A DNA stretch of 64,000 nt from an uncultured Clostridia bacterium (lineage in GTDB: Bacteria; Bacillota; Clostridia; Christensenellales; CAG-917), in assembly GCA_947589475.1 (NCBI GenBank), contig CANQBO010000010.1, forward strand, positions 3,618-67,617. The letters are read 5' to 3'. A model generated the notes under the pieces. It was not told where the DNA came from. It saw only the letters and a list, made by a program, of their open reading frames with translations, and made no database searches. Each line of letters begins with the position of its first letter. Positions within the stretch are counted from its first letter, which is position 1. A program made the position numbers and the translations under genes. Positions 1 through 64,000 of the stretch are shown here, piece after piece.

Positions 1-10302: not shown

Positions 10303-10587
10303 ATGGCTGACGAAGAAAAACGCAAAAAAAAGAAGGACAAGGACGATTGGGACACGGGAGTCGTCATCGCCCCCATGAACGGAGACGAACTGCCCAAATA
10401 TCGCCGTATGGCATATCTCAACCGCCAAAAGCGTCCCCCGAAGAGCGAGCGCAAAAAGAGCGACCTCACCAAAAAGGAAAAACGCGCGATATATCGCGCG
10501 GGTTTTTTGGCTATGCTCCCCCAACTTATCGTCATACTCATCGGCTTCGGCATCGTCGCCGTGCTCGTCTACTTTTGGCTGAAATGA
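10303..10587 (+). CDS. Small Lys/Arg-rich protein with a C-terminal TM helix (hypothetical)
   Basis: 94-aa ORF: highly basic N-terminal part (EEKRKKKKDKDD, KRPPKSERKKSDLTKKEKR), then LPQLIVILIGFGIVAVLVYFWL. The RBS is weak. A terminator follows at 10711..10746. Confidence 0.45.
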   Translation: MADEEKRKKKKDKDDWDTGVVIAPMNGDELPKYRRMAYLNRQKRPPKSERKKSDLTKKEKRAIYRAGFLAMLPQLIVILIGFGIVAVLVYFWLK

Positions 10588-10710
10588 CGCGACGGCTGTG
10601 CGATTTTGCGCGCGATCTCGCCCCCATTCCGCTGTTTTGCCCCTTATAAACCTCAACATCTTATATTCGGGCGCATTACGCGGGCGGCTTTTCGGACGGC
10701 GAGGAGCAAA

Positions 10711-10746
10711 CATCAAAAAATGCGCAACGCAAGTTGCGCTTTTTTA
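10711..10746. terminator. Bidirectional Rho-independent terminator
   Basis: AAAAAA-T-GCGCAAC-GCAA-GTTGCGC-TTTTTT; hairpin at 10722..10739 flanked by an A-run and a T-run. Confidence 0.7.
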
Positions 10747-10827
10747 TGCCGTGGAAGGGGTGTACTATACTTTTAAGGCAACGCTTGCCTGACAATTTGC
10801 TTTGTGTAAATTTTTTACAAGTCAGGA

Positions 10828-10846
10828 CCACCAGCTTAGCTGGTGG
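10828..10846. repeat. Hairpin repeat copy 1 (CCACCAGC-TTA-GCTGGTGG)
   Basis: 8-bp stem with a 3-nt loop. The 18-nt core CACCAGCTTAGCTGGTGG is identical to 11134..11151. Confidence 0.8.
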
Positions 10847-11133
10847 CTTGCTCTGCGGCCCTGCCGCCTGTTCCCGGCATAGACGCAAAGCGTCCTTATC
10901 GCATGCCTATGCCTATATCCTGCGTTTTACCTCTTCCTATCGCTTATCGTATACTGTTGTTCCAAATTCATTTCTCTACTTGCTTTTTTATTATGTTGAC
11001 TTTATGCAATATCATATGTTAAACTTTTCTTGTTCATATGAGATACCTCCATGTATTGAGTTCGCGGCTGACGAAACCGCTTACATCTTACACGGAGGTT
11101 TTATTTTCCTCATCGCTAAAGCTCTTCCTGCCT

Positions 11134-11151
11134 CACCAGCTTAGCTGGTGG
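11134..11151. repeat. Hairpin repeat copy 2 (CACCAGC-TTA-GCTGGTG-G)
   Basis: Identical 18-mer in the same orientation, about 306 nt from copy 1. Together they bracket an AT-rich structured segment. Confidence 0.8.
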
Positions 11152-11160
11152 TTAAGCCAC

Positions 11161-11186
11161 AAAAAGAGCGCCCGCGCGGGGCGCCC
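11161..11186 (-). terminator. Rho-independent terminator of the giant-gene operon
   Basis: - strand reads GGGCGCC-CCGCGC-GGGCGCTC followed by TTTTT, about 20 nt after the stop of the 1,233-aa ORF at 11204. Confidence 0.65.
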
Positions 11187-11203
11187 TTCTTGAAAGCGCG
11201 TTT

Positions 11204-14200
11204 TTATCTGCGCACTTTATGCTTCTTGCGGCTCTTTCCGTTTAAACGGGGCCTTTCGGCGGACAGTCCGCTTGAGAAATCCACTTCCCCGTCAGGTTCG
11301 GAAGTTTCATCCTCGGAGGTCTCCTCCTCTGCCTTTTCAAGTTCCGCGCTCTCGTCTTGAGGAGCGGCTTCGGCGACATCTTCGCCTTCCGCCGACTGTA
11401 TCTCCGAGGCAGGCTCCGCTTGCTCTTCGATAGGTTCCTCCGTCGCTTCGGCAGGCTCCCCTGTCTCTTCAATAGGCTCCTCGGACTCTTCGGCAGTTTC
11501 TCCTATATCCTCTGCTTGCTCCGCCGAGTCCTCGGCAGGCTCTTCAACAGGTTCGGCCTCTTCGCCATGCTCGGTCTCTTCGCCCCCGTCCGCAGGCTCC
11601 GATTGTTGTTGAGGCTCCGCCTCGTCCTCTTCGAGAGGCGTCTCTTCAACAGTCTGTTGCTCTTGCGTCTCTTCCTCGGGAAGTTGTTCCTCCTCTTGAG
11701 GTTGCTCCTCTTGAGGTTGTTCATCTGCGGGGAGTTGCTCCTCTGTCTCGGCGGGGGTGGTGTCCTGCTCGTGTTGTTGGCTCTCGGCGGGTCCCGCGAG
11801 CGTTTGGGTTTGAGACTGTTCCGCCTGCTCTTTTTCCTCTGCTTGCGGCTCTTCATTCGGCAACTCGCTTGTAGGAGTCGGCTCCTTGTCAGCCGCCGCC
11901 TCTTCCGTCGGAGCGCCTTGCGTGAATATGGCCTCATCCGCCTTGCTCTTTATGACGCGTTTTGCAAGTCCCTTGTCAATAAGTTCCACAATGCCCTCGT
12001 AAGGCAGATAGTAGTCCTCCGATACGCGCTCTATACGCACGGCGCCCAGACGCTCCATGACGGTCGCGAACAGTTCTATTGCGAGGCGCACGCGCTTGTC
12101 GTTTTTCAGCCTGTACATGCACGGAGTGTCGGCGTAGGACGGGCTGTCCGAAACGTCCTCGACCTTATATCTGCTGTCCACATAATCTGCGGGATCGAGA
12201 GGCAGGAAGATGCACAGCGTATTGCCTCGATAGCCGAGGCGAGCGACGGTCTCTTTGCCAAAGCGGAAAGTCTCGCGGTTCCAGCTCATGCGCGCTTTGA
12301 CTTTCTTATAGGACAGCAACTCGTTCTTGAGTTTTGTATACCATGACTTAATCTCATCGTCGGATTGTATAAATCTCGCGGTAAAGCTTCTGTCATAGCG
12401 CAGGATCCCGCCCTCAAAGGATTCCTCATCGCCGAAATCGACGATCTCGGGTTTTTCGTGCTTGACCTCGGGAGTCGGCTCTTTATCCGCAACCGCTTCC
12501 GCCTCTTCCGCGGGAGCGCCTTGCGTGAATATAGCCTCATCCGCTTTGCTCTTTATGACTCGCTTTGCAAGTCCCCTCTCGATGAGTTCCACAATGCCTT
12601 CGTAAGGCAGATAGTAATCTTCCGAAACGCGCTCTATACGCACGGCGCCCAGACGCTCCATGACGGTCGCGAACAGTTCGATCGCAAGTCGCACGCGCTT
12701 GTCGTTCTTAAGTCTGTACATGCACGGAGTGTCGACGTAGGACGGGCTGTCCGAAACATCCTCTACCTTATATCTGCTGTCTATGTACTCTGCGGGATCG
12801 AGAGGCAGGAAGATGCATAACGTGTTGCCTCGATAGCCGAGACGAGCGACGGTCTCTCTGCCGAAGCGGAATGTCTCGCGTTTCCAGCTCATGCGCGCCT
12901 TGACCTTTTTGTAGGAAAGCATCTCATTTTTGAGTTTTGTATACCAGGACTTGATCTCGTCGCTCGACTGTATAAATCTCGCGGTAAAGCTCCTGTCATA
13001 GCGCAGTACTCCCGCTTCGTGGGTCTCTTCGTCTCCGAAGTCGAATTCGCCGTTATGCTCGGACGCGGGAGTTTCCGCGGGCGGCTCGGCAGTCTGTTCT
13101 TCGACGACTTCTTCTACGGGCTGTTCCTCGACGATCTCCTCTATAGGTTCCTCGACAGGTTCCTCGACGGGAGTCTCTTCGATAGGTTCTTCCGCTATTT
13201 CTGCGACAGGCTCCTCTTCGACAGGCTCTTCGACGATCTCCTCTTCGACAGGTTGCTCGGCAGGTTCGACATATTCGATGAGGTTTGCGGTCTCGAAATT
13301 GCCGCCGTCTATAGTCCTCACGGGCGTCTCGTCGGAAGTGTTGTATGCTATGACATATTCGGTTTCGTTTGCGGTAAGCAGATAATTGCCTTCTTCGTCG
13401 AGCGAGATGTTTCTCGCCTCTATGCCGTCGATTTGTGCGGTGTATTCTTCGATGACGACGTGTACGCCCTCGTGCCCTTCGACAAGCCAATCGCCTCTGA
13501 GCGATTCGGGGAAGGCAACGATGACAGGTTCCTCGACGGGTTGCTCCTCGATGATTTCCTCGACGGGAGCCTCTTCGACGGGTTCTTCCGCGATTTCTGC
13601 GACAGGTTCCTCGGCAGGAACATCTTCGACGGGTTCTTCCACAGGCTCCTCGGCATGCTCCTCGGCAGGCTCGATGAGCGCGCAAGCCTCGTATGCTCCG
13701 CCGTTGATGGCTCTGTAGCCGTCCTCTTCCGCGGAGTTGTAATATACGACATAATCGATTCCGTTGGCTTTAAGCTTGTATTCGGTGGGCTTTTCGGGGT
13801 CGAGCGCGATGTCGGTCGCTTCAACGCCGTCAACAAACAGAGCGTGCTCCTCGATGAGGACATGTACTCCCTCGTGCCCTTCGACGACCCAATCTCCTCT
13901 GAGCGTTTCGGGGAATGTGATGACGAGAGGTTCTTCCTGCTCCGACTCCGCTTCGGACTCGACAGGCTCGACAAGCGCGCAAGCGTCGAATTCTCCGCCG
14001 CTGATATTTCTGAAGCCGCCCTCGTCGGACGTGCCGTATGCGACGACATAATCGAGTCCGTTGGCTTTGAACGTATACTCTGTGGGCTTTTCGGGATCGA
14101 GCGCAATATCCAACGCCTCTACGCCGTCGATAAACAGCGTATGCTCCTCGATGAGCACGTGCACGCTCTCGTGACCCTCGACGACCCAATCGCTTCTGAG

Positions 14201-14905
14201 CGACTCGGGGAAGGTGATGACGAGAGGTTCCGACTCCGCTTCGGGAGCGACTGCCTCTGTCCACTTGTACAGCTTAGCATAGAAGTAATCGCCGCCGTTG
14301 ATGAGACGGAGGTTGCCGTCGTCCTCTTTGGAGTGCTCGACATCCGCCGCCGCTTCCGCCTCTTCGGTCATCTCGTGCGTTTCCGTCTCCGCGTCTGCCG
14401 TTTTTGAGGCGTCCTCCGCGGTCTCCGCAGGAGTTTTGGTAAGCGCCTCCTCGTGTTTTCTCGCGCGTTTCAAGAACACCGTATGCTCCACGTCGCCAAG
14501 CAGGAATGAGTATTCGCCTTCCGTATCCGTCTCGGCGATGCCTGTAGCCACGACGCCGTCCACGGACAATGTGCTTAAGCCGATGACGACGCGAATACCG
14601 TCGTGCCCTTCGATCCCCCAACTGCCTCTGAGTTCTTCGGGAAATTCGACCGAATGACTTTCCGCTTCAGGTTCCGCAATAACCTCCGCCTCAAGAAATT
14701 GTATCGGGTTTTCCTCCTCTTCCTTAGGCTCCTTGATTACCACGGTGGTACGGTCGCGCCCCACGCGGTGAATGAGCACTGCAAACACGATCACCAAAAA
14801 CATGATAAGCGCGACCTGGGCTACCAACAGCCAGAACAGTGCCGTGTCCAGCTCCCAAGGGAGCTCTTTGCCGAAAAGAGTAAGTGCGTTCAAAATGTTT
14901 CTCAC
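11204..14905 (-). CDS. Membrane-anchored, extremely acidic repeat protein (uncharacterised)
   Basis: 1,233-aa ORF with a GTG start. One N-terminal TM helix (LFWLLVAQVALIMFLVIVFAVLI). Four ~85-aa repeats (FPE-LRG-W-VEGHEGVHV-IEE) at ~13249..14653, separated by PVEE-type linkers. Two ~175-aa domains (ILRYDRSFTARFIQS-DEIKSWYTKLKNE-LSYKKVKARMSW). A ~230-aa E/Q/P-rich tail ending in the basic patch RPRLNGKSRKKHKVRR. Starts 60 nt downstream of the giant ORF. Confidence 0.85.
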   Translation of the reverse strand: MRNILNALTLFGKELPWELDTALFWLLVAQVALIMFLVIVFAVLIHRVGRDRTTVVIKEPKEEEENPIQFLEAEVIAEPEAESHSVEFPEELRGSWGIEGHDGIRVVIGLSTLSVDGVVATGIAETDTEGEYSFLLGDVEHTVFLKRARKHEEALTKTPAETAEDASKTADAETETHEMTEEAEAAADVEHSKEDDGNLRLINGGDYFYAKLYKWTEAVAPEAESEPLVITFPESLRSDWVVEGHESVHVLIEEHTLFIDGVEALDIALDPEKPTEYTFKANGLDYVVAYGTSDEGGFRNISGGEFDACALVEPVESEAESEQEEPLVITFPETLRGDWVVEGHEGVHVLIEEHALFVDGVEATDIALDPEKPTEYKLKANGIDYVVYYNSAEEDGYRAINGGAYEACALIEPAEEHAEEPVEEPVEDVPAEEPVAEIAEEPVEEAPVEEIIEEQPVEEPVIVAFPESLRGDWLVEGHEGVHVVIEEYTAQIDGIEARNISLDEEGNYLLTANETEYVIAYNTSDETPVRTIDGGNFETANLIEYVEPAEQPVEEEIVEEPVEEEPVAEIAEEPIEETPVEEPVEEPIEEIVEEQPVEEVVEEQTAEPPAETPASEHNGEFDFGDEETHEAGVLRYDRSFTARFIQSSDEIKSWYTKLKNEMLSYKKVKARMSWKRETFRFGRETVARLGYRGNTLCIFLPLDPAEYIDSRYKVEDVSDSPSYVDTPCMYRLKNDKRVRLAIELFATVMERLGAVRIERVSEDYYLPYEGIVELIERGLAKRVIKSKADEAIFTQGAPAEEAEAVADKEPTPEVKHEKPEIVDFGDEESFEGGILRYDRSFTARFIQSDDEIKSWYTKLKNELLSYKKVKARMSWNRETFRFGKETVARLGYRGNTLCIFLPLDPADYVDSRYKVEDVSDSPSYADTPCMYRLKNDKRVRLAIELFATVMERLGAVRIERVSEDYYLPYEGIVELIDKGLAKRVIKSKADEAIFTQGAPTEEAAADKEPTPTSELPNEEPQAEEKEQAEQSQTQTLAGPAESQQHEQDTTPAETEEQLPADEQPQEEQPQEEEQLPEEETQEQQTVEETPLEEDEAEPQQQSEPADGGEETEHGEEAEPVEEPAEDSAEQAEDIGETAEESEEPIEETGEPAEATEEPIEEQAEPASEIQSAEGEDVAEAAPQDESAELEKAEEETSEDETSEPDGEVDFSSGLSAERPRLNGKSRKKHKVRR
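11911..13020 (-). repeat. Intragenic tandem duplication, period 603 nt
   Basis: Copy A ~11911..12420 and copy B ~12514..13020 start with the same GAGCGCCTTGCGTGAATAT. They stay alignable without gaps for ~500 nt, with roughly nine of ten positions identical by eye (not computed). Confidence 0.85.
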
Positions 14906-14965
14906 AACTATTACCTGCCTTTTCTTTCTTTGGAATTATATCGCTTGACCGACATAATACTCTTT

Positions 14966-17900
14966 TTATTTATTTTTTTCTTTTTTTCTGCGCCCGACGA
15001 AAAGCAAGGCGAACAGACCGATGAGGAATTGAGAGGCAAACAGACATACATACAGCGTTATATCCGTTTCTCCTATGTTGAGGAAGTCGTTGTAAACTTC
15101 GACTGTATAGAAGCTCTCGAGGCCGTCCCAATTTATTGTGTCGAGGACGGTGACTTTGACATAGTATGTGCCCATGCGAGCGTCCTTTATATCGCGATCC
15201 AGCTCCTGAGTGCACTCCTTGTCATAGTAGTATTTGATGATGACTTCGCCCCATTCCGCCTCGGGAAGGAGTTCGGGATCAGGCTCGTAGCCCTGTTGCA
15301 ATCTTTCTACCGAGTACTCTTTGAGCCACGAGTTGCGCACCTTCAAAATGGTGTATGCGCCCGCGTCGCCGAGTGATCCTTCGACCGTCAACGCGTAGTT
15401 GGCGTTTGTCAGGCTTGCCTCGATGCGATACACGCCCGCGTTGTGCCACGTCAAGTCGTCCTGTCCCTCGCCCCACAGCACGGACAGAGCAAAGCCGAGT
15501 TCGTCGCCGTCGAGCACACCCTCTATCTCGCTATGCGTGAGTTCAAGCAAGTCCTCGCCGTAATTCGTCGTCTTGTCGTCTACATGTACCGTAATGGGTT
15601 TGGGCGAAACGACGTAGTTGCCATAGACCACCGATAGCTCGTAGTTTGGATTGTCGTTGGTATAAATGAGTTCATAGTTATACCTGCCGGCGAAGTACGG
15701 AATACCGTCGGTCAGCGTGGCTTCGTCGCCGTCTATAACTGTGAGCGAGAAGAATTTGATGTCTTCGTTGAGGATGGGATCGCCGCCTCTGCCGAGCGTT
15801 GTGCGCCTGATCTCAAGCCAACTCATGATGTCGTCATTCGGCTCGACAAACTCGTCGCCGTACGTCCTGCCGCCGTCCTTGACGCGAATGGTCACCTTGC
15901 GAGGCACAACTTTGTATACGCTGTACTCGGCGACATTGTCGCTCACCTCGTAATTCGCTTGCGCGGCGGTGGGCGATGTCGGCTTGCTGACTTTGAGCCT
16001 GTACGAACCGACTGCGGGATAACCGTTCACCTTATTCTCGTACGGGTCGTCTATCCAATCGAATGTGTATCCGAGGTCGTCGCCGTTGACGATCGCGGGG
16101 CCTTCCTTGCCGTCCGCGCGGTAGCTTGCGCTGTGCGGATCGATCTCGTCGCCGTACTCGCTCTCGCCGTCGAAGGTCATGATGATGCGGCGCTTTGTCA
16201 CCTCATATTTGCCTGCCGCGTTGCCTATGCGGATGTCGGGCAATGTGCCTTCGTAGTCGCCCGTGAAGGTGATGTTGTAGTTGGGATTGTTGCTTTGAGT
16301 CGCGATTATGGGATATGTGCCGATGAACGTTGTCGTATCGACAAACCTGTCGTCCTCCATCGCCGCTCTCAACGTGATGTCAAGCACATCGCCGTTGACG
16401 ATGGCGTTGCCACCGACGCGGCTTGCCGACCAAGTGAGCGCGCTCACGTTGTCGCCGTACTCGCCCGCAGCGTTTTCTATCCTCACGAATATATCGCGCG
16501 GTCTTACGGTATATTTGCCGTCGACGAAAGCGACGATATAGTTTTTGTTGTCGAACGTCGCGGAGATCTGATACTCGCCCACGGGCGAAGTCCTGTCGAC
16601 GGGGCAACCGAGAGTGATGTCATATATATCCCTCGGCAACACGACTACGTTCTCGTCCGAGAATTCCGTCTTATTTGTGCGCTCCGCAGTCCAATCCTTA
16701 TCGTACTCATCCGCAAGCACATGTTCTTCGCCGTATTCGCCTGTCTGCGGGCGTACGCGGACGGTTATTCTGCGGCGCTCGATCGTGAGCGTGCCGTCGA
16801 TAATCGCGTTGACGTGATAGTTCTTGTCCAGCGCGATGGTCTTTGTGTCGATATACACTCTGTATCCCTCGCCCGCGTCCGCAGTGCTTGAGGTGTCCGT
16901 GGATACTTTGATCGCGTTGACTATTTCGTCTGCGTCTTGATATGCGATGCCGTTGCCCGTCTTGCCGTTTGAACGAGTCGCCGTCCAGCCGACCGAGTAG
17001 CCCTTGCTCTCGACAAGATCTTTATGGCGGTCGCCGTATTCGCTTGTGAGCGCCAGCGCTTTCAGATCTATCTCGCGCGGGAGCACTTCGTAGTTCGCGG
17101 TGATCGTGCCGTCAAGCGTATAGTTTGCCGAATTCATGACCGCGTTCACTTTGTAGACGCCTATGCCCTTAGTACGACCTTCCTCAAACACGTCGGTCGT
17201 ATCATAAGTTATCATCTTCTTTATGCTGTCCGCCGTATCGCCGGGAGCAAATTGCGTGCTTATGATGTCGGTCATGAAGCGCTCCGCCACGTCCGTATCG
17301 CCGTACTCGCCGCTTGCGGAGTGGACCATTATCGTCAACGTGCGCGGTGTGACGGTGTATATGCCCGCCTTGCCGTTGAGTCTCTCATAATACTCTTCGC
17401 TGTTCCACTCGCCCATGACGGTGATGTCGTAGTTGCTGCCTATTTCGTGCGAAGCGGATGTGTCTTGCTCAAGTATGATGATGTACAGTCCGACGGGATC
17501 GAACTTGACGTCTTTGTTGATCTCAACGCCCGTCGTCGCGTCTCTGACCGTGAATTGCAGGAATGAACGCTCCGTGTCGCGATTTACATTGAACCATTCC
17601 TCGTCCGCGGAAGTGAAGCCTGCGACCGTATAGTTCATAGGCATCGTGGGACGCTCGTCGCCGTAGACCGCGCTCCTCGTCTGGATGTTCACCGTGAGAC
17701 CTTTTTGATCTACGATGAGCTTTGCATACTTGTCAAGGACGTTATATCCGTCTCCATTGTCGAGCACGAAGGTGATATGATAGTTGAATTTGTCGTTATA
17801 TCCGCAGAGAAGCTTATATCCCGCCGCGTTCGCCTTGAGATATCCCGTGCTTGTATATTTCGCGCTTGCGGGATCGAGTTTGATGCTCGGCGCCAAAATT

Positions 17901-20900
17901 TCCATGTCGTCCGGGAATATGGTGATCGCGCTGTTTTGCGACATGACCGCATAACCCGCGGGATCGTCGGGACGACTTGTCGTGAACGCCGCGTCGCCGA
18001 GATCCACGAAGTTGAGATCTTTGAGATCCTCGCTCGTGTATGTGCCGTATGCGACGGTGATGTCGTGGACGTTGACGACGATCTCTCTCTGCTTCACGGT
18101 GTAGGTGCCGCCGTTGCCGTCGTTTCTGCCCTCTAAGGTCTCGCCGAAGCTACCCACGAATTTGACTTTGTAGTTCTCGTTGTCGGAGCGACCGCTTATG
18201 CGAGATGTGCCGCTTTGACGTCTCTCGCTTGTGAACGTCTCCAGCGAGAGCACAATTCTGAGGTCCTCGCCCGCGGGCAACGCCTCTGCGCCCGAGATTA
18301 TCTCCCACGCGCCTTCGGTATTCGGGTCTATATCCTGCTCGCCGTATTCGCACTGCCTATCTTTGATGAGCACGGTTATATCCACCGCCACGATCGTGAC
18401 GTACAGATCTACCGATCTTATCGCGTAGTTGGATATGTCGCGGTTGCCGACCGTATTCGGGTTGGAGTCCACTATGACTGCGACGCGATATTCGCCGACA
18501 AGTCTAAGCTCGTATTGAGGAGTCTCGCCCTTGTCTTTTCCTATGAGATAGCGTTGCATGCCGAAGTTTGCGACCAAATCGCCTTCCAGCGTGTCTATGG
18601 GCGTCGCCGTTACGTTGTGATCCTCGCCGTCATATCTGTAGGTGAACAAGCTTGCATTATCTTTATAGTTTTCTTGAATATTCGGAAGATCGCCGTCGGC
18701 AGGCTTCCACTTCATGTTCAGCTCTTTTTGTTTGACGCTCACGACGGAGTAGGTGTCGGCAAACTTGATCTTGATGTTGCCGTTCACCACAAAGGTGATG
18801 ATGTAATTGCCCGCATTCAAATAGCCGCCCGAACTCGTGTTTTCCGTCGTTGTGAAGATGGACACGGTTATCGCGTCGTCGCCCGTGATCTTCAAGAGCG
18901 TTTTTATGACAGATTCGAGGTCGTCTGCGATGTTCTCGGCGCCGTCGATCTTCGATATGACTTTCGTGTCGAACAGCCACGCCTTGAGGTCTTCCTGCAA
19001 CTGCGCGAATGTCCGTGCTCCGCCTTTTGCAGCCTGTCCGTCCGCAAGATAGTCGCCGTACGTCTTTTCAAACTTCACGCCGTCCTTCAAAGTGACGGTG
19101 AGGTCCGCCTGTACCACTGTGAGAGTAAGCGTGAAGGTCGCGTCTTTGTGGTTGGCTTTTTTGATGGTCACATCGACAGTCCACACGCCATAGTTGGTGA
19201 TGTTGAGTTTGTCCTCGGACACTTCGCCCTCGACCACAAATTGATTGTCCTTCTTGAGGTCGGTGTATTTTACGGTCGCCGCATCATAAGTCACAGTGCC
19301 TTTGTCGTCTGCGCCGAAGCTCAGATCGCCTGCGAAGAAGAAGTATCCGGCGTCGACTTTGAGCGAATAGGACACGGCTTCGCCGCGGTAGAGTTGAGTT
19401 TGGTTCCAAAGCGTACCCGTGAAGGTCTCGCCATCCTCTGCCGTGCGGTTGTTCTGCTGAATCGTCGCAGGTGTGACGGTGAACGCCCCGTAACTGTCTT
19501 CCCCTGCTTGATCGACGAATTTTACGTTGTAGTTCTTCTTGATGCCGTAGTGGTCGGCGTCGCTTTCGGTGATGCCTTGCGCCCAGACGCCTTCGATCCT
19601 ATGTTCGCCCACCTCGGCATATATATTTCCTTTCTCCGCATCGCCGCGCAGATAGAAGGCAAGATATTGTTCGTGACCGACGGTGAATGTGCCGCTTGCC
19701 TCGCCGTATGTCCAGGCGGTGTTTAGCGTATTGACAAGCTTCGCGTTGTAGCGCAACTGCGTCACGCCATCCGTCAGGATGGAGCCGTAGACGCCTTCGC
19801 GATCCTTTATCGTGATGGTGACGTCAAGCGGAGTGATCTCGTACTCGCCCCAAGTGTTTTCGACGATGTCTCTGTAGTCCTCCGCGTCGTCCGTCGTCCA
19901 CTTTGCAAACACAACGTCATAGTTGTTGTTGTCGCAACGACCCGTGATGGCGTATTTGCCCACGAACTGCCCGTTGCCGTTGCTCCACGTACTGCCGTCG
20001 ACATAGGTGATGCCCTTTGTCAGAGTGATGGACAATTCGCCCATCGACTTCTCTTTTGCCTCGCCGAATACGCTTGTCCAGACGCTTTCATTGCCTTGCG
20101 TGTCCGAAGTGACGGCTTTTCCGTCGCGCACGACAAACCACTTCGTCGTTTCATAGCTTGCCATGGGGTTGGTGCCGTAGACGCTGCTTTGCGGGCGAAT
20201 GACCACCACTATTTTGCGCGGATAGATGTTCAGCGTGCCGCTTGCGTCGTCAATATAGCTACCCTTGAAGGTCACGTCGTAGTTGGCGCCGGTCGCATTG
20301 CCTTTTATCGCATAGCCTGTCGCGCTGACGGGAGAGCCTGCTTTTGCGTCGGTGAAGAGTTTGATGCCGAGATCGGACTCGTCGTCTCCCGCCACCGCCC
20401 AACCTTCGGGCAATTTGTAGGAGAACTCTATGTCCGTCGATTCGCCGTACTCCGCTTCTGCGTCGTCGATCGTGACCTCTATCCCCTTCTTCGCAACGGT
20501 ATATATGCCTGCCGTGCCCGCATAGTGGTCGTCTTTGGGATCTATGCCTTTCGTAAACGCGCCTGTCCAAGTGGGCGTATTGTAGTTTGCGTTGTCGCCG
20601 ATTTCGGACTCTGCCTGCCAAGTCGCATATATTGCGTAGTTGCCCGCGGCGGGATATATTCCTTCCTTCACAAGGGCTATAGTCGAGCTTGTCAATGTGA
20701 AGTCAAGCTTGTCGCCTGTCACAAATCCGCCTGCGACGGTATACATATTCGTATTGTCGACGCTGTTCCACGTTACTTCGGCTTCCGAAAGGTCGTCTCC
20801 GTATGTCGTCCCTTTGTCTGTCGCCGCTCCGTTGAGGATGCTTATGGTTATGTTTGCCCTTTCAACGATCAGCTTAGCGCCGATTTGCGGGGTTATTACA

Positions 20901-23900
20901 TAGCTGTCGATGATCTTTTGCTGGTCCTCGTTGTCCGACTTCGATCTGTAGTCGACGTTTATCATATAACTGCCGACTTTGAGGGCTTGACCGCCGCTCA
21001 GGTCGCTTGCGTGGTAATTTATGTACAATTTCAAGGCAAGCACGTCCAAATCGCCGTTGACAAACGCCGCGCCGCTGCTGTTTGTCGCGCTTGCGGTGTA
21101 ACTTGACTGATTGAAGATGTCCAAACGCTTGTCGGTGGCTTCGAGGTTCTTATAATGATCCAGCGCGCCGTAAGTGACGGTGCTGTCATTTACGGTGACA
21201 TTGACTTGACGCCTATTGACCGTAAACACGCCGACTCGGTTCTTATATGTGCTGCCCGAAGGATATTCTTCCTCTCCCGTCCAAGCGCCGCTGAAGCCGA
21301 TACGATAGTTGCGCAAAATTTCATCGGTGCTTTCCAGCGAAACCCCTTTGCGAGTTGCGGTCATTCCCTTGCCGTAGATCGGGTACTCGCCCGCATAGGA
21401 GAGCTGTCCGCTCTTGTCCTCGGAGCCGTAAGCGGTCGTAACAAGTTCAAACTCGACTTTCAAGCCGTCCACAAAAGCGTCGCCCGTCGCCTTGCTGCCC
21501 GCGGGCAAACCTATTCTGTACGCGGGGGCGTCGCCCTCGATGGTTTGCACAAGCTTGTGCTCATCGCCGTAAATACCGTTTTGGTTGTTGATGTGGACGT
21601 TGACTTCGCGCACGGTCACAAAGAACATGCCGCTGCCCAAACTCCTCAGCTTCTCGCTGATGGGATATTGTCCGCCCCACATAAATTCCTTGACCGCGGG
21701 ATCGGAAGAATATATCGCTTGATAGTCATCCGCATAATCTCTTTGCGCGACTTCGTCCGTAGGCATGTCTTCGCGCACCAATGTGACTTTATAGTTGGCA
21801 TTGACCTTTGCTTCGTCGAAATCTATCGTGTAGAACCCTCTCGGACGGACGGAGTATTTGTCGGTATCATATTTCCCGACAATTTGCAACTCAATGCCGA
21901 GGCTGTCGCCGGGTTTGAGACCGTAGTATTGCACGCCGTCGACTATAGCCGCGTCAAGCACATCCCAATCTGTACCTTGAATGGATGTCACGCTTATGCT
22001 TTCGCCGTAGATCGCGGACTGGTTGTATATCTCAATGCGGATATTGCGCTCGGTTATCTTGTAAACGCCTGCGTGGTTGTCGTTGGCGGAGTCGCCGTCG
22101 GTATTGCCGTCCTTGTCCCAATTGCCGCTGAAAACAACTTCGTAGTCGGGACAGTTGAATGTACCCGTTATGGCATATACGTCGACGTCGCTCTGTCCCT
22201 CGCTCAATCCTTGACGCGTGAGCGTTATGCTGAGCAAAGACCTATCGTCGCCTTTGGCAAGACCCGTGCCGTCCGCCGCAAGAGCAATGCCTTCGCCCGC
22301 GTCCTCGCCCTCGACTTTGTAGGTGAGGGGTTTTTCCTTTTCGGCATAGACGGAAGTTTGATCGTCAATGGTGACCGTCACGGGACGCTTGTTGACCTTC
22401 AGCTTTTGCTCGAACGTTGCGGAGGCGTTGGTGATTTGATAGTTGCTCGCGTTGACGCCGCTCAAGGACAAGGTGATGTCATAGCCTATGACTTCGCCGC
22501 TTTGCATCTTGACGCGCAGGAAGCCGCTTGTGGAAAGCGTTTCGCCCACGACTGTTATGTCGACTTTTACGTCGTTTATATCGCCGCCGCTCGCATATTT
22601 GTTCCACTCGCCCTCTTTGCCGTCTCTTTCAACGACTATTTCGGGATATTCTCTCGTATTGCCGTAGACGATCTCCTTCACGCTAGGCTCGACAAATTTG
22701 ACGCGGCGCGCCGTAATGTTGTATTCGACGGTCCTTGCCATAGCCATCGTGTAGTTGGCGTTGTCGTTGGACTCGTCGGCTCTTGCCAAAGCCACCGTGA
22801 CGGGATATGTGCCAACGTTGGCGGTTTCGGACGCGTTTAGGCTGTACGCCACCTCAACGATGTCGCCTTCAAACGCGCCGTCGGAAGAATAGCTCCAATC
22901 GTCGGGAACTGCGTCGCCGTACTCGCTTGTGAGGGCGACGTTGCTCTCGCTTGTGATGCCCGTCACCGTGATGAGTTTTGCCGTGACTGTCAATGTGCCC
23001 GCGGCGCCCGGCGTGGTGGGACCTGTCACAGCGTCGCCGCTCCACAGACCCGTGAAGGTGATTTCATAGTTGTCGGTGATCACCTTGACGTCGCCTGCCT
23101 TGCTTTCGTCCGTATTCAGGCTTATCCAAATGGGATATGTGCCGACGTTGAGATGACTCGAGTTGCTAAGCTGTTGATTGAGCACTTCGTACTTGATGAC
23201 GCCTTCAAAGAGTCCCTCGTCGCAAGAGAGAATGACTGCGCCTGTGGTACCGGGCAAGCTGACTATTGTATAGGCAAATTTTGCGTCCGTGCCATACACC
23301 ACGCTTTGGTCGTTGACGCGCAAGCCGATGCCGCGCTTTCCGACGGTGTAGATGCCATAGCCCTCCGTGCCCGTTGTGCCCACAAAGCTGAATTTGTAGT
23401 TGTCTGAGGTCTCGTTTGAAGCGACTTCCGCCGTGATATGGTATGTGCCCGCGACAAGATATGTCTCGCCGCGCAGGTTCTCCGCCATGTTTTGGATCGA
23501 AAGCGTTATAGCCTCTTTGATGGTCTCGCTGTCGGCGGATACAATGCCTCCTGCAAGGTCTCTCCACGTGAGGGTGGCGCGATCCTCGCCATAGGTGGAC
23601 ATCTTGTCCTCTATTGTGAGCGTGACTTCTTTTTGAGTTATCTCATACTCGCCGCAGACTTTGACTTGTTTAGCGTCATCGCTTGCAACATCCGTGCGGG
23701 TCTGCGTGCCAACCACAGTTATCTCGTACTCGTTGGTGGTGACAACAAGTTGACCCGCTTCATTCAGCTTGACCGTATCGCTCAATTCCGTCTCGGAGCT
23801 GTTAAAGATGACTGTTCCGTCGCGCGTGATGCGGATATGTATCAAATATTTCCCGACATTCTTTGCGCCTTCGACGCTCAAAGACACTTTTATTTCGGGC

Positions 23901-26900
23901 GCGGTCTTTCTGCCGCCGCCGAGGTCGACGGAATCCACAAATGTAACGGTGTAATTGTCGTCATCGTTTGTGACTTCTTCCGTCCAACCGCGGTTTTTGC
24001 TGTTCAGGCCTGTCATTGTGAGCGCTTCGCCGTTGTAGGCGCGTTTTTGATCAAGCACTTTCACGGTGACTTGACGTTTTGCCACGGTGAAGGTGCCCGC
24101 TTTGCCCTTCAACTCCGTGCCGTCGTCATAAGAGCCTTCGCCGTCCCAACTGCCCGTGAAGGTCACATCGTAGTTGGCGTTGTTGCACACTGCCTTGATT
24201 GCGCACTTGCCCGCGTAGTCCGCACTGCTCGTGTCGTTGTTGAGCGTGAGTACGATCTGCAACGAGTCGCCGGGAATGATGTAGGTCTTTGCGGCAAGAT
24301 TATCTCCGCTGATGCCTGTCTTATCGGTGAAGTCGACGATATACCAACCGAGGTCTTTCTCGTTTGTGCCCTGCAGTTGGCTTAGGTTGGTGTAGGTGCG
24401 ACCGCCGAAAACGCCGCCTTGATCGTTGACGTGTACGGTGAGTTTACGCTCCGTAATGGTGTATGTGCCCGCATGGTCTTTGTTGGAGCCATCTTCGTTC
24501 CAACTGCCCGTGAAGGTCACTTCGTAATTGCCGTTGTTGTTCCAATTGCCCGTGATGGCATACTTTCCTTTGTCTCTGCCGCCATTCTTGAGCAGCTCGA
24601 TGCCGAGGTCGTCACTGCCGATGATGCCCTGATCGTGCGTATCGGTCTCGTCGTTGGTGCAAGTGATCGCGCCTTGTGTCAATGCGGCAAAGTTCTCGCC
24701 GTAGACGGAAGTCGCGTCCTTGATTTCGACGCTCAAACTACGCTTGTTGACCGTGAATTTATTGCCGCCCTCGTAGGAGAGAGCATAGTTGGTCATGATG
24801 TCCGCGTCCGCGTCATCGCGCCATGCGGCGCTTGCGGAGTAGACGTTTGCGGCTTTGGCTTCGCCCGGCAGATTGAGTTGAATTGCTTTTGCAAACAGAG
24901 CTTGATCGTCGTCAAGAACGCCATCTGCCGACCAATAATCGTTGGCAAATGTTTCAACGGTCTTGCTCTTTGTATTGAAGTCCGCCGCCCAATCGGTGCC
25001 GTTGTAGACTGCGTAAGATTGCGTAGTCACAGTGACTGTGACGGCAAGCGGCTTAATTGTGAATGTGCCGTTTTGTATGCGGTCGATGACATAGTTGTTT
25101 TTGTCGCCTTCGTTTGTGACTTCGCCGACGATCTCATAGTTGCCCGCATTCCACTTGCCGCTTTCCACAGGCTTGACGCCGAGAGAAATTCGGAAGTCCT
25201 CTTCCTCCCCTTCGACAAACGGAGGCATGCTGCCGTTCAATACGTTGGTCGCTCTCCAAGCATCCGAAAGTTCTGCCTTTTGCTTGACGGTAGGCGCAAC
25301 GCCTGTGCCTTTGTAATCGTCCTCCTGGTTGGCGACGGTTATTTCCAAACGGCGCGGATAGATGCGATAACCGTTTTCAACCGTATACTCGGTATGCTCG
25401 TCATTCCAACTGCCGCTGATTGCATGACTATTGACGTCTTCTGCCGTCACGTTGTTGTCATCGGTTTTGATGTTGTGCTGGCACTCGAACGTTACGTCGT
25501 AGTTGCCATTGTTGTAGGTGACCTCGATTGCGTACCACCCCGCGTTGAGCTGTTTTCCTTTCTCGCTGAGGTAGCTATTAGCATCCACGATTGTGACCGC
25601 GATGCCCAGATTGTCACCTTCATACACGGTGCTGCCTTTCTTCACAACCCATGCGTTGTATTGAGTGGAGTCGATGCCTTTATGTTGATTGTTGCCATAC
25701 ACGCCGCTTTGGCTGTAAATCGTGACCGTAACACTGCATTTATCTATGGTGTAAGTGCCCGCTTCGCCGTCTATTACGTCAAAGTTGTTGCCGGGGCTTA
25801 ATTTATTCTCCCAGCTGCCCGTCCAAGACATGACTTGGTAGTTGGTGTTTGCGCACGTTGCCACAATAGGATAGCTGCCCGCATTCAAGCTGATGTGCGT
25901 ATTAAGCAAAGTGATTTGCAAGTCATCGCTATTCACTATGGCGTCACCTGGTGTGTAGGTGCTTGACTCATCCAACTTGGCTTCCCACGTACCCTCGCCC
26001 TGTTCGAGTGTGACTGCTTCACCGTCGTAGGTCTTGCTTTGATCATTTATTTGCACCGTGATTCGGCGCGGTGTGATCGTCACGGCATTGATGCCGTTTT
26101 CAAAGTTGACAATGTAGCTGCCGGTCGTCGTGTATGTGCCGGTAATTGAGTATACGCCGACATCGAAGCCCGGATTCTTTGACAGCTTTACGCCGAGTAT
26201 GCTATCTTCGTCGCCCTCTGCAAGAACGCTGCCCTCTTTGAGTCCCCATGAGTACTCATTCTGTTTGGGCTCTTGTCCGTCGTACTCATGTTCAATGTGC
26301 GTTATCTCGATTATTATTGATTTGGGAGTGACCTCAAAGACGCCCGCGTGAGCCTTGTAGGACGTTTGCTCAACGCCGCTGTCTGCGCCATATTCGCCAT
26401 CTTCGCCGTCGAAGTTGCCCGCGAGAGTTATCTTGTATTGAGCGCCAACGTTGTAAGTGTACCCTGCGTCGGTCGTTCCGCTTGCAAGATAATATGTAGA
26501 CTCTGTGTCGCCCACAACGTACTTGACGACGATGGCGTACTTGCCCACGTTGAGCCACTTGTTTGTGCCCGCGCTCCAATTGTCGTTGTGAACAACGGAA
26601 AGCGAGATGCCTTTGAGCAAAGCGTCCTTATCGTCCGAAAGAATCGCGTCGCCTTGATAACTCGATACGTTGTAACTGTCCTTGATCAAGCTCTCTTTGT
26701 CCAACATCGAGCCGTTTTCTATGTCTTCTTGCTTATAAGTGCCGTATTCGGAAATGAGGTCGCCTATCGTCAACACGATCTCGCGCGGCGTGACCTCGTA
26801 TGTGCCCGCTGTCTTTTGATTGTCGCCTTCGCCGCTCCAACTGCCCACAAATTTGACATTGTAGTTTTCGTTGACGGATTCCAAATGCACGCTGCCGTCG

Positions 26901-29900
26901 TCGCTGTTGACAATGGCGTATGTGCCCACAAGCAAACTGCCGTCCTTTTGATTATAGTGACCGTCCTTTATGGCAAGATTTATGTTGAGGCTGTCGTTTT
27001 TGTAAACGATGTAGTGCTTCGATGAGGATTCCGACGCATCCCAATCGGCTTTCCAATCCCACTCCACGCCATGGTCGCTGTATTTATCGGGGTCTACAAG
27101 TCTCCAACCTACGTTTTCCACATTGCTGAGCGCAAGCGATTGACCGTATGGCGATGTTTGGTCGATGATCTCCACCACCACGTTGCGAGCGACGATCTCG
27201 AATGCGCCCAAGACCTCTCTTGTGCCCGTGAAGTTGCCGCCCGCGCTTATAGTTGCGTTTGCGTCGCCTACGTTGACGTTGTTCAGGTAACCTATGATCT
27301 TAAACAGATCGTCTGTCAACTCAACTTCGCCGCTCTCCGTGTTTGCGCCTTTCTTGAAGATGATGGTTATGTCGCCGTCCGGCGTGACGGTCACGGACGA
27401 AATTGTGTTTTCTATCGTCATGCCCGTGTAGACCTTACTCGGCATTTCCACTTTGAACTCTTTTACGCTGTTTATATCAAGAGGCAGTATTTCAAACGTG
27501 CCCGTGGAACTTTGCTCGTCGCTCCTATTGTTGAAGGCATAGTTGCCCTTTTCGAGGGTCACTTGCACGTCGTACTTGTTTGCGTCAACGGGCTTTTTCT
27601 CGCTGAACGCGGCACTGCTCCTGTTCACGCGGTATTGCAAAGAGAACTTCTCTGCAATCTCTTCGTTTGCCGTCTCATCGTTTAGAGTATCGGTCTCATT
27701 GAGCAACGAGAATGTGACGTCGGGGGTCTGCTCCTTGCCGTTGTAGGTCGTGGACGCCATTTCGTTCAATTGCACAAGAGCCGGGTCGATGATGAATACT
27801 TTGGTTTGATTGACGGTATTGTTTTCGTCCGCCTTTATCCCTTGATTGCCGAAGCGGAAGTTGATGGCGTCGTCATCGCCGTTAAGCGTAACCGTGACGT
27901 CATAGTTGCCCGCGTTCAAAGGCTTGCTGTTCACTCCAAGCAAAGCGTTGTTGTCGGGACCCGCGCTGACCGCATAAGCGACCTCGTATGCCACGGGCAA
28001 AGCGGCGTTGTTGACGTTTGCATTGCGGAAGGAAACTGCGGCCTCATCTTTCAGGTCGTACTCGGCGTGCTTATAGGTGAGATGCGCGAAGTCATTGAGG
28101 TTGACCGTCGCGGGATTTATGCGATATACGATGGTCACAACGGGCACGTCCTTTGCAACGTCGGCGTAAATGCCGACAGCCGCGCCTTCGGTAGACGCAG
28201 GAGCTTCTTCTTGCCACTTGAGCACAGCCCCGCAGTTTGTCCGCCAATAGGTTTCGTCGGTGTCCCAGCGGTAGTTGGAATTTGTGAGAGTGATGGTTAT
28301 GCTGTACAAGCCCGCATAGGTCGAATTTTTTTCATCCGCGCCGAAGTTGTACTTCGTGTCGGTTGAATACTCGCCCGTGCGCGGGATCGTGTATGCGGAA
28401 TAGAACGCATACGTCGGCGTGTGACGCATTGCGTCGTACTCGAATGTGAGCGCGTCGGGCGATTCGTGATCGAAATCGGGATTGATGGAAACGGACGCCT
28501 TTGCCACCTCCACCTGCACGATGTACAAACCCGAATAGTTGCCTTGTCCCTTCGCCGTCACGCGGTAAATGCCCGCGTCGACAATTGCTTCTTGCTCTAT
28601 CTTTTCCCAGACCGCCTCGTTGGAGTTGGCGTCGCCCGAAACGAGCTTGTAATAGTTTTGGATATAGTCCGAGCCTGCCGCAATCGAAACCATAGGCTCC
28701 ACGACCTTATTGTAAAGGCGCGTCGCCACACCGTTTTGGCGCAACCCATTGTAAGTGAGGCTAAGCGCGGAGGCGATGGTCTCTTCGATCTGCGAGTCGT
28801 TGTCAAACGTTTTGTACTCGGAAATCGTGAACTTTGTGCCTTCCTCGTTCACTTCGCCCGTGCCCAAAGACTTCGGCGAAATGTCGAAGTGCAAGGTGAG
28901 ACTTCCCGAGAAGTTGTGTACGCCCGAGATCTGCACCGTGCCGCGGATCGTATCCTCATTGCCGACGTTGATGTTGTTGCTGTGGTTGATGTTTACTTCT
29001 TCGCCCGCCTCGAGCGTTCTGCCTGTCCCGTCGTTCAAGGTCTTGACCTTTACGCCCTTTACAGGTTCCCACGCGGTCGTGACATACGGGAACTTGTCGC
29101 CGTTGTACAAAAGCTCGGTCCAAGCGTCGCTCTTTTGCGAAGCGTTAGCTATAAGTTCAAGCTCCACGTTGTCCTGCGACAGCGCAAGCGCGTTGATGCT
29201 GTATGTCAACGTCGTTTCATACGCTCCGCCCGAGAATTGAAAGTTTCCTCCCTCTTTAAGCTTGATGACGACGGAATAGGTGCCGACATGTTTGTGCCCG
29301 TCTGTCAATTCGCCGACCTTTGTGCTGTTGCCCTCTTCATGTCCCGCCCAGCCGTCATAGCCGTATTGCGCGTAATAGTTTTTGTCTGTGAAGGTGTCGT
29401 CCTCTTTAAAGACGGGCGTGCGACTTATAGGCAGTGCGCCCGTATTGTCCGCGTTTGTAAACCACACCCAAAGCGCGTGCGATTTGCCGTCGTAAGTTAT
29501 CTGCAGGTCTGCGCCCGTAAGTTGCTTCTCGGCGTCGGTCGTATATGCGGTGTCCTCTTTGTCAAACAGATAGGGGTTGAGCGTCGCCGGGGTTATCGTG
29601 AAGGTGAATTCCCTCATGATGTGGCAACCGTCATCCGCCTTGCCCGCTGTGCAAGATGGTCTCAAAGCCTCGTCTTCGGGGAAAGAACCGCCGTCTATAT
29701 CATAGTTGCAGTTGTCAAGCACAAGTTTGAGCGTGAGCGTGCCGACGTAAGTGAATATGTTGCGCAGTTTCTGAATGTCGTCCGCATGGTCTCTGACAGC
29801 CTCTGCGGTAAACGTGACTACGCCGTCATCTGCATATGTGAAGTGCATATGATTGTGCCGGTCCGTATACTCTCCTGTGCCGTCGCAGAAGGGCGTGCAT

Positions 29901-32900
29901 TCGCCAAGGTGGACAAAGTTGCCTTCTTTCTGGTCCGTCGTATAGTGGAACACGGCAACTAGTTTGCCATCTTTGTAAATATAAAGTTTGTACGGAACGT
30001 CGTTGACCTTTGCGGTACTGCGCAGGTTGAGGAAGTCGATTGCCACCGCGTCGTTGGTGTGCCTGCCTTTTGCGCCCACATTTACGCCCCTGTCCGAGCC
30101 TTTAAGCAGATCCTCTTCGGGCTGTTCCTTATAAAGATTGTAGTCAAATACGGCTGTCGTCTTCTTTTGCAAAAGACTTATCGCAAGTTGCTCTATCTCG
30201 AAAGTAGATTGATAATAACAGCCCGCGCCGAACGTCAAGCTCAAGCCGCTGAGCGTTTTAATGTTAAGCTCTTCGCTTGTTATCTCGTTGCCCGTGTTCG
30301 TCGGATTGTTTGTGGCGACCGCAAGTTTATCCGTGAGCGAGCCGAAAATCGTGCTCGGGGTCAAAGTGGTCTCTTCCTCGTTTGCGCCCGAGATCTCAAA
30401 GTTGTTTGCGGCATCTCCCAACAGCACCACGCCGACGTCGTAGGTGTCCGCATAGCTCGGCAAGCCGATGAAGCCTTTGGCTTCATCAAAGCGTGACATC
30501 TCAAATGTCTGCAGGGTGAACCTAGGCGCAAAATACACGCCCCAATCGCCGTCGGCAGGCACAGTTGCCGCATTTGCGCTGTTGACAAACCTTACATTCG
30601 GCACTTGCAAAGCGCGGTCGAAAATGACGGTGCCGAACGCCGCGACGGAGATCTTCGCCTTGTTTACGATGACCTCGATGACGTACGCGCCCGTGAAGTT
30701 GCCGTCCTCTTTCGCTTTGGCTACCACATAATACGTGCCCGCGTTGATGGCGGTCTCGTTGCTTCCGAGTCCGTCGCCGAGCCACTTGTAATCGCTTTCG
30801 CCGGTCTTCTGCCAATATGTGACGATATAATCGGAAGTACGTCTGATGAAATATTCGTCGTCCCCGCGGTTGAGCGTGAGCGTGCTCGACATATCAAATG
30901 GGCTACCCGTATATGTGAAGGGACCTATGGCTGTGTTTTCAATATCTTTGTTGTTGCCGAAATTCTCGCCTTCGCCGAGAGTGAGTACGCTCACATCTCC
31001 GCTACCTTCGACATTCGATGTGCCCAACGGACGTTTCGCTATTTCAAACGTGACCGTCACGGTGCCCGTATAATCCTGCAAGCCGTTTATGGTTATTTTC
31101 GCATTTTTGCCCGCATTCATATTGTTGCTGTATACGACGTTATAATCGGAGTCGGCGATCAGGATCTTATACGTGTTTTCTCCGTCCGTCATGACCGACT
31201 TCGCGAGGTTTGTCGCGCAGACTTCTTGAAGCGGAGTCTTTGCCAAGCCGTCGTACATGGAATCGCCGCCTCTAAGTATGCCGCCCGCCTCTTCGCCTTT
31301 TGTAAATGTGAGCTTTCTGTTGCCTTCATCGGACAGATTATATTGCGATATAGTAAAGTTGGTCGTTGTCTCCGACGCGCCGCCCGAGAATTTGAAGTTG
31401 CCGCCCTCTTTGAGGTGCGCGGTGAGAGCATATGTGCCCGCGTGGACATATTGCGTCGCGGCGTCCCCTCCCGTATACCAGCCGCTGTACGAGGACGACA
31501 GCCAAAACTCGTTTTCGCCCTGAGTATAGTCGTTTGTCTTGTCATACAAGGGTAAAACATCCGGATTCAGGCTGTTTACAAGCTTCACATCGTGCGTCTC
31601 GGAATTGAGCGATTTCTTGTGATCCGCCCCGTCGAACGTACAACTCAATGCGCCCCAATCAACGCTTATCGTTGCCTGTTCTATGACGAAATTGCGCGTG
31701 ACTTTATTGCCCGCGATGCCTGCGACGGTATAGTTGTTTAAAGCCTCTTCCGTAAAGACGATATTGACTGTATAAGTGCGCGCGTTGTATGGAGCATTAT
31801 GCCCGCCAAGTTGATCCTCTTCGTAAGTTATGCTGTAGTTTGCGCCCTCTTCATTCGGGACGGGGTTGCCGATGCTGTCCGTAACGCTTACGTTTACGGG
31901 ATGTTCCACTTTGTCGAATACGACGGACGAAGGCGTCCCGACCACCATTGTAGCTTTGTTAATGGTATAGTTGAGACTTGACGTATCCACAGCGAAGTCA
32001 TTCGCCGCGGAGCCGTTCAACTTGAAAGCTATATCGTATGTGCCCGCGTTGAGCAGTGATTCCACAATGGAACCGTCATCCGCCACGTTGGGTTTCTTGT
32101 ACGTGATTATCCACTGATAGCCGTCCGTCTCGCTCTGGGAGGGCATGACGTTTTGGGGGTTTGGAGTGCCTATGGTGAGTCCCGCGAGGTCGGGTATCTT
32201 GCGCTCTGCGCCGTTATAAGTCCAACTTGACCCGCTTGCCGTGTAGGTGTTGATCTTAAGCCCCGCTTTTTCGACCGTAAGCACATCCTCATTGCTCGTG
32301 ACGGAGTCCTTTTGGTCGGTATCGCCGTCTGCGTCGACCGTATAATTTGTGCCCGCCACAAAGCGGTAGTTGCGCGTAGTCGTAGCCACGCTGTCGTTTG
32401 ACAGCGCCAGCTTAAACGCATACTTGCCCGCGTGGAAAAGCTCGCTCTCATGGTCGTTTGGCTCAAATGAGCTGTTCGGGGTCCACTTTCCTATTGATAT
32501 ATTATAGTCGCTTGTTGTCAGCAAGTTTTTGCCGTGTCCCTCTACTACTTCCAGCGAGAGGATGTCGGTCGGGGCGTACGCGGAGTTGCGGAAAACCATA
32601 TCCTTCGCCGCCGCAGAGAGTTTCACCTCGAGTTCCGCAGGCAGAATGGCGATCACAGTGCCCTCGGGCGCTTCTTCGCCGTTGTATCCCGCGATTGCGC
32701 TACCCTCCCAAGAGGCGCTCCACGTGATCTGCGTGGCGTTTGTATCGGTGTTGAGGGTATATCCGTCGCCCGCGACAAACTCTATGTTGTTTATTGCGTC
32801 GACTCCCTGCAGTTGCACGATGAGGACGTAATAGCCCGCGTCGATCGCGGTGACCGCGCCGAAGCCCGTTTTTTCGGTATCCACGCGATACGTCACTCTA

Positions 32901-35900
32901 TAGCCGTGAATGTTCTCGTTGGCGTTGTATTCGGGTGCGGTAAATGTCTCGCCCTCTATCGTATTTTCAAGTTTAAAGTGGGCGCCAAAGAAGCCCGCCG
33001 CCTTATCCGTGCCGTCATAGTAGACCCCTTCCGTAGGCAGTGCCTCTGTCAACACCAGCTTATTTCTTGCCTTGTTGATGACAAAGTCTATCTCGGCGGA
33101 GTTGGACGAGACATTTTTCCAAGTGTTTTTGGTGCCGAAAGTCGGGTCAACGCCGCTTGTTGAATAGTCAAACGCGTCCGACTCGTCCGAATTTATAAAA
33201 TCGGTGGAAATGACAAAGTTCCTTGCGCCGTCGCCCTGCAAAGCAAAGCGATAGGTGTAGGTGCCCGCGTTGATGAGTTGCGTATATACGCCGCCGTTCA
33301 TGGTGAACTGACGCACAGACCAACCGTTTTCTGCGGGACCGGAGCCTTGCGCGCCCCAAATCGCCAAAGCCGCGTCGCTGCCGTGACCGCTGTATATCTT
33401 GACGGTGACCAAACCCGCGGCACGTTGTTGGTTGCCCTGCGGGAATTTGGCATAGTAGTCCGTTTTATTGTAGAACACATTGCGGTTGACGCTCGTGCTC
33501 AGCGCAAGTTCCGCGGGCTTTATGGTGAACTGTTGATTGAGTTTGTTTTCGTCGGCGCGGTCGGTCAAAAGCGTATCCTGCCACGCGTAATTCGTCCCGT
33601 CCGTGAAAGTGAACGGCGCGGTGTAGGTGCCCGCAAACCAATACTCTTTCGGATCGCCGTCTATTTCTATGCCTTCCGGCGGTGTTTTGTCGGAAAAATA
33701 TGTGCCGCTGCCCTCGGGGGCGCTCATTGTGTAAATGTTGGGGACGGCGTCGTCGCTATCCTTGCCCAACAACTCGTTTTTGCGTTCCGAAGTCCAGCAT
33801 TCCGATGGCAGTTCGTTTACGCCCTCGGGGATCACCACTTCGGCATGCTTTGCGATGTGCGTGCCTATCGTGTCGCTTGTAATTCGCGTGCCGAAATACA
33901 ACTCATCGCTGAACGTCGGCGAGGTGATCTGCAACTTGTTTATGGTGACTCTCGCGGCGAGGTAGCCGCTGACTTTCGATTCGCCGACATCCGATTGCAT
34001 TGCGCCGGGATTGTTGTTGTTGATGAGAGTTACTTCATAGTCCTTGTTGATTTGGGCGTCGGGGTTCTTGCTGATGAGGACATATATGTCGTATGACCCT
34101 GCCTTGACCTCATTTGGCTTAAAGTCGGGCACATAGGACGCAAGCGCTTCGTTGACGTCGTCGCCAAGCACCAAATCGCCGCCCACGGGTTGCGCCGCCG
34201 CGGTAGTGACGGAAATATGCTCATATGAAGTACTGCCGTAATACGTCCAGGTGTAGGTGTCCGTGCCCGCGATACGGGTCGGGGTAAGCATTATATTTTT
34301 CTGGTCGTCGATTTCGGGTGTGACAATACCGAGCGACGATATATCGCGGTACAGCGATACGTTCAGCGCGAGCGGCCTCGGCTCGACGGTGATTTTGCTT
34401 GTCGGAGCGCTGTCTGCGGAGGCAAATTCGTAGTCCTGATAACCGTTTGTTGCGTCGATTTTTATGCCGACGGTGAATTGCAAGTTTTGACCGACGTGCG
34501 GGGTTATATCGTCGTCGCCCTTGCCGCTTATGGACAAGGTGTAGGCGTCCTTAGGGGTCTGACCCGCGGGCAAGCCCTCGGTGGTCGTTATTGCGGAGCC
34601 GTAAAGGAAGTCCTCCACCGTGCCGAAATCATCATATCCCGCTTGTTTATCGGCATAGACATAGTCACCGTAGGTTATCGTCTGGGGTCTCGTCGTGACG
34701 GTGACCTTCTTTCTGAGCACGTCAAACTCGGAGATCTGCCACGTGGAATTTGTGCTTGTCAAGCCGTTTACCCACGTTTGGAAAGCGGCTTCGTCCATAG
34801 TCGTGTTGTCGAAAGTTTCCGACCAATCGCCCGCAAATATGACCCAAGAACCCGCATGCGTCCCCGAATTGAAATACTCGTTAAATGCGGTAGCAAATTG
34901 ACCTTCCGTGATGTCAACAACATTTTCGAGGCGATAGATCCCTGCGTCGTCCTTGCGGAACATCGTGAATGTACCCTGAGATACGCCGTCTCGCGGTTGG
35001 TTGAAATATCTGTACGGGTCGTCGCCGTACGTCCAGTGTCTGTTTTCGTAATCGGTGGTGGTGTTCAGTTTGAGGCGGAACACGCTGTACAGCACTACTT
35101 GGTCGTTTTTGTCAAGTTGGTCGCGTGTGATAGAAAAGTCTTGTCCTATCGGGATATAGCTGTCTTTGTCGGGTTCTCTCACCCATACTTTGCCGCCGAC
35201 GGTGCTATCCATCGTCCAACCGATAAACTCAGCAGAGGGGTGCTCAAAAGCCGGCGCGGGCAAATTGACCGTGCTGACAAGCCCCGTTTTGTCCGTAGGA
35301 GTGACTTCGGGCAATGAGCCGGTCATTGTTTGCTCATACTCACGCTTGTTGACTTTAAGCAACGCCCTGCCCGTATCGTCATACACCATATCGCCGGGAA
35401 TGTTCTCGCCGGTTATCGTCTCTGTGAGACCGTGTTGGAAATGCACCGAAGCGTATATATCTATGGATATTGTAAATTGAGTTATAAACCTTTTTACTCC
35501 GTCTTCGCCGCCAGCATCGTAGTTTGAACTGCCGTTGTTTTTTATTGCATCAGCCAAAGCGTCGTTTTCATAGAATATTTGGAAAGAATATGTACCGCTG
35601 TCCGGCGCCTCGTCCCAAAACAGCATATAAAAGTCTTGCGCCGCGCCCTTATCTTTATTCTTATCCTGCGGGTCTCCGACAGTATCTTTCGGCAACAGTG
35701 TGACCTCCGTCCCATCTGCTTGTATCAATTTGCCGTAGTCATCTTGTTTGATTTTTACGGGTCCGTCCATTTGATTGAGCAATTCAACGTTTGATATTCT
35801 GTTGAGTTGGTTCATCATTCTGACGCCGAAGCGCAAGTTCGCGCCATAGCCGAAAAATGTGCCTTGAGAGTCGTACTTTTCAACAGGGATAGCAAACACG

Positions 35901-38620
35901 GGGTCGTCGGTCGGCATATCATATGCCATATTGCCCTTGTTGGAGGCGTGTTTCAGCACGGGCAAATATTTTTCGTAGTCTGTGGCTGTAGCGCTGCTCT
36001 CTTGCGGCAAACCTATTTCATACACATATGGGCTGTAATCGTCCATATAGTGGACTGTTGGCGTGGTGGTACCCCTTTTTATGCCCGCCGCGCCCGCTAC
36101 GGATGAGGAGTGCTTGCCTGTGAATTTCAAATATTTGCCGTTTTCACGCGAAAACACGTTGTCCGACTCTTGCGTGCGGTATTGCAAATAGTATATATCC
36201 GTCAAATTGGGCGCTTTGGCGTCAAGATATGCCGTACCGAAAACCGTCTTGCAGTATCCGAAATAAACCAACGAGGTGTTGAGAATTGTGCACCCGCGGA
36301 AAGCATAAAGCCCAACTTGCTCCAACCCTGCGGGGAATTGCAAATATGTCTCGATTGTTCCCGGATAAAATGACCAGTCTCCTATTTTTTTCAACGTACT
36401 CGGGAATATAAGTCCGTCCGTTTGCTTCATGGCGTTGCCGTCTGCCGTCAGAGTCGTAGTACCTTTTACTGTTCCGGTGACCAACATGTATCCGGTCTCT
36501 TCCACCCCCTCGGGAAATTTCAAAGTTTTTAAAGTAGTACCAAGTCCGGAAGATCCGGAGATCACAATGGTTCTGTCGCCTTTATTGTGTCCGTTGGGTT
36601 TACCGATGATTTTTACATCGTAGGTCTTACTTCCGGTGACAAGTTTACTCGGAAATGTTAAAGATTGACTCCCTGCATTATAATTCCAATCGGAACCTTC
36701 TTCGGTACCACTTGTATTGTTTTTTAAGTTTGCCTCATTTGTGCGCACGAGCTGAACTGTACCGTGCGCTCCATTATCGACAGCCTCTGTCAATACTATA
36801 CAGTCCCAAATGTTATTAAATCTGACAGCCGCTTGAAGGGTCGTGCTTCCGAAAGTTATTTCCGACCCCGGGTTGATACAACCAAATGGATACGTTTTGG
36901 TCTCCCAAACGGAATATTCCTCGGGGCGGTCATGCAAGTTGCCTATGTTGCGCGGGTCGCCCGTCAAATTTTTGAAAACTATATCGGGAGTTGATGTCGC
37001 CGTGACAAACGCCGATTGAGAAATCTTGAATGTTTGATCGTCAAACGCTCCCCAAATGTTTACGGTAGTTATTGCATCGCATCCATTGAAAGCCCAAAAT
37101 CCTATCTGTGAACATTGATCGGGAATATTTATCACCCCGGTACCTGTGCCTGTATGATTTGTCGTCGTAATGGAATTTAAGCGCGTACAACCTTCAAACG
37201 ACATTGCAGCGATTTTTTCGATAGTATCGGGAAGTCCGCTTATAGAAGTTATATAATTGGACTGCTTGAAACATGATGTTGGCAATTGCGTCATGCCTAC
37301 ATCTCCCCACCCTGTAGCAAAAGTAACTGTTGTAATACTCGTATTATTGTTTAGTGCACCGGGAGCTAATTTTGTAAAACTGTGTCCGCCTATTGAAATC
37401 GGCACAGTGACACTTGCAGAAGCCCCATTATAAGGTCCCAAGATGCCTCTGCGACTATTGTAATACCATCTTGTATTACTGTCATATCCATATCCTGTCG
37501 CACCGGTATTGTACGTGACATTTGTTCTGGAGAACCCCCAGGGATAACATTCGCATGTGCCCGGAGCGCCTTTGCAATATACAGATACATTCAGTCCATT
37601 GCCATCGTGGTCGTTGGTTGTATAATCACCATAGATTCTGTTTGCTCCTTCATTCCAGACCACCTCAAAAGGTTGCTCTATCACATTGCCCAAAGAAGCG
37701 GGGATAACAAAATAGCTCACGCCATCTATGCTTTCAAGATTTATTTCAACACGGTGGAAAGCGCTGTCGCCTATCTCATAAATGCCTGTACCGTCGGGAT
37801 AAAAAGTCGTTTCGCCAACTGGGTCAAAACTGTCAAGCCCGTTTTTTTCGCGTTCATCATCGGGTAGTTCAAATTCTTTCAACTGATAATCATAGATGAA
37901 GCATTTTGAGCCAATAGTTTTCAAATGGATACAAGCCTGCAAGCTCTCATTCTCACCTACTTGCATACTCGTATAAGTTTCTTCACTCGCAACTGCTTTG
38001 TGATAGCTTTTCACTCGCGTCAAACTCTTGCAAGTGGCAAAACATCCTTCACCGAGAGAGGTTATGGACTCGGGAAGTGTGATTTGCACAAGGTCGCTCG
38101 AGGCAAAACAAAAGTCGCCAATATCTTGTATGGCAACACCCATATCCTTGCAATCTGCGGGAAGCCTGTCATAAGCGGCGGCGCGCTCGGATTGCAATTC
38201 ATCCGGATATGCCTTGTCTCCGCCTCCGCCTTCTTCAAGCGTGTTGAATTTTATATAATTTATCGAAGCGGCTCCTCCGAAAACACCCGCCTCTATGCCG
38301 AGTATGGGATAACCGTTATATTGGGCGGGAATGACGGCAGGATTGTCTGCCGTGCCGAAAGTACCGTCACCGTGATATTGATAGCTTGTGATGATATAGC
38401 CCTGCACGCCGTTGACATATTGCAGGTCGCTGTAATACAAATATCGAGAAAGAGGCGTCTCTTCTGTTGCCGCGTACACGTCGGCGGCGGGTGGGGATAT
38501 GACTGCCGCGCATATAGACACAAAAAGGAATATTGCAAAAATGATAAGCAAGCTCTTCTGCAGTTTGGATATCGAAAGGTTCTTCAATTCTTGTCCCTCC
38601 ATTTTGTCAACATCTCGCAC
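14966..38620 (-). CDS. Giant cell-surface repeat protein (7,884 aa): signal anchor, BspA-type LRRs, MBG-like (YGX-type) repeat array, C-terminal TM anchor
   Basis: Uninterrupted 23,655-nt ORF in the track. GTG start at 38620; alternative in-frame ATG at 38602. N-terminal hydrophobic LLIIFAIFLFVSICAAVI followed by an AxA-like site. LRR_5/BspA-like repeats (IGDFCFASSDLVQITLPESITSLGEGCFATCKSLTRV, LKTIGSKCFIY) at ~36460..38320. One Listeria/Bacteroides-type repeat (AEFIGWTMD). About 50-55 units of the form T(V/I)xxRx(I/L)TVx(V/I)xDQxxxYG(D/E), each ending in NY-(V/I)-F. The C-terminus LYVCLFASQFLIGLFALLFVGRRKKEKNK is a TM helix plus a basic tail. Confidence 0.9.
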   Translation of the reverse strand: MRDVDKMEGQELKNLSISKLQKSLLIIFAIFLFVSICAAVISPPAADVYAATEETPLSRYLYYSDLQYVNGVQGYIITSYQYHGDGTFGTADNPAVIPAQYNGYPILGIEAGVFGGAASINYIKFNTLEEGGGGDKAYPDELQSERAAAYDRLPADCKDMGVAIQDIGDFCFASSDLVQITLPESITSLGEGCFATCKSLTRVKSYHKAVASEETYTSMQVGENESLQACIHLKTIGSKCFIYDYQLKEFELPDDEREKNGLDSFDPVGETTFYPDGTGIYEIGDSAFHRVEINLESIDGVSYFVIPASLGNVIEQPFEVVWNEGANRIYGDYTTNDHDGNGLNVSVYCKGAPGTCECYPWGFSRTNVTYNTGATGYGYDSNTRWYYNSRRGILGPYNGASASVTVPISIGGHSFTKLAPGALNNNTSITTVTFATGWGDVGMTQLPTSCFKQSNYITSISGLPDTIEKIAAMSFEGCTRLNSITTTNHTGTGTGVINIPDQCSQIGFWAFNGCDAITTVNIWGAFDDQTFKISQSAFVTATSTPDIVFKNLTGDPRNIGNLHDRPEEYSVWETKTYPFGCINPGSEITFGSTTLQAAVRFNNIWDCIVLTEAVDNGAHGTVQLVRTNEANLKNNTSGTEEGSDWNYNAGSQSLTFPSKLVTGSKTYDVKIIGKPNGHNKGDRTIVISGSSGLGTTLKTLKFPEGVEETGYMLVTGTVKGTTTLTADGNAMKQTDGLIFPSTLKKIGDWSFYPGTIETYLQFPAGLEQVGLYAFRGCTILNTSLVYFGYCKTVFGTAYLDAKAPNLTDIYYLQYRTQESDNVFSRENGKYLKFTGKHSSSVAGAAGIKRGTTTPTVHYMDDYSPYVYEIGLPQESSATATDYEKYLPVLKHASNKGNMAYDMPTDDPVFAIPVEKYDSQGTFFGYGANLRFGVRMMNQLNRISNVELLNQMDGPVKIKQDDYGKLIQADGTEVTLLPKDTVGDPQDKNKDKGAAQDFYMLFWDEAPDSGTYSFQIFYENDALADAIKNNGSSNYDAGGEDGVKRFITQFTISIDIYASVHFQHGLTETITGENIPGDMVYDDTGRALLKVNKREYEQTMTGSLPEVTPTDKTGLVSTVNLPAPAFEHPSAEFIGWTMDSTVGGKVWVREPDKDSYIPIGQDFSITRDQLDKNDQVVLYSVFRLKLNTTTDYENRHWTYGDDPYRYFNQPRDGVSQGTFTMFRKDDAGIYRLENVVDITEGQFATAFNEYFNSGTHAGSWVIFAGDWSETFDNTTMDEAAFQTWVNGLTSTNSTWQISEFDVLRKKVTVTTRPQTITYGDYVYADKQAGYDDFGTVEDFLYGSAITTTEGLPAGQTPKDAYTLSISGKGDDDITPHVGQNLQFTVGIKIDATNGYQDYEFASADSAPTSKITVEPRPLALNVSLYRDISSLGIVTPEIDDQKNIMLTPTRIAGTDTYTWTYYGSTSYEHISVTTAAAQPVGGDLVLGDDVNEALASYVPDFKPNEVKAGSYDIYVLISKNPDAQINKDYEVTLINNNNPGAMQSDVGESKVSGYLAARVTINKLQITSPTFSDELYFGTRITSDTIGTHIAKHAEVVIPEGVNELPSECWTSERKNELLGKDSDDAVPNIYTMSAPEGSGTYFSDKTPPEGIEIDGDPKEYWFAGTYTAPFTFTDGTNYAWQDTLLTDRADENKLNQQFTIKPAELALSTSVNRNVFYNKTDYYAKFPQGNQQRAAGLVTVKIYSGHGSDAALAIWGAQGSGPAENGWSVRQFTMNGGVYTQLINAGTYTYRFALQGDGARNFVISTDFINSDESDAFDYSTSGVDPTFGTKNTWKNVSSNSAEIDFVINKARNKLVLTEALPTEGVYYDGTDKAAGFFGAHFKLENTIEGETFTAPEYNANENIHGYRVTYRVDTEKTGFGAVTAIDAGYYVLIVQLQGVDAINNIEFVAGDGYTLNTDTNATQITWSASWEGSAIAGYNGEEAPEGTVIAILPAELEVKLSAAAKDMVFRNSAYAPTDILSLEVVEGHGKNLLTTSDYNISIGKWTPNSSFEPNDHESELFHAGKYAFKLALSNDSVATTTRNYRFVAGTNYTVDADGDTDQKDSVTSNEDVLTVEKAGLKINTYTASGSSWTYNGAERKIPDLAGLTIGTPNPQNVMPSQSETDGYQWIITYKKPNVADDGSIVESLLNAGTYDIAFKLNGSAANDFAVDTSSLNYTINKATMVVGTPSSVVFDKVEHPVNVSVTDSIGNPVPNEEGANYSITYEEDQLGGHNAPYNARTYTVNIVFTEEALNNYTVAGIAGNKVTRNFVIEQATISVDWGALSCTFDGADHKKSLNSETHDVKLVNSLNPDVLPLYDKTNDYTQGENEFWLSSSYSGWYTGGDAATQYVHAGTYALTAHLKEGGNFKFSGGASETTTNFTISQYNLSDEGNRKLTFTKGEEAGGILRGGDSMYDGLAKTPLQEVCATNLAKSVMTDGENTYKILIADSDYNVVYSNNMNAGKNAKITINGLQDYTGTVTVTFEIAKRPLGTSNVEGSGDVSVLTLGEGENFGNNKDIENTAIGPFTYTGSPFDMSSTLTLNRGDDEYFIRRTSDYIVTYWQKTGESDYKWLGDGLGSNETAINAGTYYVVAKAKEDGNFTGAYVIEVIVNKAKISVAAFGTVIFDRALQVPNVRFVNSANAATVPADGDWGVYFAPRFTLQTFEMSRFDEAKGFIGLPSYADTYDVGVVLLGDAANNFEISGANEEETTLTPSTIFGSLTDKLAVATNNPTNTGNEITSEELNIKTLSGLSLTFGAGCYYQSTFEIEQLAISLLQKKTTAVFDYNLYKEQPEEDLLKGSDRGVNVGAKGRHTNDAVAIDFLNLRSTAKVNDVPYKLYIYKDGKLVAVFHYTTDQKEGNFVHLGECTPFCDGTGEYTDRHNHMHFTYADDGVVTFTAEAVRDHADDIQKLRNIFTYVGTLTLKLVLDNCNYDIDGGSFPEDEALRPSCTAGKADDGCHIMREFTFTITPATLNPYLFDKEDTAYTTDAEKQLTGADLQITYDGKSHALWVWFTNADNTGALPISRTPVFKEDDTFTDKNYYAQYGYDGWAGHEEGNSTKVGELTDGHKHVGTYSVVIKLKEGGNFQFSGGAYETTLTYSINALALSQDNVELELIANASQKSDAWTELLYNGDKFPYVTTAWEPVKGVKVKTLNDGTGRTLEAGEEVNINHSNNINVGNEDTIRGTVQISGVHNFSGSLTLHFDISPKSLGTGEVNEEGTKFTISEYKTFDNDSQIEETIASALSLTYNGLRQNGVATRLYNKVVEPMVSIAAGSDYIQNYYKLVSGDANSNEAVWEKIEQEAIVDAGIYRVTAKGQGNYSGLYIVQVEVAKASVSINPDFDHESPDALTFEYDAMRHTPTYAFYSAYTIPRTGEYSTDTKYNFGADEKNSTYAGLYSITITLTNSNYRWDTDETYWRTNCGAVLKWQEEAPASTEGAAVGIYADVAKDVPVVTIVYRINPATVNLNDFAHLTYKHAEYDLKDEAAVSFRNANVNNAALPVAYEVAYAVSAGPDNNALLGVNSKPLNAGNYDVTVTLNGDDDAINFRFGNQGIKADENNTVNQTKVFIIDPALVQLNEMASTTYNGKEQTPDVTFSLLNETDTLNDETANEEIAEKFSLQYRVNRSSAAFSEKKPVDANKYDVQVTLEKGNYAFNNRSDEQSSTGTFEILPLDINSVKEFKVEMPSKVYTGMTIENTISSVTVTPDGDITIIFKKGANTESGEVELTDDLFKIIGYLNNVNVGDANATISAGGNFTGTREVLGAFEIVARNVVVEIIDQTSPYGQSLALSNVENVGWRLVDPDKYSDHGVEWDWKADWDASESSSKHYIVYKNDSLNINLAIKDGHYNQKDGSLLVGTYAIVNSDDGSVHLESVNENYNVKFVGSWSGEGDNQKTAGTYEVTPREIVLTIGDLISEYGTYKQEDIENGSMLDKESLIKDSYNVSSYQGDAILSDDKDALLKGISLSVVHNDNWSAGTNKWLNVGKYAIVVKYVVGDTESTYYLASGTTDAGYTYNVGAQYKITLAGNFDGEDGEYGADSGVEQTSYKAHAGVFEVTPKSIIIEITHIEHEYDGQEPKQNEYSWGLKEGSVLAEGDEDSILGVKLSKNPGFDVGVYSITGTYTTTGSYIVNFENGINAVTITPRRITVQINDQSKTYDGEAVTLEQGEGTWEAKLDESSTYTPGDAIVNSDDLQITLLNTHISLNAGSYPIVATCANTNYQVMSWTGSWENKLSPGNNFDVIDGEAGTYTIDKCSVTVTIYSQSGVYGNNQHKGIDSTQYNAWVVKKGSTVYEGDNLGIAVTIVDANSYLSEKGKQLNAGWYAIEVTYNNGNYDVTFECQHNIKTDDNNVTAEDVNSHAISGSWNDEHTEYTVENGYRIYPRRLEITVANQEDDYKGTGVAPTVKQKAELSDAWRATNVLNGSMPPFVEGEEEDFRISLGVKPVESGKWNAGNYEIVGEVTNEGDKNNYVIDRIQNGTFTIKPLAVTVTVTTQSYAVYNGTDWAADFNTKSKTVETFANDYWSADGVLDDDQALFAKAIQLNLPGEAKAANVYSASAAWRDDADADIMTNYALSYEGGNKFTVNKRSLSVEIKDATSVYGENFAALTQGAITCTNDETDTHDQGIIGSDDLGIELLKNGGRDKGKYAITGNWNNNGNYEVTFTGSWNEDGSNKDHAGTYTITERKLTVHVNDQGGVFGGRTYTNLSQLQGTNEKDLGWYIVDFTDKTGISGDNLAAKTYIIPGDSLQIVLTLNNDTSSADYAGKCAIKAVCNNANYDVTFTGSWDGEGSYDDGTELKGKAGTFTVAKRQVTVKVLDQKRAYNGEALTMTGLNSKNRGWTEEVTNDDDNYTVTFVDSVDLGGGRKTAPEIKVSLSVEGAKNVGKYLIHIRITRDGTVIFNSSETELSDTVKLNEAGQLVVTTNEYEITVVGTQTRTDVASDDAKQVKVCGEYEITQKEVTLTIEDKMSTYGEDRATLTWRDLAGGIVSADSETIKEAITLSIQNMAENLRGETYLVAGTYHITAEVASNETSDNYKFSFVGTTGTEGYGIYTVGKRGIGLRVNDQSVVYGTDAKFAYTIVSLPGTTGAVILSCDEGLFEGVIKYEVLNQQLSNSSHLNVGTYPIWISLNTDESKAGDVKVITDNYEITFTGLWSGDAVTGPTTPGAAGTLTVTAKLITVTGITSESNVALTSEYGDAVPDDWSYSSDGAFEGDIVEVAYSLNASETANVGTYPVTVALARADESNDNANYTMAMARTVEYNITARRVKFVEPSVKEIVYGNTREYPEIVVERDGKEGEWNKYASGGDINDVKVDITVVGETLSTSGFLRVKMQSGEVIGYDITLSLSGVNASNYQITNASATFEQKLKVNKRPVTVTIDDQTSVYAEKEKPLTYKVEGEDAGEGIALAADGTGLAKGDDRSLLSITLTRQGLSEGQSDVDVYAITGTFNCPDYEVVFSGNWDKDGNTDGDSANDNHAGVYKITERNIRIEIYNQSAIYGESISVTSIQGTDWDVLDAAIVDGVQYYGLKPGDSLGIELQIVGKYDTDKYSVRPRGFYTIDFDEAKVNANYKVTLVREDMPTDEVAQRDYADDYQAIYSSDPAVKEFMWGGQYPISEKLRSLGSGMFFVTVREVNVHINNQNGIYGDEHKLVQTIEGDAPAYRIGLPAGSKATGDAFVDGLKVEFELVTTAYGSEDKSGQLSYAGEYPIYGKGMTATRKGVSLESTDEILRNYRIGFSGAWTGEEEYPSGSTYKNRVGVFTVNRRQVNVTVNDSTVTYGALDHYKNLEATDKRLDIFNQSSYTASATNSSGAAFVNGDLDVLALKLYINYHASDLSGGQALKVGSYMINVDYRSKSDNEDQQKIIDSYVITPQIGAKLIVERANITISILNGAATDKGTTYGDDLSEAEVTWNSVDNTNMYTVAGGFVTGDKLDFTLTSSTIALVKEGIYPAAGNYAIYATWQAESEIGDNANYNTPTWTGAFTKGIDPKDDHYAGTAGIYTVAKKGIEVTIDDAEAEYGESTDIEFSYKLPEGWAVAGDDESDLGIKLFTDAKAGSPVSATGYAIKGNATGANYDVTFKGSYIDDASGTLNIYPRKIVVVIRPQSSVYGTNPMASYETTKWFVVRDGKAVTSDTQGNESVWTSVFGEAKEKSMGELSITLTKGITYVDGSTWSNGNGQFVGKYAITGRCDNNNYDVVFAKWTTDDAEDYRDIVENTWGEYEITPLDVTITIKDREGVYGSILTDGVTQLRYNAKLVNTLNTAWTYGEASGTFTVGHEQYLAFYLRGDAEKGNIYAEVGEHRIEGVWAQGITESDADHYGIKKNYNVKFVDQAGEDSYGAFTVTPATIQQNNRTAEDGETFTGTLWNQTQLYRGEAVSYSLKVDAGYFFFAGDLSFGADDKGTVTYDAATVKYTDLKKDNQFVVEGEVSEDKLNITNYGVWTVDVTIKKANHKDATFTLTLTVVQADLTVTLKDGVKFEKTYGDYLADGQAAKGGARTFAQLQEDLKAWLFDTKVISKIDGAENIADDLESVIKTLLKITGDDAITVSIFTTTENTSSGGYLNAGNYIITFVVNGNIKIKFADTYSVVSVKQKELNMKWKPADGDLPNIQENYKDNASLFTYRYDGEDHNVTATPIDTLEGDLVANFGMQRYLIGKDKGETPQYELRLVGEYRVAVIVDSNPNTVGNRDISNYAIRSVDLYVTIVAVDITVLIKDRQCEYGEQDIDPNTEGAWEIISGAEALPAGEDLRIVLSLETFTSERRQSGTSRISGRSDNENYKVKFVGSFGETLEGRNDGNGGTYTVKQREIVVNVHDITVAYGTYTSEDLKDLNFVDLGDAAFTTSRPDDPAGYAVMSQNSAITIFPDDMEILAPSIKLDPASAKYTSTGYLKANAAGYKLLCGYNDKFNYHITFVLDNGDGYNVLDKYAKLIVDQKGLTVNIQTRSAVYGDERPTMPMNYTVAGFTSADEEWFNVNRDTERSFLQFTVRDATTGVEINKDVKFDPVGLYIIILEQDTSASHEIGSNYDITVMGEWNSEEYYERLNGKAGIYTVTPRTLTIMVHSASGEYGDTDVAERFMTDIISTQFAPGDTADSIKKMITYDTTDVFEEGRTKGIGVYKVNAVMNSANYTLDGTITANYEVLPREIDLKALALTSEYGDRHKDLVESKGYSVGWTATRSNGKTGNGIAYQDADEIVNAIKVSTDTSSTADAGEGYRVYIDTKTIALDKNYHVNAIIDGTLTIERRRITVRVRPQTGEYGEEHVLADEYDKDWTAERTNKTEFSDENVVVLPRDIYDITLGCPVDRTSPVGEYQISATFDNKNYIVAFVDGKYTVRPRDIFVRIENAAGEYGDNVSALTWSASRVGGNAIVNGDVLDITLRAAMEDDRFVDTTTFIGTYPIIATQSNNPNYNITFTGDYEGTLPDIRIGNAAGKYEVTKRRIIMTFDGESEYGDEIDPHSASYRADGKEGPAIVNGDDLGYTFDWIDDPYENKVNGYPAVGSYRLKVSKPTSPTAAQANYEVSDNVAEYSVYKVVPRKVTIRVKDGGRTYGDEFVEPNDDIMSWLEIRRTTLGRGGDPILNEDIKFFSLTVIDGDEATLTDGIPYFAGRYNYELIYTNDNPNYELSVVYGNYVVSPKPITVHVDDKTTNYGEDLLELTHSEIEGVLDGDELGFALSVLWGEGQDDLTWHNAGVYRIEASLTNANYALTVEGSLGDAGAYTILKVRNSWLKEYSVERLQQGYEPDPELLPEAEWGEVIIKYYYDKECTQELDRDIKDARMGTYYVKVTVLDTINWDGLESFYTVEVYNDFLNIGETDITLYVCLFASQFLIGLFALLFVGRRKKEKNK
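15200..34715 (-). repeat. Array of diverged MBG-like repeat units inside the giant ORF (boundaries approximate)
   Basis: First clear unit VTVTTRPQTITYGDY is encoded at ~34715. Last unit VVSPKPITVHVDDKTTNYGED is at ~15600. Units are diverged at the DNA level; I saw no long identical stretches. Confidence 0.7.
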
Positions 38621-38683
38621 CTCGTTTTTTGGGCGAAGGTTGTCTGTGAAACCGAATCAGACTTATTTCGACAATTTTTCATA

Positions 38684-38711
38684 AATATACACCCCCCCCC
38701 CGCATTGTCAA
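38684..38711 (-). promoter_or_regulatory. Candidate sigma-A promoter of the giant gene, with a G10 tract in the spacer
   Basis: - strand reads TTGACA (38711..38706), then atgc-GGGGGGGGGG-tg (16 nt), then TATATT (38689..38684). It lies 64-82 nt upstream of the candidate start codons. Confidence 0.55.
38692..38701. repeat. Homopolymer C10 (+) / G10 (-), tract 1
   Basis: Ten consecutive C counted directly at 38692..38701. Confidence 0.95.
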
Positions 38712-38867
38712 GCATTTTGAACAAATTTTCGACATTTGGGGCGAAATTTTTGATTTTTTTATTTTTACTTATGCTGTTTACCATATTTTCCCCACACAGT
38801 TTATGCACAACGGTGTCGATTTTTGCCATATATGCCCTTTGGGACGGCATTTTTCGACTGAAAGTCA

Positions 38868-38877
38868 CCCCCCCCCC
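38868..38877. repeat. Homopolymer C10 (+) / G10 (-), tract 2
   Basis: Ten consecutive C counted directly. Same flanks as tract 1 (caCCCCCCCCCCg), 176 nt away. Confidence 0.95.
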
Positions 38878-39028
38878 GTATTTTTCGGACAAACTGCCCA
38901 TACGCCCTTGAAAATCTCGATTTTTTGCCCCGATTTTGCCTTGCGATCGCCCCGCAAGCGAATTCCCGCATTTTTGACGGCGTTCCCCTCTCCCGCGAGC
39001 GCACGCGCGCGCACTCGCCGCGCCCGAC

Positions 39029-39075
39029 CACAAGATGTGCCGCAACCGACCTCCCCTCTCGCGGCACATCTTGTG
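39029..39075. repeat. Perfect 15-bp inverted repeat with a 17-nt loop
   Basis: CACAAGATGTGCCGC (39029..39043) and GCGGCACATCTTGTG (39061..39075). No adjacent T-run. Confidence 0.8.
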
Positions 39076-39460
39076 CCCCGACCCCTATTTCCCCACTATT
39101 TGCCGTCTTTGCTCGTCGCCGTCGAAACCTTGAATATACCCCGCCCCATTGCTTTTTCAAAATGTAAAATTCGAGACGCTCAAACCGCCTCGGCTTTTCC
39201 GCTCTTTCAACCTCGGAATTTTCAAACTCGGCATCTTAAGGACCGCCCGCCCCCTCAAAATTTCCGCACTCGGCTATTCCTCTTCGGGCACAAAATTTTG
39301 CAACGGAAAATATTCTCTCCTCTCAGAGTATAAAATTTTTACGTTATGCAAGGAAGTTTGCATATGCAATTAGAATATCAAAAACGCAAGATCGGGCTTG
39401 ATACATTGCCGAAATTTGGCGTTTTTTGAAATAGACCAAAAATGCCAAAAATCAACAAAA

Positions 39461-39508
39461 CTACAATATGTTGTGTTTCGCAAAAATGTTTCACACACTA
39501 TTTTGCGT
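39461..39508 (+). promoter_or_regulatory. Tandem NrdR boxes
   Basis: CTACAATATGTTGTGT (39461..39476) and ACACACTATTTTGCGT (39493..39508) each match 13 of 16 positions of the NrdR consensus acaCwAtATaTwGtgt. Their starts are 32 bp apart, the typical tandem spacing, directly upstream of the nrdD -35. Confidence 0.6.
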
Positions 39509-39515
39509 TTTTCCC

Positions 39516-39543
39516 TTGACATCTGCGGCGAGGGTGCTACAAT
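39516..39543 (+). promoter_or_regulatory. Sigma-A promoter of nrdD
   Basis: TTGACA (39516..39521), 16 nt, TGcTACAAT (extended -10, hexamer 39538..39543), 33 nt upstream of the ATG. Confidence 0.7.
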
Positions 39544-39575
39544 GAAAAAGCAAATTTTCCTAAAAGGGGTCAAAG

Positions 39576-42014
39576 ATGTTAAACGTCAAAAAAAGAGATG
39601 GGAGCATAGTCCCGTTCAACCTCAACAAAATCAAGGTCGCAATTGAGAAAGCTTTCGCCGCGGTAGGCAAAAACTACAACGACGACATTCTCGATCTGTT
39701 GGCGCTTCGCGTGACAGCGACCTTCAACAGCAAGATCGTCGACGACGTCGTCACGGTCGAGGACGTGCAGGACGCGGTGGAAGTCGTCCTCATTCAATCC
39801 AGCTATGTAGAAGTTGCAAAAGCATATATTCTATATAGAAAACAACATCAGAAATTGCGCGACGTGCATTCCACGCTCCTCGACTACAAAAACACCGTCG
39901 ACAACTATCTGAAGATCAACGATTGGCGCGTCAAGGAAAACTCCACGGTGTCCTACTCCGTCGGCGGACTTATCCTCTCCAACAGCGGCGCTGTCACGGC
40001 AAACTATTGGCTGAGCGAGATCTATGACGACGAAATTGCAAACGCGCACCGCGAAGCGAAGATACACCTGCACGACCTCAGCATGCTGACGGGCTACTGC
40101 GCGGGCTGGTCGCTCAAACAGCTCATCAAGGAGGGTCTCGGCGGCATTCCAGGCAAGATCACGTCCGCTCCCGCAAGCCACCTCTCCACGCTGTGCAACC
40201 AGATGGTCAACTTCCTCGGCATCATGCAAAACGAGTGGGCGGGCGCGCAAGCTTTCAGCAGTTTCGACACCTACCTCGCGCCTTTCGTCAAGGTGGATCA
40301 CCTCACCTATAAGGAAGTCAAGCAGTGCATACAGTCCTTCATCTACGGCGTCAACACTCCGTCGCGCTGGGGCACGCAAGCGCCTTTCACCAACGTTACG
40401 CTGGACTGGGTGGTGCCAAACGACCTCGCCGAGCTTCCCGCTATCGTCGGCGGCAAGGAGATGGACTTCAAGTATAAGGACTGCGTGGACGAGATGCGCA
40501 TGATCAACAAGGCTTTCATCGAGATCATGATCGAGGGCGACGCCAACGGACGCGGCTTTCAATACCCCATCCCGACATACTCCATCACGCGCGACTTCGA
40601 TTGGTCGGACACGGAAAACAACCGCTTGCTGTTCACGATGACGGCAAAGTACGGCACTCCCTACTTCTCCAACTACATCAACAGCGATATGGAGCCGAGC
40701 GACGTGCGCAGTATGTGCTGTCGTCTGCGCCTCGACCTGCGCGAACTGCGCAAGAAATCGGGCGGCTTCTTCGGAAGCGGCGAGTCAACGGGTTCAGTCG
40801 GCGTCGTCACGATAAATATGCCGCGTATCGCATACGTCGCGACGACGGAAGAGGAGTATTTCAAGGAGCTGGAGCACCTCATGAACATCGCGGCGCGCTC
40901 GCTCAAGATCAAGCGCAACGTCATCACAAAATTGCTTGAGGAAGGGCTTTATCCCTATACGAAGCGCTATCTCGGCACGTTTGCAAATCACTTCTCGACC
41001 ATCGGTCTCGTCGGCATGAACGAAGCCTGCCTCAACGCGCGCTGGATAGGTTGCGACCTCACGCACAAAGAGGCGCAGGAGTTCACCAAAAAGACGCTCA
41101 ACTTCATGCGCAATAAGCTGAGCGATTATCAGGAGCAATACGGCGACCTGTACAACCTCGAGGCTACCCCCGCGGAGTCCACATCCTACCGTCTTGCGAA
41201 GCACGATCGCGAGAAATATCCCAACATCATCTGCGCGAAGTCCGCGGACAACACTCCCTACTACACCAACAGCTCGCACCTGCCCGTCGGCTACACCGCG
41301 GATATATTCGAGGCGCTGGACATTCAGGACGATCTGCAAACGCTGTACACGTCGGGCACCGTTTTCCACGCCTTCCTCGGCCAGAGAATGGACAGCTGGC
41401 AGGCGGCGGCAAACCTCGTGCGCAAGATCGCCGAAAACTACAAACTGCCCTACTACACCCTCTCGCCGACATACTCTATCTGCGCGGATCACGGCTATCT
41501 CGTGGGCGAGCAATACACCTGCCCCATCTGCGGCAAAAAGACGGAAGTGTACAGCCGCATAACGGGCTACTATCGTCCCGTCCAGAATTGGAACGACGGC
41601 AAAGTCGCCGAGTTCAAGGAGCGCAAAGTGTATGACATCGCGACGTCGCAGTATCACGGCAAGCCCATAAACGAGCACGTCTGCTGTGAGGAAGCCCCCA
41701 TGCTCAAGGGCAGACTCGAAATCGAAGCGGAAAAGAAAACAGAGGAGCAAGAGGCTCCCGCTTCTCCCGCCGCGAGCGACAACGGGTTGCTCATCTTCAC
41801 GACAAAGACCTGCCCCAACTGCAAGATGGCAAAGGCTATGCTCGACAAGGCTGGCATAGGCTACACCGTCATCGACGCGGAGGACAACGCGGACGTCACA
41901 AAGTCCTACGGGGTCAAGAAGGCACCCACCCTGCTCGTCCCGGACGGAAAGGGCGGCTATACAGCCTACGACAACGCGAGCAAGATCAAGGGCTACATCG
42001 AAAACGCAAAGTAA
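39576..42014 (+). CDS. nrdD: Anaerobic (class III) ribonucleoside-triphosphate reductase with an N-terminal ATP-cone and a C-terminal glutaredoxin/NrdH-like domain
   Basis: 812-aa ORF. ATP-cone: VKKRDGSIVPFNLNKIKVAIEKAF. Zn-ribbon plus glycyl-radical motif CPICGKKTEVYSRITGYYRP (Gly codon 41565..41567). Acidic linker, then LLIFTTKTCPNCKMAKAMLDKAGIGYTVIDAE with CxxC at 41811..41822. Confidence 0.93.
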   Translation: MLNVKKRDGSIVPFNLNKIKVAIEKAFAAVGKNYNDDILDLLALRVTATFNSKIVDDVVTVEDVQDAVEVVLIQSSYVEVAKAYILYRKQHQKLRDVHSTLLDYKNTVDNYLKINDWRVKENSTVSYSVGGLILSNSGAVTANYWLSEIYDDEIANAHREAKIHLHDLSMLTGYCAGWSLKQLIKEGLGGIPGKITSAPASHLSTLCNQMVNFLGIMQNEWAGAQAFSSFDTYLAPFVKVDHLTYKEVKQCIQSFIYGVNTPSRWGTQAPFTNVTLDWVVPNDLAELPAIVGGKEMDFKYKDCVDEMRMINKAFIEIMIEGDANGRGFQYPIPTYSITRDFDWSDTENNRLLFTMTAKYGTPYFSNYINSDMEPSDVRSMCCRLRLDLRELRKKSGGFFGSGESTGSVGVVTINMPRIAYVATTEEEYFKELEHLMNIAARSLKIKRNVITKLLEEGLYPYTKRYLGTFANHFSTIGLVGMNEACLNARWIGCDLTHKEAQEFTKKTLNFMRNKLSDYQEQYGDLYNLEATPAESTSYRLAKHDREKYPNIICAKSADNTPYYTNSSHLPVGYTADIFEALDIQDDLQTLYTSGTVFHAFLGQRMDSWQAAANLVRKIAENYKLPYYTLSPTYSICADHGYLVGEQYTCPICGKKTEVYSRITGYYRPVQNWNDGKVAEFKERKVYDIATSQYHGKPINEHVCCEEAPMLKGRLEIEAEKKTEEQEAPASPAASDNGLLIFTTKTCPNCKMAKAMLDKAGIGYTVIDAEDNADVTKSYGVKKAPTLLVPDGKGGYTAYDNASKIKGYIENAK

Positions 42015-42072
42015 ATCAGACAAATTCACATGGGCGGGCAAGTGCCCGCTCATTTCATACAAGGACCGTTTT

Positions 42073-42993
42073 ATGTCAAAACATTTCGATATCATTATAA
42101 TAGGCGCGGGTCCCGCGGGCATGACGGCGGCGCTCAACTGCCTTCGCGCGGGCAAGAGCGTGCTCGTGCTTGAGGGCGAGAGCTTCGGCGGACAAATAGC
42201 CCTCTCTCCGCGCGTGGAAAACTTCCCGTCCTACCCCGTCGCTTCGGGCGCGGAGCTCATGGACAAGCTGTATTCCCAGATAGAACAGTGGGGCGCGCAG
42301 ATAGAACTTGAAAACGCAAAATCGGTAGTTAAAAGTGACAAAACGTTCATAATAACCACTGATTATGCAACATACACCTGCACTTCCGTCATCCTCGCCA
42401 CGGGCTGCAAACACCGCGAGATAGGCGTTGAGCGCGAGGAAGAACTCGTCGGGAGCGGAGTCAGCTACTGCGCGCTTTGCGACGGCGCGTTCTACAAGGG
42501 CGAGGACGTCGCGGTCATAGGCGACGCCAACACCGCCCTGCAATATGCGCTTTTGCTTTCGGGATATTGCAAACAGGTGCACATCTGCGCCCTCTTCGAC
42601 CGCCTGTTCGCAGACAAGGCTCTAGTGGACCTCGTGCTTTCAAAGCCCAACATAGACGTCACCTACAACATCTCGCTCAAGGAGTTCGTGGGCGAGGACG
42701 AGCTCTCTTCTCTCCGCTTCGAGAATACTCTCACGGGCGCGCCCTACAACGTGGACTGCAAGTGCGCGTTCATATGCGTGGGACAGATCCCTCAAAACGA
42801 GCCTTTCAAAGACCTCGTTGCGCTTGACGCAAAAGGCTACATAATTTCGGACGAGAGTTGCGTCACCTCCTGCGAGGGCGTGTTTGCCGCGGGCGATTGC
42901 CGCACCAAAAAGATACGCCAGCTTGTGACCGCCGCCTCCGACGGTACCGTCGCCGCCTACGCCGCCTGCGCATATGTCGACTCTACCACATAA
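42073..42993 (+). CDS. Low-Mr thioredoxin-reductase-family flavoprotein lacking canonical NADPH-binding motifs (FFTR-like candidate)
   Basis: 306-aa ORF. FAD motif IIIGAGPAGMTAA and redox CALCDG are present. The canonical GGGNSA/GGGNTA position reads GDANTA, and the HRRDxFRA position reads ALFDRLFA. Confidence 0.85.
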   Translation: MSKHFDIIIIGAGPAGMTAALNCLRAGKSVLVLEGESFGGQIALSPRVENFPSYPVASGAELMDKLYSQIEQWGAQIELENAKSVVKSDKTFIITTDYATYTCTSVILATGCKHREIGVEREEELVGSGVSYCALCDGAFYKGEDVAVIGDANTALQYALLLSGYCKQVHICALFDRLFADKALVDLVLSKPNIDVTYNISLKEFVGEDELSSLRFENTLTGAPYNVDCKCAFICVGQIPQNEPFKDLVALDAKGYIISDESCVTSCEGVFAAGDCRTKKIRQLVTAASDGTVAAYAACAYVDSTT

Positions 42994-43146
42994 AATTCGT
43001 TCCACCGGCTATGTATTTCTACACTGTTTCACATCGTCACTCATATCTGCACCCAAAAAAATCACTTCGTGTTTTTCTTGTGACCCGCTATGGGGACCCC
43101 ATGTCGCTCGGACAAACTTGAAGATCTATTTTATCCCCCTTTTATA

Positions 43147-43209
43147 CCCAAACATAAAACGGAACGCATCGCGTTCCGTTTTATGTTTGGGTTCTTTTTT
43201 CTTTTTTTT
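43147..43209 (+). terminator. Strong terminator: 21-bp perfect inverted repeat plus a T-rich tail
   Basis: CCCAAACATAAAACGGAACGC-ATC-GCGTTCCGTTTTATGTTTGGG (43147..43191), followed by TTCTTTTTTCTTTTTTTT. Confidence 0.7.
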
Positions 43210-43366
43210 GCAAAGGGACTTCTATGTTGCATAGATATAGCGAATGTCCGAGTATAAGAATGCTCGGACAAGTGTCACATAAAAATCGGACGGACGACCA
43301 TGCTCCCCTTTCTCACCCGTCCGCCAAATCAAAATACGCGTGGTGATGCTGTCAAAAATGCCCTCG

Positions 43367-43576
43367 TCACTCCTCTATGCCCAAAATGTAGCCCGCGGAC
43401 ACATCCAGGACCTTACAAAGTTTTGCAAAAGTGTCGAGCGCGGGAAATACGTTGACATTCATGTATTTCGACACCGTCTGCGCGGATACGCCTATTTGTT
43501 TGGCAATATCTTTTTGCTGTATGCCACTGCTTTTTATCGCGGCTCTCAATCTTTTTTGAATATCTTTCAACTCCAT
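43367..43576 (-). CDS. XRE-family helix-turn-helix transcriptional regulator
   Basis: HTH_3-like QKDIAKQIGVSAQTVSKYMNVNVFPALDTFAKLCKVLDVSAGYILG. I prefer the internal start MELKD at 43576 (GGTGG RBS), because the track start at 43636 overlaps the divergent promoter. Confidence 0.8.
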   Translation of the reverse strand: MELKDIQKRLRAAIKSSGIQQKDIAKQIGVSAQTVSKYMNVNVFPALDTFAKLCKVLDVSAGYILGIEE

Positions 43577-43618
43577 AAAACCACCGATTACATAATCGCA
43601 TAATAGGTGATTTTTGGC

Positions 43619-43647
43619 TTGACAATCGTATATCATACGATTATAAT
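43619..43647 (+). promoter_or_regulatory. Consensus sigma-A promoter with a palindromic spacer (candidate XRE operator)
   Basis: TTGACA (43619..43624), 17 nt, TATAAT (43642..43647). The spacer is ATCGTAT-ATC-ATACGAT, a 7-bp inverted repeat. Confidence 0.7.
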
Positions 43648-43739
43648 AAACATTATTAAATATATTTGTACGAGCGCCCTACGGGACCGCTCGCCGTTAC
43701 ATCCGAATTCCTAAAAAGATATAAAGGAGAAAACAAAAT

Positions 43740-44813
43740 ATGGGCAAAAATCAAACTACAGGCAACGAAAAGTATTTTGTGACAAACATACTTCAAACGG
43801 TGCTCATAGCGCTGTTGGCTGTCATCAGCACTATAGGAACGATATGCGTCTCGTTCCACTCGAACTTGCAAGTCGCAAGACCTCTCGGTCCGCTTATCGG
43901 CATAATTTTCGGCTTGATAATAGTGGCGCGCGCCGCGTCAAGATACGGCGAGACCTCGCGCATCTTTACGATATTCCCCACCATAATCGGCGCCGCGCTT
44001 ATAATCAGTGACCTTATTGTCCTCATCGTGGACTCCGCGGGCTTAATGGGCAACGGTCTGCTTAAAGAGACCTGGTACGCGCCGCTTTTCGGAATTCCGT
44101 CGCACCTCTATGTGTCATATCTCGGCATAAGACAGCGCAAAAAAGCGAAGGAGCCATATTTGGCAGGGTCTCCCTATGAAAAACATCAAAAGACTTTGGC
44201 TCATGTCGCCTTCTTATGTCTGCTTCTCGGAGGCTTGATCGGAGCGGTTGCGAATTTATTCGGTTTCTTTGCCGCGTTCATGGCTTCAGATACCCCGAGA
44301 TATTTGGCTATCCTCGTCACATTGATGAGAGTGTTGAGCACCATTGCGATCTTCGGCGGAGCGGCGGCATGGATATGCTACACAATATTTGTGGTGCAGA
44401 CTTTGAACAACGCCGGGCGCACGACAAGCAGTTACAATACAAAGTCCCGCCGCGGCAGTCGCTCGTCGTCAAAACCGACCCCCTCTCGCTCAAACACCGC
44501 GCAACCCTTCGACGCTCCTCTCGCGATGCAAGTCGTCGCAGAACACTTTACGGGGGACTATGACGAACCTTGGCGCGGTTGCAAGATCACCTATTCCGTC
44601 TCCGTGACCGTAAACGCAGATAAAGTCGACTTCCTTCTGAAATGCGACCTCTCGGGCACATACAAAACCGAATTCGAGGACAAAGTGATGAAAAACGTCG
44701 AGGATATGATCAAGAAGAAAGAGCAATTCATTATTGACACAGCCGTCGATTTTCTTGAAAAAGAGGATCCGACGCACGAATATTTGGTCTCTATAAATTT
44801 GAAAACGGACTAA
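43740..44813 (+). CDS. Polytopic membrane protein with a Ser/Arg-rich linker and a ~100-aa soluble C-terminal domain (hypothetical)
   Basis: 357-aa ORF with AAGGAGA RBS. About 6 hydrophobic helices, a linker TSSYNTKSRRGSRSSSKPTPSRS, then a charged C-terminal domain. I recognise no family. Confidence 0.8.
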   Translation: MGKNQTTGNEKYFVTNILQTVLIALLAVISTIGTICVSFHSNLQVARPLGPLIGIIFGLIIVARAASRYGETSRIFTIFPTIIGAALIISDLIVLIVDSAGLMGNGLLKETWYAPLFGIPSHLYVSYLGIRQRKKAKEPYLAGSPYEKHQKTLAHVAFLCLLLGGLIGAVANLFGFFAAFMASDTPRYLAILVTLMRVLSTIAIFGGAAAWICYTIFVVQTLNNAGRTTSSYNTKSRRGSRSSSKPTPSRSNTAQPFDAPLAMQVVAEHFTGDYDEPWRGCKITYSVSVTVNADKVDFLLKCDLSGTYKTEFEDKVMKNVEDMIKKKEQFIIDTAVDFLEKEDPTHEYLVSINLKTD

Positions 44814-44888
44814 TTTCTCATGACGTTGTGCATATCGCGCGATCGCATAATACAAAAGGAAATTTATCGCAACAAAGGAAAAATCGTA

Positions 44889-44934
44889 GTACGCAGGGCG
44901 GAGCATATTGCTCCGCCCTGCGTACGGTTTTTTT
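44889..44934 (+). terminator. Rho-independent terminator (17-bp perfect stem)
   Basis: GTACGCAGGGCGGAGCA-TAT-TGCTCCGCCCTGCGTAC followed by GGTTTTTTT. Confidence 0.75.
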
Positions 44935-44964
44935 CGCAAAACATCTCTTTCCCCACGCTCCCGC

Positions 44965-44995
44965 AAAAAAACAGACGCGTCGTGCGTCTGTTTTT
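44965..44995. terminator. Bidirectional terminator
   Basis: AAAAAAA-CAGACGC-GTCGT-GCGTCTG-TTTTT, between convergent genes. Confidence 0.7.
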
Positions 44996-45034
44996 CGTCA
45001 AACGAAAATTCCTTTGCCGGCTTTAAGCGTATCG

Positions 45035-45400
45035 TCAACCCGCCACGGCGCCTAAGACCGACGCAAAGGACGCAAAGACGATGATATAAATTAAGATCGC
45101 CACTCCGCTTATGACTATACCCGCAATTGCAAGCCCTTTGCCACTGCCGCCGAAATCCTTCTTTGACTTGACTAAACCCACTATAGAAAGGACAAGTCCT
45201 ATCAACGGCATAAAGAAAGCAAGTACAAAGCCCGCGATCGCAAATCCGTTTGTCTGATTTGATGAAGTCCCGTTTGTCCCCTGTTGGACGGGAGGCGCGT
45301 AATATTGCTGATTTACGGGCGTCCCCGTAGTCGGCGTCCCGCAATATTGGCAAAAAGTCGCGCTGTCGTCTATTTGTGCTCCACATTTACTACAATACAT
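45035..45400 (-). CDS. Zinc-ribbon plus DUF4190-like small membrane protein
   Basis: 121 aa. MYCSKCGAQIDDSATFCQYCG zinc ribbon, a Q/P/N-rich linker, and two TM helices (FAIAGFVLAFFMPLIGLVLSIVGLV and LAIAGIVISGVAILIYIIVF). Confidence 0.85.
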   Translation of the reverse strand: MYCSKCGAQIDDSATFCQYCGTPTTGTPVNQQYYAPPVQQGTNGTSSNQTNGFAIAGFVLAFFMPLIGLVLSIVGLVKSKKDFGGSGKGLAIAGIVISGVAILIYIIVFASFASVLGAVAG

Positions 45401-45663
45401 AAAATGCTCCTCCTGATCGTATGTTTGCGGTTTTTATTATATGTGAGAATACGCGTTTTGTCAAGATTATATTGTTCTGCTTCCCGATCTAAGTTCTATC
45501 GCCTTTTCGACGCGACGAAATTATGTCTGTTTGCCGATCTTTTACTCCGCCGCCGCGCGCATAGCCGCCTTTGGACGCGAGCGCGCACGATAAGCTTCGG
45601 CTGTTTTTTGCAAACCTCGCGACGCTGCTTGCGCGCCCGATACAAAATATGTATAATGAACTT

Positions 45664-46347
45664 ATGCTTAAAGTCGTGCTTATTGACATAGACAACACGG
45701 TCATGGATTTCGACCGCTGTTCAAAGCGGAGCATGAAGCTCACCTGCGAAGATTGGGGCATTCCTTTTAAGGACGGCATGTTTGACGCGTTTAAAAGCTA
45801 CAACGACCGCCGCTGGCAGGAGATAGAGCGCGGAGAGCTTACGGTGAAGCGGCTTTTCGAGGTGCGCTGGAACGAGGTGTTCGCCTCGCTTGGCATACCT
45901 ATGTCGGACGGACCCAAATTCGAGCGTGACTTTCACGTCTACCTCAACGTCAGCGACATTCCCGAGGACGGCGCGAAGGAAGCCCTCGCATATCTGAGCA
46001 AAAAGTACCGCGTCTTTGCCGCGTCCAACTCCAACACCATGAAACAGGCGCTACGCTTACAAAAGACGGGCATGTTGCCCTATTTTGAGGGGTTGTTCCT
46101 CTCGGAGGATATGGGCGCGACAAAGCCCGACCGCGCGTTTTTCGACATAATTTTCTCAAATCTCGACGGCGTGGCGCCAAATGAGGCGATAATGATAGGC
46201 GATTCGCTGTCCGCGGACATCGCGGGGGCGGCGGCATACGGAATCGGCACCTGCTGGTACAACAAAGCGCGCCTTGCATACGACCCGTCCCGTCCGCCCG
46301 CGGACTTTGTGATCTACGACATGCGCGAGCTGAAAAAAATATTGTGA
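45664..46347 (+). CDS. HAD-IA family hydrolase (YjjG-like nucleotidase type)
   Basis: Internal start MLKVVLIDIDNTVMDF carries the DxDxT motif. Later motifs are SNSN, a conserved K, and GDSLSADI. The track ORF 45571.. adds an implausible N-terminal extension. Confidence 0.85.
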   Translation: MLKVVLIDIDNTVMDFDRCSKRSMKLTCEDWGIPFKDGMFDAFKSYNDRRWQEIERGELTVKRLFEVRWNEVFASLGIPMSDGPKFERDFHVYLNVSDIPEDGAKEALAYLSKKYRVFAASNSNTMKQALRLQKTGMLPYFEGLFLSEDMGATKPDRAFFDIIFSNLDGVAPNEAIMIGDSLSADIAGAAAYGIGTCWYNKARLAYDPSRPPADFVIYDMRELKKIL

Positions 46348-46539
46348 TCGTTTTTATCCCGTTTTCTTTGCGCGCGGGGGCGGACATTTTTAATTTTTAG
46401 GCGTATTTTGCTCCATATCGCGGTATTTTGATAAAATTTTTTCCGCATACCCCCAACTTCGCTTGATTTTTTTGAAAAATAAGTCTAAAACTTAAATGCA
46501 CGCTTAAAAATGTGCAATTTTTTTTGTTGGGAGTGCGAT

Positions 46540-47976
46540 GTGCGCAAGGCGACGTTGAAAAAAGAATACGATATGACAAGCGGGCCGCTGTTCGGCAAGA
46601 TAGTCGCGCTTGCACTGCCCCTTGCGCTGTCGGGGATATTGCAACTGCTGTTCAACTCCGCAGACCTTGTCGTCATCGGTCAATTTTCCGCGACGAGCAC
46701 GGAGTCGCTTGCGGCTGTAAGCTCCAACAACGCGCTTATCAATCTCATCGTCAACGTGTCGATAGGCTTGTCCGTGGGCGCAAACGTCGTAATGGCGCAC
46801 GCCATAGGCGCAAAGGACGGCGACCGCGCTCAGCGCGTCTTGCATACTTCCATGTTGCTCTCGGTCATATGCGGCGTAGTCATGGGCATTGTGGGCGTGT
46901 TTATGGCGCGCCTCTTCCTCGAATGGATGAAAACCGACCCCGCCGTCATAGACAAGGCGACGGACTATTTGCGCATCTACTTCATCGGCACCCCCGCAAA
47001 CATAATCTACAACTTCGGCGCGGCTATATTGCGCGCAAAGGGCGACACAAAGCGTCCCCTCTTCTACCTTGCCATAGCGGGCGTCCTCAACGCCTGCCTC
47101 AACCTGCTCTTCGTCATATGCGCGGGGCTGGACGTGAAGGGAGTCGCGATCGCCACCATAGTCTCGCAATACATCTCGATGATACTCGTCGTCATCGCGC
47201 TTTTGAGAGAAACGGGCTATTGCAAAATGGAGTTCAAAAAGCTCGCGATAAAGAGGCGCGAACTTTCGGACATCCTCAAAGTGGGACTGCCGTCGGGCAT
47301 CCTCAGTTCCTTCTTTTCTATCGCAAACGTCATCATTCAATCAAGCATAAACGGCTTCGGTCCCGCGGTCATGGCGGGCAACTCCACAGGCTCCGCGCTG
47401 GAAGGGTTTGTGTATACGTCCATGAACGCTGTCTCGAGCACGGCGACGACCTTCGCGGGACAAAACTACGGCGCCAAAAAGTACAGCCGCATAAACACCG
47501 TCATGTGGGAGTGTTCCGCGCTCATTGTGATTATAAGCGTAGTTTTGGGCGGGGCGATACTCCTGCTCGGCAAGCCGCTCGCGTCCATATACTCCCCCGA
47601 TCCCGAAGTCATCAACTTCTCCTTTGAGCGCAACAAAGTCATTTTGCCCATATACTTCATCTGCGGCATCGTCGAGGTGCTCGTGGGTTGCTTGAGGGGT
47701 ATGAACTACCCCATAATCCCAATGATCCCCTCCTTCCTCTGCGTATGCGTATATCGCATCATCTGGGTGTACACCGCATTCAAGGCTACGCCCACGACTT
47801 TTGTACTATATCTCAGCTACCCCATAAGCTGGGTGCTCAACCTCGTCATCGACGCCGTGCTGTACGCGATATTCTTCAAAGTCATGACTCAACCGAGCAA
47901 GGTCATGCGCGGCTACATCAAGACCGCGACATATTCCCGCTTCGCCGTTTCCGACCCCGACGTCCCCGCAATTTGA
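46540..47976 (+). CDS. MATE family efflux transporter
   Basis: 12-TM-type profile with the N-terminal LFGKIVALALPLALSGILQLLFNSADLVVIGQF typical of MATE. Start placed at GTG 46540 (GGGAG RBS 6 nt upstream). The track start at 46510 and ATG 46573 are alternatives. Confidence 0.85.
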   Translation: MRKATLKKEYDMTSGPLFGKIVALALPLALSGILQLLFNSADLVVIGQFSATSTESLAAVSSNNALINLIVNVSIGLSVGANVVMAHAIGAKDGDRAQRVLHTSMLLSVICGVVMGIVGVFMARLFLEWMKTDPAVIDKATDYLRIYFIGTPANIIYNFGAAILRAKGDTKRPLFYLAIAGVLNACLNLLFVICAGLDVKGVAIATIVSQYISMILVVIALLRETGYCKMEFKKLAIKRRELSDILKVGLPSGILSSFFSIANVIIQSSINGFGPAVMAGNSTGSALEGFVYTSMNAVSSTATTFAGQNYGAKKYSRINTVMWECSALIVIISVVLGGAILLLGKPLASIYSPDPEVINFSFERNKVILPIYFICGIVEVLVGCLRGMNYPIIPMIPSFLCVCVYRIIWVYTAFKATPTTFVLYLSYPISWVLNLVIDAVLYAIFFKVMTQPSKVMRGYIKTATYSRFAVSDPDVPAI

Positions 47977-48055
47977 AATAACATGAAACACACTATTTAC
48001 TTTGTCGTCGACATATGCTAAAATATTCTTATCACAATATAGGAGAACATTTTTT

Positions 48056-48502
48056 ATGGCAACTTACATGGATCTTTTGAACGAAATGAGACAAAAGAGC
48101 AAAGACGAACTGCGCAATATCGTCGATCACTATGCGGCGGAGGCGCTTGAGGGACTTCGCGATGTTCACGGCCTTAAGGTAGACGACGCTTGCAACATGA
48201 TCTTGCTCTCACTGCTCACGACGATCTCCTCGGACGGTTATTTCAACAACGACGAATTTTATGTCGCTCAACCCGTTCTCAATGCGGTTATCGGCGAAGG
48301 CATTACATACGATCAAACTCTCGAACTCATCAAAAAGACGCGCGTCGATTCCAACGAAATGAGATCGGCTATCGATAATTTTGTAGACTGCGTCAATGCA
48401 GATACAAAATATGCGCTGTTCGTGATATGCGGGGCTATTTGCGCCGCCGACAAATCCCTCAATCAGGCGGAACTCAATTGGCTCGACAGGCTCCTCGGCT
48501 GA
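48056..48502 (+). CDS. TerB-like small helical protein, paralogue 1
   Basis: 148 aa from ATG 48056 (AGGAGA RBS at 48041..48046). SSDGYFNNDEF and AADKSLNQAELNWL resemble TerB-fold DG-x-E repeats. Family call is tentative. Confidence 0.7.
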   Translation: MATYMDLLNEMRQKSKDELRNIVDHYAAEALEGLRDVHGLKVDDACNMILLSLLTTISSDGYFNNDEFYVAQPVLNAVIGEGITYDQTLELIKKTRVDSNEMRSAIDNFVDCVNADTKYALFVICGAICAADKSLNQAELNWLDRLLG

Positions 48503-48784
48503 AAAGAAAAGGCACCGTCTTGCGACTTTACAACATATGGAAGTCGTCTTTTATACAACTTGTTTCGCTCCTGAACGGGGGCGAATTTTTTTAGACGCAA
48601 AATCTCACCGCGCCGATCGAAGCGCGGACGATTTCGCCGTCCCGTCTGCCTTATGAAAGCGTGACATGAGCGCGTTTTTGCCACATGCGGCGCACTTTTT
48701 TGCCCTTGAAAGGATGATCGGACCCCGTATGACAAAATATGCGAGATCTGCATTGTTCACATATCGAAGCTTGCAATATTCCTC

Positions 48785-48813
48785 TTGACTTTTTTCCTAC
48801 CTCTTGCTAAAAT
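48785..48813 (+). promoter_or_regulatory. Sigma-A promoter of TerB-like paralogue 2
   Basis: TTGACT (48785..48790), 17 nt, TGcTAAAAT (hexamer 48808..48813). Paralogue 1 has the same TGCTAAAAT element at ~48015..48023. Confidence 0.6.
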
Positions 48814-48880
48814 TTATCTATGACGATATGCGAGACCCGCTCCGCATAAAGACAAAAACAATTATAAGGAGATAAAAATT

Positions 48881-49321
48881 ATGCAAACTCTCATGGACAT
48901 CTTGAATGAGATGACAACAAAAAGCAAAAGCGAACTTCGCTCAATGGTAGACAACCTCGCATGTACGGCGCTGGAAGGTCTGCAAAACAATATGGATTTC
49001 AAAGACGCTTGCTACTGCATACTCACCACCGTGTTGGCAACAGTATCCGCAGACGGATATTTCAGCTCCGATGAGTATTATGTCGCACTGCCCGTCATCG
49101 AGGCTATATGCGGCGAAGGATGCACCTATGATCAGACTCTTCAACTCATCAAAAACACAGGCATCGACTCCGCAAAAGTGAGAAATGCCATGGACTATTT
49201 GATCGACCACACCGACTCCACGACCAAATCCGCGATCTTCCTCATCTGCGGCGCTCTCTGCGCGGCGGACAAGTCCCTCAACGACAAAGAGCTCAGCTGG
49301 CTCAACCAACTCGTCGGCTAA
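48881..49321 (+). CDS. TerB-like small helical protein, paralogue 2
   Basis: 146 aa with AAGGAGA RBS. Collinear with paralogue 1; roughly half of the residues are identical by eye. Confidence 0.7.
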   Translation: MQTLMDILNEMTTKSKSELRSMVDNLACTALEGLQNNMDFKDACYCILTTVLATVSADGYFSSDEYYVALPVIEAICGEGCTYDQTLQLIKNTGIDSAKVRNAMDYLIDHTDSTTKSAIFLICGALCAADKSLNDKELSWLNQLVG

Positions 49322-49336
49322 GATCGTCAACTCTAC

Positions 49337-49375
49337 AAAAAAGAGCCGCTTCCCTTTGGGTAGCGGTTTTTTTTT
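49337..49375. terminator. Bidirectional terminator
   Basis: AAAAAA-GA-GCCGCT-tccctttgggt-AGCGGT-TTTTTTTT. Confidence 0.7.
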
Positions 49376-49504
49376 GCAAATATCTTTAAATGGAAATGCG
49401 AGAAAATCAAAATGCTGTGAAAGTCCGAAAAGTTGACACAGCGCGAAGTTTTGACATAGTTCGGGGCGGTCGAGTAGTTTTTGCGAGGAGTAGGCGAGGG
49501 AGGG

Positions 49505-50215
49505 TCAACGGAGTTTGGTCTTTACATAGGCGAGAAGGTCGTTAAAATCGCCGTGGGGATAGCGGGAGATGTCCTCTCCGTTTTTGTTGATGAGGCAAGC
49601 GGGGTTGAGGAATACGCCTATGCCCAGCGTGCTTGCCACCATATCCTCGCCTACGTCGTTGCCGACCATGAGGCACTCGTCGGGGGAAGCGCCGAGAAGC
49701 GAGAGGATCTCGTCGTAATAGAGCGGATTCGGCTTTGAAAAGTGCATAAGCTCATAGGATGTGAACATCATGAAGTCGTCGGGGTCCGCGCCCGTCCACT
49801 TGAGGCGCGCCTTCTGCCCTATTTCGGGGAAAAATGGGTTTGAGGCGAGCACAAGTTTCAGGCCCAAAGCTTTGAGCGCTTTCAGCGTCGGCGCGACAAG
49901 CGGATCGAAACCGCAGACAGCCCTCACCTCGTCGAAGGCGGAGGCGTAGTAGGCGTTCATTATGCCCTCGTCCTCTCGCGCCTTGCTTCCGAAAATGCCT
50001 TCCATGACCTGCCAAAACGCCTCGGAATTTGTCCGACTGCCGTCGTTTAAAGTCATTGCGACGGTGCCCTTCCACATCGCGGTGACAAGCTCGTCCTTCT
50101 TGTAACCGTGCGGAGCTAGATACTTTGACAACGAAGAAAAGTATGCCGCAATGAATTCATCAAGCACCATGGGGAGCAATGTCCCATCCATATCGAAAAA
50201 CACATATTTCAGCAT
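49505..50215 (-). CDS. HAD-IA family hydrolase
   Basis: Start MLKYVFFDMDGTLLP (DxDGT motif, GGTGG RBS). Later motifs are SN, a conserved K, and GNDVGEDM. The track start at 50275 adds 20 unlikely residues. Confidence 0.85.
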   Translation of the reverse strand: MLKYVFFDMDGTLLPMVLDEFIAAYFSSLSKYLAPHGYKKDELVTAMWKGTVAMTLNDGSRTNSEAFWQVMEGIFGSKAREDEGIMNAYYASAFDEVRAVCGFDPLVAPTLKALKALGLKLVLASNPFFPEIGQKARLKWTGADPDDFMMFTSYELMHFSKPNPLYYDEILSLLGASPDECLMVGNDVGEDMVASTLGIGVFLNPACLINKNGEDISRYPHGDFNDLLAYVKTKLR

Positions 50216-50303
50216 AAAACCACCTTTATCTGTTTGATTTGTCCGTATAAACTTAGCTTTTTGGGTATACGGCAACTTTTTTGTTTGCGGAGAGTTTCCC
50301 GCC

Positions 50304-51290
50304 CTAGGCTTGCGCCCTCACAAAGGCTATTTCCGCCTTTGCGCCGTCAAATACGCCTTCATCTTCCGTCATCCTGACATAGAACTTTCCGTCTTTGAAT
50401 GACGCATATTCAAACAGCGCGTCCTGACTTTTCAACGTTTCGAAGAGGCGCAATCGTTCATAGCGTTTGCAAAAAATTCTGTCTTTGTACACGTCGAAGA
50501 AAAAAGGCGCGGTCGTATACATTTTGAAATCTACGCGCGCGTCTATGGATGAAAGCAACATCGGCACGGTGCCGCAATATCCCGATTCCGCGACGGTCAC
50601 TTTGTCGTACGGTATGGCGTCGAGCAAGCGCGCGAGCGTATCCTTGACGCGCGGATAAGTTTTGAGAGTCTTTGCGGTTTCGCGCGCGAAAAACTCTTTG
50701 AACTCATAAAAGTCGTCTATTCCCTCTTCCGCCGCCGAATATATGGGAAGCCTTATCGCGTCGTCGAAATTTTCATTTCCCGATATATCCCTCAAAAAAG
50801 CGCGCCCTATCGGATAGGCATACAGCCCCTCTTTCCCGTCCTTTGCAAGGCACATGTACGGCAAGAGGCAATCGCGCAACAAAAATACGTAAGAGGTGTC
50901 CTTGTCGCGACATAAAAAACGACTGTAGTCGGCGATGTCAAAAAGCAAGTCGCTCCCCTCTTCTTGCGCGGGATCGGGAAGCGAGACGCTCAACGCGCTC
51001 AAAAAATCGTCAAGCGCCCTCTCGCATTTGCCGTAAGTCAAGGGCGTATGCGCATGATATGCTTCAAACGGGCGCGCGCCGTTGCGCTTTAGCACGGCTT
51101 TCAACCTTGTGACGCATCGGAATTTGTCTTCTAACCGCAAGCTGAGAGCATGATAGCCTTCGTCGCACAGGTCGTCGAGCACCTTGAGGAGCTGTTTTGC
51201 CTCGTAAATCTGCGCGTCCGAAAGCGCCCCGCCCTCGTACTCGTCGAGTTTGCGAGCATAATATTTCTCATTGAAAGACAAAAAGCCCAT
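50304..51290 (-). CDS. Hypothetical protein (328 aa), no family recognised
   Basis: Protein-like composition, same strand as its neighbours. 28 nt upstream of the HAD gene and 64 nt downstream of the DUF362 gene. Confidence 0.75.
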   Translation of the reverse strand: MGFLSFNEKYYARKLDEYEGGALSDAQIYEAKQLLKVLDDLCDEGYHALSLRLEDKFRCVTRLKAVLKRNGARPFEAYHAHTPLTYGKCERALDDFLSALSVSLPDPAQEEGSDLLFDIADYSRFLCRDKDTSYVFLLRDCLLPYMCLAKDGKEGLYAYPIGRAFLRDISGNENFDDAIRLPIYSAAEEGIDDFYEFKEFFARETAKTLKTYPRVKDTLARLLDAIPYDKVTVAESGYCGTVPMLLSSIDARVDFKMYTTAPFFFDVYKDRIFCKRYERLRLFETLKSQDALFEYASFKDGKFYVRMTEDEGVFDGAKAEIAFVRAQA

Positions 51291-51354
51291 ATCCGTCCCT
51301 TGCCGCTTGACATTTAGCCGCGCGCCCGCCTATAGCGAACGCGGACAAAATGCG

Positions 51355-52221
51355 TCACAGTTCGACAAGCTCGTATTCCCTGCTGCCTACGCCGAGAGCC
51401 GCCGCCGCTTCAATGGTATGCACGCCGTTTCTGCTTTCGATGCGCTTGAGCAGGTGCTTCTGTCCCGGGTCGTCCTTTGCGGCATAGACGAGGTCGATGC
51501 ACGCTTGGTCTATCGCGACGGGATCCGTCGAGATGAGCACGCCTATATCTTTCATGCAGGGGTCCTCCGCCTTTGCGCAACAGTCGCAATCCACGGACAT
51601 ATTTTTCATGACGTTGATGTAGACGGCATTGCCCTTGAAGTAGTTTACGACGGAGGACGCCGCGTCCGCCATTGCCTCGAGGAATTTGTCGTGGTTTGCC
51701 GTCCACATGAGCTTGGGATGTCCCGCGCCGTGTATATACGCCTTGCCGTAGGACGAGGCAATGCCTATGGAGAGCTGTTTGAGCGCTCCGCCGTAGCCGC
51801 CCATCGGGTGCCCTTTAAAATGGGACAGCACGAGCAGAGAGTCATAATTTGCGAGGTTTTTGCCCACAAAATTTTTCTTTATGACTTTACCTTTTGGAAT
51901 GTCGAGTTGAAGGTCCGGACCTTCCGCGTCGAGCAAATCCACCTTGAAAAGTTTGCTCCAGCCGTGTTTTTCAAAGGTCTTGAGATGTTTTTCGGTGGTA
52001 TTGCGCTCGCCGTCGTACGCGGTGTTGCACTCTACGACGACTCCGCCCACATGCTCGACCGTGGGTTGCCAAAATTCGGGATGAAGGAAGTTTTGATTGC
52101 CCACCTCGCCCGAATGGACTTTGATCGCGACATTGCCGCTCAGTTCCTTGCCCAAAGTCTTGTACAGCCTGAGCACGCTCTGGGGAGTGATCTCCCTTGT
52201 AAAATAAACTTTGACTGCCAT
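51355..52221 (-). CDS. DUF362 domain protein
   Basis: 288 aa. LVLSHFKGHPMGGYGGALKQLSIG and SVDCDCC resemble DUF362 signatures (from memory). Confidence 0.8.
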   Translation of the reverse strand: MAVKVYFTREITPQSVLRLYKTLGKELSGNVAIKVHSGEVGNQNFLHPEFWQPTVEHVGGVVVECNTAYDGERNTTEKHLKTFEKHGWSKLFKVDLLDAEGPDLQLDIPKGKVIKKNFVGKNLANYDSLLVLSHFKGHPMGGYGGALKQLSIGIASSYGKAYIHGAGHPKLMWTANHDKFLEAMADAASSVVNYFKGNAVYINVMKNMSVDCDCCAKAEDPCMKDIGVLISTDPVAIDQACIDLVYAAKDDPGQKHLLKRIESRNGVHTIEAAAALGVGSREYELVEL

Positions 52222-52395
52222 TTCGCACCTCCTATATACGAATATAATAATATAACATCACGCTTAAATCAACTATAAAAAAGACTTATAATTTGCGAAT
52301 TTTTTGCAAATCTTTATAAAATCTTAACGTCGCCGCCCTCACCTTTTATGCAAATTTTATAGACGACGTGCGATAATATTCCGAAGTGAGGAATT

Positions 52396-53715
52396 ATGAA
52401 AGCGATTCTGAAAAGGCTTACGGGCGCACAAGTCATAGCCCTCGGTTTTGCGGGGGCGATACTCATAGGCACACTGCTCCTGCTCCTGCCGTTTTCGACG
52501 AGGAGCGGCAAGTGCGCGGGCTTTATGAACGCCTTTTTCACCGCGACTTCCGCAATGTGCGTCACGGGGCTGGTGGTGCAGGACACATCGACTTATTGGT
52601 CCGTATTCGGGCAGATCGTCATACTGTTGCTCATTCAGATAGGCGGCATGGGCGTAATTTCATTTGCCACGCTCATCGCCATGCTCGCGAAGCGGCGCAT
52701 AGGTCTTTTCGAGCGCAGCACTTTGAAGGAAGCGATCTCCGCGCCGTCCATAGGCGGCATAGTGCGTCTCACGGGCTTTGCGCTCATCTTTACGGTGATA
52801 ATGGAGGGGCTGGGCTTTTTACTGCTCCTCCCCGTATTTTGCAGGGAGTTCGGCGCGATAGGAATTTGGTACAGCCTTTTCCACTCCGTATCCGCATTTT
52901 GCAACGCGGGTTTCGACATCGTGGGCAAGGGCTATTCCTCCCTCACTGCGTATGCGTCAGAACCGCTTTTGAACATAACCATTGTGACGCTCATCGTCGT
53001 CGGCGGCATAGGCTTCACCACGGTGCACGACGTCTTTACTCACAAATTCCGCCTGCGCGCCTATTCCCTTCAAAGCAAAATAGTGCTCATCACAAACGCG
53101 TTTTTGCTTGTCATTCCCGCGCTGTACTTCTGTATATTCGAGTTTAAGGACATGTCCGTCTCGGATAGGATATGGTCGTCCGTATTTCAATCCGTGACGA
53201 CGAGGACGGCGGGTTTCAACACGGCGGACCTCACGACGCTTAGCGACACGGGCATAGCGTTTACCATATTCCTTATGCTGGTGGGCGGCTCCCCCGGCTC
53301 CACGGCGGGAGGCATGAAAACGACGACGCTTGCCGTGCTTTTCATCACCGCGATTTCCGTCTTTCGCCGCAAAGAGGACGCGAATTGTATGCGCCGCCGC
53401 CTTCCCGAGGGCACCGTGAAGGGCGCCGTAGCGATACTCATACTCTATCTCATGCTGTTTTTTGTGGGCGGCATGGCGATAAGCGGCATAGAGGGGCTTC
53501 CCCTCACGACCTGCCTCTTCGAGACGGCTTCGGCGGTGGGCACGGTGGGACTTACGCTGGGCATAACGCCGACGCTTACAGTTGGTTCGAAGATAATATT
53601 GATAATACTTATGTATCTCGGCAGAGTGGGCGCGTTGACGCTTGTGTTTGCGGCATTCACGTCCAGAGTGAAAATTTCGGCAAGGCTTCCCGAAGAGAAG
53701 CTTACCGTAGGATAA
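52396..53715 (+). CDS. ktrB: Ktr/Trk-type potassium uptake membrane subunit
   Basis: 439 aa, multi-TM. Selectivity-filter-like motifs TATSAMCVTGL, IQIGGMGV, RTAGFNT and GGSPGSTAGGMKT. Confidence 0.9.
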   Translation: MKAILKRLTGAQVIALGFAGAILIGTLLLLLPFSTRSGKCAGFMNAFFTATSAMCVTGLVVQDTSTYWSVFGQIVILLLIQIGGMGVISFATLIAMLAKRRIGLFERSTLKEAISAPSIGGIVRLTGFALIFTVIMEGLGFLLLLPVFCREFGAIGIWYSLFHSVSAFCNAGFDIVGKGYSSLTAYASEPLLNITIVTLIVVGGIGFTTVHDVFTHKFRLRAYSLQSKIVLITNAFLLVIPALYFCIFEFKDMSVSDRIWSSVFQSVTTRTAGFNTADLTTLSDTGIAFTIFLMLVGGSPGSTAGGMKTTTLAVLFITAISVFRRKEDANCMRRRLPEGTVKGAVAILILYLMLFFVGGMAISGIEGLPLTTCLFETASAVGTVGLTLGITPTLTVGSKIILIILMYLGRVGALTLVFAAFTSRVKISARLPEEKLTVG

Positions 53716-53725
53716 AGGAGAAAAT

Positions 53726-54373
53726 ATGAAAAACATACTTCTTATCGGGCTGGGTCGTTTCGGGCGGCACATCGCGGAGGAACTGAACAGGCTGAACCAT
53801 CGCATAATGGCGGTGGATATGGACGAAAGCAGAGTCAACGCCGTGCTCGGTTTCGTGACAAACGCGCAGATAGGCGACAGCACGGACAAGATCTTTCTGT
53901 CATCTTTGGGAGTGGACAATTACGACGCGGCGATAGTCGCAATAGGAGACGACTTTCAAAGCTCGCTGGAGACCACTTCCCTGCTCAAGGAGCTGGGAGC
54001 ACGGCACGTCATAGCGCGCGCGTCCACAGAGGTGCACGAAAAGTTTCTGTTGAGAAACGGCGCGGACGAAGTCATATATCCCGAAAAAGAGCTGGCAAAG
54101 TGGACGGCGGTCAAGTGTACGTCCGATCACATCCTCGACTTCATTCCCATTGACGGCGAGCTGTCCATACTTGAGATCACAGTCCCCGACAATTGGCGCG
54201 GCAAGAGCATAATCGCGCTGGACATACGCAAAAAGTATGGAATAAACATACTCGGCATACGCAAAAACGGCAACATCGAGATGAATTTCGACCCTACGAC
54301 AGTGCTGACCGAAAATATGTCCCTGTATGTGGCGGGCGATATGCGCTCAATAAAGAAGTGCCTGCACTTCTGA
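53726..54373 (+). CDS. ktrA: Ktr/Trk-type potassium uptake NAD-binding (RCK) subunit
   Basis: 215 aa. ILLIGLGRFGRHIAEEL Rossmann motif followed by an RCK_C-like C-terminus. Starts 10 nt after ktrB. Confidence 0.9.
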   Translation: MKNILLIGLGRFGRHIAEELNRLNHRIMAVDMDESRVNAVLGFVTNAQIGDSTDKIFLSSLGVDNYDAAIVAIGDDFQSSLETTSLLKELGARHVIARASTEVHEKFLLRNGADEVIYPEKELAKWTAVKCTSDHILDFIPIDGELSILEITVPDNWRGKSIIALDIRKKYGINILGIRKNGNIEMNFDPTTVLTENMSLYVAGDMRSIKKCLHF

Positions 54374-54381
54374 GGTCGAAT

Positions 54382-54732
54382 ATGAAAAGGGACGACAGGT
54401 GTATAGACATAGATGTTACGGACGAAAGGCTGTTGGATGCGCTCGCTTCTCTCCCCGACAGGTGCAGGAGCCTGAACCCATTTTTGCGCTGTACGGTGGG
54501 AGTCGAAAGCGAAAACGAGGCGTTCAAACGCCTGAAGAGGCAGAGATCCGATCTTGCGATAATAAGCGCTCAAGGCAAAATTTCGCGCGCAATAGCGCGT
54601 CTCAGCGTGGGCGGCTACAGCATAATTTGGCGAAGCAAGGACGGTTCGGACCCAAAGCGCGAGTGGATCGTGGGGCTTATTGCGGATATGCTGAAACAAA
54701 ATGATGTACACGGCGAAAATGACGTGATATAA
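54382..54732 (+). CDS. Small hypothetical protein (116 aa) between ktrA and kdpD
   Basis: Internal ATG 54382 of track ORF 54193..54732. GAGG lies 6 nt upstream. It sits 8 nt after the ktrA stop and ends 7 nt before the kdpD start. No family recognised. Confidence 0.5.
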   Translation: MKRDDRCIDIDVTDERLLDALASLPDRCRSLNPFLRCTVGVESENEAFKRLKRQRSDLAIISAQGKISRAIARLSVGGYSIIWRSKDGSDPKREWIVGLIADMLKQNDVHGENDVI

Positions 54733-54739
54733 TGGACGT

Positions 54740-56698
54740 ATGGAAAACGTCTCGGATAAAAATCGGGAATTGCCGACAAGCGGCGAACACGTGCTCGCGT
54801 GCCTGTCCTCGGCGCCGTCCAACGCGCGCATAATACGCACCGCCGCGCAGATGGCAAAGGCGTACGGGGCGAGATTTACCGCGCTCTTCGTGGAAACGGC
54901 GGACTTTGAAAAGGCGTCCCCCGAAAATAAGTCCCGCCTTCAGGCAAATATGGGGCTTGCGTCTGAGCTGGGCGCGGAAATAGAAACCGTTTTCGGCGAC
55001 GACATAGCCTATCAGATCGCCAGATTTTCGGAAGCGGCGGGCATCACCAAACTCGTCATAGGCAGGAGCACTTTCACAAAACAGCGTCTGCCCGGGAAAT
55101 ACGACCTTGTCGAAAATTTGCTCGCCTACGCGCCCGAAGTCGAGATCCACATCATTCCCGACAGATCCGCCGACAACAGATACTCGCCGAAACGCACGCG
55201 CGGAGGGTGGCTTGAGATACTCAAAAATTTGGGCATAAGCGTCTTGATTTTGGGCGTCGCAACCGCGATATGCTACCTCTTTCAATGGCTGGGTCTTGCG
55301 GACGCAAACATGATAATGGTTTACATCTTGGGGGTCTTGGTCACGTCCGTCGCAACGTCGAGCATCGCTTTCAGTATGATCTCGTCGCTTGCGGGTGTGT
55401 TGCTTTTCAACTTTTTGTTTACCGCGCCCGAATTGTCTTTCGCCTCATCCGGGACGGAATACCCCATGACTTTCCTCATGATGTTTACGACCGCGCTCAT
55501 ATCGGGACTGCTTGCCCAGCGCTACAAACGGCAGGCGAGCGGCGCGCACAAAATAGCGCATCGCTTGAGACTGCTCTTCGACACGAACAAGCTCCTCTTT
55601 GCCCAGACGGATCGCGACAGGATAATATCGCTCACGGCGGAACAGCTCATCAAACTTTTCAAGGCGAACGTGCTCATTTTCGACGAGGAAATGAACGATT
55701 TTTACTTCCCCTCAAACAGCTCTTCGCCCGCGACCTATGATGTGCAAACGGAAAAAAAGCGAGCGACGGCAGCTATGAACTCCGCTTCAAAGAGAGGGCA
55801 CGACCAAATCGGCGGGAAGTTCTTCTATCTTCCCCTGCGCGCGAACGACAAACTGTACGGCGCGGTGGGAATGGACTCCGAAGGGCTGAGCGCCTTCGAT
55901 CACGATACGTTCTCCTCCGTCGTGCTGGAATGCGCGCTCGCGCTCGACAACGAGCATATCCGCCGCGACAAGGAGCAAGCGACGATAATGGCGAGCAACG
56001 AACAGCTGAGGGCAAACATATTGCGATCAATATCCCACGACTTGCGCACGCCGCTTACTTCCATATCGGGCAACGCGGCAAATCTGCTTGAAAACGGCGA
56101 AAAATTCGACCCCGAAACGCGAAAACAGTTGCTTTCGGACATATTGAGCGACTCGGATTGGCTCATCACCCTCACCGAAAACCTGCTCGCTTCCACGAGA
56201 ATGGAGGACGGCGCATTTGGGCTTCGACTTTCGGACGAACTCATCGACGACATTGTCGACGCGGCTGTAGGCTATTGCAAAAAGCGCGCGAAGGGACGCG
56301 TCATCTCTCTTTCGTCGAGCGGCGAGCTTATGTTTGTGAGCGTGGACGCAAAACTCATCGTGCAAGTGCTTGTCAACCTCATCGACAACGCCATAAAGTA
56401 TACGCCCGAAGGCTCGCACATAGACGTGAAGATCGAGGACGCGGGCGACAATGTGCGCGTGAGCGTCATAGACGACGGGAACGGCATCTCAAACGAAGAC
56501 AAACCGCACGTGTTCGACAAGTTTTTCAGCGGTTCGCGGGAAATTTCGGACAGTCGCCGCTCGCTGGGGCTGGGTCTATACCTCTGCAAGGCTATAATCG
56601 AGGCGCACGGGGGCGAGATACGCCTCAAGGACAACGTGCCTCACGGTTGCATATTTGAATTCGAACTCAAAAAGAAGGAGATCACGATAAATGAATAA
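54740..56698 (+). CDS. kdpD: KdpD-type sensor histidine kinase lacking the N-terminal KdpD (P-loop) domain
   Basis: 652 aa. Begins with a USP-like domain (HVLACLSSAPSNARIIRTAAQMAKAYGARFTALFVET, GAEIETVFGDDIA, KLVIGRS). Then DUF4118-like TM helices, a GAF-like region, the H-box SHDLRTPLTSI and HATPase motifs (DNAIKYTP, DDGNGI, GLGLYLC). Confidence 0.85.
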   Translation: MENVSDKNRELPTSGEHVLACLSSAPSNARIIRTAAQMAKAYGARFTALFVETADFEKASPENKSRLQANMGLASELGAEIETVFGDDIAYQIARFSEAAGITKLVIGRSTFTKQRLPGKYDLVENLLAYAPEVEIHIIPDRSADNRYSPKRTRGGWLEILKNLGISVLILGVATAICYLFQWLGLADANMIMVYILGVLVTSVATSSIAFSMISSLAGVLLFNFLFTAPELSFASSGTEYPMTFLMMFTTALISGLLAQRYKRQASGAHKIAHRLRLLFDTNKLLFAQTDRDRIISLTAEQLIKLFKANVLIFDEEMNDFYFPSNSSSPATYDVQTEKKRATAAMNSASKRGHDQIGGKFFYLPLRANDKLYGAVGMDSEGLSAFDHDTFSSVVLECALALDNEHIRRDKEQATIMASNEQLRANILRSISHDLRTPLTSISGNAANLLENGEKFDPETRKQLLSDILSDSDWLITLTENLLASTRMEDGAFGLRLSDELIDDIVDAAVGYCKKRAKGRVISLSSSGELMFVSVDAKLIVQVLVNLIDNAIKYTPEGSHIDVKIEDAGDNVRVSVIDDGNGISNEDKPHVFDKFFSGSREISDSRRSLGLGLYLCKAIIEAHGGEIRLKDNVPHGCIFEFELKKKEITINE

Positions 56699-57383
56699 GC
56701 CGTTGATTTTGGTCGTCGAGGACGACCCGTCTGTGCGAAATCTTATCGTCACCACCTTAAAGGCGAACGAGTACAACTTTGTCACCGCGGAGTCGGGCGA
56801 GGAGGGCGCCTCTCAAGCGGCGACCCACAATCCCGACATAATCCTGCTTGACCTCGGACTTCCCGACATCGACGGCGTGGAAGTCATAAAACAGGTGCGC
56901 GGGTGGGCGATAACCCCTATCATCGTGATAAGCGCGCGCAGCGACGACTCCGACAAGATAGACGCCCTCGACGCGGGCGCGGACGACTACCTCACAAAAC
57001 CCTTCTCCGTCGAGGAATTGCTTGCGAGGATAAGGGCGACTCAACGCAGACTCGCATATATGAACAGCGCAAGCTCCTCTTCCGTTTTTGAAAACGGCGG
57101 ACTCAAAATAGACTATGCCGCAGGTTGCGTCTATTTGGACGGCGAGGAGTTGCACCTGACATCCATCGAATACAAACTGCTCTGCCTCCTCGCGCAGAAC
57201 GTCGGCAAAGTGCTCACCCACAAGTTTATCACCGCGAACGTCTGGGGCAGTAGCTGGGACAACGACATCGCCTCCCTGCGCGTTTTTATGGCGACCCTCC
57301 GCAAAAAACTCGAAAGCGCCGACAGCGAAAGACAGTACATCCAAACCCATATCGGCGTCGGCTACCGCATGGTACGATTGTAG
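56691..57383 (+). CDS. kdpE: OmpR-family response regulator (KdpE-type)
   Basis: 230 aa, overlapping the kdpD stop by 8 nt. Receiver domain (LVVEDDPSV, DLGLPDIDG, KPF) plus a winged-helix C-terminus (IQTHIGVGYRM). Confidence 0.9.
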   Translation: MNKPLILVVEDDPSVRNLIVTTLKANEYNFVTAESGEEGASQAATHNPDIILLDLGLPDIDGVEVIKQVRGWAITPIIVISARSDDSDKIDALDAGADDYLTKPFSVEELLARIRATQRRLAYMNSASSSSVFENGGLKIDYAAGCVYLDGEELHLTSIEYKLLCLLAQNVGKVLTHKFITANVWGSSWDNDIASLRVFMATLRKKLESADSERQYIQTHIGVGYRMVRL

Positions 57384-57501
57384 ATTTTGTTTATATGTGG
57401 GCTACGCGCCCACACTGCGGCAAGGGACTTCGTCGCTCCACGCAGGGCTGCTCGCCCCGCTCCCTCGGCAAAGGGCAATTTGCCCTTTGCAAACCCAAAC
57501 T

Positions 57502-57547
57502 AAAAAACGCGAGCTAGGCAAATATTTGCCGTCGCTCGCGCTTTTTT
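57502..57547 (+). terminator. Rho-independent terminator of the ktr-kdpDE operon
   Basis: AAAAAA-CGCGAGC-(taGGCAAATATTTGCCgtc)-GCTCGCG-C-TTTTTT. Confidence 0.7.
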
Positions 57548-57715
57548 GATTGTCTGCAAGCGCCAACCTCCTGCGTGAGAGCTTGATATTTACGTTTGCC
57601 CTGTCCGAGTTTAATACAAAACTTGTACATGCCCCCTTATACACGCCGTTTGTCGTGTCCGAGCATTACCGTCAGCATACCTCGCAAAATTACCGTGCAA
57701 TTTTGCGGGGTATGC

Positions 57716-57744
57716 TTGTAAACAGCGTAGTTGTATGTTATAAT
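57716..57744 (+). promoter_or_regulatory. Sigma-A promoter of the flavodiiron gene
   Basis: TTGTAA (57716..57721), 17 nt, TGtTATAAT (hexamer 57739..57744). GGAGG RBS at 57777..57781. Confidence 0.6.
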
Positions 57745-57786
57745 GTCAAATCGGAAAATAAAAATAAATTTTTTTCGGAGGTAGAT

Positions 57787-59577
57787 ATGTTCATCACAAA
57801 CGACATCAAATACGTCGGCGTAAACGACCGCGACATCGATCTTTTCGAGGGGCAATATGTCGTCGAAAACGGCATGGCATACAACTCCTATGTCATCGTA
57901 GACAAGAAGATCGCGGTGTTTGACACGGTAGACAGGCGCTTCGGCGACAAGTGGCTTGCAAACATCAAGGGCGCGCTGGGTGCAAAGGCGCCCGATTATC
58001 TTATTGTTCAGCACATGGAGCCGGACCATTCGGCGAATATCGCGCTGTTTATGGCGAAATATCCGACTGCGACAATAGTTTCGTCCGCAAAGGCGTTCAA
58101 GATGATGGGACAATTTTTCGGCACGGAGTTCGAGAGCCGCCGCATAGTCGTCGGCGAGGGCGACACTCTATCCCTCGGCGAGCACGAGCTTACGTTTGTG
58201 ACCGCGCCCATGGTGCACTGGCCGGAAGTCATCGTCACCTATGACAGCAGGGACAAGGTGCTGTTTTCGGCAGATGGGTTCGGAAAATTCGGCGCTTTGG
58301 ACGCGGACGAGGATTGGGCTTGCGAGGCGAGAAGATACTATATCGGCATAGTCGGCAAGTATGGCGCGCAGGTGCAGGCGCTCTTGAAAAAGGCGGCAGG
58401 TCTGGACATCCGGATCATCTGCCCTCTTCACGGCCCCGTGCTCAGCGAAAACCTCGGCTACTACCTCAACCTCTACAACATCTGGTCGTCCTACGGCGTA
58501 GAGTCGGACGGCATAATGATCGCCTACACCTCCGTGTACGGACACACCAAAGCGGCGGTCGAGAAACTTGCCGGGAAATTGAAGGAAAAGGGCTGTCCCA
58601 AAGTCGTCGTAACCGACCTCGCGCGCGAGGATATGGCGGAAGCCGTCGAGGACGCCTTCAGATATGGCAAACTCGTGCTTGCGACAACGACTTACAATGC
58701 GGAGATATTCCCCTTTATGCGCGAGTTCATCAACCACCTTACGGAGCGCAACTTCCAAAACAGGCACATCGCTTTCATCGAAAACGGAAGCTGGGCGCCC
58801 ATGGCTACGCGCGTCATGAAGGGCTTGCTTGAGGGTTGCAAAAACTTGACATATGCGGAGCACAACGTACGCATACTCTCCGCCCTCAACGCCGAGAGCG
58901 AGGCACAACTCGAAGACCTTGCGACGGAGCTTTGCTGCGACTATATCGCAAGAGGCGCGGACGCGGACAAGTTCGATCTGAAGGCGCTGTTCAACATCGG
59001 ATACGGGCTGTATGTCGTCACCTCCCGCGACGGCGCAAAGGACAACGGTCTCATCGTCAACACCGTCACGCAACTCACAAATACGCCAAACCGTATAGGC
59101 GTCACCATCAACAAGGCCAACCTCTCACACGACATCATCAAAAAGACGGGACTTCTCAACGTCAACTGCCTCTCCGTCGAGGCACCCTTCAAAGTTTTTG
59201 AGAATTTCGGCTTCAGAAGCGGCAGAGACTGCAACAAGTTTGCGGACTGCGAAGAGATACTGCGCTCCGACAACGGACTCATCTTCCTGCCCCGCTACAT
59301 CAACTCATTCATGTCCCTCAAGGTGGAAAGCACCGTCGACCTCGACACGCACACCATGTTTGTGTGCACCGTCACGGAGTCGCGCGTCATCTCCCCCGTC
59401 GAAACGATGACCTACAACTATTATCAGCAAAACGTCAAACCGCGCCCCAAGACCGAAAACAAGAAGGGCTGGGTGTGCAAAGTTTGCGGCTACGTCTACG
59501 AGGGAGACGAACTCCCCGAGGACTTCGTCTGCCCGCTGTGCAAGCACGGCGCAAGCGACTTTGAGAGGATACAATAA
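57787..59577 (+). CDS. Multidomain flavodiiron protein: metallo-beta-lactamase-like diiron, flavodoxin-like, flavin-reductase-like and rubredoxin modules
   Basis: 596 aa from ATG 57787. Diiron motif HMEPDH. Flavodoxin-like IMIAYTSVYGHTKA. Flavin-reductase-like GLYVVTSRDGAKDNGLIVNTVTQ. C-terminal rubredoxin WVCKVCGYVYEGDELPEDFVCPLCKHG. The track start at 57550 is an upstream extension. Confidence 0.88.
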   Translation: MFITNDIKYVGVNDRDIDLFEGQYVVENGMAYNSYVIVDKKIAVFDTVDRRFGDKWLANIKGALGAKAPDYLIVQHMEPDHSANIALFMAKYPTATIVSSAKAFKMMGQFFGTEFESRRIVVGEGDTLSLGEHELTFVTAPMVHWPEVIVTYDSRDKVLFSADGFGKFGALDADEDWACEARRYYIGIVGKYGAQVQALLKKAAGLDIRIICPLHGPVLSENLGYYLNLYNIWSSYGVESDGIMIAYTSVYGHTKAAVEKLAGKLKEKGCPKVVVTDLAREDMAEAVEDAFRYGKLVLATTTYNAEIFPFMREFINHLTERNFQNRHIAFIENGSWAPMATRVMKGLLEGCKNLTYAEHNVRILSALNAESEAQLEDLATELCCDYIARGADADKFDLKALFNIGYGLYVVTSRDGAKDNGLIVNTVTQLTNTPNRIGVTINKANLSHDIIKKTGLLNVNCLSVEAPFKVFENFGFRSGRDCNKFADCEEILRSDNGLIFLPRYINSFMSLKVESTVDLDTHTMFVCTVTESRVISPVETMTYNYYQQNVKPRPKTENKKGWVCKVCGYVYEGDELPEDFVCPLCKHGASDFERIQ

Positions 59578-59637
59578 AACATAAACTCACGTCGCAATAA
59601 AAGCGGCGACAACTTTTAAACTTCAATAAAAATTATA

Positions 59638-59671
59638 GAAAAAGCGACTCGGATTTTCCGAGCCGCTTTTG
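59638..59671. terminator. Bidirectional terminator between convergent genes
   Basis: GAAAAA-GCGACTCGGA-TTT-TCCGAGCCGC-TTTTG (one mismatch in the stem). Confidence 0.65.
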
Positions 59672-59682
59672 TCTTATTTGGT

Positions 59683-61125
59683 TCATATGTCCAATGCGAT
59701 TTTTATTGCGGGAACAACGCCGCCTTCATGAACGCTATCCACAGTCGTGGTCGGGTTCTTTGAGCCTCTTACGCTGATGGCTATGACATCGAGTCCGCCG
59801 CCCGCTTTAGTTCCCGGCGATCTCAGCCACCAACAAGACCACTTTGCGGTTTTCTTTATACCCTGCGACTGACAGTAGTCGGTAGGCACGAGCCGTTTTG
59901 CGGTGTCGTCCTCATATATATCTTCGACAAAACCGTATGCGGGGTTTATAACATCTTGATAACTCAGCAAAAACACCTTATCCTGCGTATTTTCGCAGAC
60001 ATATGTTGCGTCCGATGAGGAAGCCGCGCTGTTGTCCACCGTCGTCTCAATTATCAAACTTTGATCAAGCTCGTCAAATGCCGCCTCATAAAAAGTGCCC
60101 GTGAGCCATGCCCTTATATCGCTCTCCTTGTAGTTGTTTGGATGCACCGTCCCGCCGCTCAGATCCCTATCGCTCTGATCTTTGTAAAAATGCTGTGCGT
60201 CCAATATAACGTTGCTCATGAGGAAAGCCTTGCCGTCCTTCTTTTCAAGAACTTTCCACTCTATAGGCTCCCACTTGAACCAATATTGCTCGTTTATGAG
60301 ATAACCGTTGTCTTTCTGATGCATCTGAGTATTATTGTTTTCCCTCATTGTCTTGTACGCCCTGTAGGATGTGAAGTACACGCCTCTGTATCGGGCGCCC
60401 TGATACTCTAGGTCTATATACCACATGAACTCGTCCACATTGCCGTTGATGTAATACTTGCAATCTGTCCACTTGCCCGCATTTCCCTTCACGGGATTCG
60501 CTCCCGCCATGACGTTGAGTTCATGAATGACGCCGTTGTCCGTTTCCTTGCTCTGCGGATATTCGCCGAAATAAATTTTGCCGTCCTCTTCGACATACGG
60601 CTTATCTATACCGCAAACATCGCACTTGTTTTGCGCGTTCCATTTGTGTTGACCAAATGCGCCGTAGTCCTCTTCCTCCATTTTATGCCCACAGGAGGAG
60701 CACTCTTTATGATGATGAGCTTTGCTCTTGCAAGTCGCCGCACTGTCCTCGATCCACTCGTCGGCAAGCGTATGAGAGGCAAGATCCAATTTCTCATTGC
60801 AATTGTTGCACTTGTGCCAATGCGAAGTCCCGTCGCTCTCCCAAGAGGTCGCTACTTTGTTATGTCCCGTCGAAACAACGACGGTTTTCGACAGATCTAT
60901 CTCGTTTTTGTCTTTGTCAAAATACTTGCCGCAAGAGCAGGAGTAATATTGAATGTTTCCATTGTCTGTGCATGTAGGGGCTTTCGCCTCGACAAGCGTG
61001 TAAGTATGCTCATGCTGTTGCGTTTTAGAGCCTCCGCCGTCACATGCCGCGAGCACTGTCATCAAAGCCGCAAGCAATATGACAAACAAAAGCAAAAACA
61101 TCGATTTGTCGATCTTTCTTTTCAT
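59683..61125 (-). CDS. Secreted lipoprotein with Cys/His-rich modules and a DUF6273-like C-terminal domain
   Basis: 480 aa. Lipobox LMTVLAAC-DGGGS. Modules APTCTDNGNIQYYSCSCGKYF, HWHKCNNCNEKL and ATCKSKAHHHKECSSCGH. The C-terminal part carries the WWLRSPG motif; DUF6273 is assigned from memory. Confidence 0.8.
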   Translation of the reverse strand: MKRKIDKSMFLLLFVILLAALMTVLAACDGGGSKTQQHEHTYTLVEAKAPTCTDNGNIQYYSCSCGKYFDKDKNEIDLSKTVVVSTGHNKVATSWESDGTSHWHKCNNCNEKLDLASHTLADEWIEDSAATCKSKAHHHKECSSCGHKMEEEDYGAFGQHKWNAQNKCDVCGIDKPYVEEDGKIYFGEYPQSKETDNGVIHELNVMAGANPVKGNAGKWTDCKYYINGNVDEFMWYIDLEYQGARYRGVYFTSYRAYKTMRENNNTQMHQKDNGYLINEQYWFKWEPIEWKVLEKKDGKAFLMSNVILDAQHFYKDQSDRDLSGGTVHPNNYKESDIRAWLTGTFYEAAFDELDQSLIIETTVDNSAASSSDATYVCENTQDKVFLLSYQDVINPAYGFVEDIYEDDTAKRLVPTDYCQSQGIKKTAKWSCWWLRSPGTKAGGGLDVIAISVRGSKNPTTTVDSVHEGGVVPAIKIALDI

Positions 61126-61160
61126 TGTTTGTATCTCTCCTTTTTTTATTATTGATTATT

Positions 61161-61180
61161 ATAGTCATAATTATGACTAT
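61161..61180. promoter_or_regulatory. Perfect 20-bp palindrome in a divergent promoter region (candidate XRE operator)
   Basis: ATAGTCATAATTATGACTAT, located between the lipoprotein start (61125) and the XRE start (61215). Confidence 0.4.
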
Positions 61181-61214
61181 TGTCAATATAATAACTATAA
61201 ATGATAATTGAAGT

Positions 61215-61439
61215 ATGATATCATTCGCTCCGTTTTGGCGGACTATCAAGGAAAGGCATGTTTCCACATATGCGCTCATAAATAAGCACGGGATAAGCAG
61301 CGCCACGATAGACCGTCTGCGTAAAAATGAAGGAATAAGCACGTCCAAAATCGACGACTTATGCAAGATCCTCGACTGCAAAGTCGAGGACATCATTTGT
61401 TATGTTCCCGACGAAAACCCAAAAATCAAACGGGCTTGA
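61215..61439 (+). CDS. XRE-family helix-turn-helix transcriptional regulator
   Basis: 74 aa. STYALINKHGISSATIDRLRKNEGISTSKIDDLCKILDCKVEDII is a typical short Cro/C1-type HTH. Confidence 0.8.
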   Translation: MISFAPFWRTIKERHVSTYALINKHGISSATIDRLRKNEGISTSKIDDLCKILDCKVEDIICYVPDENPKIKRA

Positions 61440-61466
61440 GTACCCGCTCAAGCCTTTTCATTTTTA
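61433..61466 (+). terminator. Rho-independent terminator overlapping the XRE stop codon
   Basis: GGCTTGAG-TACCCG-CTCAAGCC-TTTTCATTTTT. Confidence 0.65.
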
Positions 61467-61496
61467 TATCCGCATTCCATATTTTTTGCCCCATAT

Positions 61497-62279
61497 CTAC
61501 ATTTGAACGCCGAAGAGCGGGAGCAAGGTCACGGCGATGCCAAGCAGGAGGGTGTAGACGGCAAACGGGAGCAAACTGTGATTTTTTACGAGCTTTAAAA
61601 AGAAGGTTATTGCGGCGAGTCCCGACAAAAACGCCGCCGCTACGCCTACGAGCATGGGGATCGGACCTATGTCGAGGGTCACGCCTCCCCTCAAAATGTC
61701 CGCACCTTCCATGAGCGCGGAGCCTACTATTATGGGCACGGACAACAAAAACGAGAAGTCCGCCGCCTCGCTCCTGCCCACTCCGCATAGAGTCATCGCG
61801 GACACCGTAGCGCCGCTTCGCGATACGCCCGGCAAAACGGCTATTCCCTGCAAAACGCCTGTTAAAATGCTTATTTTGGGTGTAAGAAGTGCCGTTTTTG
61901 TCGATTTGAGCTTTTCGCCCGCAAACAGCAGACATGCCGTAAGCACAAACCCGAAACCCAAAAGTTTGCCATCCAAAAGAGCGGGCGCGGCGAATTTAAA
62001 TACGAGCGCAATGAGGATCGTCGGCACGCAAGCCAATAAAATATAGCCCGTCGTCTTTTGCAGAGGGTGCCGCGCCAACTCCCATATCCGCTTGCGCATC
62101 GCGATGAGCACCGCGACAAGCGTGCCGACGTGTACCGCTATGTTGAAAGGCAGGCTCTCTATACCTATCCCCGACTTTTCAAGCAACAGCAGGTGTCCCG
62201 ACGACGATATGGGCAAAAACTCGCTCGCCCCCTGCACTATCCCCAGTATCAACGCCTCCCACCATGTCATAAGCCGCAT
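61497..62279 (-). CDS. uppP: Undecaprenyl-diphosphate phosphatase
   Basis: 260 aa, multi-TM. Signature LGIVQGASEFLPISSSGHLLL and PGVSRSGATV. Confidence 0.9.
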   Translation of the reverse strand: MRLMTWWEALILGIVQGASEFLPISSSGHLLLLEKSGIGIESLPFNIAVHVGTLVAVLIAMRKRIWELARHPLQKTTGYILLACVPTILIALVFKFAAPALLDGKLLGFGFVLTACLLFAGEKLKSTKTALLTPKISILTGVLQGIAVLPGVSRSGATVSAMTLCGVGRSEAADFSFLLSVPIIVGSALMEGADILRGGVTLDIGPIPMLVGVAAAFLSGLAAITFFLKLVKNHSLLPFAVYTLLLGIAVTLLPLFGVQM

Positions 62280-62378
62280 AAAAGCGAATTTTCCGCTTTA
62301 CTATTCTCCTCGATTTGTTTATAATACCAAATAGATATTCTCACTTTCGCGCTTTTAGACCAAAAGCAAAGGAGCATT

Positions 62379-63461
62379 ATGAAACTCGGAGTTGTCGGAT
62401 TGCCGAATGTAGGCAAAAGCACGCTGTTCAACGCGATAACAAAGGCGGGAGCGCAGGCGGCAAATTATCCTTTCTGCACAATAGAACCCAACGTAGGCGT
62501 AGTCGCCGTCCCCGACGAGAGGCTTGAAAAGCTCGCCGCCCTGTACGACAGCAAAAAAATAACCTATACTACGCTTGAATTTGTGGACATAGCGGGGCTT
62601 GTCAAGGGCGCAAGCCGCGGCGAAGGCCTCGGCAACAAATTTCTGTCCCACATACGCGAGGTGGACGCAATCGTGCACGTCGTACGCTGTTTCGACGACG
62701 AAAATATCACGCACGTGGACGGAAGCGTGAATCCCGCCCGCGACATCGAAACTATAGATCTGGAGCTTATCTTCGCGGACCTCGAAACCCTCGACAGGCG
62801 TATGACAAAAGCGCTCAGCATGGTCAAAGCGGACAAAAAATATCAAGAGGACATCGACCGCCTGAACATAATGAAACAATGCCTCGAAGCGGGCAAGCGG
62901 TTGAGCACCCTAAAAGTGGACGAGGATTTCAAGGCGTTCATCGACGCGCAATTTTTGCTCACGTCAAAACCCGTCATCTATGTCGCCAACACGGACGAGG
63001 CGGGAATAGCGGGCAACGCCTATACCGCCGAAGTACAGCGTATCGCCGCCGCCGAGGGAAGCGAAGCGATCGTGCTGTGCGCTAAGCTCGAAGAGGACCT
63101 ATCCTCTCTCGCAGACGACGAGCGCGCTATGTTTATGGAAGAATACGGCCTTTCGGAGAGCGGCCTCGACCGCCTTGTCAAGGCGTCCTACAAATTGCTC
63201 GGACTCATAAGCTATCTCACCGCGGGCGAAAAGGAAACGCGCGCCTGGACTATAGTCAAGGGTACAAAAGCCCCCGAAGCCGCGGGAAAGATACACAGCG
63301 ACTTCGAGCGCGGCTTCATTCGCGCCGAGATCGTCGACTACGACACCCTGCTGGAGTGCGGCTCCTTCAACGCCGCCAAAGATAAAGGCAAAGTCCGTAG
63401 CGAAGGCAAAGACTACGTCATGCAGGAAGGCGACGTCGTCCTCTTCCGCATAAACGTGTAA
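62379..63461 (+). CDS. ychF: Redox-regulated Obg-family ATPase YchF
   Basis: 360 aa. [22 protein letters not shown]-loop, a TGS-like C-terminus, and [10 protein letters not shown]. Confidence 0.95.
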
Positions 63462-63674
63462 TGATACACGTGGGGCACTGCCCTACACCCGCTTGCATTT
63501 GCTCAGGGCTTGGCACCATTACGAAGTAAGGTGCCTAAAAGCCCACCGCAAGTTGCTACGCCACTCCGCGCTTAATTACTCCGCAAAATCACTGCGTAAT
63601 TTCGCGGGGACCCCGAAAAAGCTCGGGCATACGTTTCGTTTATTAACGCGTCGCAATTCTGCATTTGACAAGAA

Positions 63675-63716
63675 GCGAGCCATAGCAGACAAAATGCGCA
63701 TGGCTCGCTATTTTTT
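63675..63716 (+). terminator. Rho-independent terminator downstream of ychF
   Basis: GCGAGCCAT-(16 nt)-ATGGCTCGC-TATTTTTT. A second small hairpin GCGGGC-TAC-GCCCGC-TTTTT follows at ~63729..63748. Confidence 0.65.
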
Positions 63717-63849
63717 GCGCTTGGGAATGCGGGCTACGCCCGCTTTTTCTAATCAGCACACGTGTGTTTTTAGACTGTGTGTATGGTATGAACTCCTGCG
63801 TGAAAGCTTGATAAAAAACAATTTTTTGAAAATACAACTGTTTTGATAA

Positions 63850-64000
63850 TTATTTTTGACTTCGCTTTTTCTCTTTCACCGCTAATGTGGTTTCTGTAAT
63901 AAGCATCGGAAGTGCGCCGAGAACAACTATGGACGCTATCAAATAACCGATAAACCCGATTTTCACGTCCAAAATATACTTGCATATCAACAATATGCTC
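63850..64000 (-). CDS. 3' end of a membrane-protein gene entering from the right edge
   Basis: Not in the track. My translation of the - strand gives ...SILLICKYILDVKIGFIGYLIASIVVLGALPMLITETTLAVKEKKRSQK-stop (stop = 63852..63850). Only 50 codons are visible. Confidence 0.4.
   Translation of the reverse strand, partial: SILLICKYILDVKIGFIGYLIASIVVLGALPMLITETTLAVKEKKRSQK

Follow-up and report, generated by a model that had tools for sequence, protein, structure and literature searches.

Can a single reading frame of 23.6 kb, met in a metagenome contig, be a genuine gene, and what would so large a product do for its cell? Metagenomes often contain giant surface proteins from uncultured gut Clostridia, yet these have hardly been studied. 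The locus considered here lies in a 64-kb stretch of DNA (hereafter the window) from an uncultured Clostridia bacterium of the rabbit gut. Its giant gene encodes a cell-surface protein of 0.85 MDa with an LRR head on a stalk of diverged repeat domains, about 55 in number, and its own tail would hold it in the membrane. We consider it probable that, together with the gene downstream, it makes a two-gene surface module in which the giant serves as a membrane-anchored, fibre-like adhesin, a function suggested by its domain types. Amino acid positions in the giant protein follow the 7,884-aa (GTG-start) numbering throughout.

An intact gene with a conserved start

The frame occupies 14966..38620 of the minus strand and, in the ORF listing, runs uninterrupted and without internal stop over 7,884 aa from a GTG, which is far beyond chance. 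The first-pass annotation took it for one uninterrupted ORF, and so it proved: the frame is intact, and the same 7,873-aa product was called on contigs of at least two other samples of the same strain, which are 99.99% identical to the window across overlaps of 22.4 and 13.5 kb. Other Clostridia MAGs from the rabbit gut carry orthologues that are collinear with the giant gene from end to end. Two of them (L003 and L004) share 51-53% identity with the giant over ~3,400 aa, the L004 alignment extending to aa 5109, and a third (L007) shares 62% over aa 4551-7883; in the alignments to these three, each unit has its own orthologous counterpart in the other species. Full-length members of the family measure 5,682, 6,307, 6,664, and 10,122 aa. 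As to repeat number, the same-strain contigs all encode 7,873 aa and the related species 5,682-10,122 aa, a comparison that goes from one strain directly to other species.

Every assembly that we compared consists of short-read metagenome contigs, and repeat-rich genes are a known assembly problem, which raises the question of whether the long frame might be artefactual, a chimera of repeat-protein genes, or dead, a pseudogene that is open only in the consensus. Several observations speak against this. First, separate assemblies give the identical 7,873-aa product. Second, orthologues that are 32-62% identical have the same unit order and a frame that is open throughout. Third, the signal peptide, the anchor, the ribosome-binding site (RBS), and the promoter are all conserved. 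Fourth, selection is needed to keep a frame of 23.6 kb open. Fifth, the repeats share almost no DNA identity, and an assembler would therefore find nothing to collapse or mis-join: self-comparison of the DNA gave three off-diagonal pairs, the best being 54 nt at 87%, and upholds the initial view that the repeats had diverged at the nucleotide level. Taken together, these comparisons indicate that the giant gene is real and continuous and no assembly artefact; that the frame is spurious or dead in either of the two ways seems extremely improbable.

The true start is most likely TTG 38587, which yields the 7,873-aa product and is the codon that gene callers pick in the public contigs. It lies 8 nt downstream of a GGAGG (RBS and probable start, 38585..38602, minus strand). 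Both the RBS and the TTG are kept in three species, and GGAGG(A/G)ACAAGAATTG is common to the window, L003, and L004.

A predicted export signal and the head region

The protein begins with a predicted Sec signal peptide (aa 12-50; 38471..38587, minus strand), with a hydropathy peak at aa 15-49. An AxA site before ATEETPLSRYLYY is kept in five species, the window having VYA followed by ATEE, and cleavage is predicted after VYA. Because this site is conserved, we read the N-terminus as a cleavable Sec signal peptide and not as the signal anchor proposed at first. The BspA-type LRR block (aa ~166-785; 36266..38125, minus strand) was correctly recognised in the first-pass annotation: Pfam LRR_5 (PF13306) scores 92.3 bits against a cutoff of 27.7, with four stretches within aa ~166-850. 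Outside the family, this head has only remote LRR_5 relatives, with at most 31% identity across a portion of the head, very short stretches excepted. LRR_5 proteins owe their annotation as adhesins largely to analogy.

The region that follows (aa ~786-1300; 34721..36265, minus strand) is the best-conserved part of the giant protein. Its mean column identity is 62% over the five species, and its motifs include VHYMDDY, HASNKGNxAYDxP, RFGVRMM, AEFIGWT..GGxVW, and QLDxNDQ..VYSVFRLKLN; the last LRR probably accounts for its initial ~30 aa. Pfam contains no match to it, its profile finds no sequence match in the PDB, and among 1.84 billion cluster representatives, only four clusters match, all of them giants of the same family. 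On the evidence of these searches, it is an orphan module without homologue outside the giant family. The region had been described as ~800 aa with one Listeria/Bacteroides-type repeat. What we find instead is a module of ~500 aa with the strongest conservation of the protein, not a loose linker, and the repeat is not recovered: Pfam Flg_new (PF09479) stays silent even at E<=1, both on aa 800-1300 and on the isolated 79-aa segment that includes AEFIGWT...LYSVF. NCBIfam searches of both protein halves and of the ends found nothing.

A long stalk of two repeat types

HMMs built from the giant protein itself resolve ~55 repeat units in total, in keeping with the 50-55 first counted by eye. About two thirds of them are of the MBG_2 (YGX) type, a family established on repeats found in the stalks of bacterial surface proteins (10.1101/2020.12.24.424174). 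A first MBG_2-like unit (aa 1301-1411; 34388..34720, minus strand; E=8e-10 with our HMM) precedes a part of the stalk made of other units, and the remainder (~36 type-A units of ~85-135 aa each, of which 32 are strong, 1 is weak, and 3 are gap-filling with our HMM) fills the second part (aa 3809-7757; 15350..27196, minus strand). Pfam MBG_2 (PF18676) reaches 141.7 bits against a cutoff of 25, with seven stretches passing in the C-terminal half; it matches 13 of the 36 type-A units individually, and our HMM joins all ~37.

The intervening first part (aa 1453-3808; 27197..34264, minus strand) comprises ~18 type-B units of ~105 aa each, with the pattern YxG ... NAGTY ... NF/NY ... F.I.KA; our HMM finds 16 of them significant (E 1e-10 to 1e-27). 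These units do not reach the gathering score of Pfam MBG or MBG_3 (PF17883 and PF18887): the best E-value with MBG_3 is 0.0032, in 2 of the 18 units, and 500-aa fragments score 10-12 bits against a cutoff of 25. When the profiles of type B and of the MBG_2 type are compared, 27 columns align with a probability of 33%, the shared part being the C-terminal motif only. Type-B units are thus MBG-like by motif only, and the uniform family of R.LTV...YG...NY repeats described at first holds for the ~37 units in aa 1301-1411 and 3809-7757, where the MBG/YGX assignment is borne out by a Pfam score far above cutoff, but not for the ~18 in aa 1453-3808. We also observed a Cys-containing stretch of ~270 aa (aa 2766-3035; window positions 29516-30325) that fits no repeat model.

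The repeats are strongly diverged, with a mean column identity of 17-21%. AF2 modelled the MBG_2 unit with a pLDDT of 72.9, and Foldseek found no fold match for this model in the PDB; the model of the type-B unit, built from 18 paralogues, had a pLDDT of 51 and was too poor for use. Sequence searches of the PDB with profiles of both repeat types gave nothing significant. That the stalk is a rigid rod is an assumption, because the MBG_2 model is of moderate confidence and has no solved fold and the type-B model is unusable.

The stalk makes up >80% of the protein and is strongly acidic; the net charge of the giant is about -480. These features, and the conservation of stalk length unit for unit between species, would also suit a protein that acts as a spacer or shield at the surface, or in envelope integrity, in place of an adhesin, the LRR head then being secondary. 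An acidic brush of this kind might mask shorter surface molecules, stop cells from clumping or attaching, or hold off phage, immune factors, or neighbouring cells. A comparable role has been reported for giant staphylococcal proteins, and an on/off promoter switch would suit attached and free states. We nevertheless hold such a role to be rather unlikely. The best conservation is found in the distal head module and not in the stalk, which points to a specific interaction at the tip, and a structured head of 1,250 aa with LRRs would be superfluous for a simple brush.

A predicted membrane anchor without sorting signal

After the stalk comes a C-terminal domain of ~95 aa (aa 7758-7852; 15065..15349, minus strand), which is conserved in orthologues, as alignment with its counterparts in L007, L008, L009, and P0157 shows, and has no family match. 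It is followed by a TM anchor, DITLYVCLFASQFLIGLFALLFVG, supported by hydropathy and with its helix at aa 7853-7876, the tail RRKKEKNK, and the stop codon (together 14966..15064, minus strand), so that the C-terminus reads ...NDFLNIGETDITLYVCLFASQFLIGLFALLFVGRRKKEKNK. The motif D.T.Y.C.FASQF and the RRK tail are kept in three orthologues; in P0157, V and Y replace the C and F of this motif (the termini of P0156 and P0157 were compared by pairwise BLASTP). By hydropathy, strongly hydrophobic segments are confined to the two ends of the whole protein, with a single one at either end. A further stretch, aa 6733-6752, lies just above the hydrophobicity threshold but consists of a charged strand where repeats adjoin. 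An LPXTG-like motif is absent from the giant protein and from its orthologues, and NCBIfam sorting-signal models gave no match in the giant. The first-pass annotation was therefore right about the hydrophobic C-terminal helix with its RRKKEKNK tail and no LPXTG, as well as about the general layout of a head, a long stalk of diverged repeats, and a C-terminal TM anchor.

A partner gene in a chromosomal context

Downstream of the giant gene lies a gene of 1,233 aa (1,229 aa as called; 11204..14905, minus strand), whose homologues are found directly downstream of the 10,122-, 6,664-, and 6,307-aa giants in three other MAGs. The gap between the two genes is 60 nt in the window and 6-58 nt in these MAGs. 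A terminator scan found no minus-strand terminator between them, and the two are probably co-transcribed; the first terminator-like hairpin 3' of the partner gene (10722..10739, minus strand), a 7-pair stem followed by a T run that is a consensus match only, is probably the end of the two-gene transcript. Near the N-terminus of the partner protein, at aa ~22-45, lies a TM helix that hardly varies among the homologues; the protein also contains acidic repeats and a ~165-aa 'uL15-like' domain in duplicate. The positive-inside rule suggests that its bulk is cytoplasmic, which fits poorly with a simple role as extracellular co-adhesin. An exact-sequence look-up of its GTG-start 1,233-aa form returned no record. 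We considered whether 'uL15-like' membrane proteins pair with giant genes in general and rejected this because distant homologues of the partner do not adjoin giants.

The surroundings consist of ordinary chromosomal genes (NrdD, thioredoxin reductase, TldD/PmbA, Trk, and a KdpD-like kinase), and given this housekeeping context, an origin from a mobile element or a plasmid was rejected. Synteny upstream of the giant gene is not conserved. A second large secreted protein is encoded nearby, an M60 mucinase-like peptidase with an LRR_5/DUF285 region, which fits a gut-surface lifestyle.

The giant family was found solely in rabbit-gut MAGs. Scans of the JGI metagenomes, first using the head protein and next the alignment of the head from five species, gave no relatives. 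A homologue search with aa 1-1300 as the query returned remote LRR_5 proteins only and not even the window's own protein; that orthologues are absent there is uninformative because this database seems to hold no such giants. A distribution confined to a fibre-fermenting habitat and missing from the JGI metagenomes scanned would be in line with a giant that tethers its cell to food particles or to microbes of other kinds, its head binding bacterial or plant-cell-wall surfaces in the caecum instead of host tissue. The giant might then keep partners or substrates close to the cell, and LRR-bearing giant Clostridia proteins of mammalian guts have indeed been proposed to bind the surfaces of other cells (10.1101/2023.11.21.568195). 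However, domain searches of the giant protein brought up neither a carbohydrate-binding module nor a dockerin or cohesin, the neighbouring M60-like peptidase points to mucin instead, and sequence data do not separate host from non-host ligands. A tether confined to such non-host surfaces is, in our judgement, clearly unlikely.

A homopolymer in the predicted promoter

A promoter scan identified a near-consensus sigma-70-type promoter, TTGACA-16-TATATT, scoring 11/12, at 38684..38711 (minus strand). It reads TTGACA-ATGC-G10-TG-TATATT, the tract being C10 on the plus strand (38692-38701). The promoter is homologous in L003 (G10, spacer 18) and L004 (G9, spacer 17), against a spacer of 16 in the window; the G tract is not present in L005 and L006. 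A second G10 tract, in the upstream intergenic region (38868..38877, minus strand), is the site of the sole indel between the window and L001, a contig of the same strain, which has 11 bases there against 10; this difference might stem from a homopolymer error in short reads. Apart from these two tracts, the 64-kb window has no G/C homopolymer of at least 8.

The promoter of the giant gene thus has what characterises slipped-strand phase-variable promoters, a homopolymer within the spacer between -35 and -10, and the occurrence of G9-G10 at this place in three species suggests that it is a candidate for phase variation. The porA and opc genes of Neisseria have phase-variable promoters of this type. 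As in these, the tract lies exactly between near-consensus -35 and -10 elements upstream of a surface protein gene; unlike them, it showed no variation within one strain, being of equal length in the consensus contigs of three same-strain assemblies, and only the comparison across species shows spacers of 16, 17, and 18 nt. We know of no established phase-variable promoter with a spacer homopolymer in Clostridia.

A model for the surface module

Returning to the adhesin that we favour, the first proposal of a fibre-like adhesin anchored by its C-terminal helix holds for the anchor layout, and the adhesin function is deduced from domain types only. The model runs as follows. Transcription would probably start from the sigma-70-type promoter with G10 in its spacer, and translation would probably begin at TTG 38587. 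The 7,873-aa product would be exported via Sec by its cleavable N-terminal signal peptide, and the single C-terminal helix would act as a stop-transfer anchor in the cytoplasmic membrane, with the RRKKEKNK tail inside the cell. The ~55 diverged MBG-type domains of ~105 aa would form a long acidic stalk outside the cell, of ~0.2 micrometres if each unit measures ~4 nm, and this stalk would hold the distal head, i.e., the BspA-type LRR block and the ~500-aa orphan module, beyond the wall. Candidate ligands of the head are host mucus or epithelium, plant particles, and other microbes. The low identity between neighbouring repeats would make the array stable against recombination, and its length would therefore shift slowly and only from one species to another (5.7k to 10.1k aa). 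Slippage at the G tract of the promoter may alter the spacer length and turn the expression of a very costly protein up or down. Finally, the downstream membrane protein would be a conserved partner that may pair with the conserved TM helix of the giant.

A bolder combination can be imagined, in which the orphan module is a new ligand-binding or catalytic domain, the nearly invariant TM helices of giant and partner form an undescribed anchoring or assembly device of Clostridia, and the poly-G tract switches the whole module on and off; we regard it as quite improbable. The locus is a well-bounded example of its kind: both gene ends are complete, start, signal peptide, and anchor are placed, the stalk is mapped unit by unit, and orthologues of 5.7k-10.1k aa are at hand. 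It offers three leads: a head module without relatives, which is likely the business end; a conserved membrane partner; and a poly-G promoter. If they hold true, the locus would illustrate the way in which an anaerobe of the gut can control a protein of this size and anchor it without sortase; if not, the locus stays an ordinary though very large LRR/MBG surface protein.

Comparison with known systems

BspA-like LRR_5 surface proteins occur in gut and oral Bacteroidota, Firmicutes, and others. The giant resembles them in having four LRR_5 stretches in an N-terminal head, in its secretion and surface location, and in belonging to a gut organism; it differs in that its LRR block is followed by the orphan 500-aa module and a 6,500-aa stalk. 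A second resemblance is to the periscope proteins (SasG, Rib, Sgo_0707, and others), in which a rod of tandem repeats bears a binding domain at its N-terminal end and in the study of which MBG_2 was created (10.1101/2020.12.24.424174). The giant shares with them the logic of head, stalk, and anchor, the MBG_2 repeats, and a length that differs among relatives (5.7k-10.1k aa). Yet the repeats of periscope proteins are highly similar at the DNA level, recombine, and vary in number between strains, and the proteins end in LPXTG, whereas here, column identity is ~17-21%, every unit pairs with a single orthologous unit in other species, and a TM helix serves as the anchor. The high DNA and protein identity of tandem repeats by which periscope proteins are defined is not found in the giant protein.

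The staphylococcal Ebh/Embp (~1.1 MDa) is likewise a giant Gram-positive surface protein, and the resemblance is in design only. A membrane-spanning segment at the C-terminus, and not sortase, holds Ebh in place. The two proteins are unrelated in sequence, the head and the repeat families differ, and no FIVAR, GA, or DUF1542 repeats were found in the giant protein. For Ebh/Embp, regulated expression and a length-dependent effect on surface interactions have been described (PMC6548404).

A survey of giant genes has reported gut Clostridia repeat proteins of 10,000-30,000 aa with RCC1, Listeria-Bacteroides, and YG repeats, the RCC1-type giants being without TM anchors (10.1101/2023.11.21.568195). 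The first-pass annotation placed the present gene among the largest class of bacterial genes; at 7.9k aa, its product is indeed large, although 10,000-85,000 aa have been recorded for bacterial proteins (10.1101/2023.11.21.568195). The giant protein joins a known class of giant bacterial surface proteins and is no new kind of system. With the surveyed Clostridia giants it has in common the class Clostridia, the mammalian gut including that of the rabbit, leucine-rich repeats, and a proposed role in adhering to other cells; what sets it apart is its smaller size, its MBG-type stalk, its conserved TM anchor, and the partner gene that follows.

The giant gene and its continuity

The giant gene occupies 14966..38620 of the minus strand in one frame, by far the longest stop-free stretch of the window. 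The 7,884 aa proposed in the first-pass annotation are borne out by the ORF list, which counts them from a GTG, and by the translation, in which the terminal stop is the sole one. We take the TTG at 38587 as the start (7,873 aa; residue numbers here count from the GTG), because a GGAGG lies 8 nt upstream, because GGAGG(A/G)ACAAGAATTG is common to the window and two orthologous loci, and because gene callers report a 7,873-aa product in public contigs.

A number of arguments bear on whether this frame is real. First, the NrdD protein encoded next to the giant gene is present on four public contigs, of which two were examined, one from ENA assembly ERZ27249211 (108 kb) and one from ERZ27249206 (32 kb). 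They match the window at 99.99% identity over 22.4 and 13.5 kb, and on each the giant gene is called with 7,873 aa. Second, when species-representative genomes were scanned with the first 1,289 aa, four orthologues matched the whole query at 65, 63, 45, and 36% identity, every one of them from a rabbit ('Lapin') gut MAG that bears the label uncultured Clostridia bacterium. In all four the frame is open as far as the available sequence reaches, at least 4,550-4,661 aa, and three are collinear with the window protein over thousands of residues (51-53%, ~3,400 aa), the alignment of one of them (locus L004) extending to window aa 5109. Third, giant genes of 10,122, 6,664, and 6,307 aa end just before a homologue of the downstream partner gene in three more MAGs, and the C-terminal 3,312 aa of the longest share 62% identity, in collinear order, with residues 4551-7883 of the window protein; another full-length relative has 5,682 aa. 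Fourth, only three off-diagonal pairs turn up when the repeats are compared at the DNA level, the best of them 54 nt long at 87%, in line with the nucleotide divergence noted earlier. As judged from these alignments, independent, collinear evidence covers the whole length of the gene; given this and the near lack of DNA identity among repeats, assembly collapse or chimerism is very unlikely, as the first-pass annotation had held. That the ORF is an artefact or a pseudogene is likewise highly improbable.

Searches of representative genomes, representative clusters, and metagenomes found the family only in rabbit-gut MAGs, and by these searches it appears narrow. A word-indexed homologue search returned neither the window's 7,873-aa protein, which the representative library holds (P0155), nor the 65%-identical orthologues. 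Giants thus seem to be missing from that database, and the lack of a match there is not readable as absence.

Head, stalk, and anchor

Hydropathy and an AxA site conserved in five species point to a signal peptide at aa 12-50, in place of the signal anchor first proposed. The expected BspA-type LRR block is there, as four LRR_5 stretches at aa ~166-785 (Pfam, 92 bits vs a cutoff of 27.7). The G+C content at window 36001-38000, in this part of the gene, is 0.45, below that of the stalk (0.51-0.55) and of the rest of the window; amino-acid composition could account for this, or the head may have had a different history. The LRR head is followed by an orphan module (aa ~786-1300), the best-conserved part of the giant, with 62% mean column identity and long invariant motifs in the five-species alignment. 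It had no match in Pfam and no sequence relative in the PDB, and only four clusters among 1.84 billion representatives match it, all of them giants of the same family. Its AEFIGWT...VLYSVF segment, previously read as a Listeria/Bacteroides-type repeat, has no Pfam Flg_new match at E<=1.

The stalk was described as about 50-55 units of one pattern, a pattern that fits only its first unit and its second part. After one MBG_2-like unit detected by HMM (aa 1301-1411) come about 18 type-B units (aa 1453-3808; YxG...NAGTY...NF/NY...F.I.KA). An HMM derived from the giant's own sequence finds 16 of these significant; Pfam barely recognises the type, with weak MBG_3 matches for 2 of the 18. About 36 type-A units follow at aa 3809-7757 (32 strong, one weak, and three filling gaps), with the pattern R.LTV...YG...G.Y.I...NY.V.F; Pfam MBG_2 scores 141.7 bits on the giant, and 13 of the 36 match singly. 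When the profiles of the two types are compared, only the C-terminal 27 columns align. Neither repeat model matches a stretch of ~270 aa (aa 2766-3035; window 29516-30325, minus strand) with a cluster of Cys and His (GECTPFCDGTGEYTDRHNHMHF), unusual in a protein where cysteine is scarce; the stretch could represent an inserted domain or form a metal site. With the paralogues aligned as input, AF2 produced a type-A model of moderate quality (pLDDT 72.9, pTM 0.65), which matched no PDB structure; its type-B model (pLDDT 51) was not usable. That leaves the fold of the units and a rod-like stalk as assumptions, based on the behaviour of tandem domains in other surface proteins (10.1101/2020.12.24.424174).

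The most distant orthologue (P0158; locus L006, 10001-23779; head identity 36%) keeps the head and the orphan module, and its stalk has a few MBG-like units before 'YILVGWT...LYAVW...DWEE' repeats that Pfam does not recognise. The head thus occurs on stalks of different kinds.

A conserved terminal domain (aa 7758-7852) leads into a transmembrane helix (aa 7853-7876) and the tail RRKKEKNK. The translation and hydropathy agree here with the first reading, including the lack of LPXTG, and NCBIfam sorting signals gave no match. The helix is unusually conserved, reading D.T.Y.C.FASQF.I in three orthologues, with V and Y replacing C and F in the relative P0157. As a whole the protein is acidic (net charge about -480).

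A poly-G tract in the promoter

The promoter scan found TTGACA-ATGC-G10-TG-TATATT ~95 nt upstream of the TTG, matching the consensus at 11 of 12 positions, with the G10 tract (38692-38701) inside the -35/-10 spacer. A second G10 tract lies some 175 nt further upstream (38868-38877), and these two are the only G/C homopolymers of at least 8 in the 64-kb window. Homologous promoters have G10 (L003, 9824-9833) and G9 (L004, 9836-9844) in the same place, with spacers of 18 and 17 nt (16 nt in the window); L005 and L006 lack the tract. In 35 kb, the window and the same-strain contigs differ by one indel (38868), the second tract having 11 residues in L001 and 10 in the window, and by one substitution relative to L002 (38891), 14 nt past the end of that tract. 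Slipped-strand phase variation classically involves a homopolymer placed in this way, in the spacer of a promoter that precedes the gene of a surface protein. That the giant gene's promoter may be phase-variable by this mechanism is a well-founded hypothesis.

The partner gene and its surroundings

The partner ORF (11204..14905, minus strand; 1,233 aa) begins 60 nt after the giant gene. The terminator scan detected no minus-strand terminator in the gap, and the first terminator-like hairpin lies after the partner gene (10739-10722). The product combines a transmembrane helix at its N-terminus with glutamate-rich repeats (19.5% E) and a ~165-aa domain that is present twice. The acidic repeats number four to five, of ~100 aa each (VITFPESLRGDWVVEGHEGVHVLIEEH...); the domain reads LRYDRSFTARFIQS...KVKARMSW...TLC...DTPCMYRLKN, and the tail of the protein is long and rich in Glu and Pro. 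More distant homologues with the ~165-aa domain carry the label 'uL15 family ribosomal protein' in some sources. The closest relatives directly follow giants in three other MAGs (L007-L009, 10001-12871; intergenic gaps 6-58 nt), whereas distant homologues sharing only the ~165-aa domain are not adjacent to giant genes. By gene order, giant and partner thus make up a two-gene module that is conserved in the clade. In the partner alignment, the middle is variable and the N-terminal helix nearly invariant; we infer that the conserved helices of the two proteins would pair with each other.

Synteny upstream of the giant gene is not conserved, and the context is an ordinary anaerobe chromosome (NrdD, thioredoxin reductase, TldD/PmbA, Trk, KdpD-like kinase, MATE, HAD hydrolases). 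A TldD/PmbA-type metallopeptidase gene pair (7548-8951 and 8956-10239, plus strand) is convergent with the giant-partner operon, and the hairpin between them (10722-10739) is bidirectional and terminator-like. A second large secreted-protein gene (3-5132, minus strand; at least 1,710 aa) runs past the window start and encodes an M60-like peptidase (enhancin/mucinase type) with F5/8 type C and LRR_5/DUF285 regions, which suggests a mucin-targeting lifestyle.

Function and comparison with known systems

The giant is probably a Sec-exported, membrane-anchored, fibre-like adhesin, with the LRR head and orphan module at its tip. A serious rival, unlikely on balance, is that it acts as a shield or spacer, much as Ebh, SraP, and SasG have been shown to do in S. 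aureus (PMC6548404); that the head is so strongly conserved favours a specific tip interaction instead. It is also rather unlikely that the giant would bind other microbes or food particles in place of host tissue.

The domain types of the giant are already known. Giant LRR-bearing proteins of gut Clostridia have been noted earlier (10.1101/2023.11.21.568195), and MBG_2 is a recognised stalk repeat (10.1101/2020.12.24.424174). The giant lacks the high repeat identity that defines Periscope proteins, it fails the test for a sortase substrate, and it is similar to Ebh in design only. Three features deserve further attention: the orphan module of the head, the partner gene, which is conserved and encodes an invariant helix, and the poly-G promoter.

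Follow-up and report, generated by a model that had tools for sequence, protein, structure and literature searches.

Does a run of ten guanines lying between the two hexamers of a promoter act as a switch for the giant surface-protein gene found downstream? This question is raised by a locus of an uncultured member of the Christensenellales (Clostridia), which we analysed in a window of 64,000 nucleotides (the whole stretch of DNA under study). Christensenellales are widespread, poorly cultured gut commensals and form a heritable, health-associated clade, but to our knowledge almost nothing is known on the regulation of their cell surface. Repeat-based contingency loci have mostly been studied in Gram-negative pathogens and in mollicutes, and invertases are known as a source of surface variation in Bacteroides and C. 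difficile. Here, we propose with moderate confidence that the giant gene is placed under a slipped-strand promoter-spacer phase-variation switch of the porA/tp0126 type. This reading is suggested by the architecture of the promoter, by the run-length statistics, by the nature of the gene controlled and by an equivalent tract of variable length in a related lineage. The features on which the argument is built are collected in Table 1.

Table 1. Features of the giant-gene locus and of the equivalent promoter in a related lineage; positions are those of the window unless a locus is named.
Feature	Position	Strand	Description	Basis
P1, candidate proximal promoter of the giant gene	38684..38711	-	11/12 match to the sigma-70-type consensus	sequence reading
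Tract 1	38692..38701	-	G10 homopolymer, 10 of the 16 P1 spacer positions; proposed slippage site	sequence reading, run count
Tract 2	38868..38877	-	G10 homopolymer, 157 nt 5′ of the P1 -35	run count
Giant surface-protein gene	14966..38587	-	7,873 aa, 23.6 kb	ORF list, translation, Pfam
RBS and probable start of the giant gene	38585..38600	-	GGAGG at 38600..38596 and probable TTG start at 38587..38585	sequence; ENA gene calls
P2, distal promoter-like site	39133..39160	-	TTGAAA-aagcaatGGGGcGGGG-TATATT, 16-nt spacer	10/12 match
NrdR-box-like palindromes CTACAATATGTTGTGT and ACACACTATTTTGCGT	39461-39476, 39493-39508	+	just 5′ of the nrdD promoter, 32 nt start to start	
nrdD promoter	39516-39543	+	TTGACA-16-TACAAT with TG extension	
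Lipoprotein-gene promoter, Christensenellaceae MGBC129327	L056 8806-8836		TTGACT-ttttgct-G12-TACAAT	

First, the giant gene fits the profile of a contingency-type target, since its product is secreted-looking, carries surface domains and is lineage-specific. A signal-peptide-like segment (KNLSISKLQKSLLIIFAIFLFVSICAAVISPPAADVYA, read by eye) is found at the N-terminus, BspA-type LRR_5 repeats lie near it (Pfam LRR_5, 2.9e-26) and MBG_2 repeats occupy the C-terminal half (Pfam MBG_2, 5e-42). The protein ends with a hydrophobic helix followed by a RRKKEKNK tail. Altogether, this succession of elements predicts a giant anchored surface protein that is LRR adhesin-like. Its length needs to be slightly corrected. 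The 7,884 aa given in the preliminary description correspond to a count from a GTG at 38620, whereas the ENA gene calls end at the equivalent of position 38587 and give the length retained in Table 1. As a GGAGG motif lies upstream of the TTG found at this position, with a gap of 8 nt, this TTG is most likely the start codon.

The giant gene is divergent from nrdD, which encodes an anaerobic ribonucleotide reductase with ATP-cone and glutaredoxin domains and is followed by a thioredoxin-reductase-like gene. NrdD served as the query for related genomes in the GTDB and in metagenomes; the relatives found did not exceed 88-89% identity and in none of them was nrdD accompanied by the giant gene. 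With 88% NrdD identity, an uncultured Christensenella sp. MAG of a mouse gut catalogue comes closest, and the other top matches are MAGs of Christensenellaceae or unclassified Clostridia. The three members examined of the NrdD 90% cluster likewise had neither the giant gene beside nrdD nor the tracts. When the first 600 aa of the giant protein were compared with 5.8 billion proteins, no close homologue was returned; the matches were generic LRR proteins sharing 22-30% identity over most of the query, with short local matches at about 50%, and the search gave no orthologous promoters to compare with P1. The closest relatives (88-90+% NrdD identity) lack the giant gene, which is thus lineage-specific, as is its control region, and which appears to have been inserted in this lineage.

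Some features of the surroundings can be mentioned here. Compared with window positions 14966-39575, the nrdD neighbourhood is not conserved in the four related loci L003, L180, L182 and L183 (88-90+% NrdD identity), and upstream of nrdD L180 has luxS and a hybrid kinase, L182 a GtrA-like gene and L183 a Vut_1 gene. On the other side, a 1,233-aa ORF located 3′ of the giant gene is found just before the end of the ENA contig NODE_80, at about window position 11109. Just 5′ of the nrdD promoter, the two palindromes of Table 1 resemble the NrdR box.

On the minus strand, the sequence located 5′ of the giant ORF reads aaaatgcTTGACAatgcGGGGGGGGGGtgTATATTtatgaaaaattg. It contains a TTGACA -35 hexamer (38711..38706) and a TATATT -10 hexamer (38689..38684), separated by the 16-nt spacer atgcGGGGGGGGGGtg (38705..38690). 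The preliminary description had reported this arrangement of TTGACA, a 16-nt spacer holding G10 and TATATT; we recovered the same anatomy on re-reading, and a consensus scan scores it 11/12. P1 is the sole minus-strand site scoring at least 9/12 in the approximately 450 nt 5′ of the giant ORF, and the scan counted six promoter-like sites in the region vs 1.8 ± 1.4 in shuffled sequences. Its -10 is located 97 nt from the TTG start, there is no better promoter candidate nearby, and taking transcription to start about 7 nt past the -10 gives a 5′ UTR of about 90 nt. A known RNA element or a structured leader was also considered and rejected: no Rfam match with E < 0.1 was obtained, and the 5′ UTR shows no better folding than shuffled sequences (z = 0.0). 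That P1 would be the active promoter of the giant gene is suggested by its position, with a 5′ UTR of about 90 nt and no competing site over 450 nt, and by analogy with a homologue family in which transcript-like contigs begin just past a promoter placed at a matching distance.

The position of the G run within the spacer is what gives it potential consequences. We surveyed the spacers of promoter-like matches of at least 10/12 in the window and in the related loci L003, L056, L086, L180, L182 and L183, and counted 27 at 16 nt and 33 at 17 nt, vs about 12-14 at 13-15 nt. The three 12/12 promoters of the window all have a 17-nt spacer. As the counts peak at 16 and 17 nt, slips of one base would move P1 between optimal, usable and background spacing, and the spacer arithmetic initially proposed for this promoter is indeed reasonable. 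According to this survey, the working range would have G10 at its short end and its optimum at G11, with G9 down at the background level; this agrees with what has been published on porA and on tp0126 of T. pallidum (PMC7864442). The promoter of nrdD also uses a 16-nt spacer, so that G10 may simply be an ON promoter.

The mechanism that we propose is the following. Tract 1 would be the variable part of a sigma-70-type promoter spacer that drives the giant gene. During replication, slipped-strand mispairing would add or remove G residues in the tract and thereby shift the distance between the -35 and the -10. With G10 the spacing would be usable (16 nt) and with G11 optimal (17 nt), and tracts of G9 or shorter, or of G13 or longer, would place the hexamers outside the range of RNA polymerase. 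A clonal population would then always hold cells with high, low and no transcription of a costly, exposed protein. A change in the length of tract 2 would probably contribute another level of control, in shifting the phase of upstream regulatory DNA with respect to P1.

Such a mechanism presupposes that the tract is real and that it is not a trivial outcome of base composition. In the window, which has 52% G+C, the counts of G and C runs drop about 4.5- to 5-fold per extra base and end at 5 nt; the only G/C runs longer than this are two C10 on the plus strand, which are tracts 1 and 2. The window also has T9, A8 and T8 runs, at 49367-49375, 10324-10331 and 43202-43209. Extrapolating this decay, 0.022 runs of at least 10 nt are expected in the window vs 2 observed. 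A single 957-bp intergenic region holds the two tracts at a distance of 176 bp, and each is a run of G on the strand of the giant gene. Elsewhere, about 1.6 Mb of loci centred on nrdD in related Clostridia gave a single further G/C run reaching 10 nt, the G12 of L056 described below, and outside the two lineages the other runs of at least 8 nt amount to one G8 and one G9 in unremarkable contexts. Tract 1 is thus more than chance. Two-colour Illumina chemistry is known to yield poly-G artefacts and the lengths of homopolymers are prone to error, which could suggest that the tracts reflect a sequencing or assembly error, or else a chance homopolymer. We consider this extremely improbable. Indeed, the pairing of two such runs 176 bp apart contrasts with the 0.022 expected per window by chance, and independent assemblies of different ENA samples show both tracts away from the contig ends and between the same flanks, so that they are not assembly artefacts. 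Tract 1 is identical in ERZ27249211 and ERZ27249206, where it is found mid-contig.

We then have to ask whether the tracts vary in length. Three near-clonal assemblies, all consensus sequences, cover the tract region: the window, ERZ27249211 (L001/L083) and ERZ27249206 (L002/L085). ERZ27249211 differs from the window by 0 substitutions and 1 gap over 10,921 aligned bp, and ERZ27249206 by 1 substitution and 0 gaps over 6,491 bp. The sole gap sits in tract 2: ERZ27249211 has G11, the window and ERZ27249206 have G10, in 22-25x Illumina/SPAdes assemblies where long G runs are error-prone. The sole SNP of ERZ27249206 is an A to C change on the plus strand at 38890, 13 nt past the C run of tract 2; changes of this type beside a C run can be induced by homopolymers. 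All the differences seen across the 6.5-10.9 kb compared therefore cluster at one homopolymer. This is what a hypermutable site predicts, but it is also where Illumina consensus errors are likeliest, and the clustering is suggestive only.

Tract 1 is G10 in all three of these assemblies, in which minority lengths are invisible because they are consensus sequences, and P1 as a whole is identical in the window, L001 and L002. The assemblies being almost clonal (0-1 substitutions in 6-11 kb), this constancy says little either way. Look-ups for more assemblies of the strain returned the same contigs, and an exact-flank scan of the JGI metagenomes for tract-1 variants (CATAAATATACA-N4-20-GCATTGTCAAGC) gave 0 matches, the species being absent from that collection. 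The constancy of tract 1 nonetheless brings in a different explanation, in which P1 is real but the G run does no more than determine promoter strength or DNA stiffness as a G+C-rich spacer of fixed length, this length being effectively stable in a mismatch-repair-proficient host. The 16-nt spacing would suit such a fixed element, as it is a normal working spacer here, judging by the nrdD promoter. Against it, a functionless G10 is very improbable both to arise and to persist in a window where no other run exceeds 5 nt, its sister tract 2 differs between near-identical assemblies, and the equivalent spacer tract of a related lineage is found in three lengths. We therefore regard a static spacer as unlikely, although we give it some weight, and prefer the slippage switch, in which tract 1 slips at a useful rate and its length changes alter expression; both of these properties are inferred. 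The phase-switch claim of the preliminary description is partly supported: the promoter anatomy, the secreted and anchored nature of the target and the variable equivalent tract in a related lineage all speak for it, and the G10 shared by the three near-clonal assemblies is hardly informative.

This equivalent tract belongs to the promoter of a lipoprotein gene in Christensenellaceae MGBC129327 (L056). The promoter region reads ggtaTTGACTttttgctGGGGGGGGGGGGTACAATcttg and is located about 150 nt 5′ of a gene lying just 3′ of nrdD, whose 546-aa product starts with MKKKLLTVLLAVVMVFGVFGLTACGG, a lipoprotein signal. In relatives (L166-L169), we aligned the upstream regions of contigs that encode homologues of this lipoprotein with 98%, 87% and 83% identity. 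In four assemblies, the tract is G12, G11, G14 and G11, giving spacers of 19, 18, 21 and 18 nt, with a coverage of 3-6x that makes the individual tract lengths uncertain. The hexamers and flanks are invariant across these four aligned assemblies. In a fifth contig, the first bases already belong to the G run, and TATACT comes after it; another one starts 23 nt before the -35. Such breaks are expected where a variable tract interrupts assembly. Three lengths between identical flanks, together with contig breaks, fit a truly unstable tract.

More distant homologues of the lipoprotein (about 43% identity) have a plain TTGACA-17-TATAAT at the equivalent position, with no G run. An ancestral G tract in the wider lipoprotein family was rejected on this basis, and the tract is rather a lineage-specific insertion into an ordinary promoter, which is the expected picture for a contingency locus. 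As a separate observation, many of the contigs carrying these distant homologues (L171-L179) are about 1.9 kb long, have very high coverage and hold the lipoprotein gene alone. They begin just past TTGACA-17-TATAAT, and poly-A or Illumina adapter remnants are present in L171, L172, L174 and L177. These contigs resemble assembled transcripts, or else contaminated contig ends, that were submitted as metagenome assemblies.

The lipoprotein promoter and P1 have much in common. Both come from the same clade and combine a near-consensus -35, a short lead-in ending in GC(T) and a G run abutting the -10, with a 5′ UTR of about 100-150 nt and a secreted product. They differ in that the lipoprotein gene is unrelated to the giant gene and has a single tract, and in that its spacers of 18-21 nt are at or past the long edge of the range, whereas the P1 spacer is 16 nt.

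The second G tract of the intergenic region, which the preliminary description had missed, is more difficult to interpret. Tract 2 lies 281 nt 5′ of the TTG start (105 nt for tract 1) and about 256 nt 3′ of the -10 of P2. The two tracts share the flanks AATRC-G10-TG, AATGC or AATAC being found before the run and TG after it. We considered that tract 2 could be a decayed duplicate of P1, which was not supported, since local alignment against shuffled sequences retains AATRC-G10-TG alone. No sigma-70-like promoter encloses tract 2 on either strand; the best minus-strand match is 6/12 and the plus strand offers a weak 8/12, by eye.

Tract 2 being outside any promoter and yet the tract that varies, both G runs could act mainly through the helical phase or the distance of upstream protein sites relative to RNA polymerase, and not through the -35/-10 spacing. 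Candidate sites are provided by repeated GTC(G/C)AAAAT(G/A)C-like motifs that flank both tracts. Indeed, copies of CGAAAAAT flank tract 2 at about 31 nt from each other, similar motifs abut the P1 -35, and GTCGAAAW occurs three times within 210 bp around both G tracts, always on the minus strand (38665-38672, 38726-38733 and 38851-38858). A precedent exists in H. pylori sabA, where a T-tract next to the promoter is described as tuning expression by its length via DNA geometry (PMC4081817). However, the motif is abundant genome-wide, with 26 GTCGAAAW in the window vs 8.9 ± 2.8 expected, and the local copies may be compositional; this excess could be a compositional bias or could mark the site of a regulator. 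In addition, tract 1 is unambiguously within a spacer, where length must matter. Finally, the sabA tract adjoins the -35 and tract 2 is 157 nt away, so that a sabA-type rheostat in the strict sense fails for tract 2, the likeness being limited to a homopolymer outside the core promoter, which makes sabA a possible model. We judge it distinctly unlikely that phasing is the main mode of action of the two runs. Combined with the spacer switch at tract 1, which remains our preferred reading, our guess is that tract 2 might adjust how upstream sites are phased with respect to P1, in a loose parallel with the T-tract of sabA.

The distal site P2 may be a locked relative of P1. Its spacer includes GGGGCGGGG, an interrupted G run, and the two sites were grouped as the repeat family D1 with 75% identity; past the hexamers, their likeness is not significant (alignment vs shuffles, z = 1.9). 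Two other repeats were noticed in the region. A very G+C-rich stretch that separates P2 from tract 2 contains an inverted repeat of 15 bp without mismatch (CACAAGATGTGCCGC / GCGGCACATCTTGTG, 17-nt loop, 39029-39075); as no T run follows, it is not a terminator, and a role in protein binding or as a leader hairpin is possible. The long intergenic region also has, at 39185-39340, degenerate direct repeats spaced by about 40 nt, for instance CCTCGGAATTTTCAAACTCGGC / CCTCAAAATTTCCGCACTCGGC and TCCTCTTCGGGCACAAAATTTT / TCCTCTCAGAGTATAAAATTTT.

Two other types of switch were considered and rejected. A coding-frame switch of the Campylobacter or Neisseria type is not compatible with tracts located 105 and 281 nt 5′ of the start, and the giant ORF is devoid of any G/C run longer than 5 nt. 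The ORFs overlapping the tracts look spurious; rich in Arg and Pro, they lack a Pfam match and are absent from the ENA gene calls. As for an inverton, the inverted repeats of the region are 72-82% complementary, A/T-rich and do not bracket P1, and a single orientation is found in all assemblies.

If the giant gene is indeed controlled by slippage in its promoter, single strains would keep sub-populations with and without a very costly exposed protein, with a bearing on immunity, phage attack and colonisation, and classical repeat-based contingency loci would be shown to operate in gut Clostridia. More tentatively, poly-G spacer tracts could be a recurrent contingency system for surface proteins in Christensenellales, the two-tract version described here giving several levels of adhesin; this generalisation is possible but somewhat doubtful. 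If it were true, simple-repeat phase variation, and not invertases, would be a main source of surface heterogeneity in the clade. As G tracts are easily scored in metagenomic reads, the prediction can be tested on existing data. Such tracts would also account for some of the contig breaks and length disagreements of MAGs.

Slippage switches of this type are well known, and the clade is one with no described example in the literature that we found: our search returned no report of repeat-mediated phase variation in Christensenellaceae, nor of promoter homopolymer switches in Clostridia. In porA, slippage shifts the spacer around the 17-nt optimum and thereby changes the transcription level of a surface protein. 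Promoter tracts also place surface structures under slipped-strand control, with graded or on/off expression, in B. pertussis (fim2/fim3, poly-C), H. influenzae (hifA/hifB, TA repeats) and M. hyorhinis (vlp, poly-A). At fim, the tracts act jointly with the activator BvgA; at hif, the repeat is shared by two divergent promoters. These systems resemble P1 by a repeat tract in or beside the promoter spacer and by a surface product, and differ by the repeat unit or base. Unlike hif, the divergent nrdD has here a separate promoter, 800 nt away.

The closest known counterparts have poly-G between the -35 and the -10. This is the case for N. meningitidis porA, with an optimum at 17 nt, and for the OmpW homologue tp0126 of T. 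pallidum, which is best transcribed at 17-nt spacing (PMC7864442). Poly-G tracts of T. pallidum vary by +/- 1-2 G within isolates (PMC7864442). The tracts of tprE/G/J and tprL lie outside the spacer, unlike tract 1. P1 shares with tp0126 a poly-G in the spacer, but the latter belongs to a spirochaete, and the Treponema cases rest on experimental transcription start sites and reporters, whereas P1 was read from sequence. With porA, P1 shares a G run between the hexamers of a sigma-70-type promoter and a surface-protein gene. At porA, slippage changes the spacer length and the transcription level; at P1, both changes are predicted. Finally, porA encodes a porin of a proteobacterial pathogen, while P1 would drive a 23.6-kb LRR/MBG gene in a Gram-positive-type gut commensal of the Clostridia (Christensenellales), with a second tract upstream.
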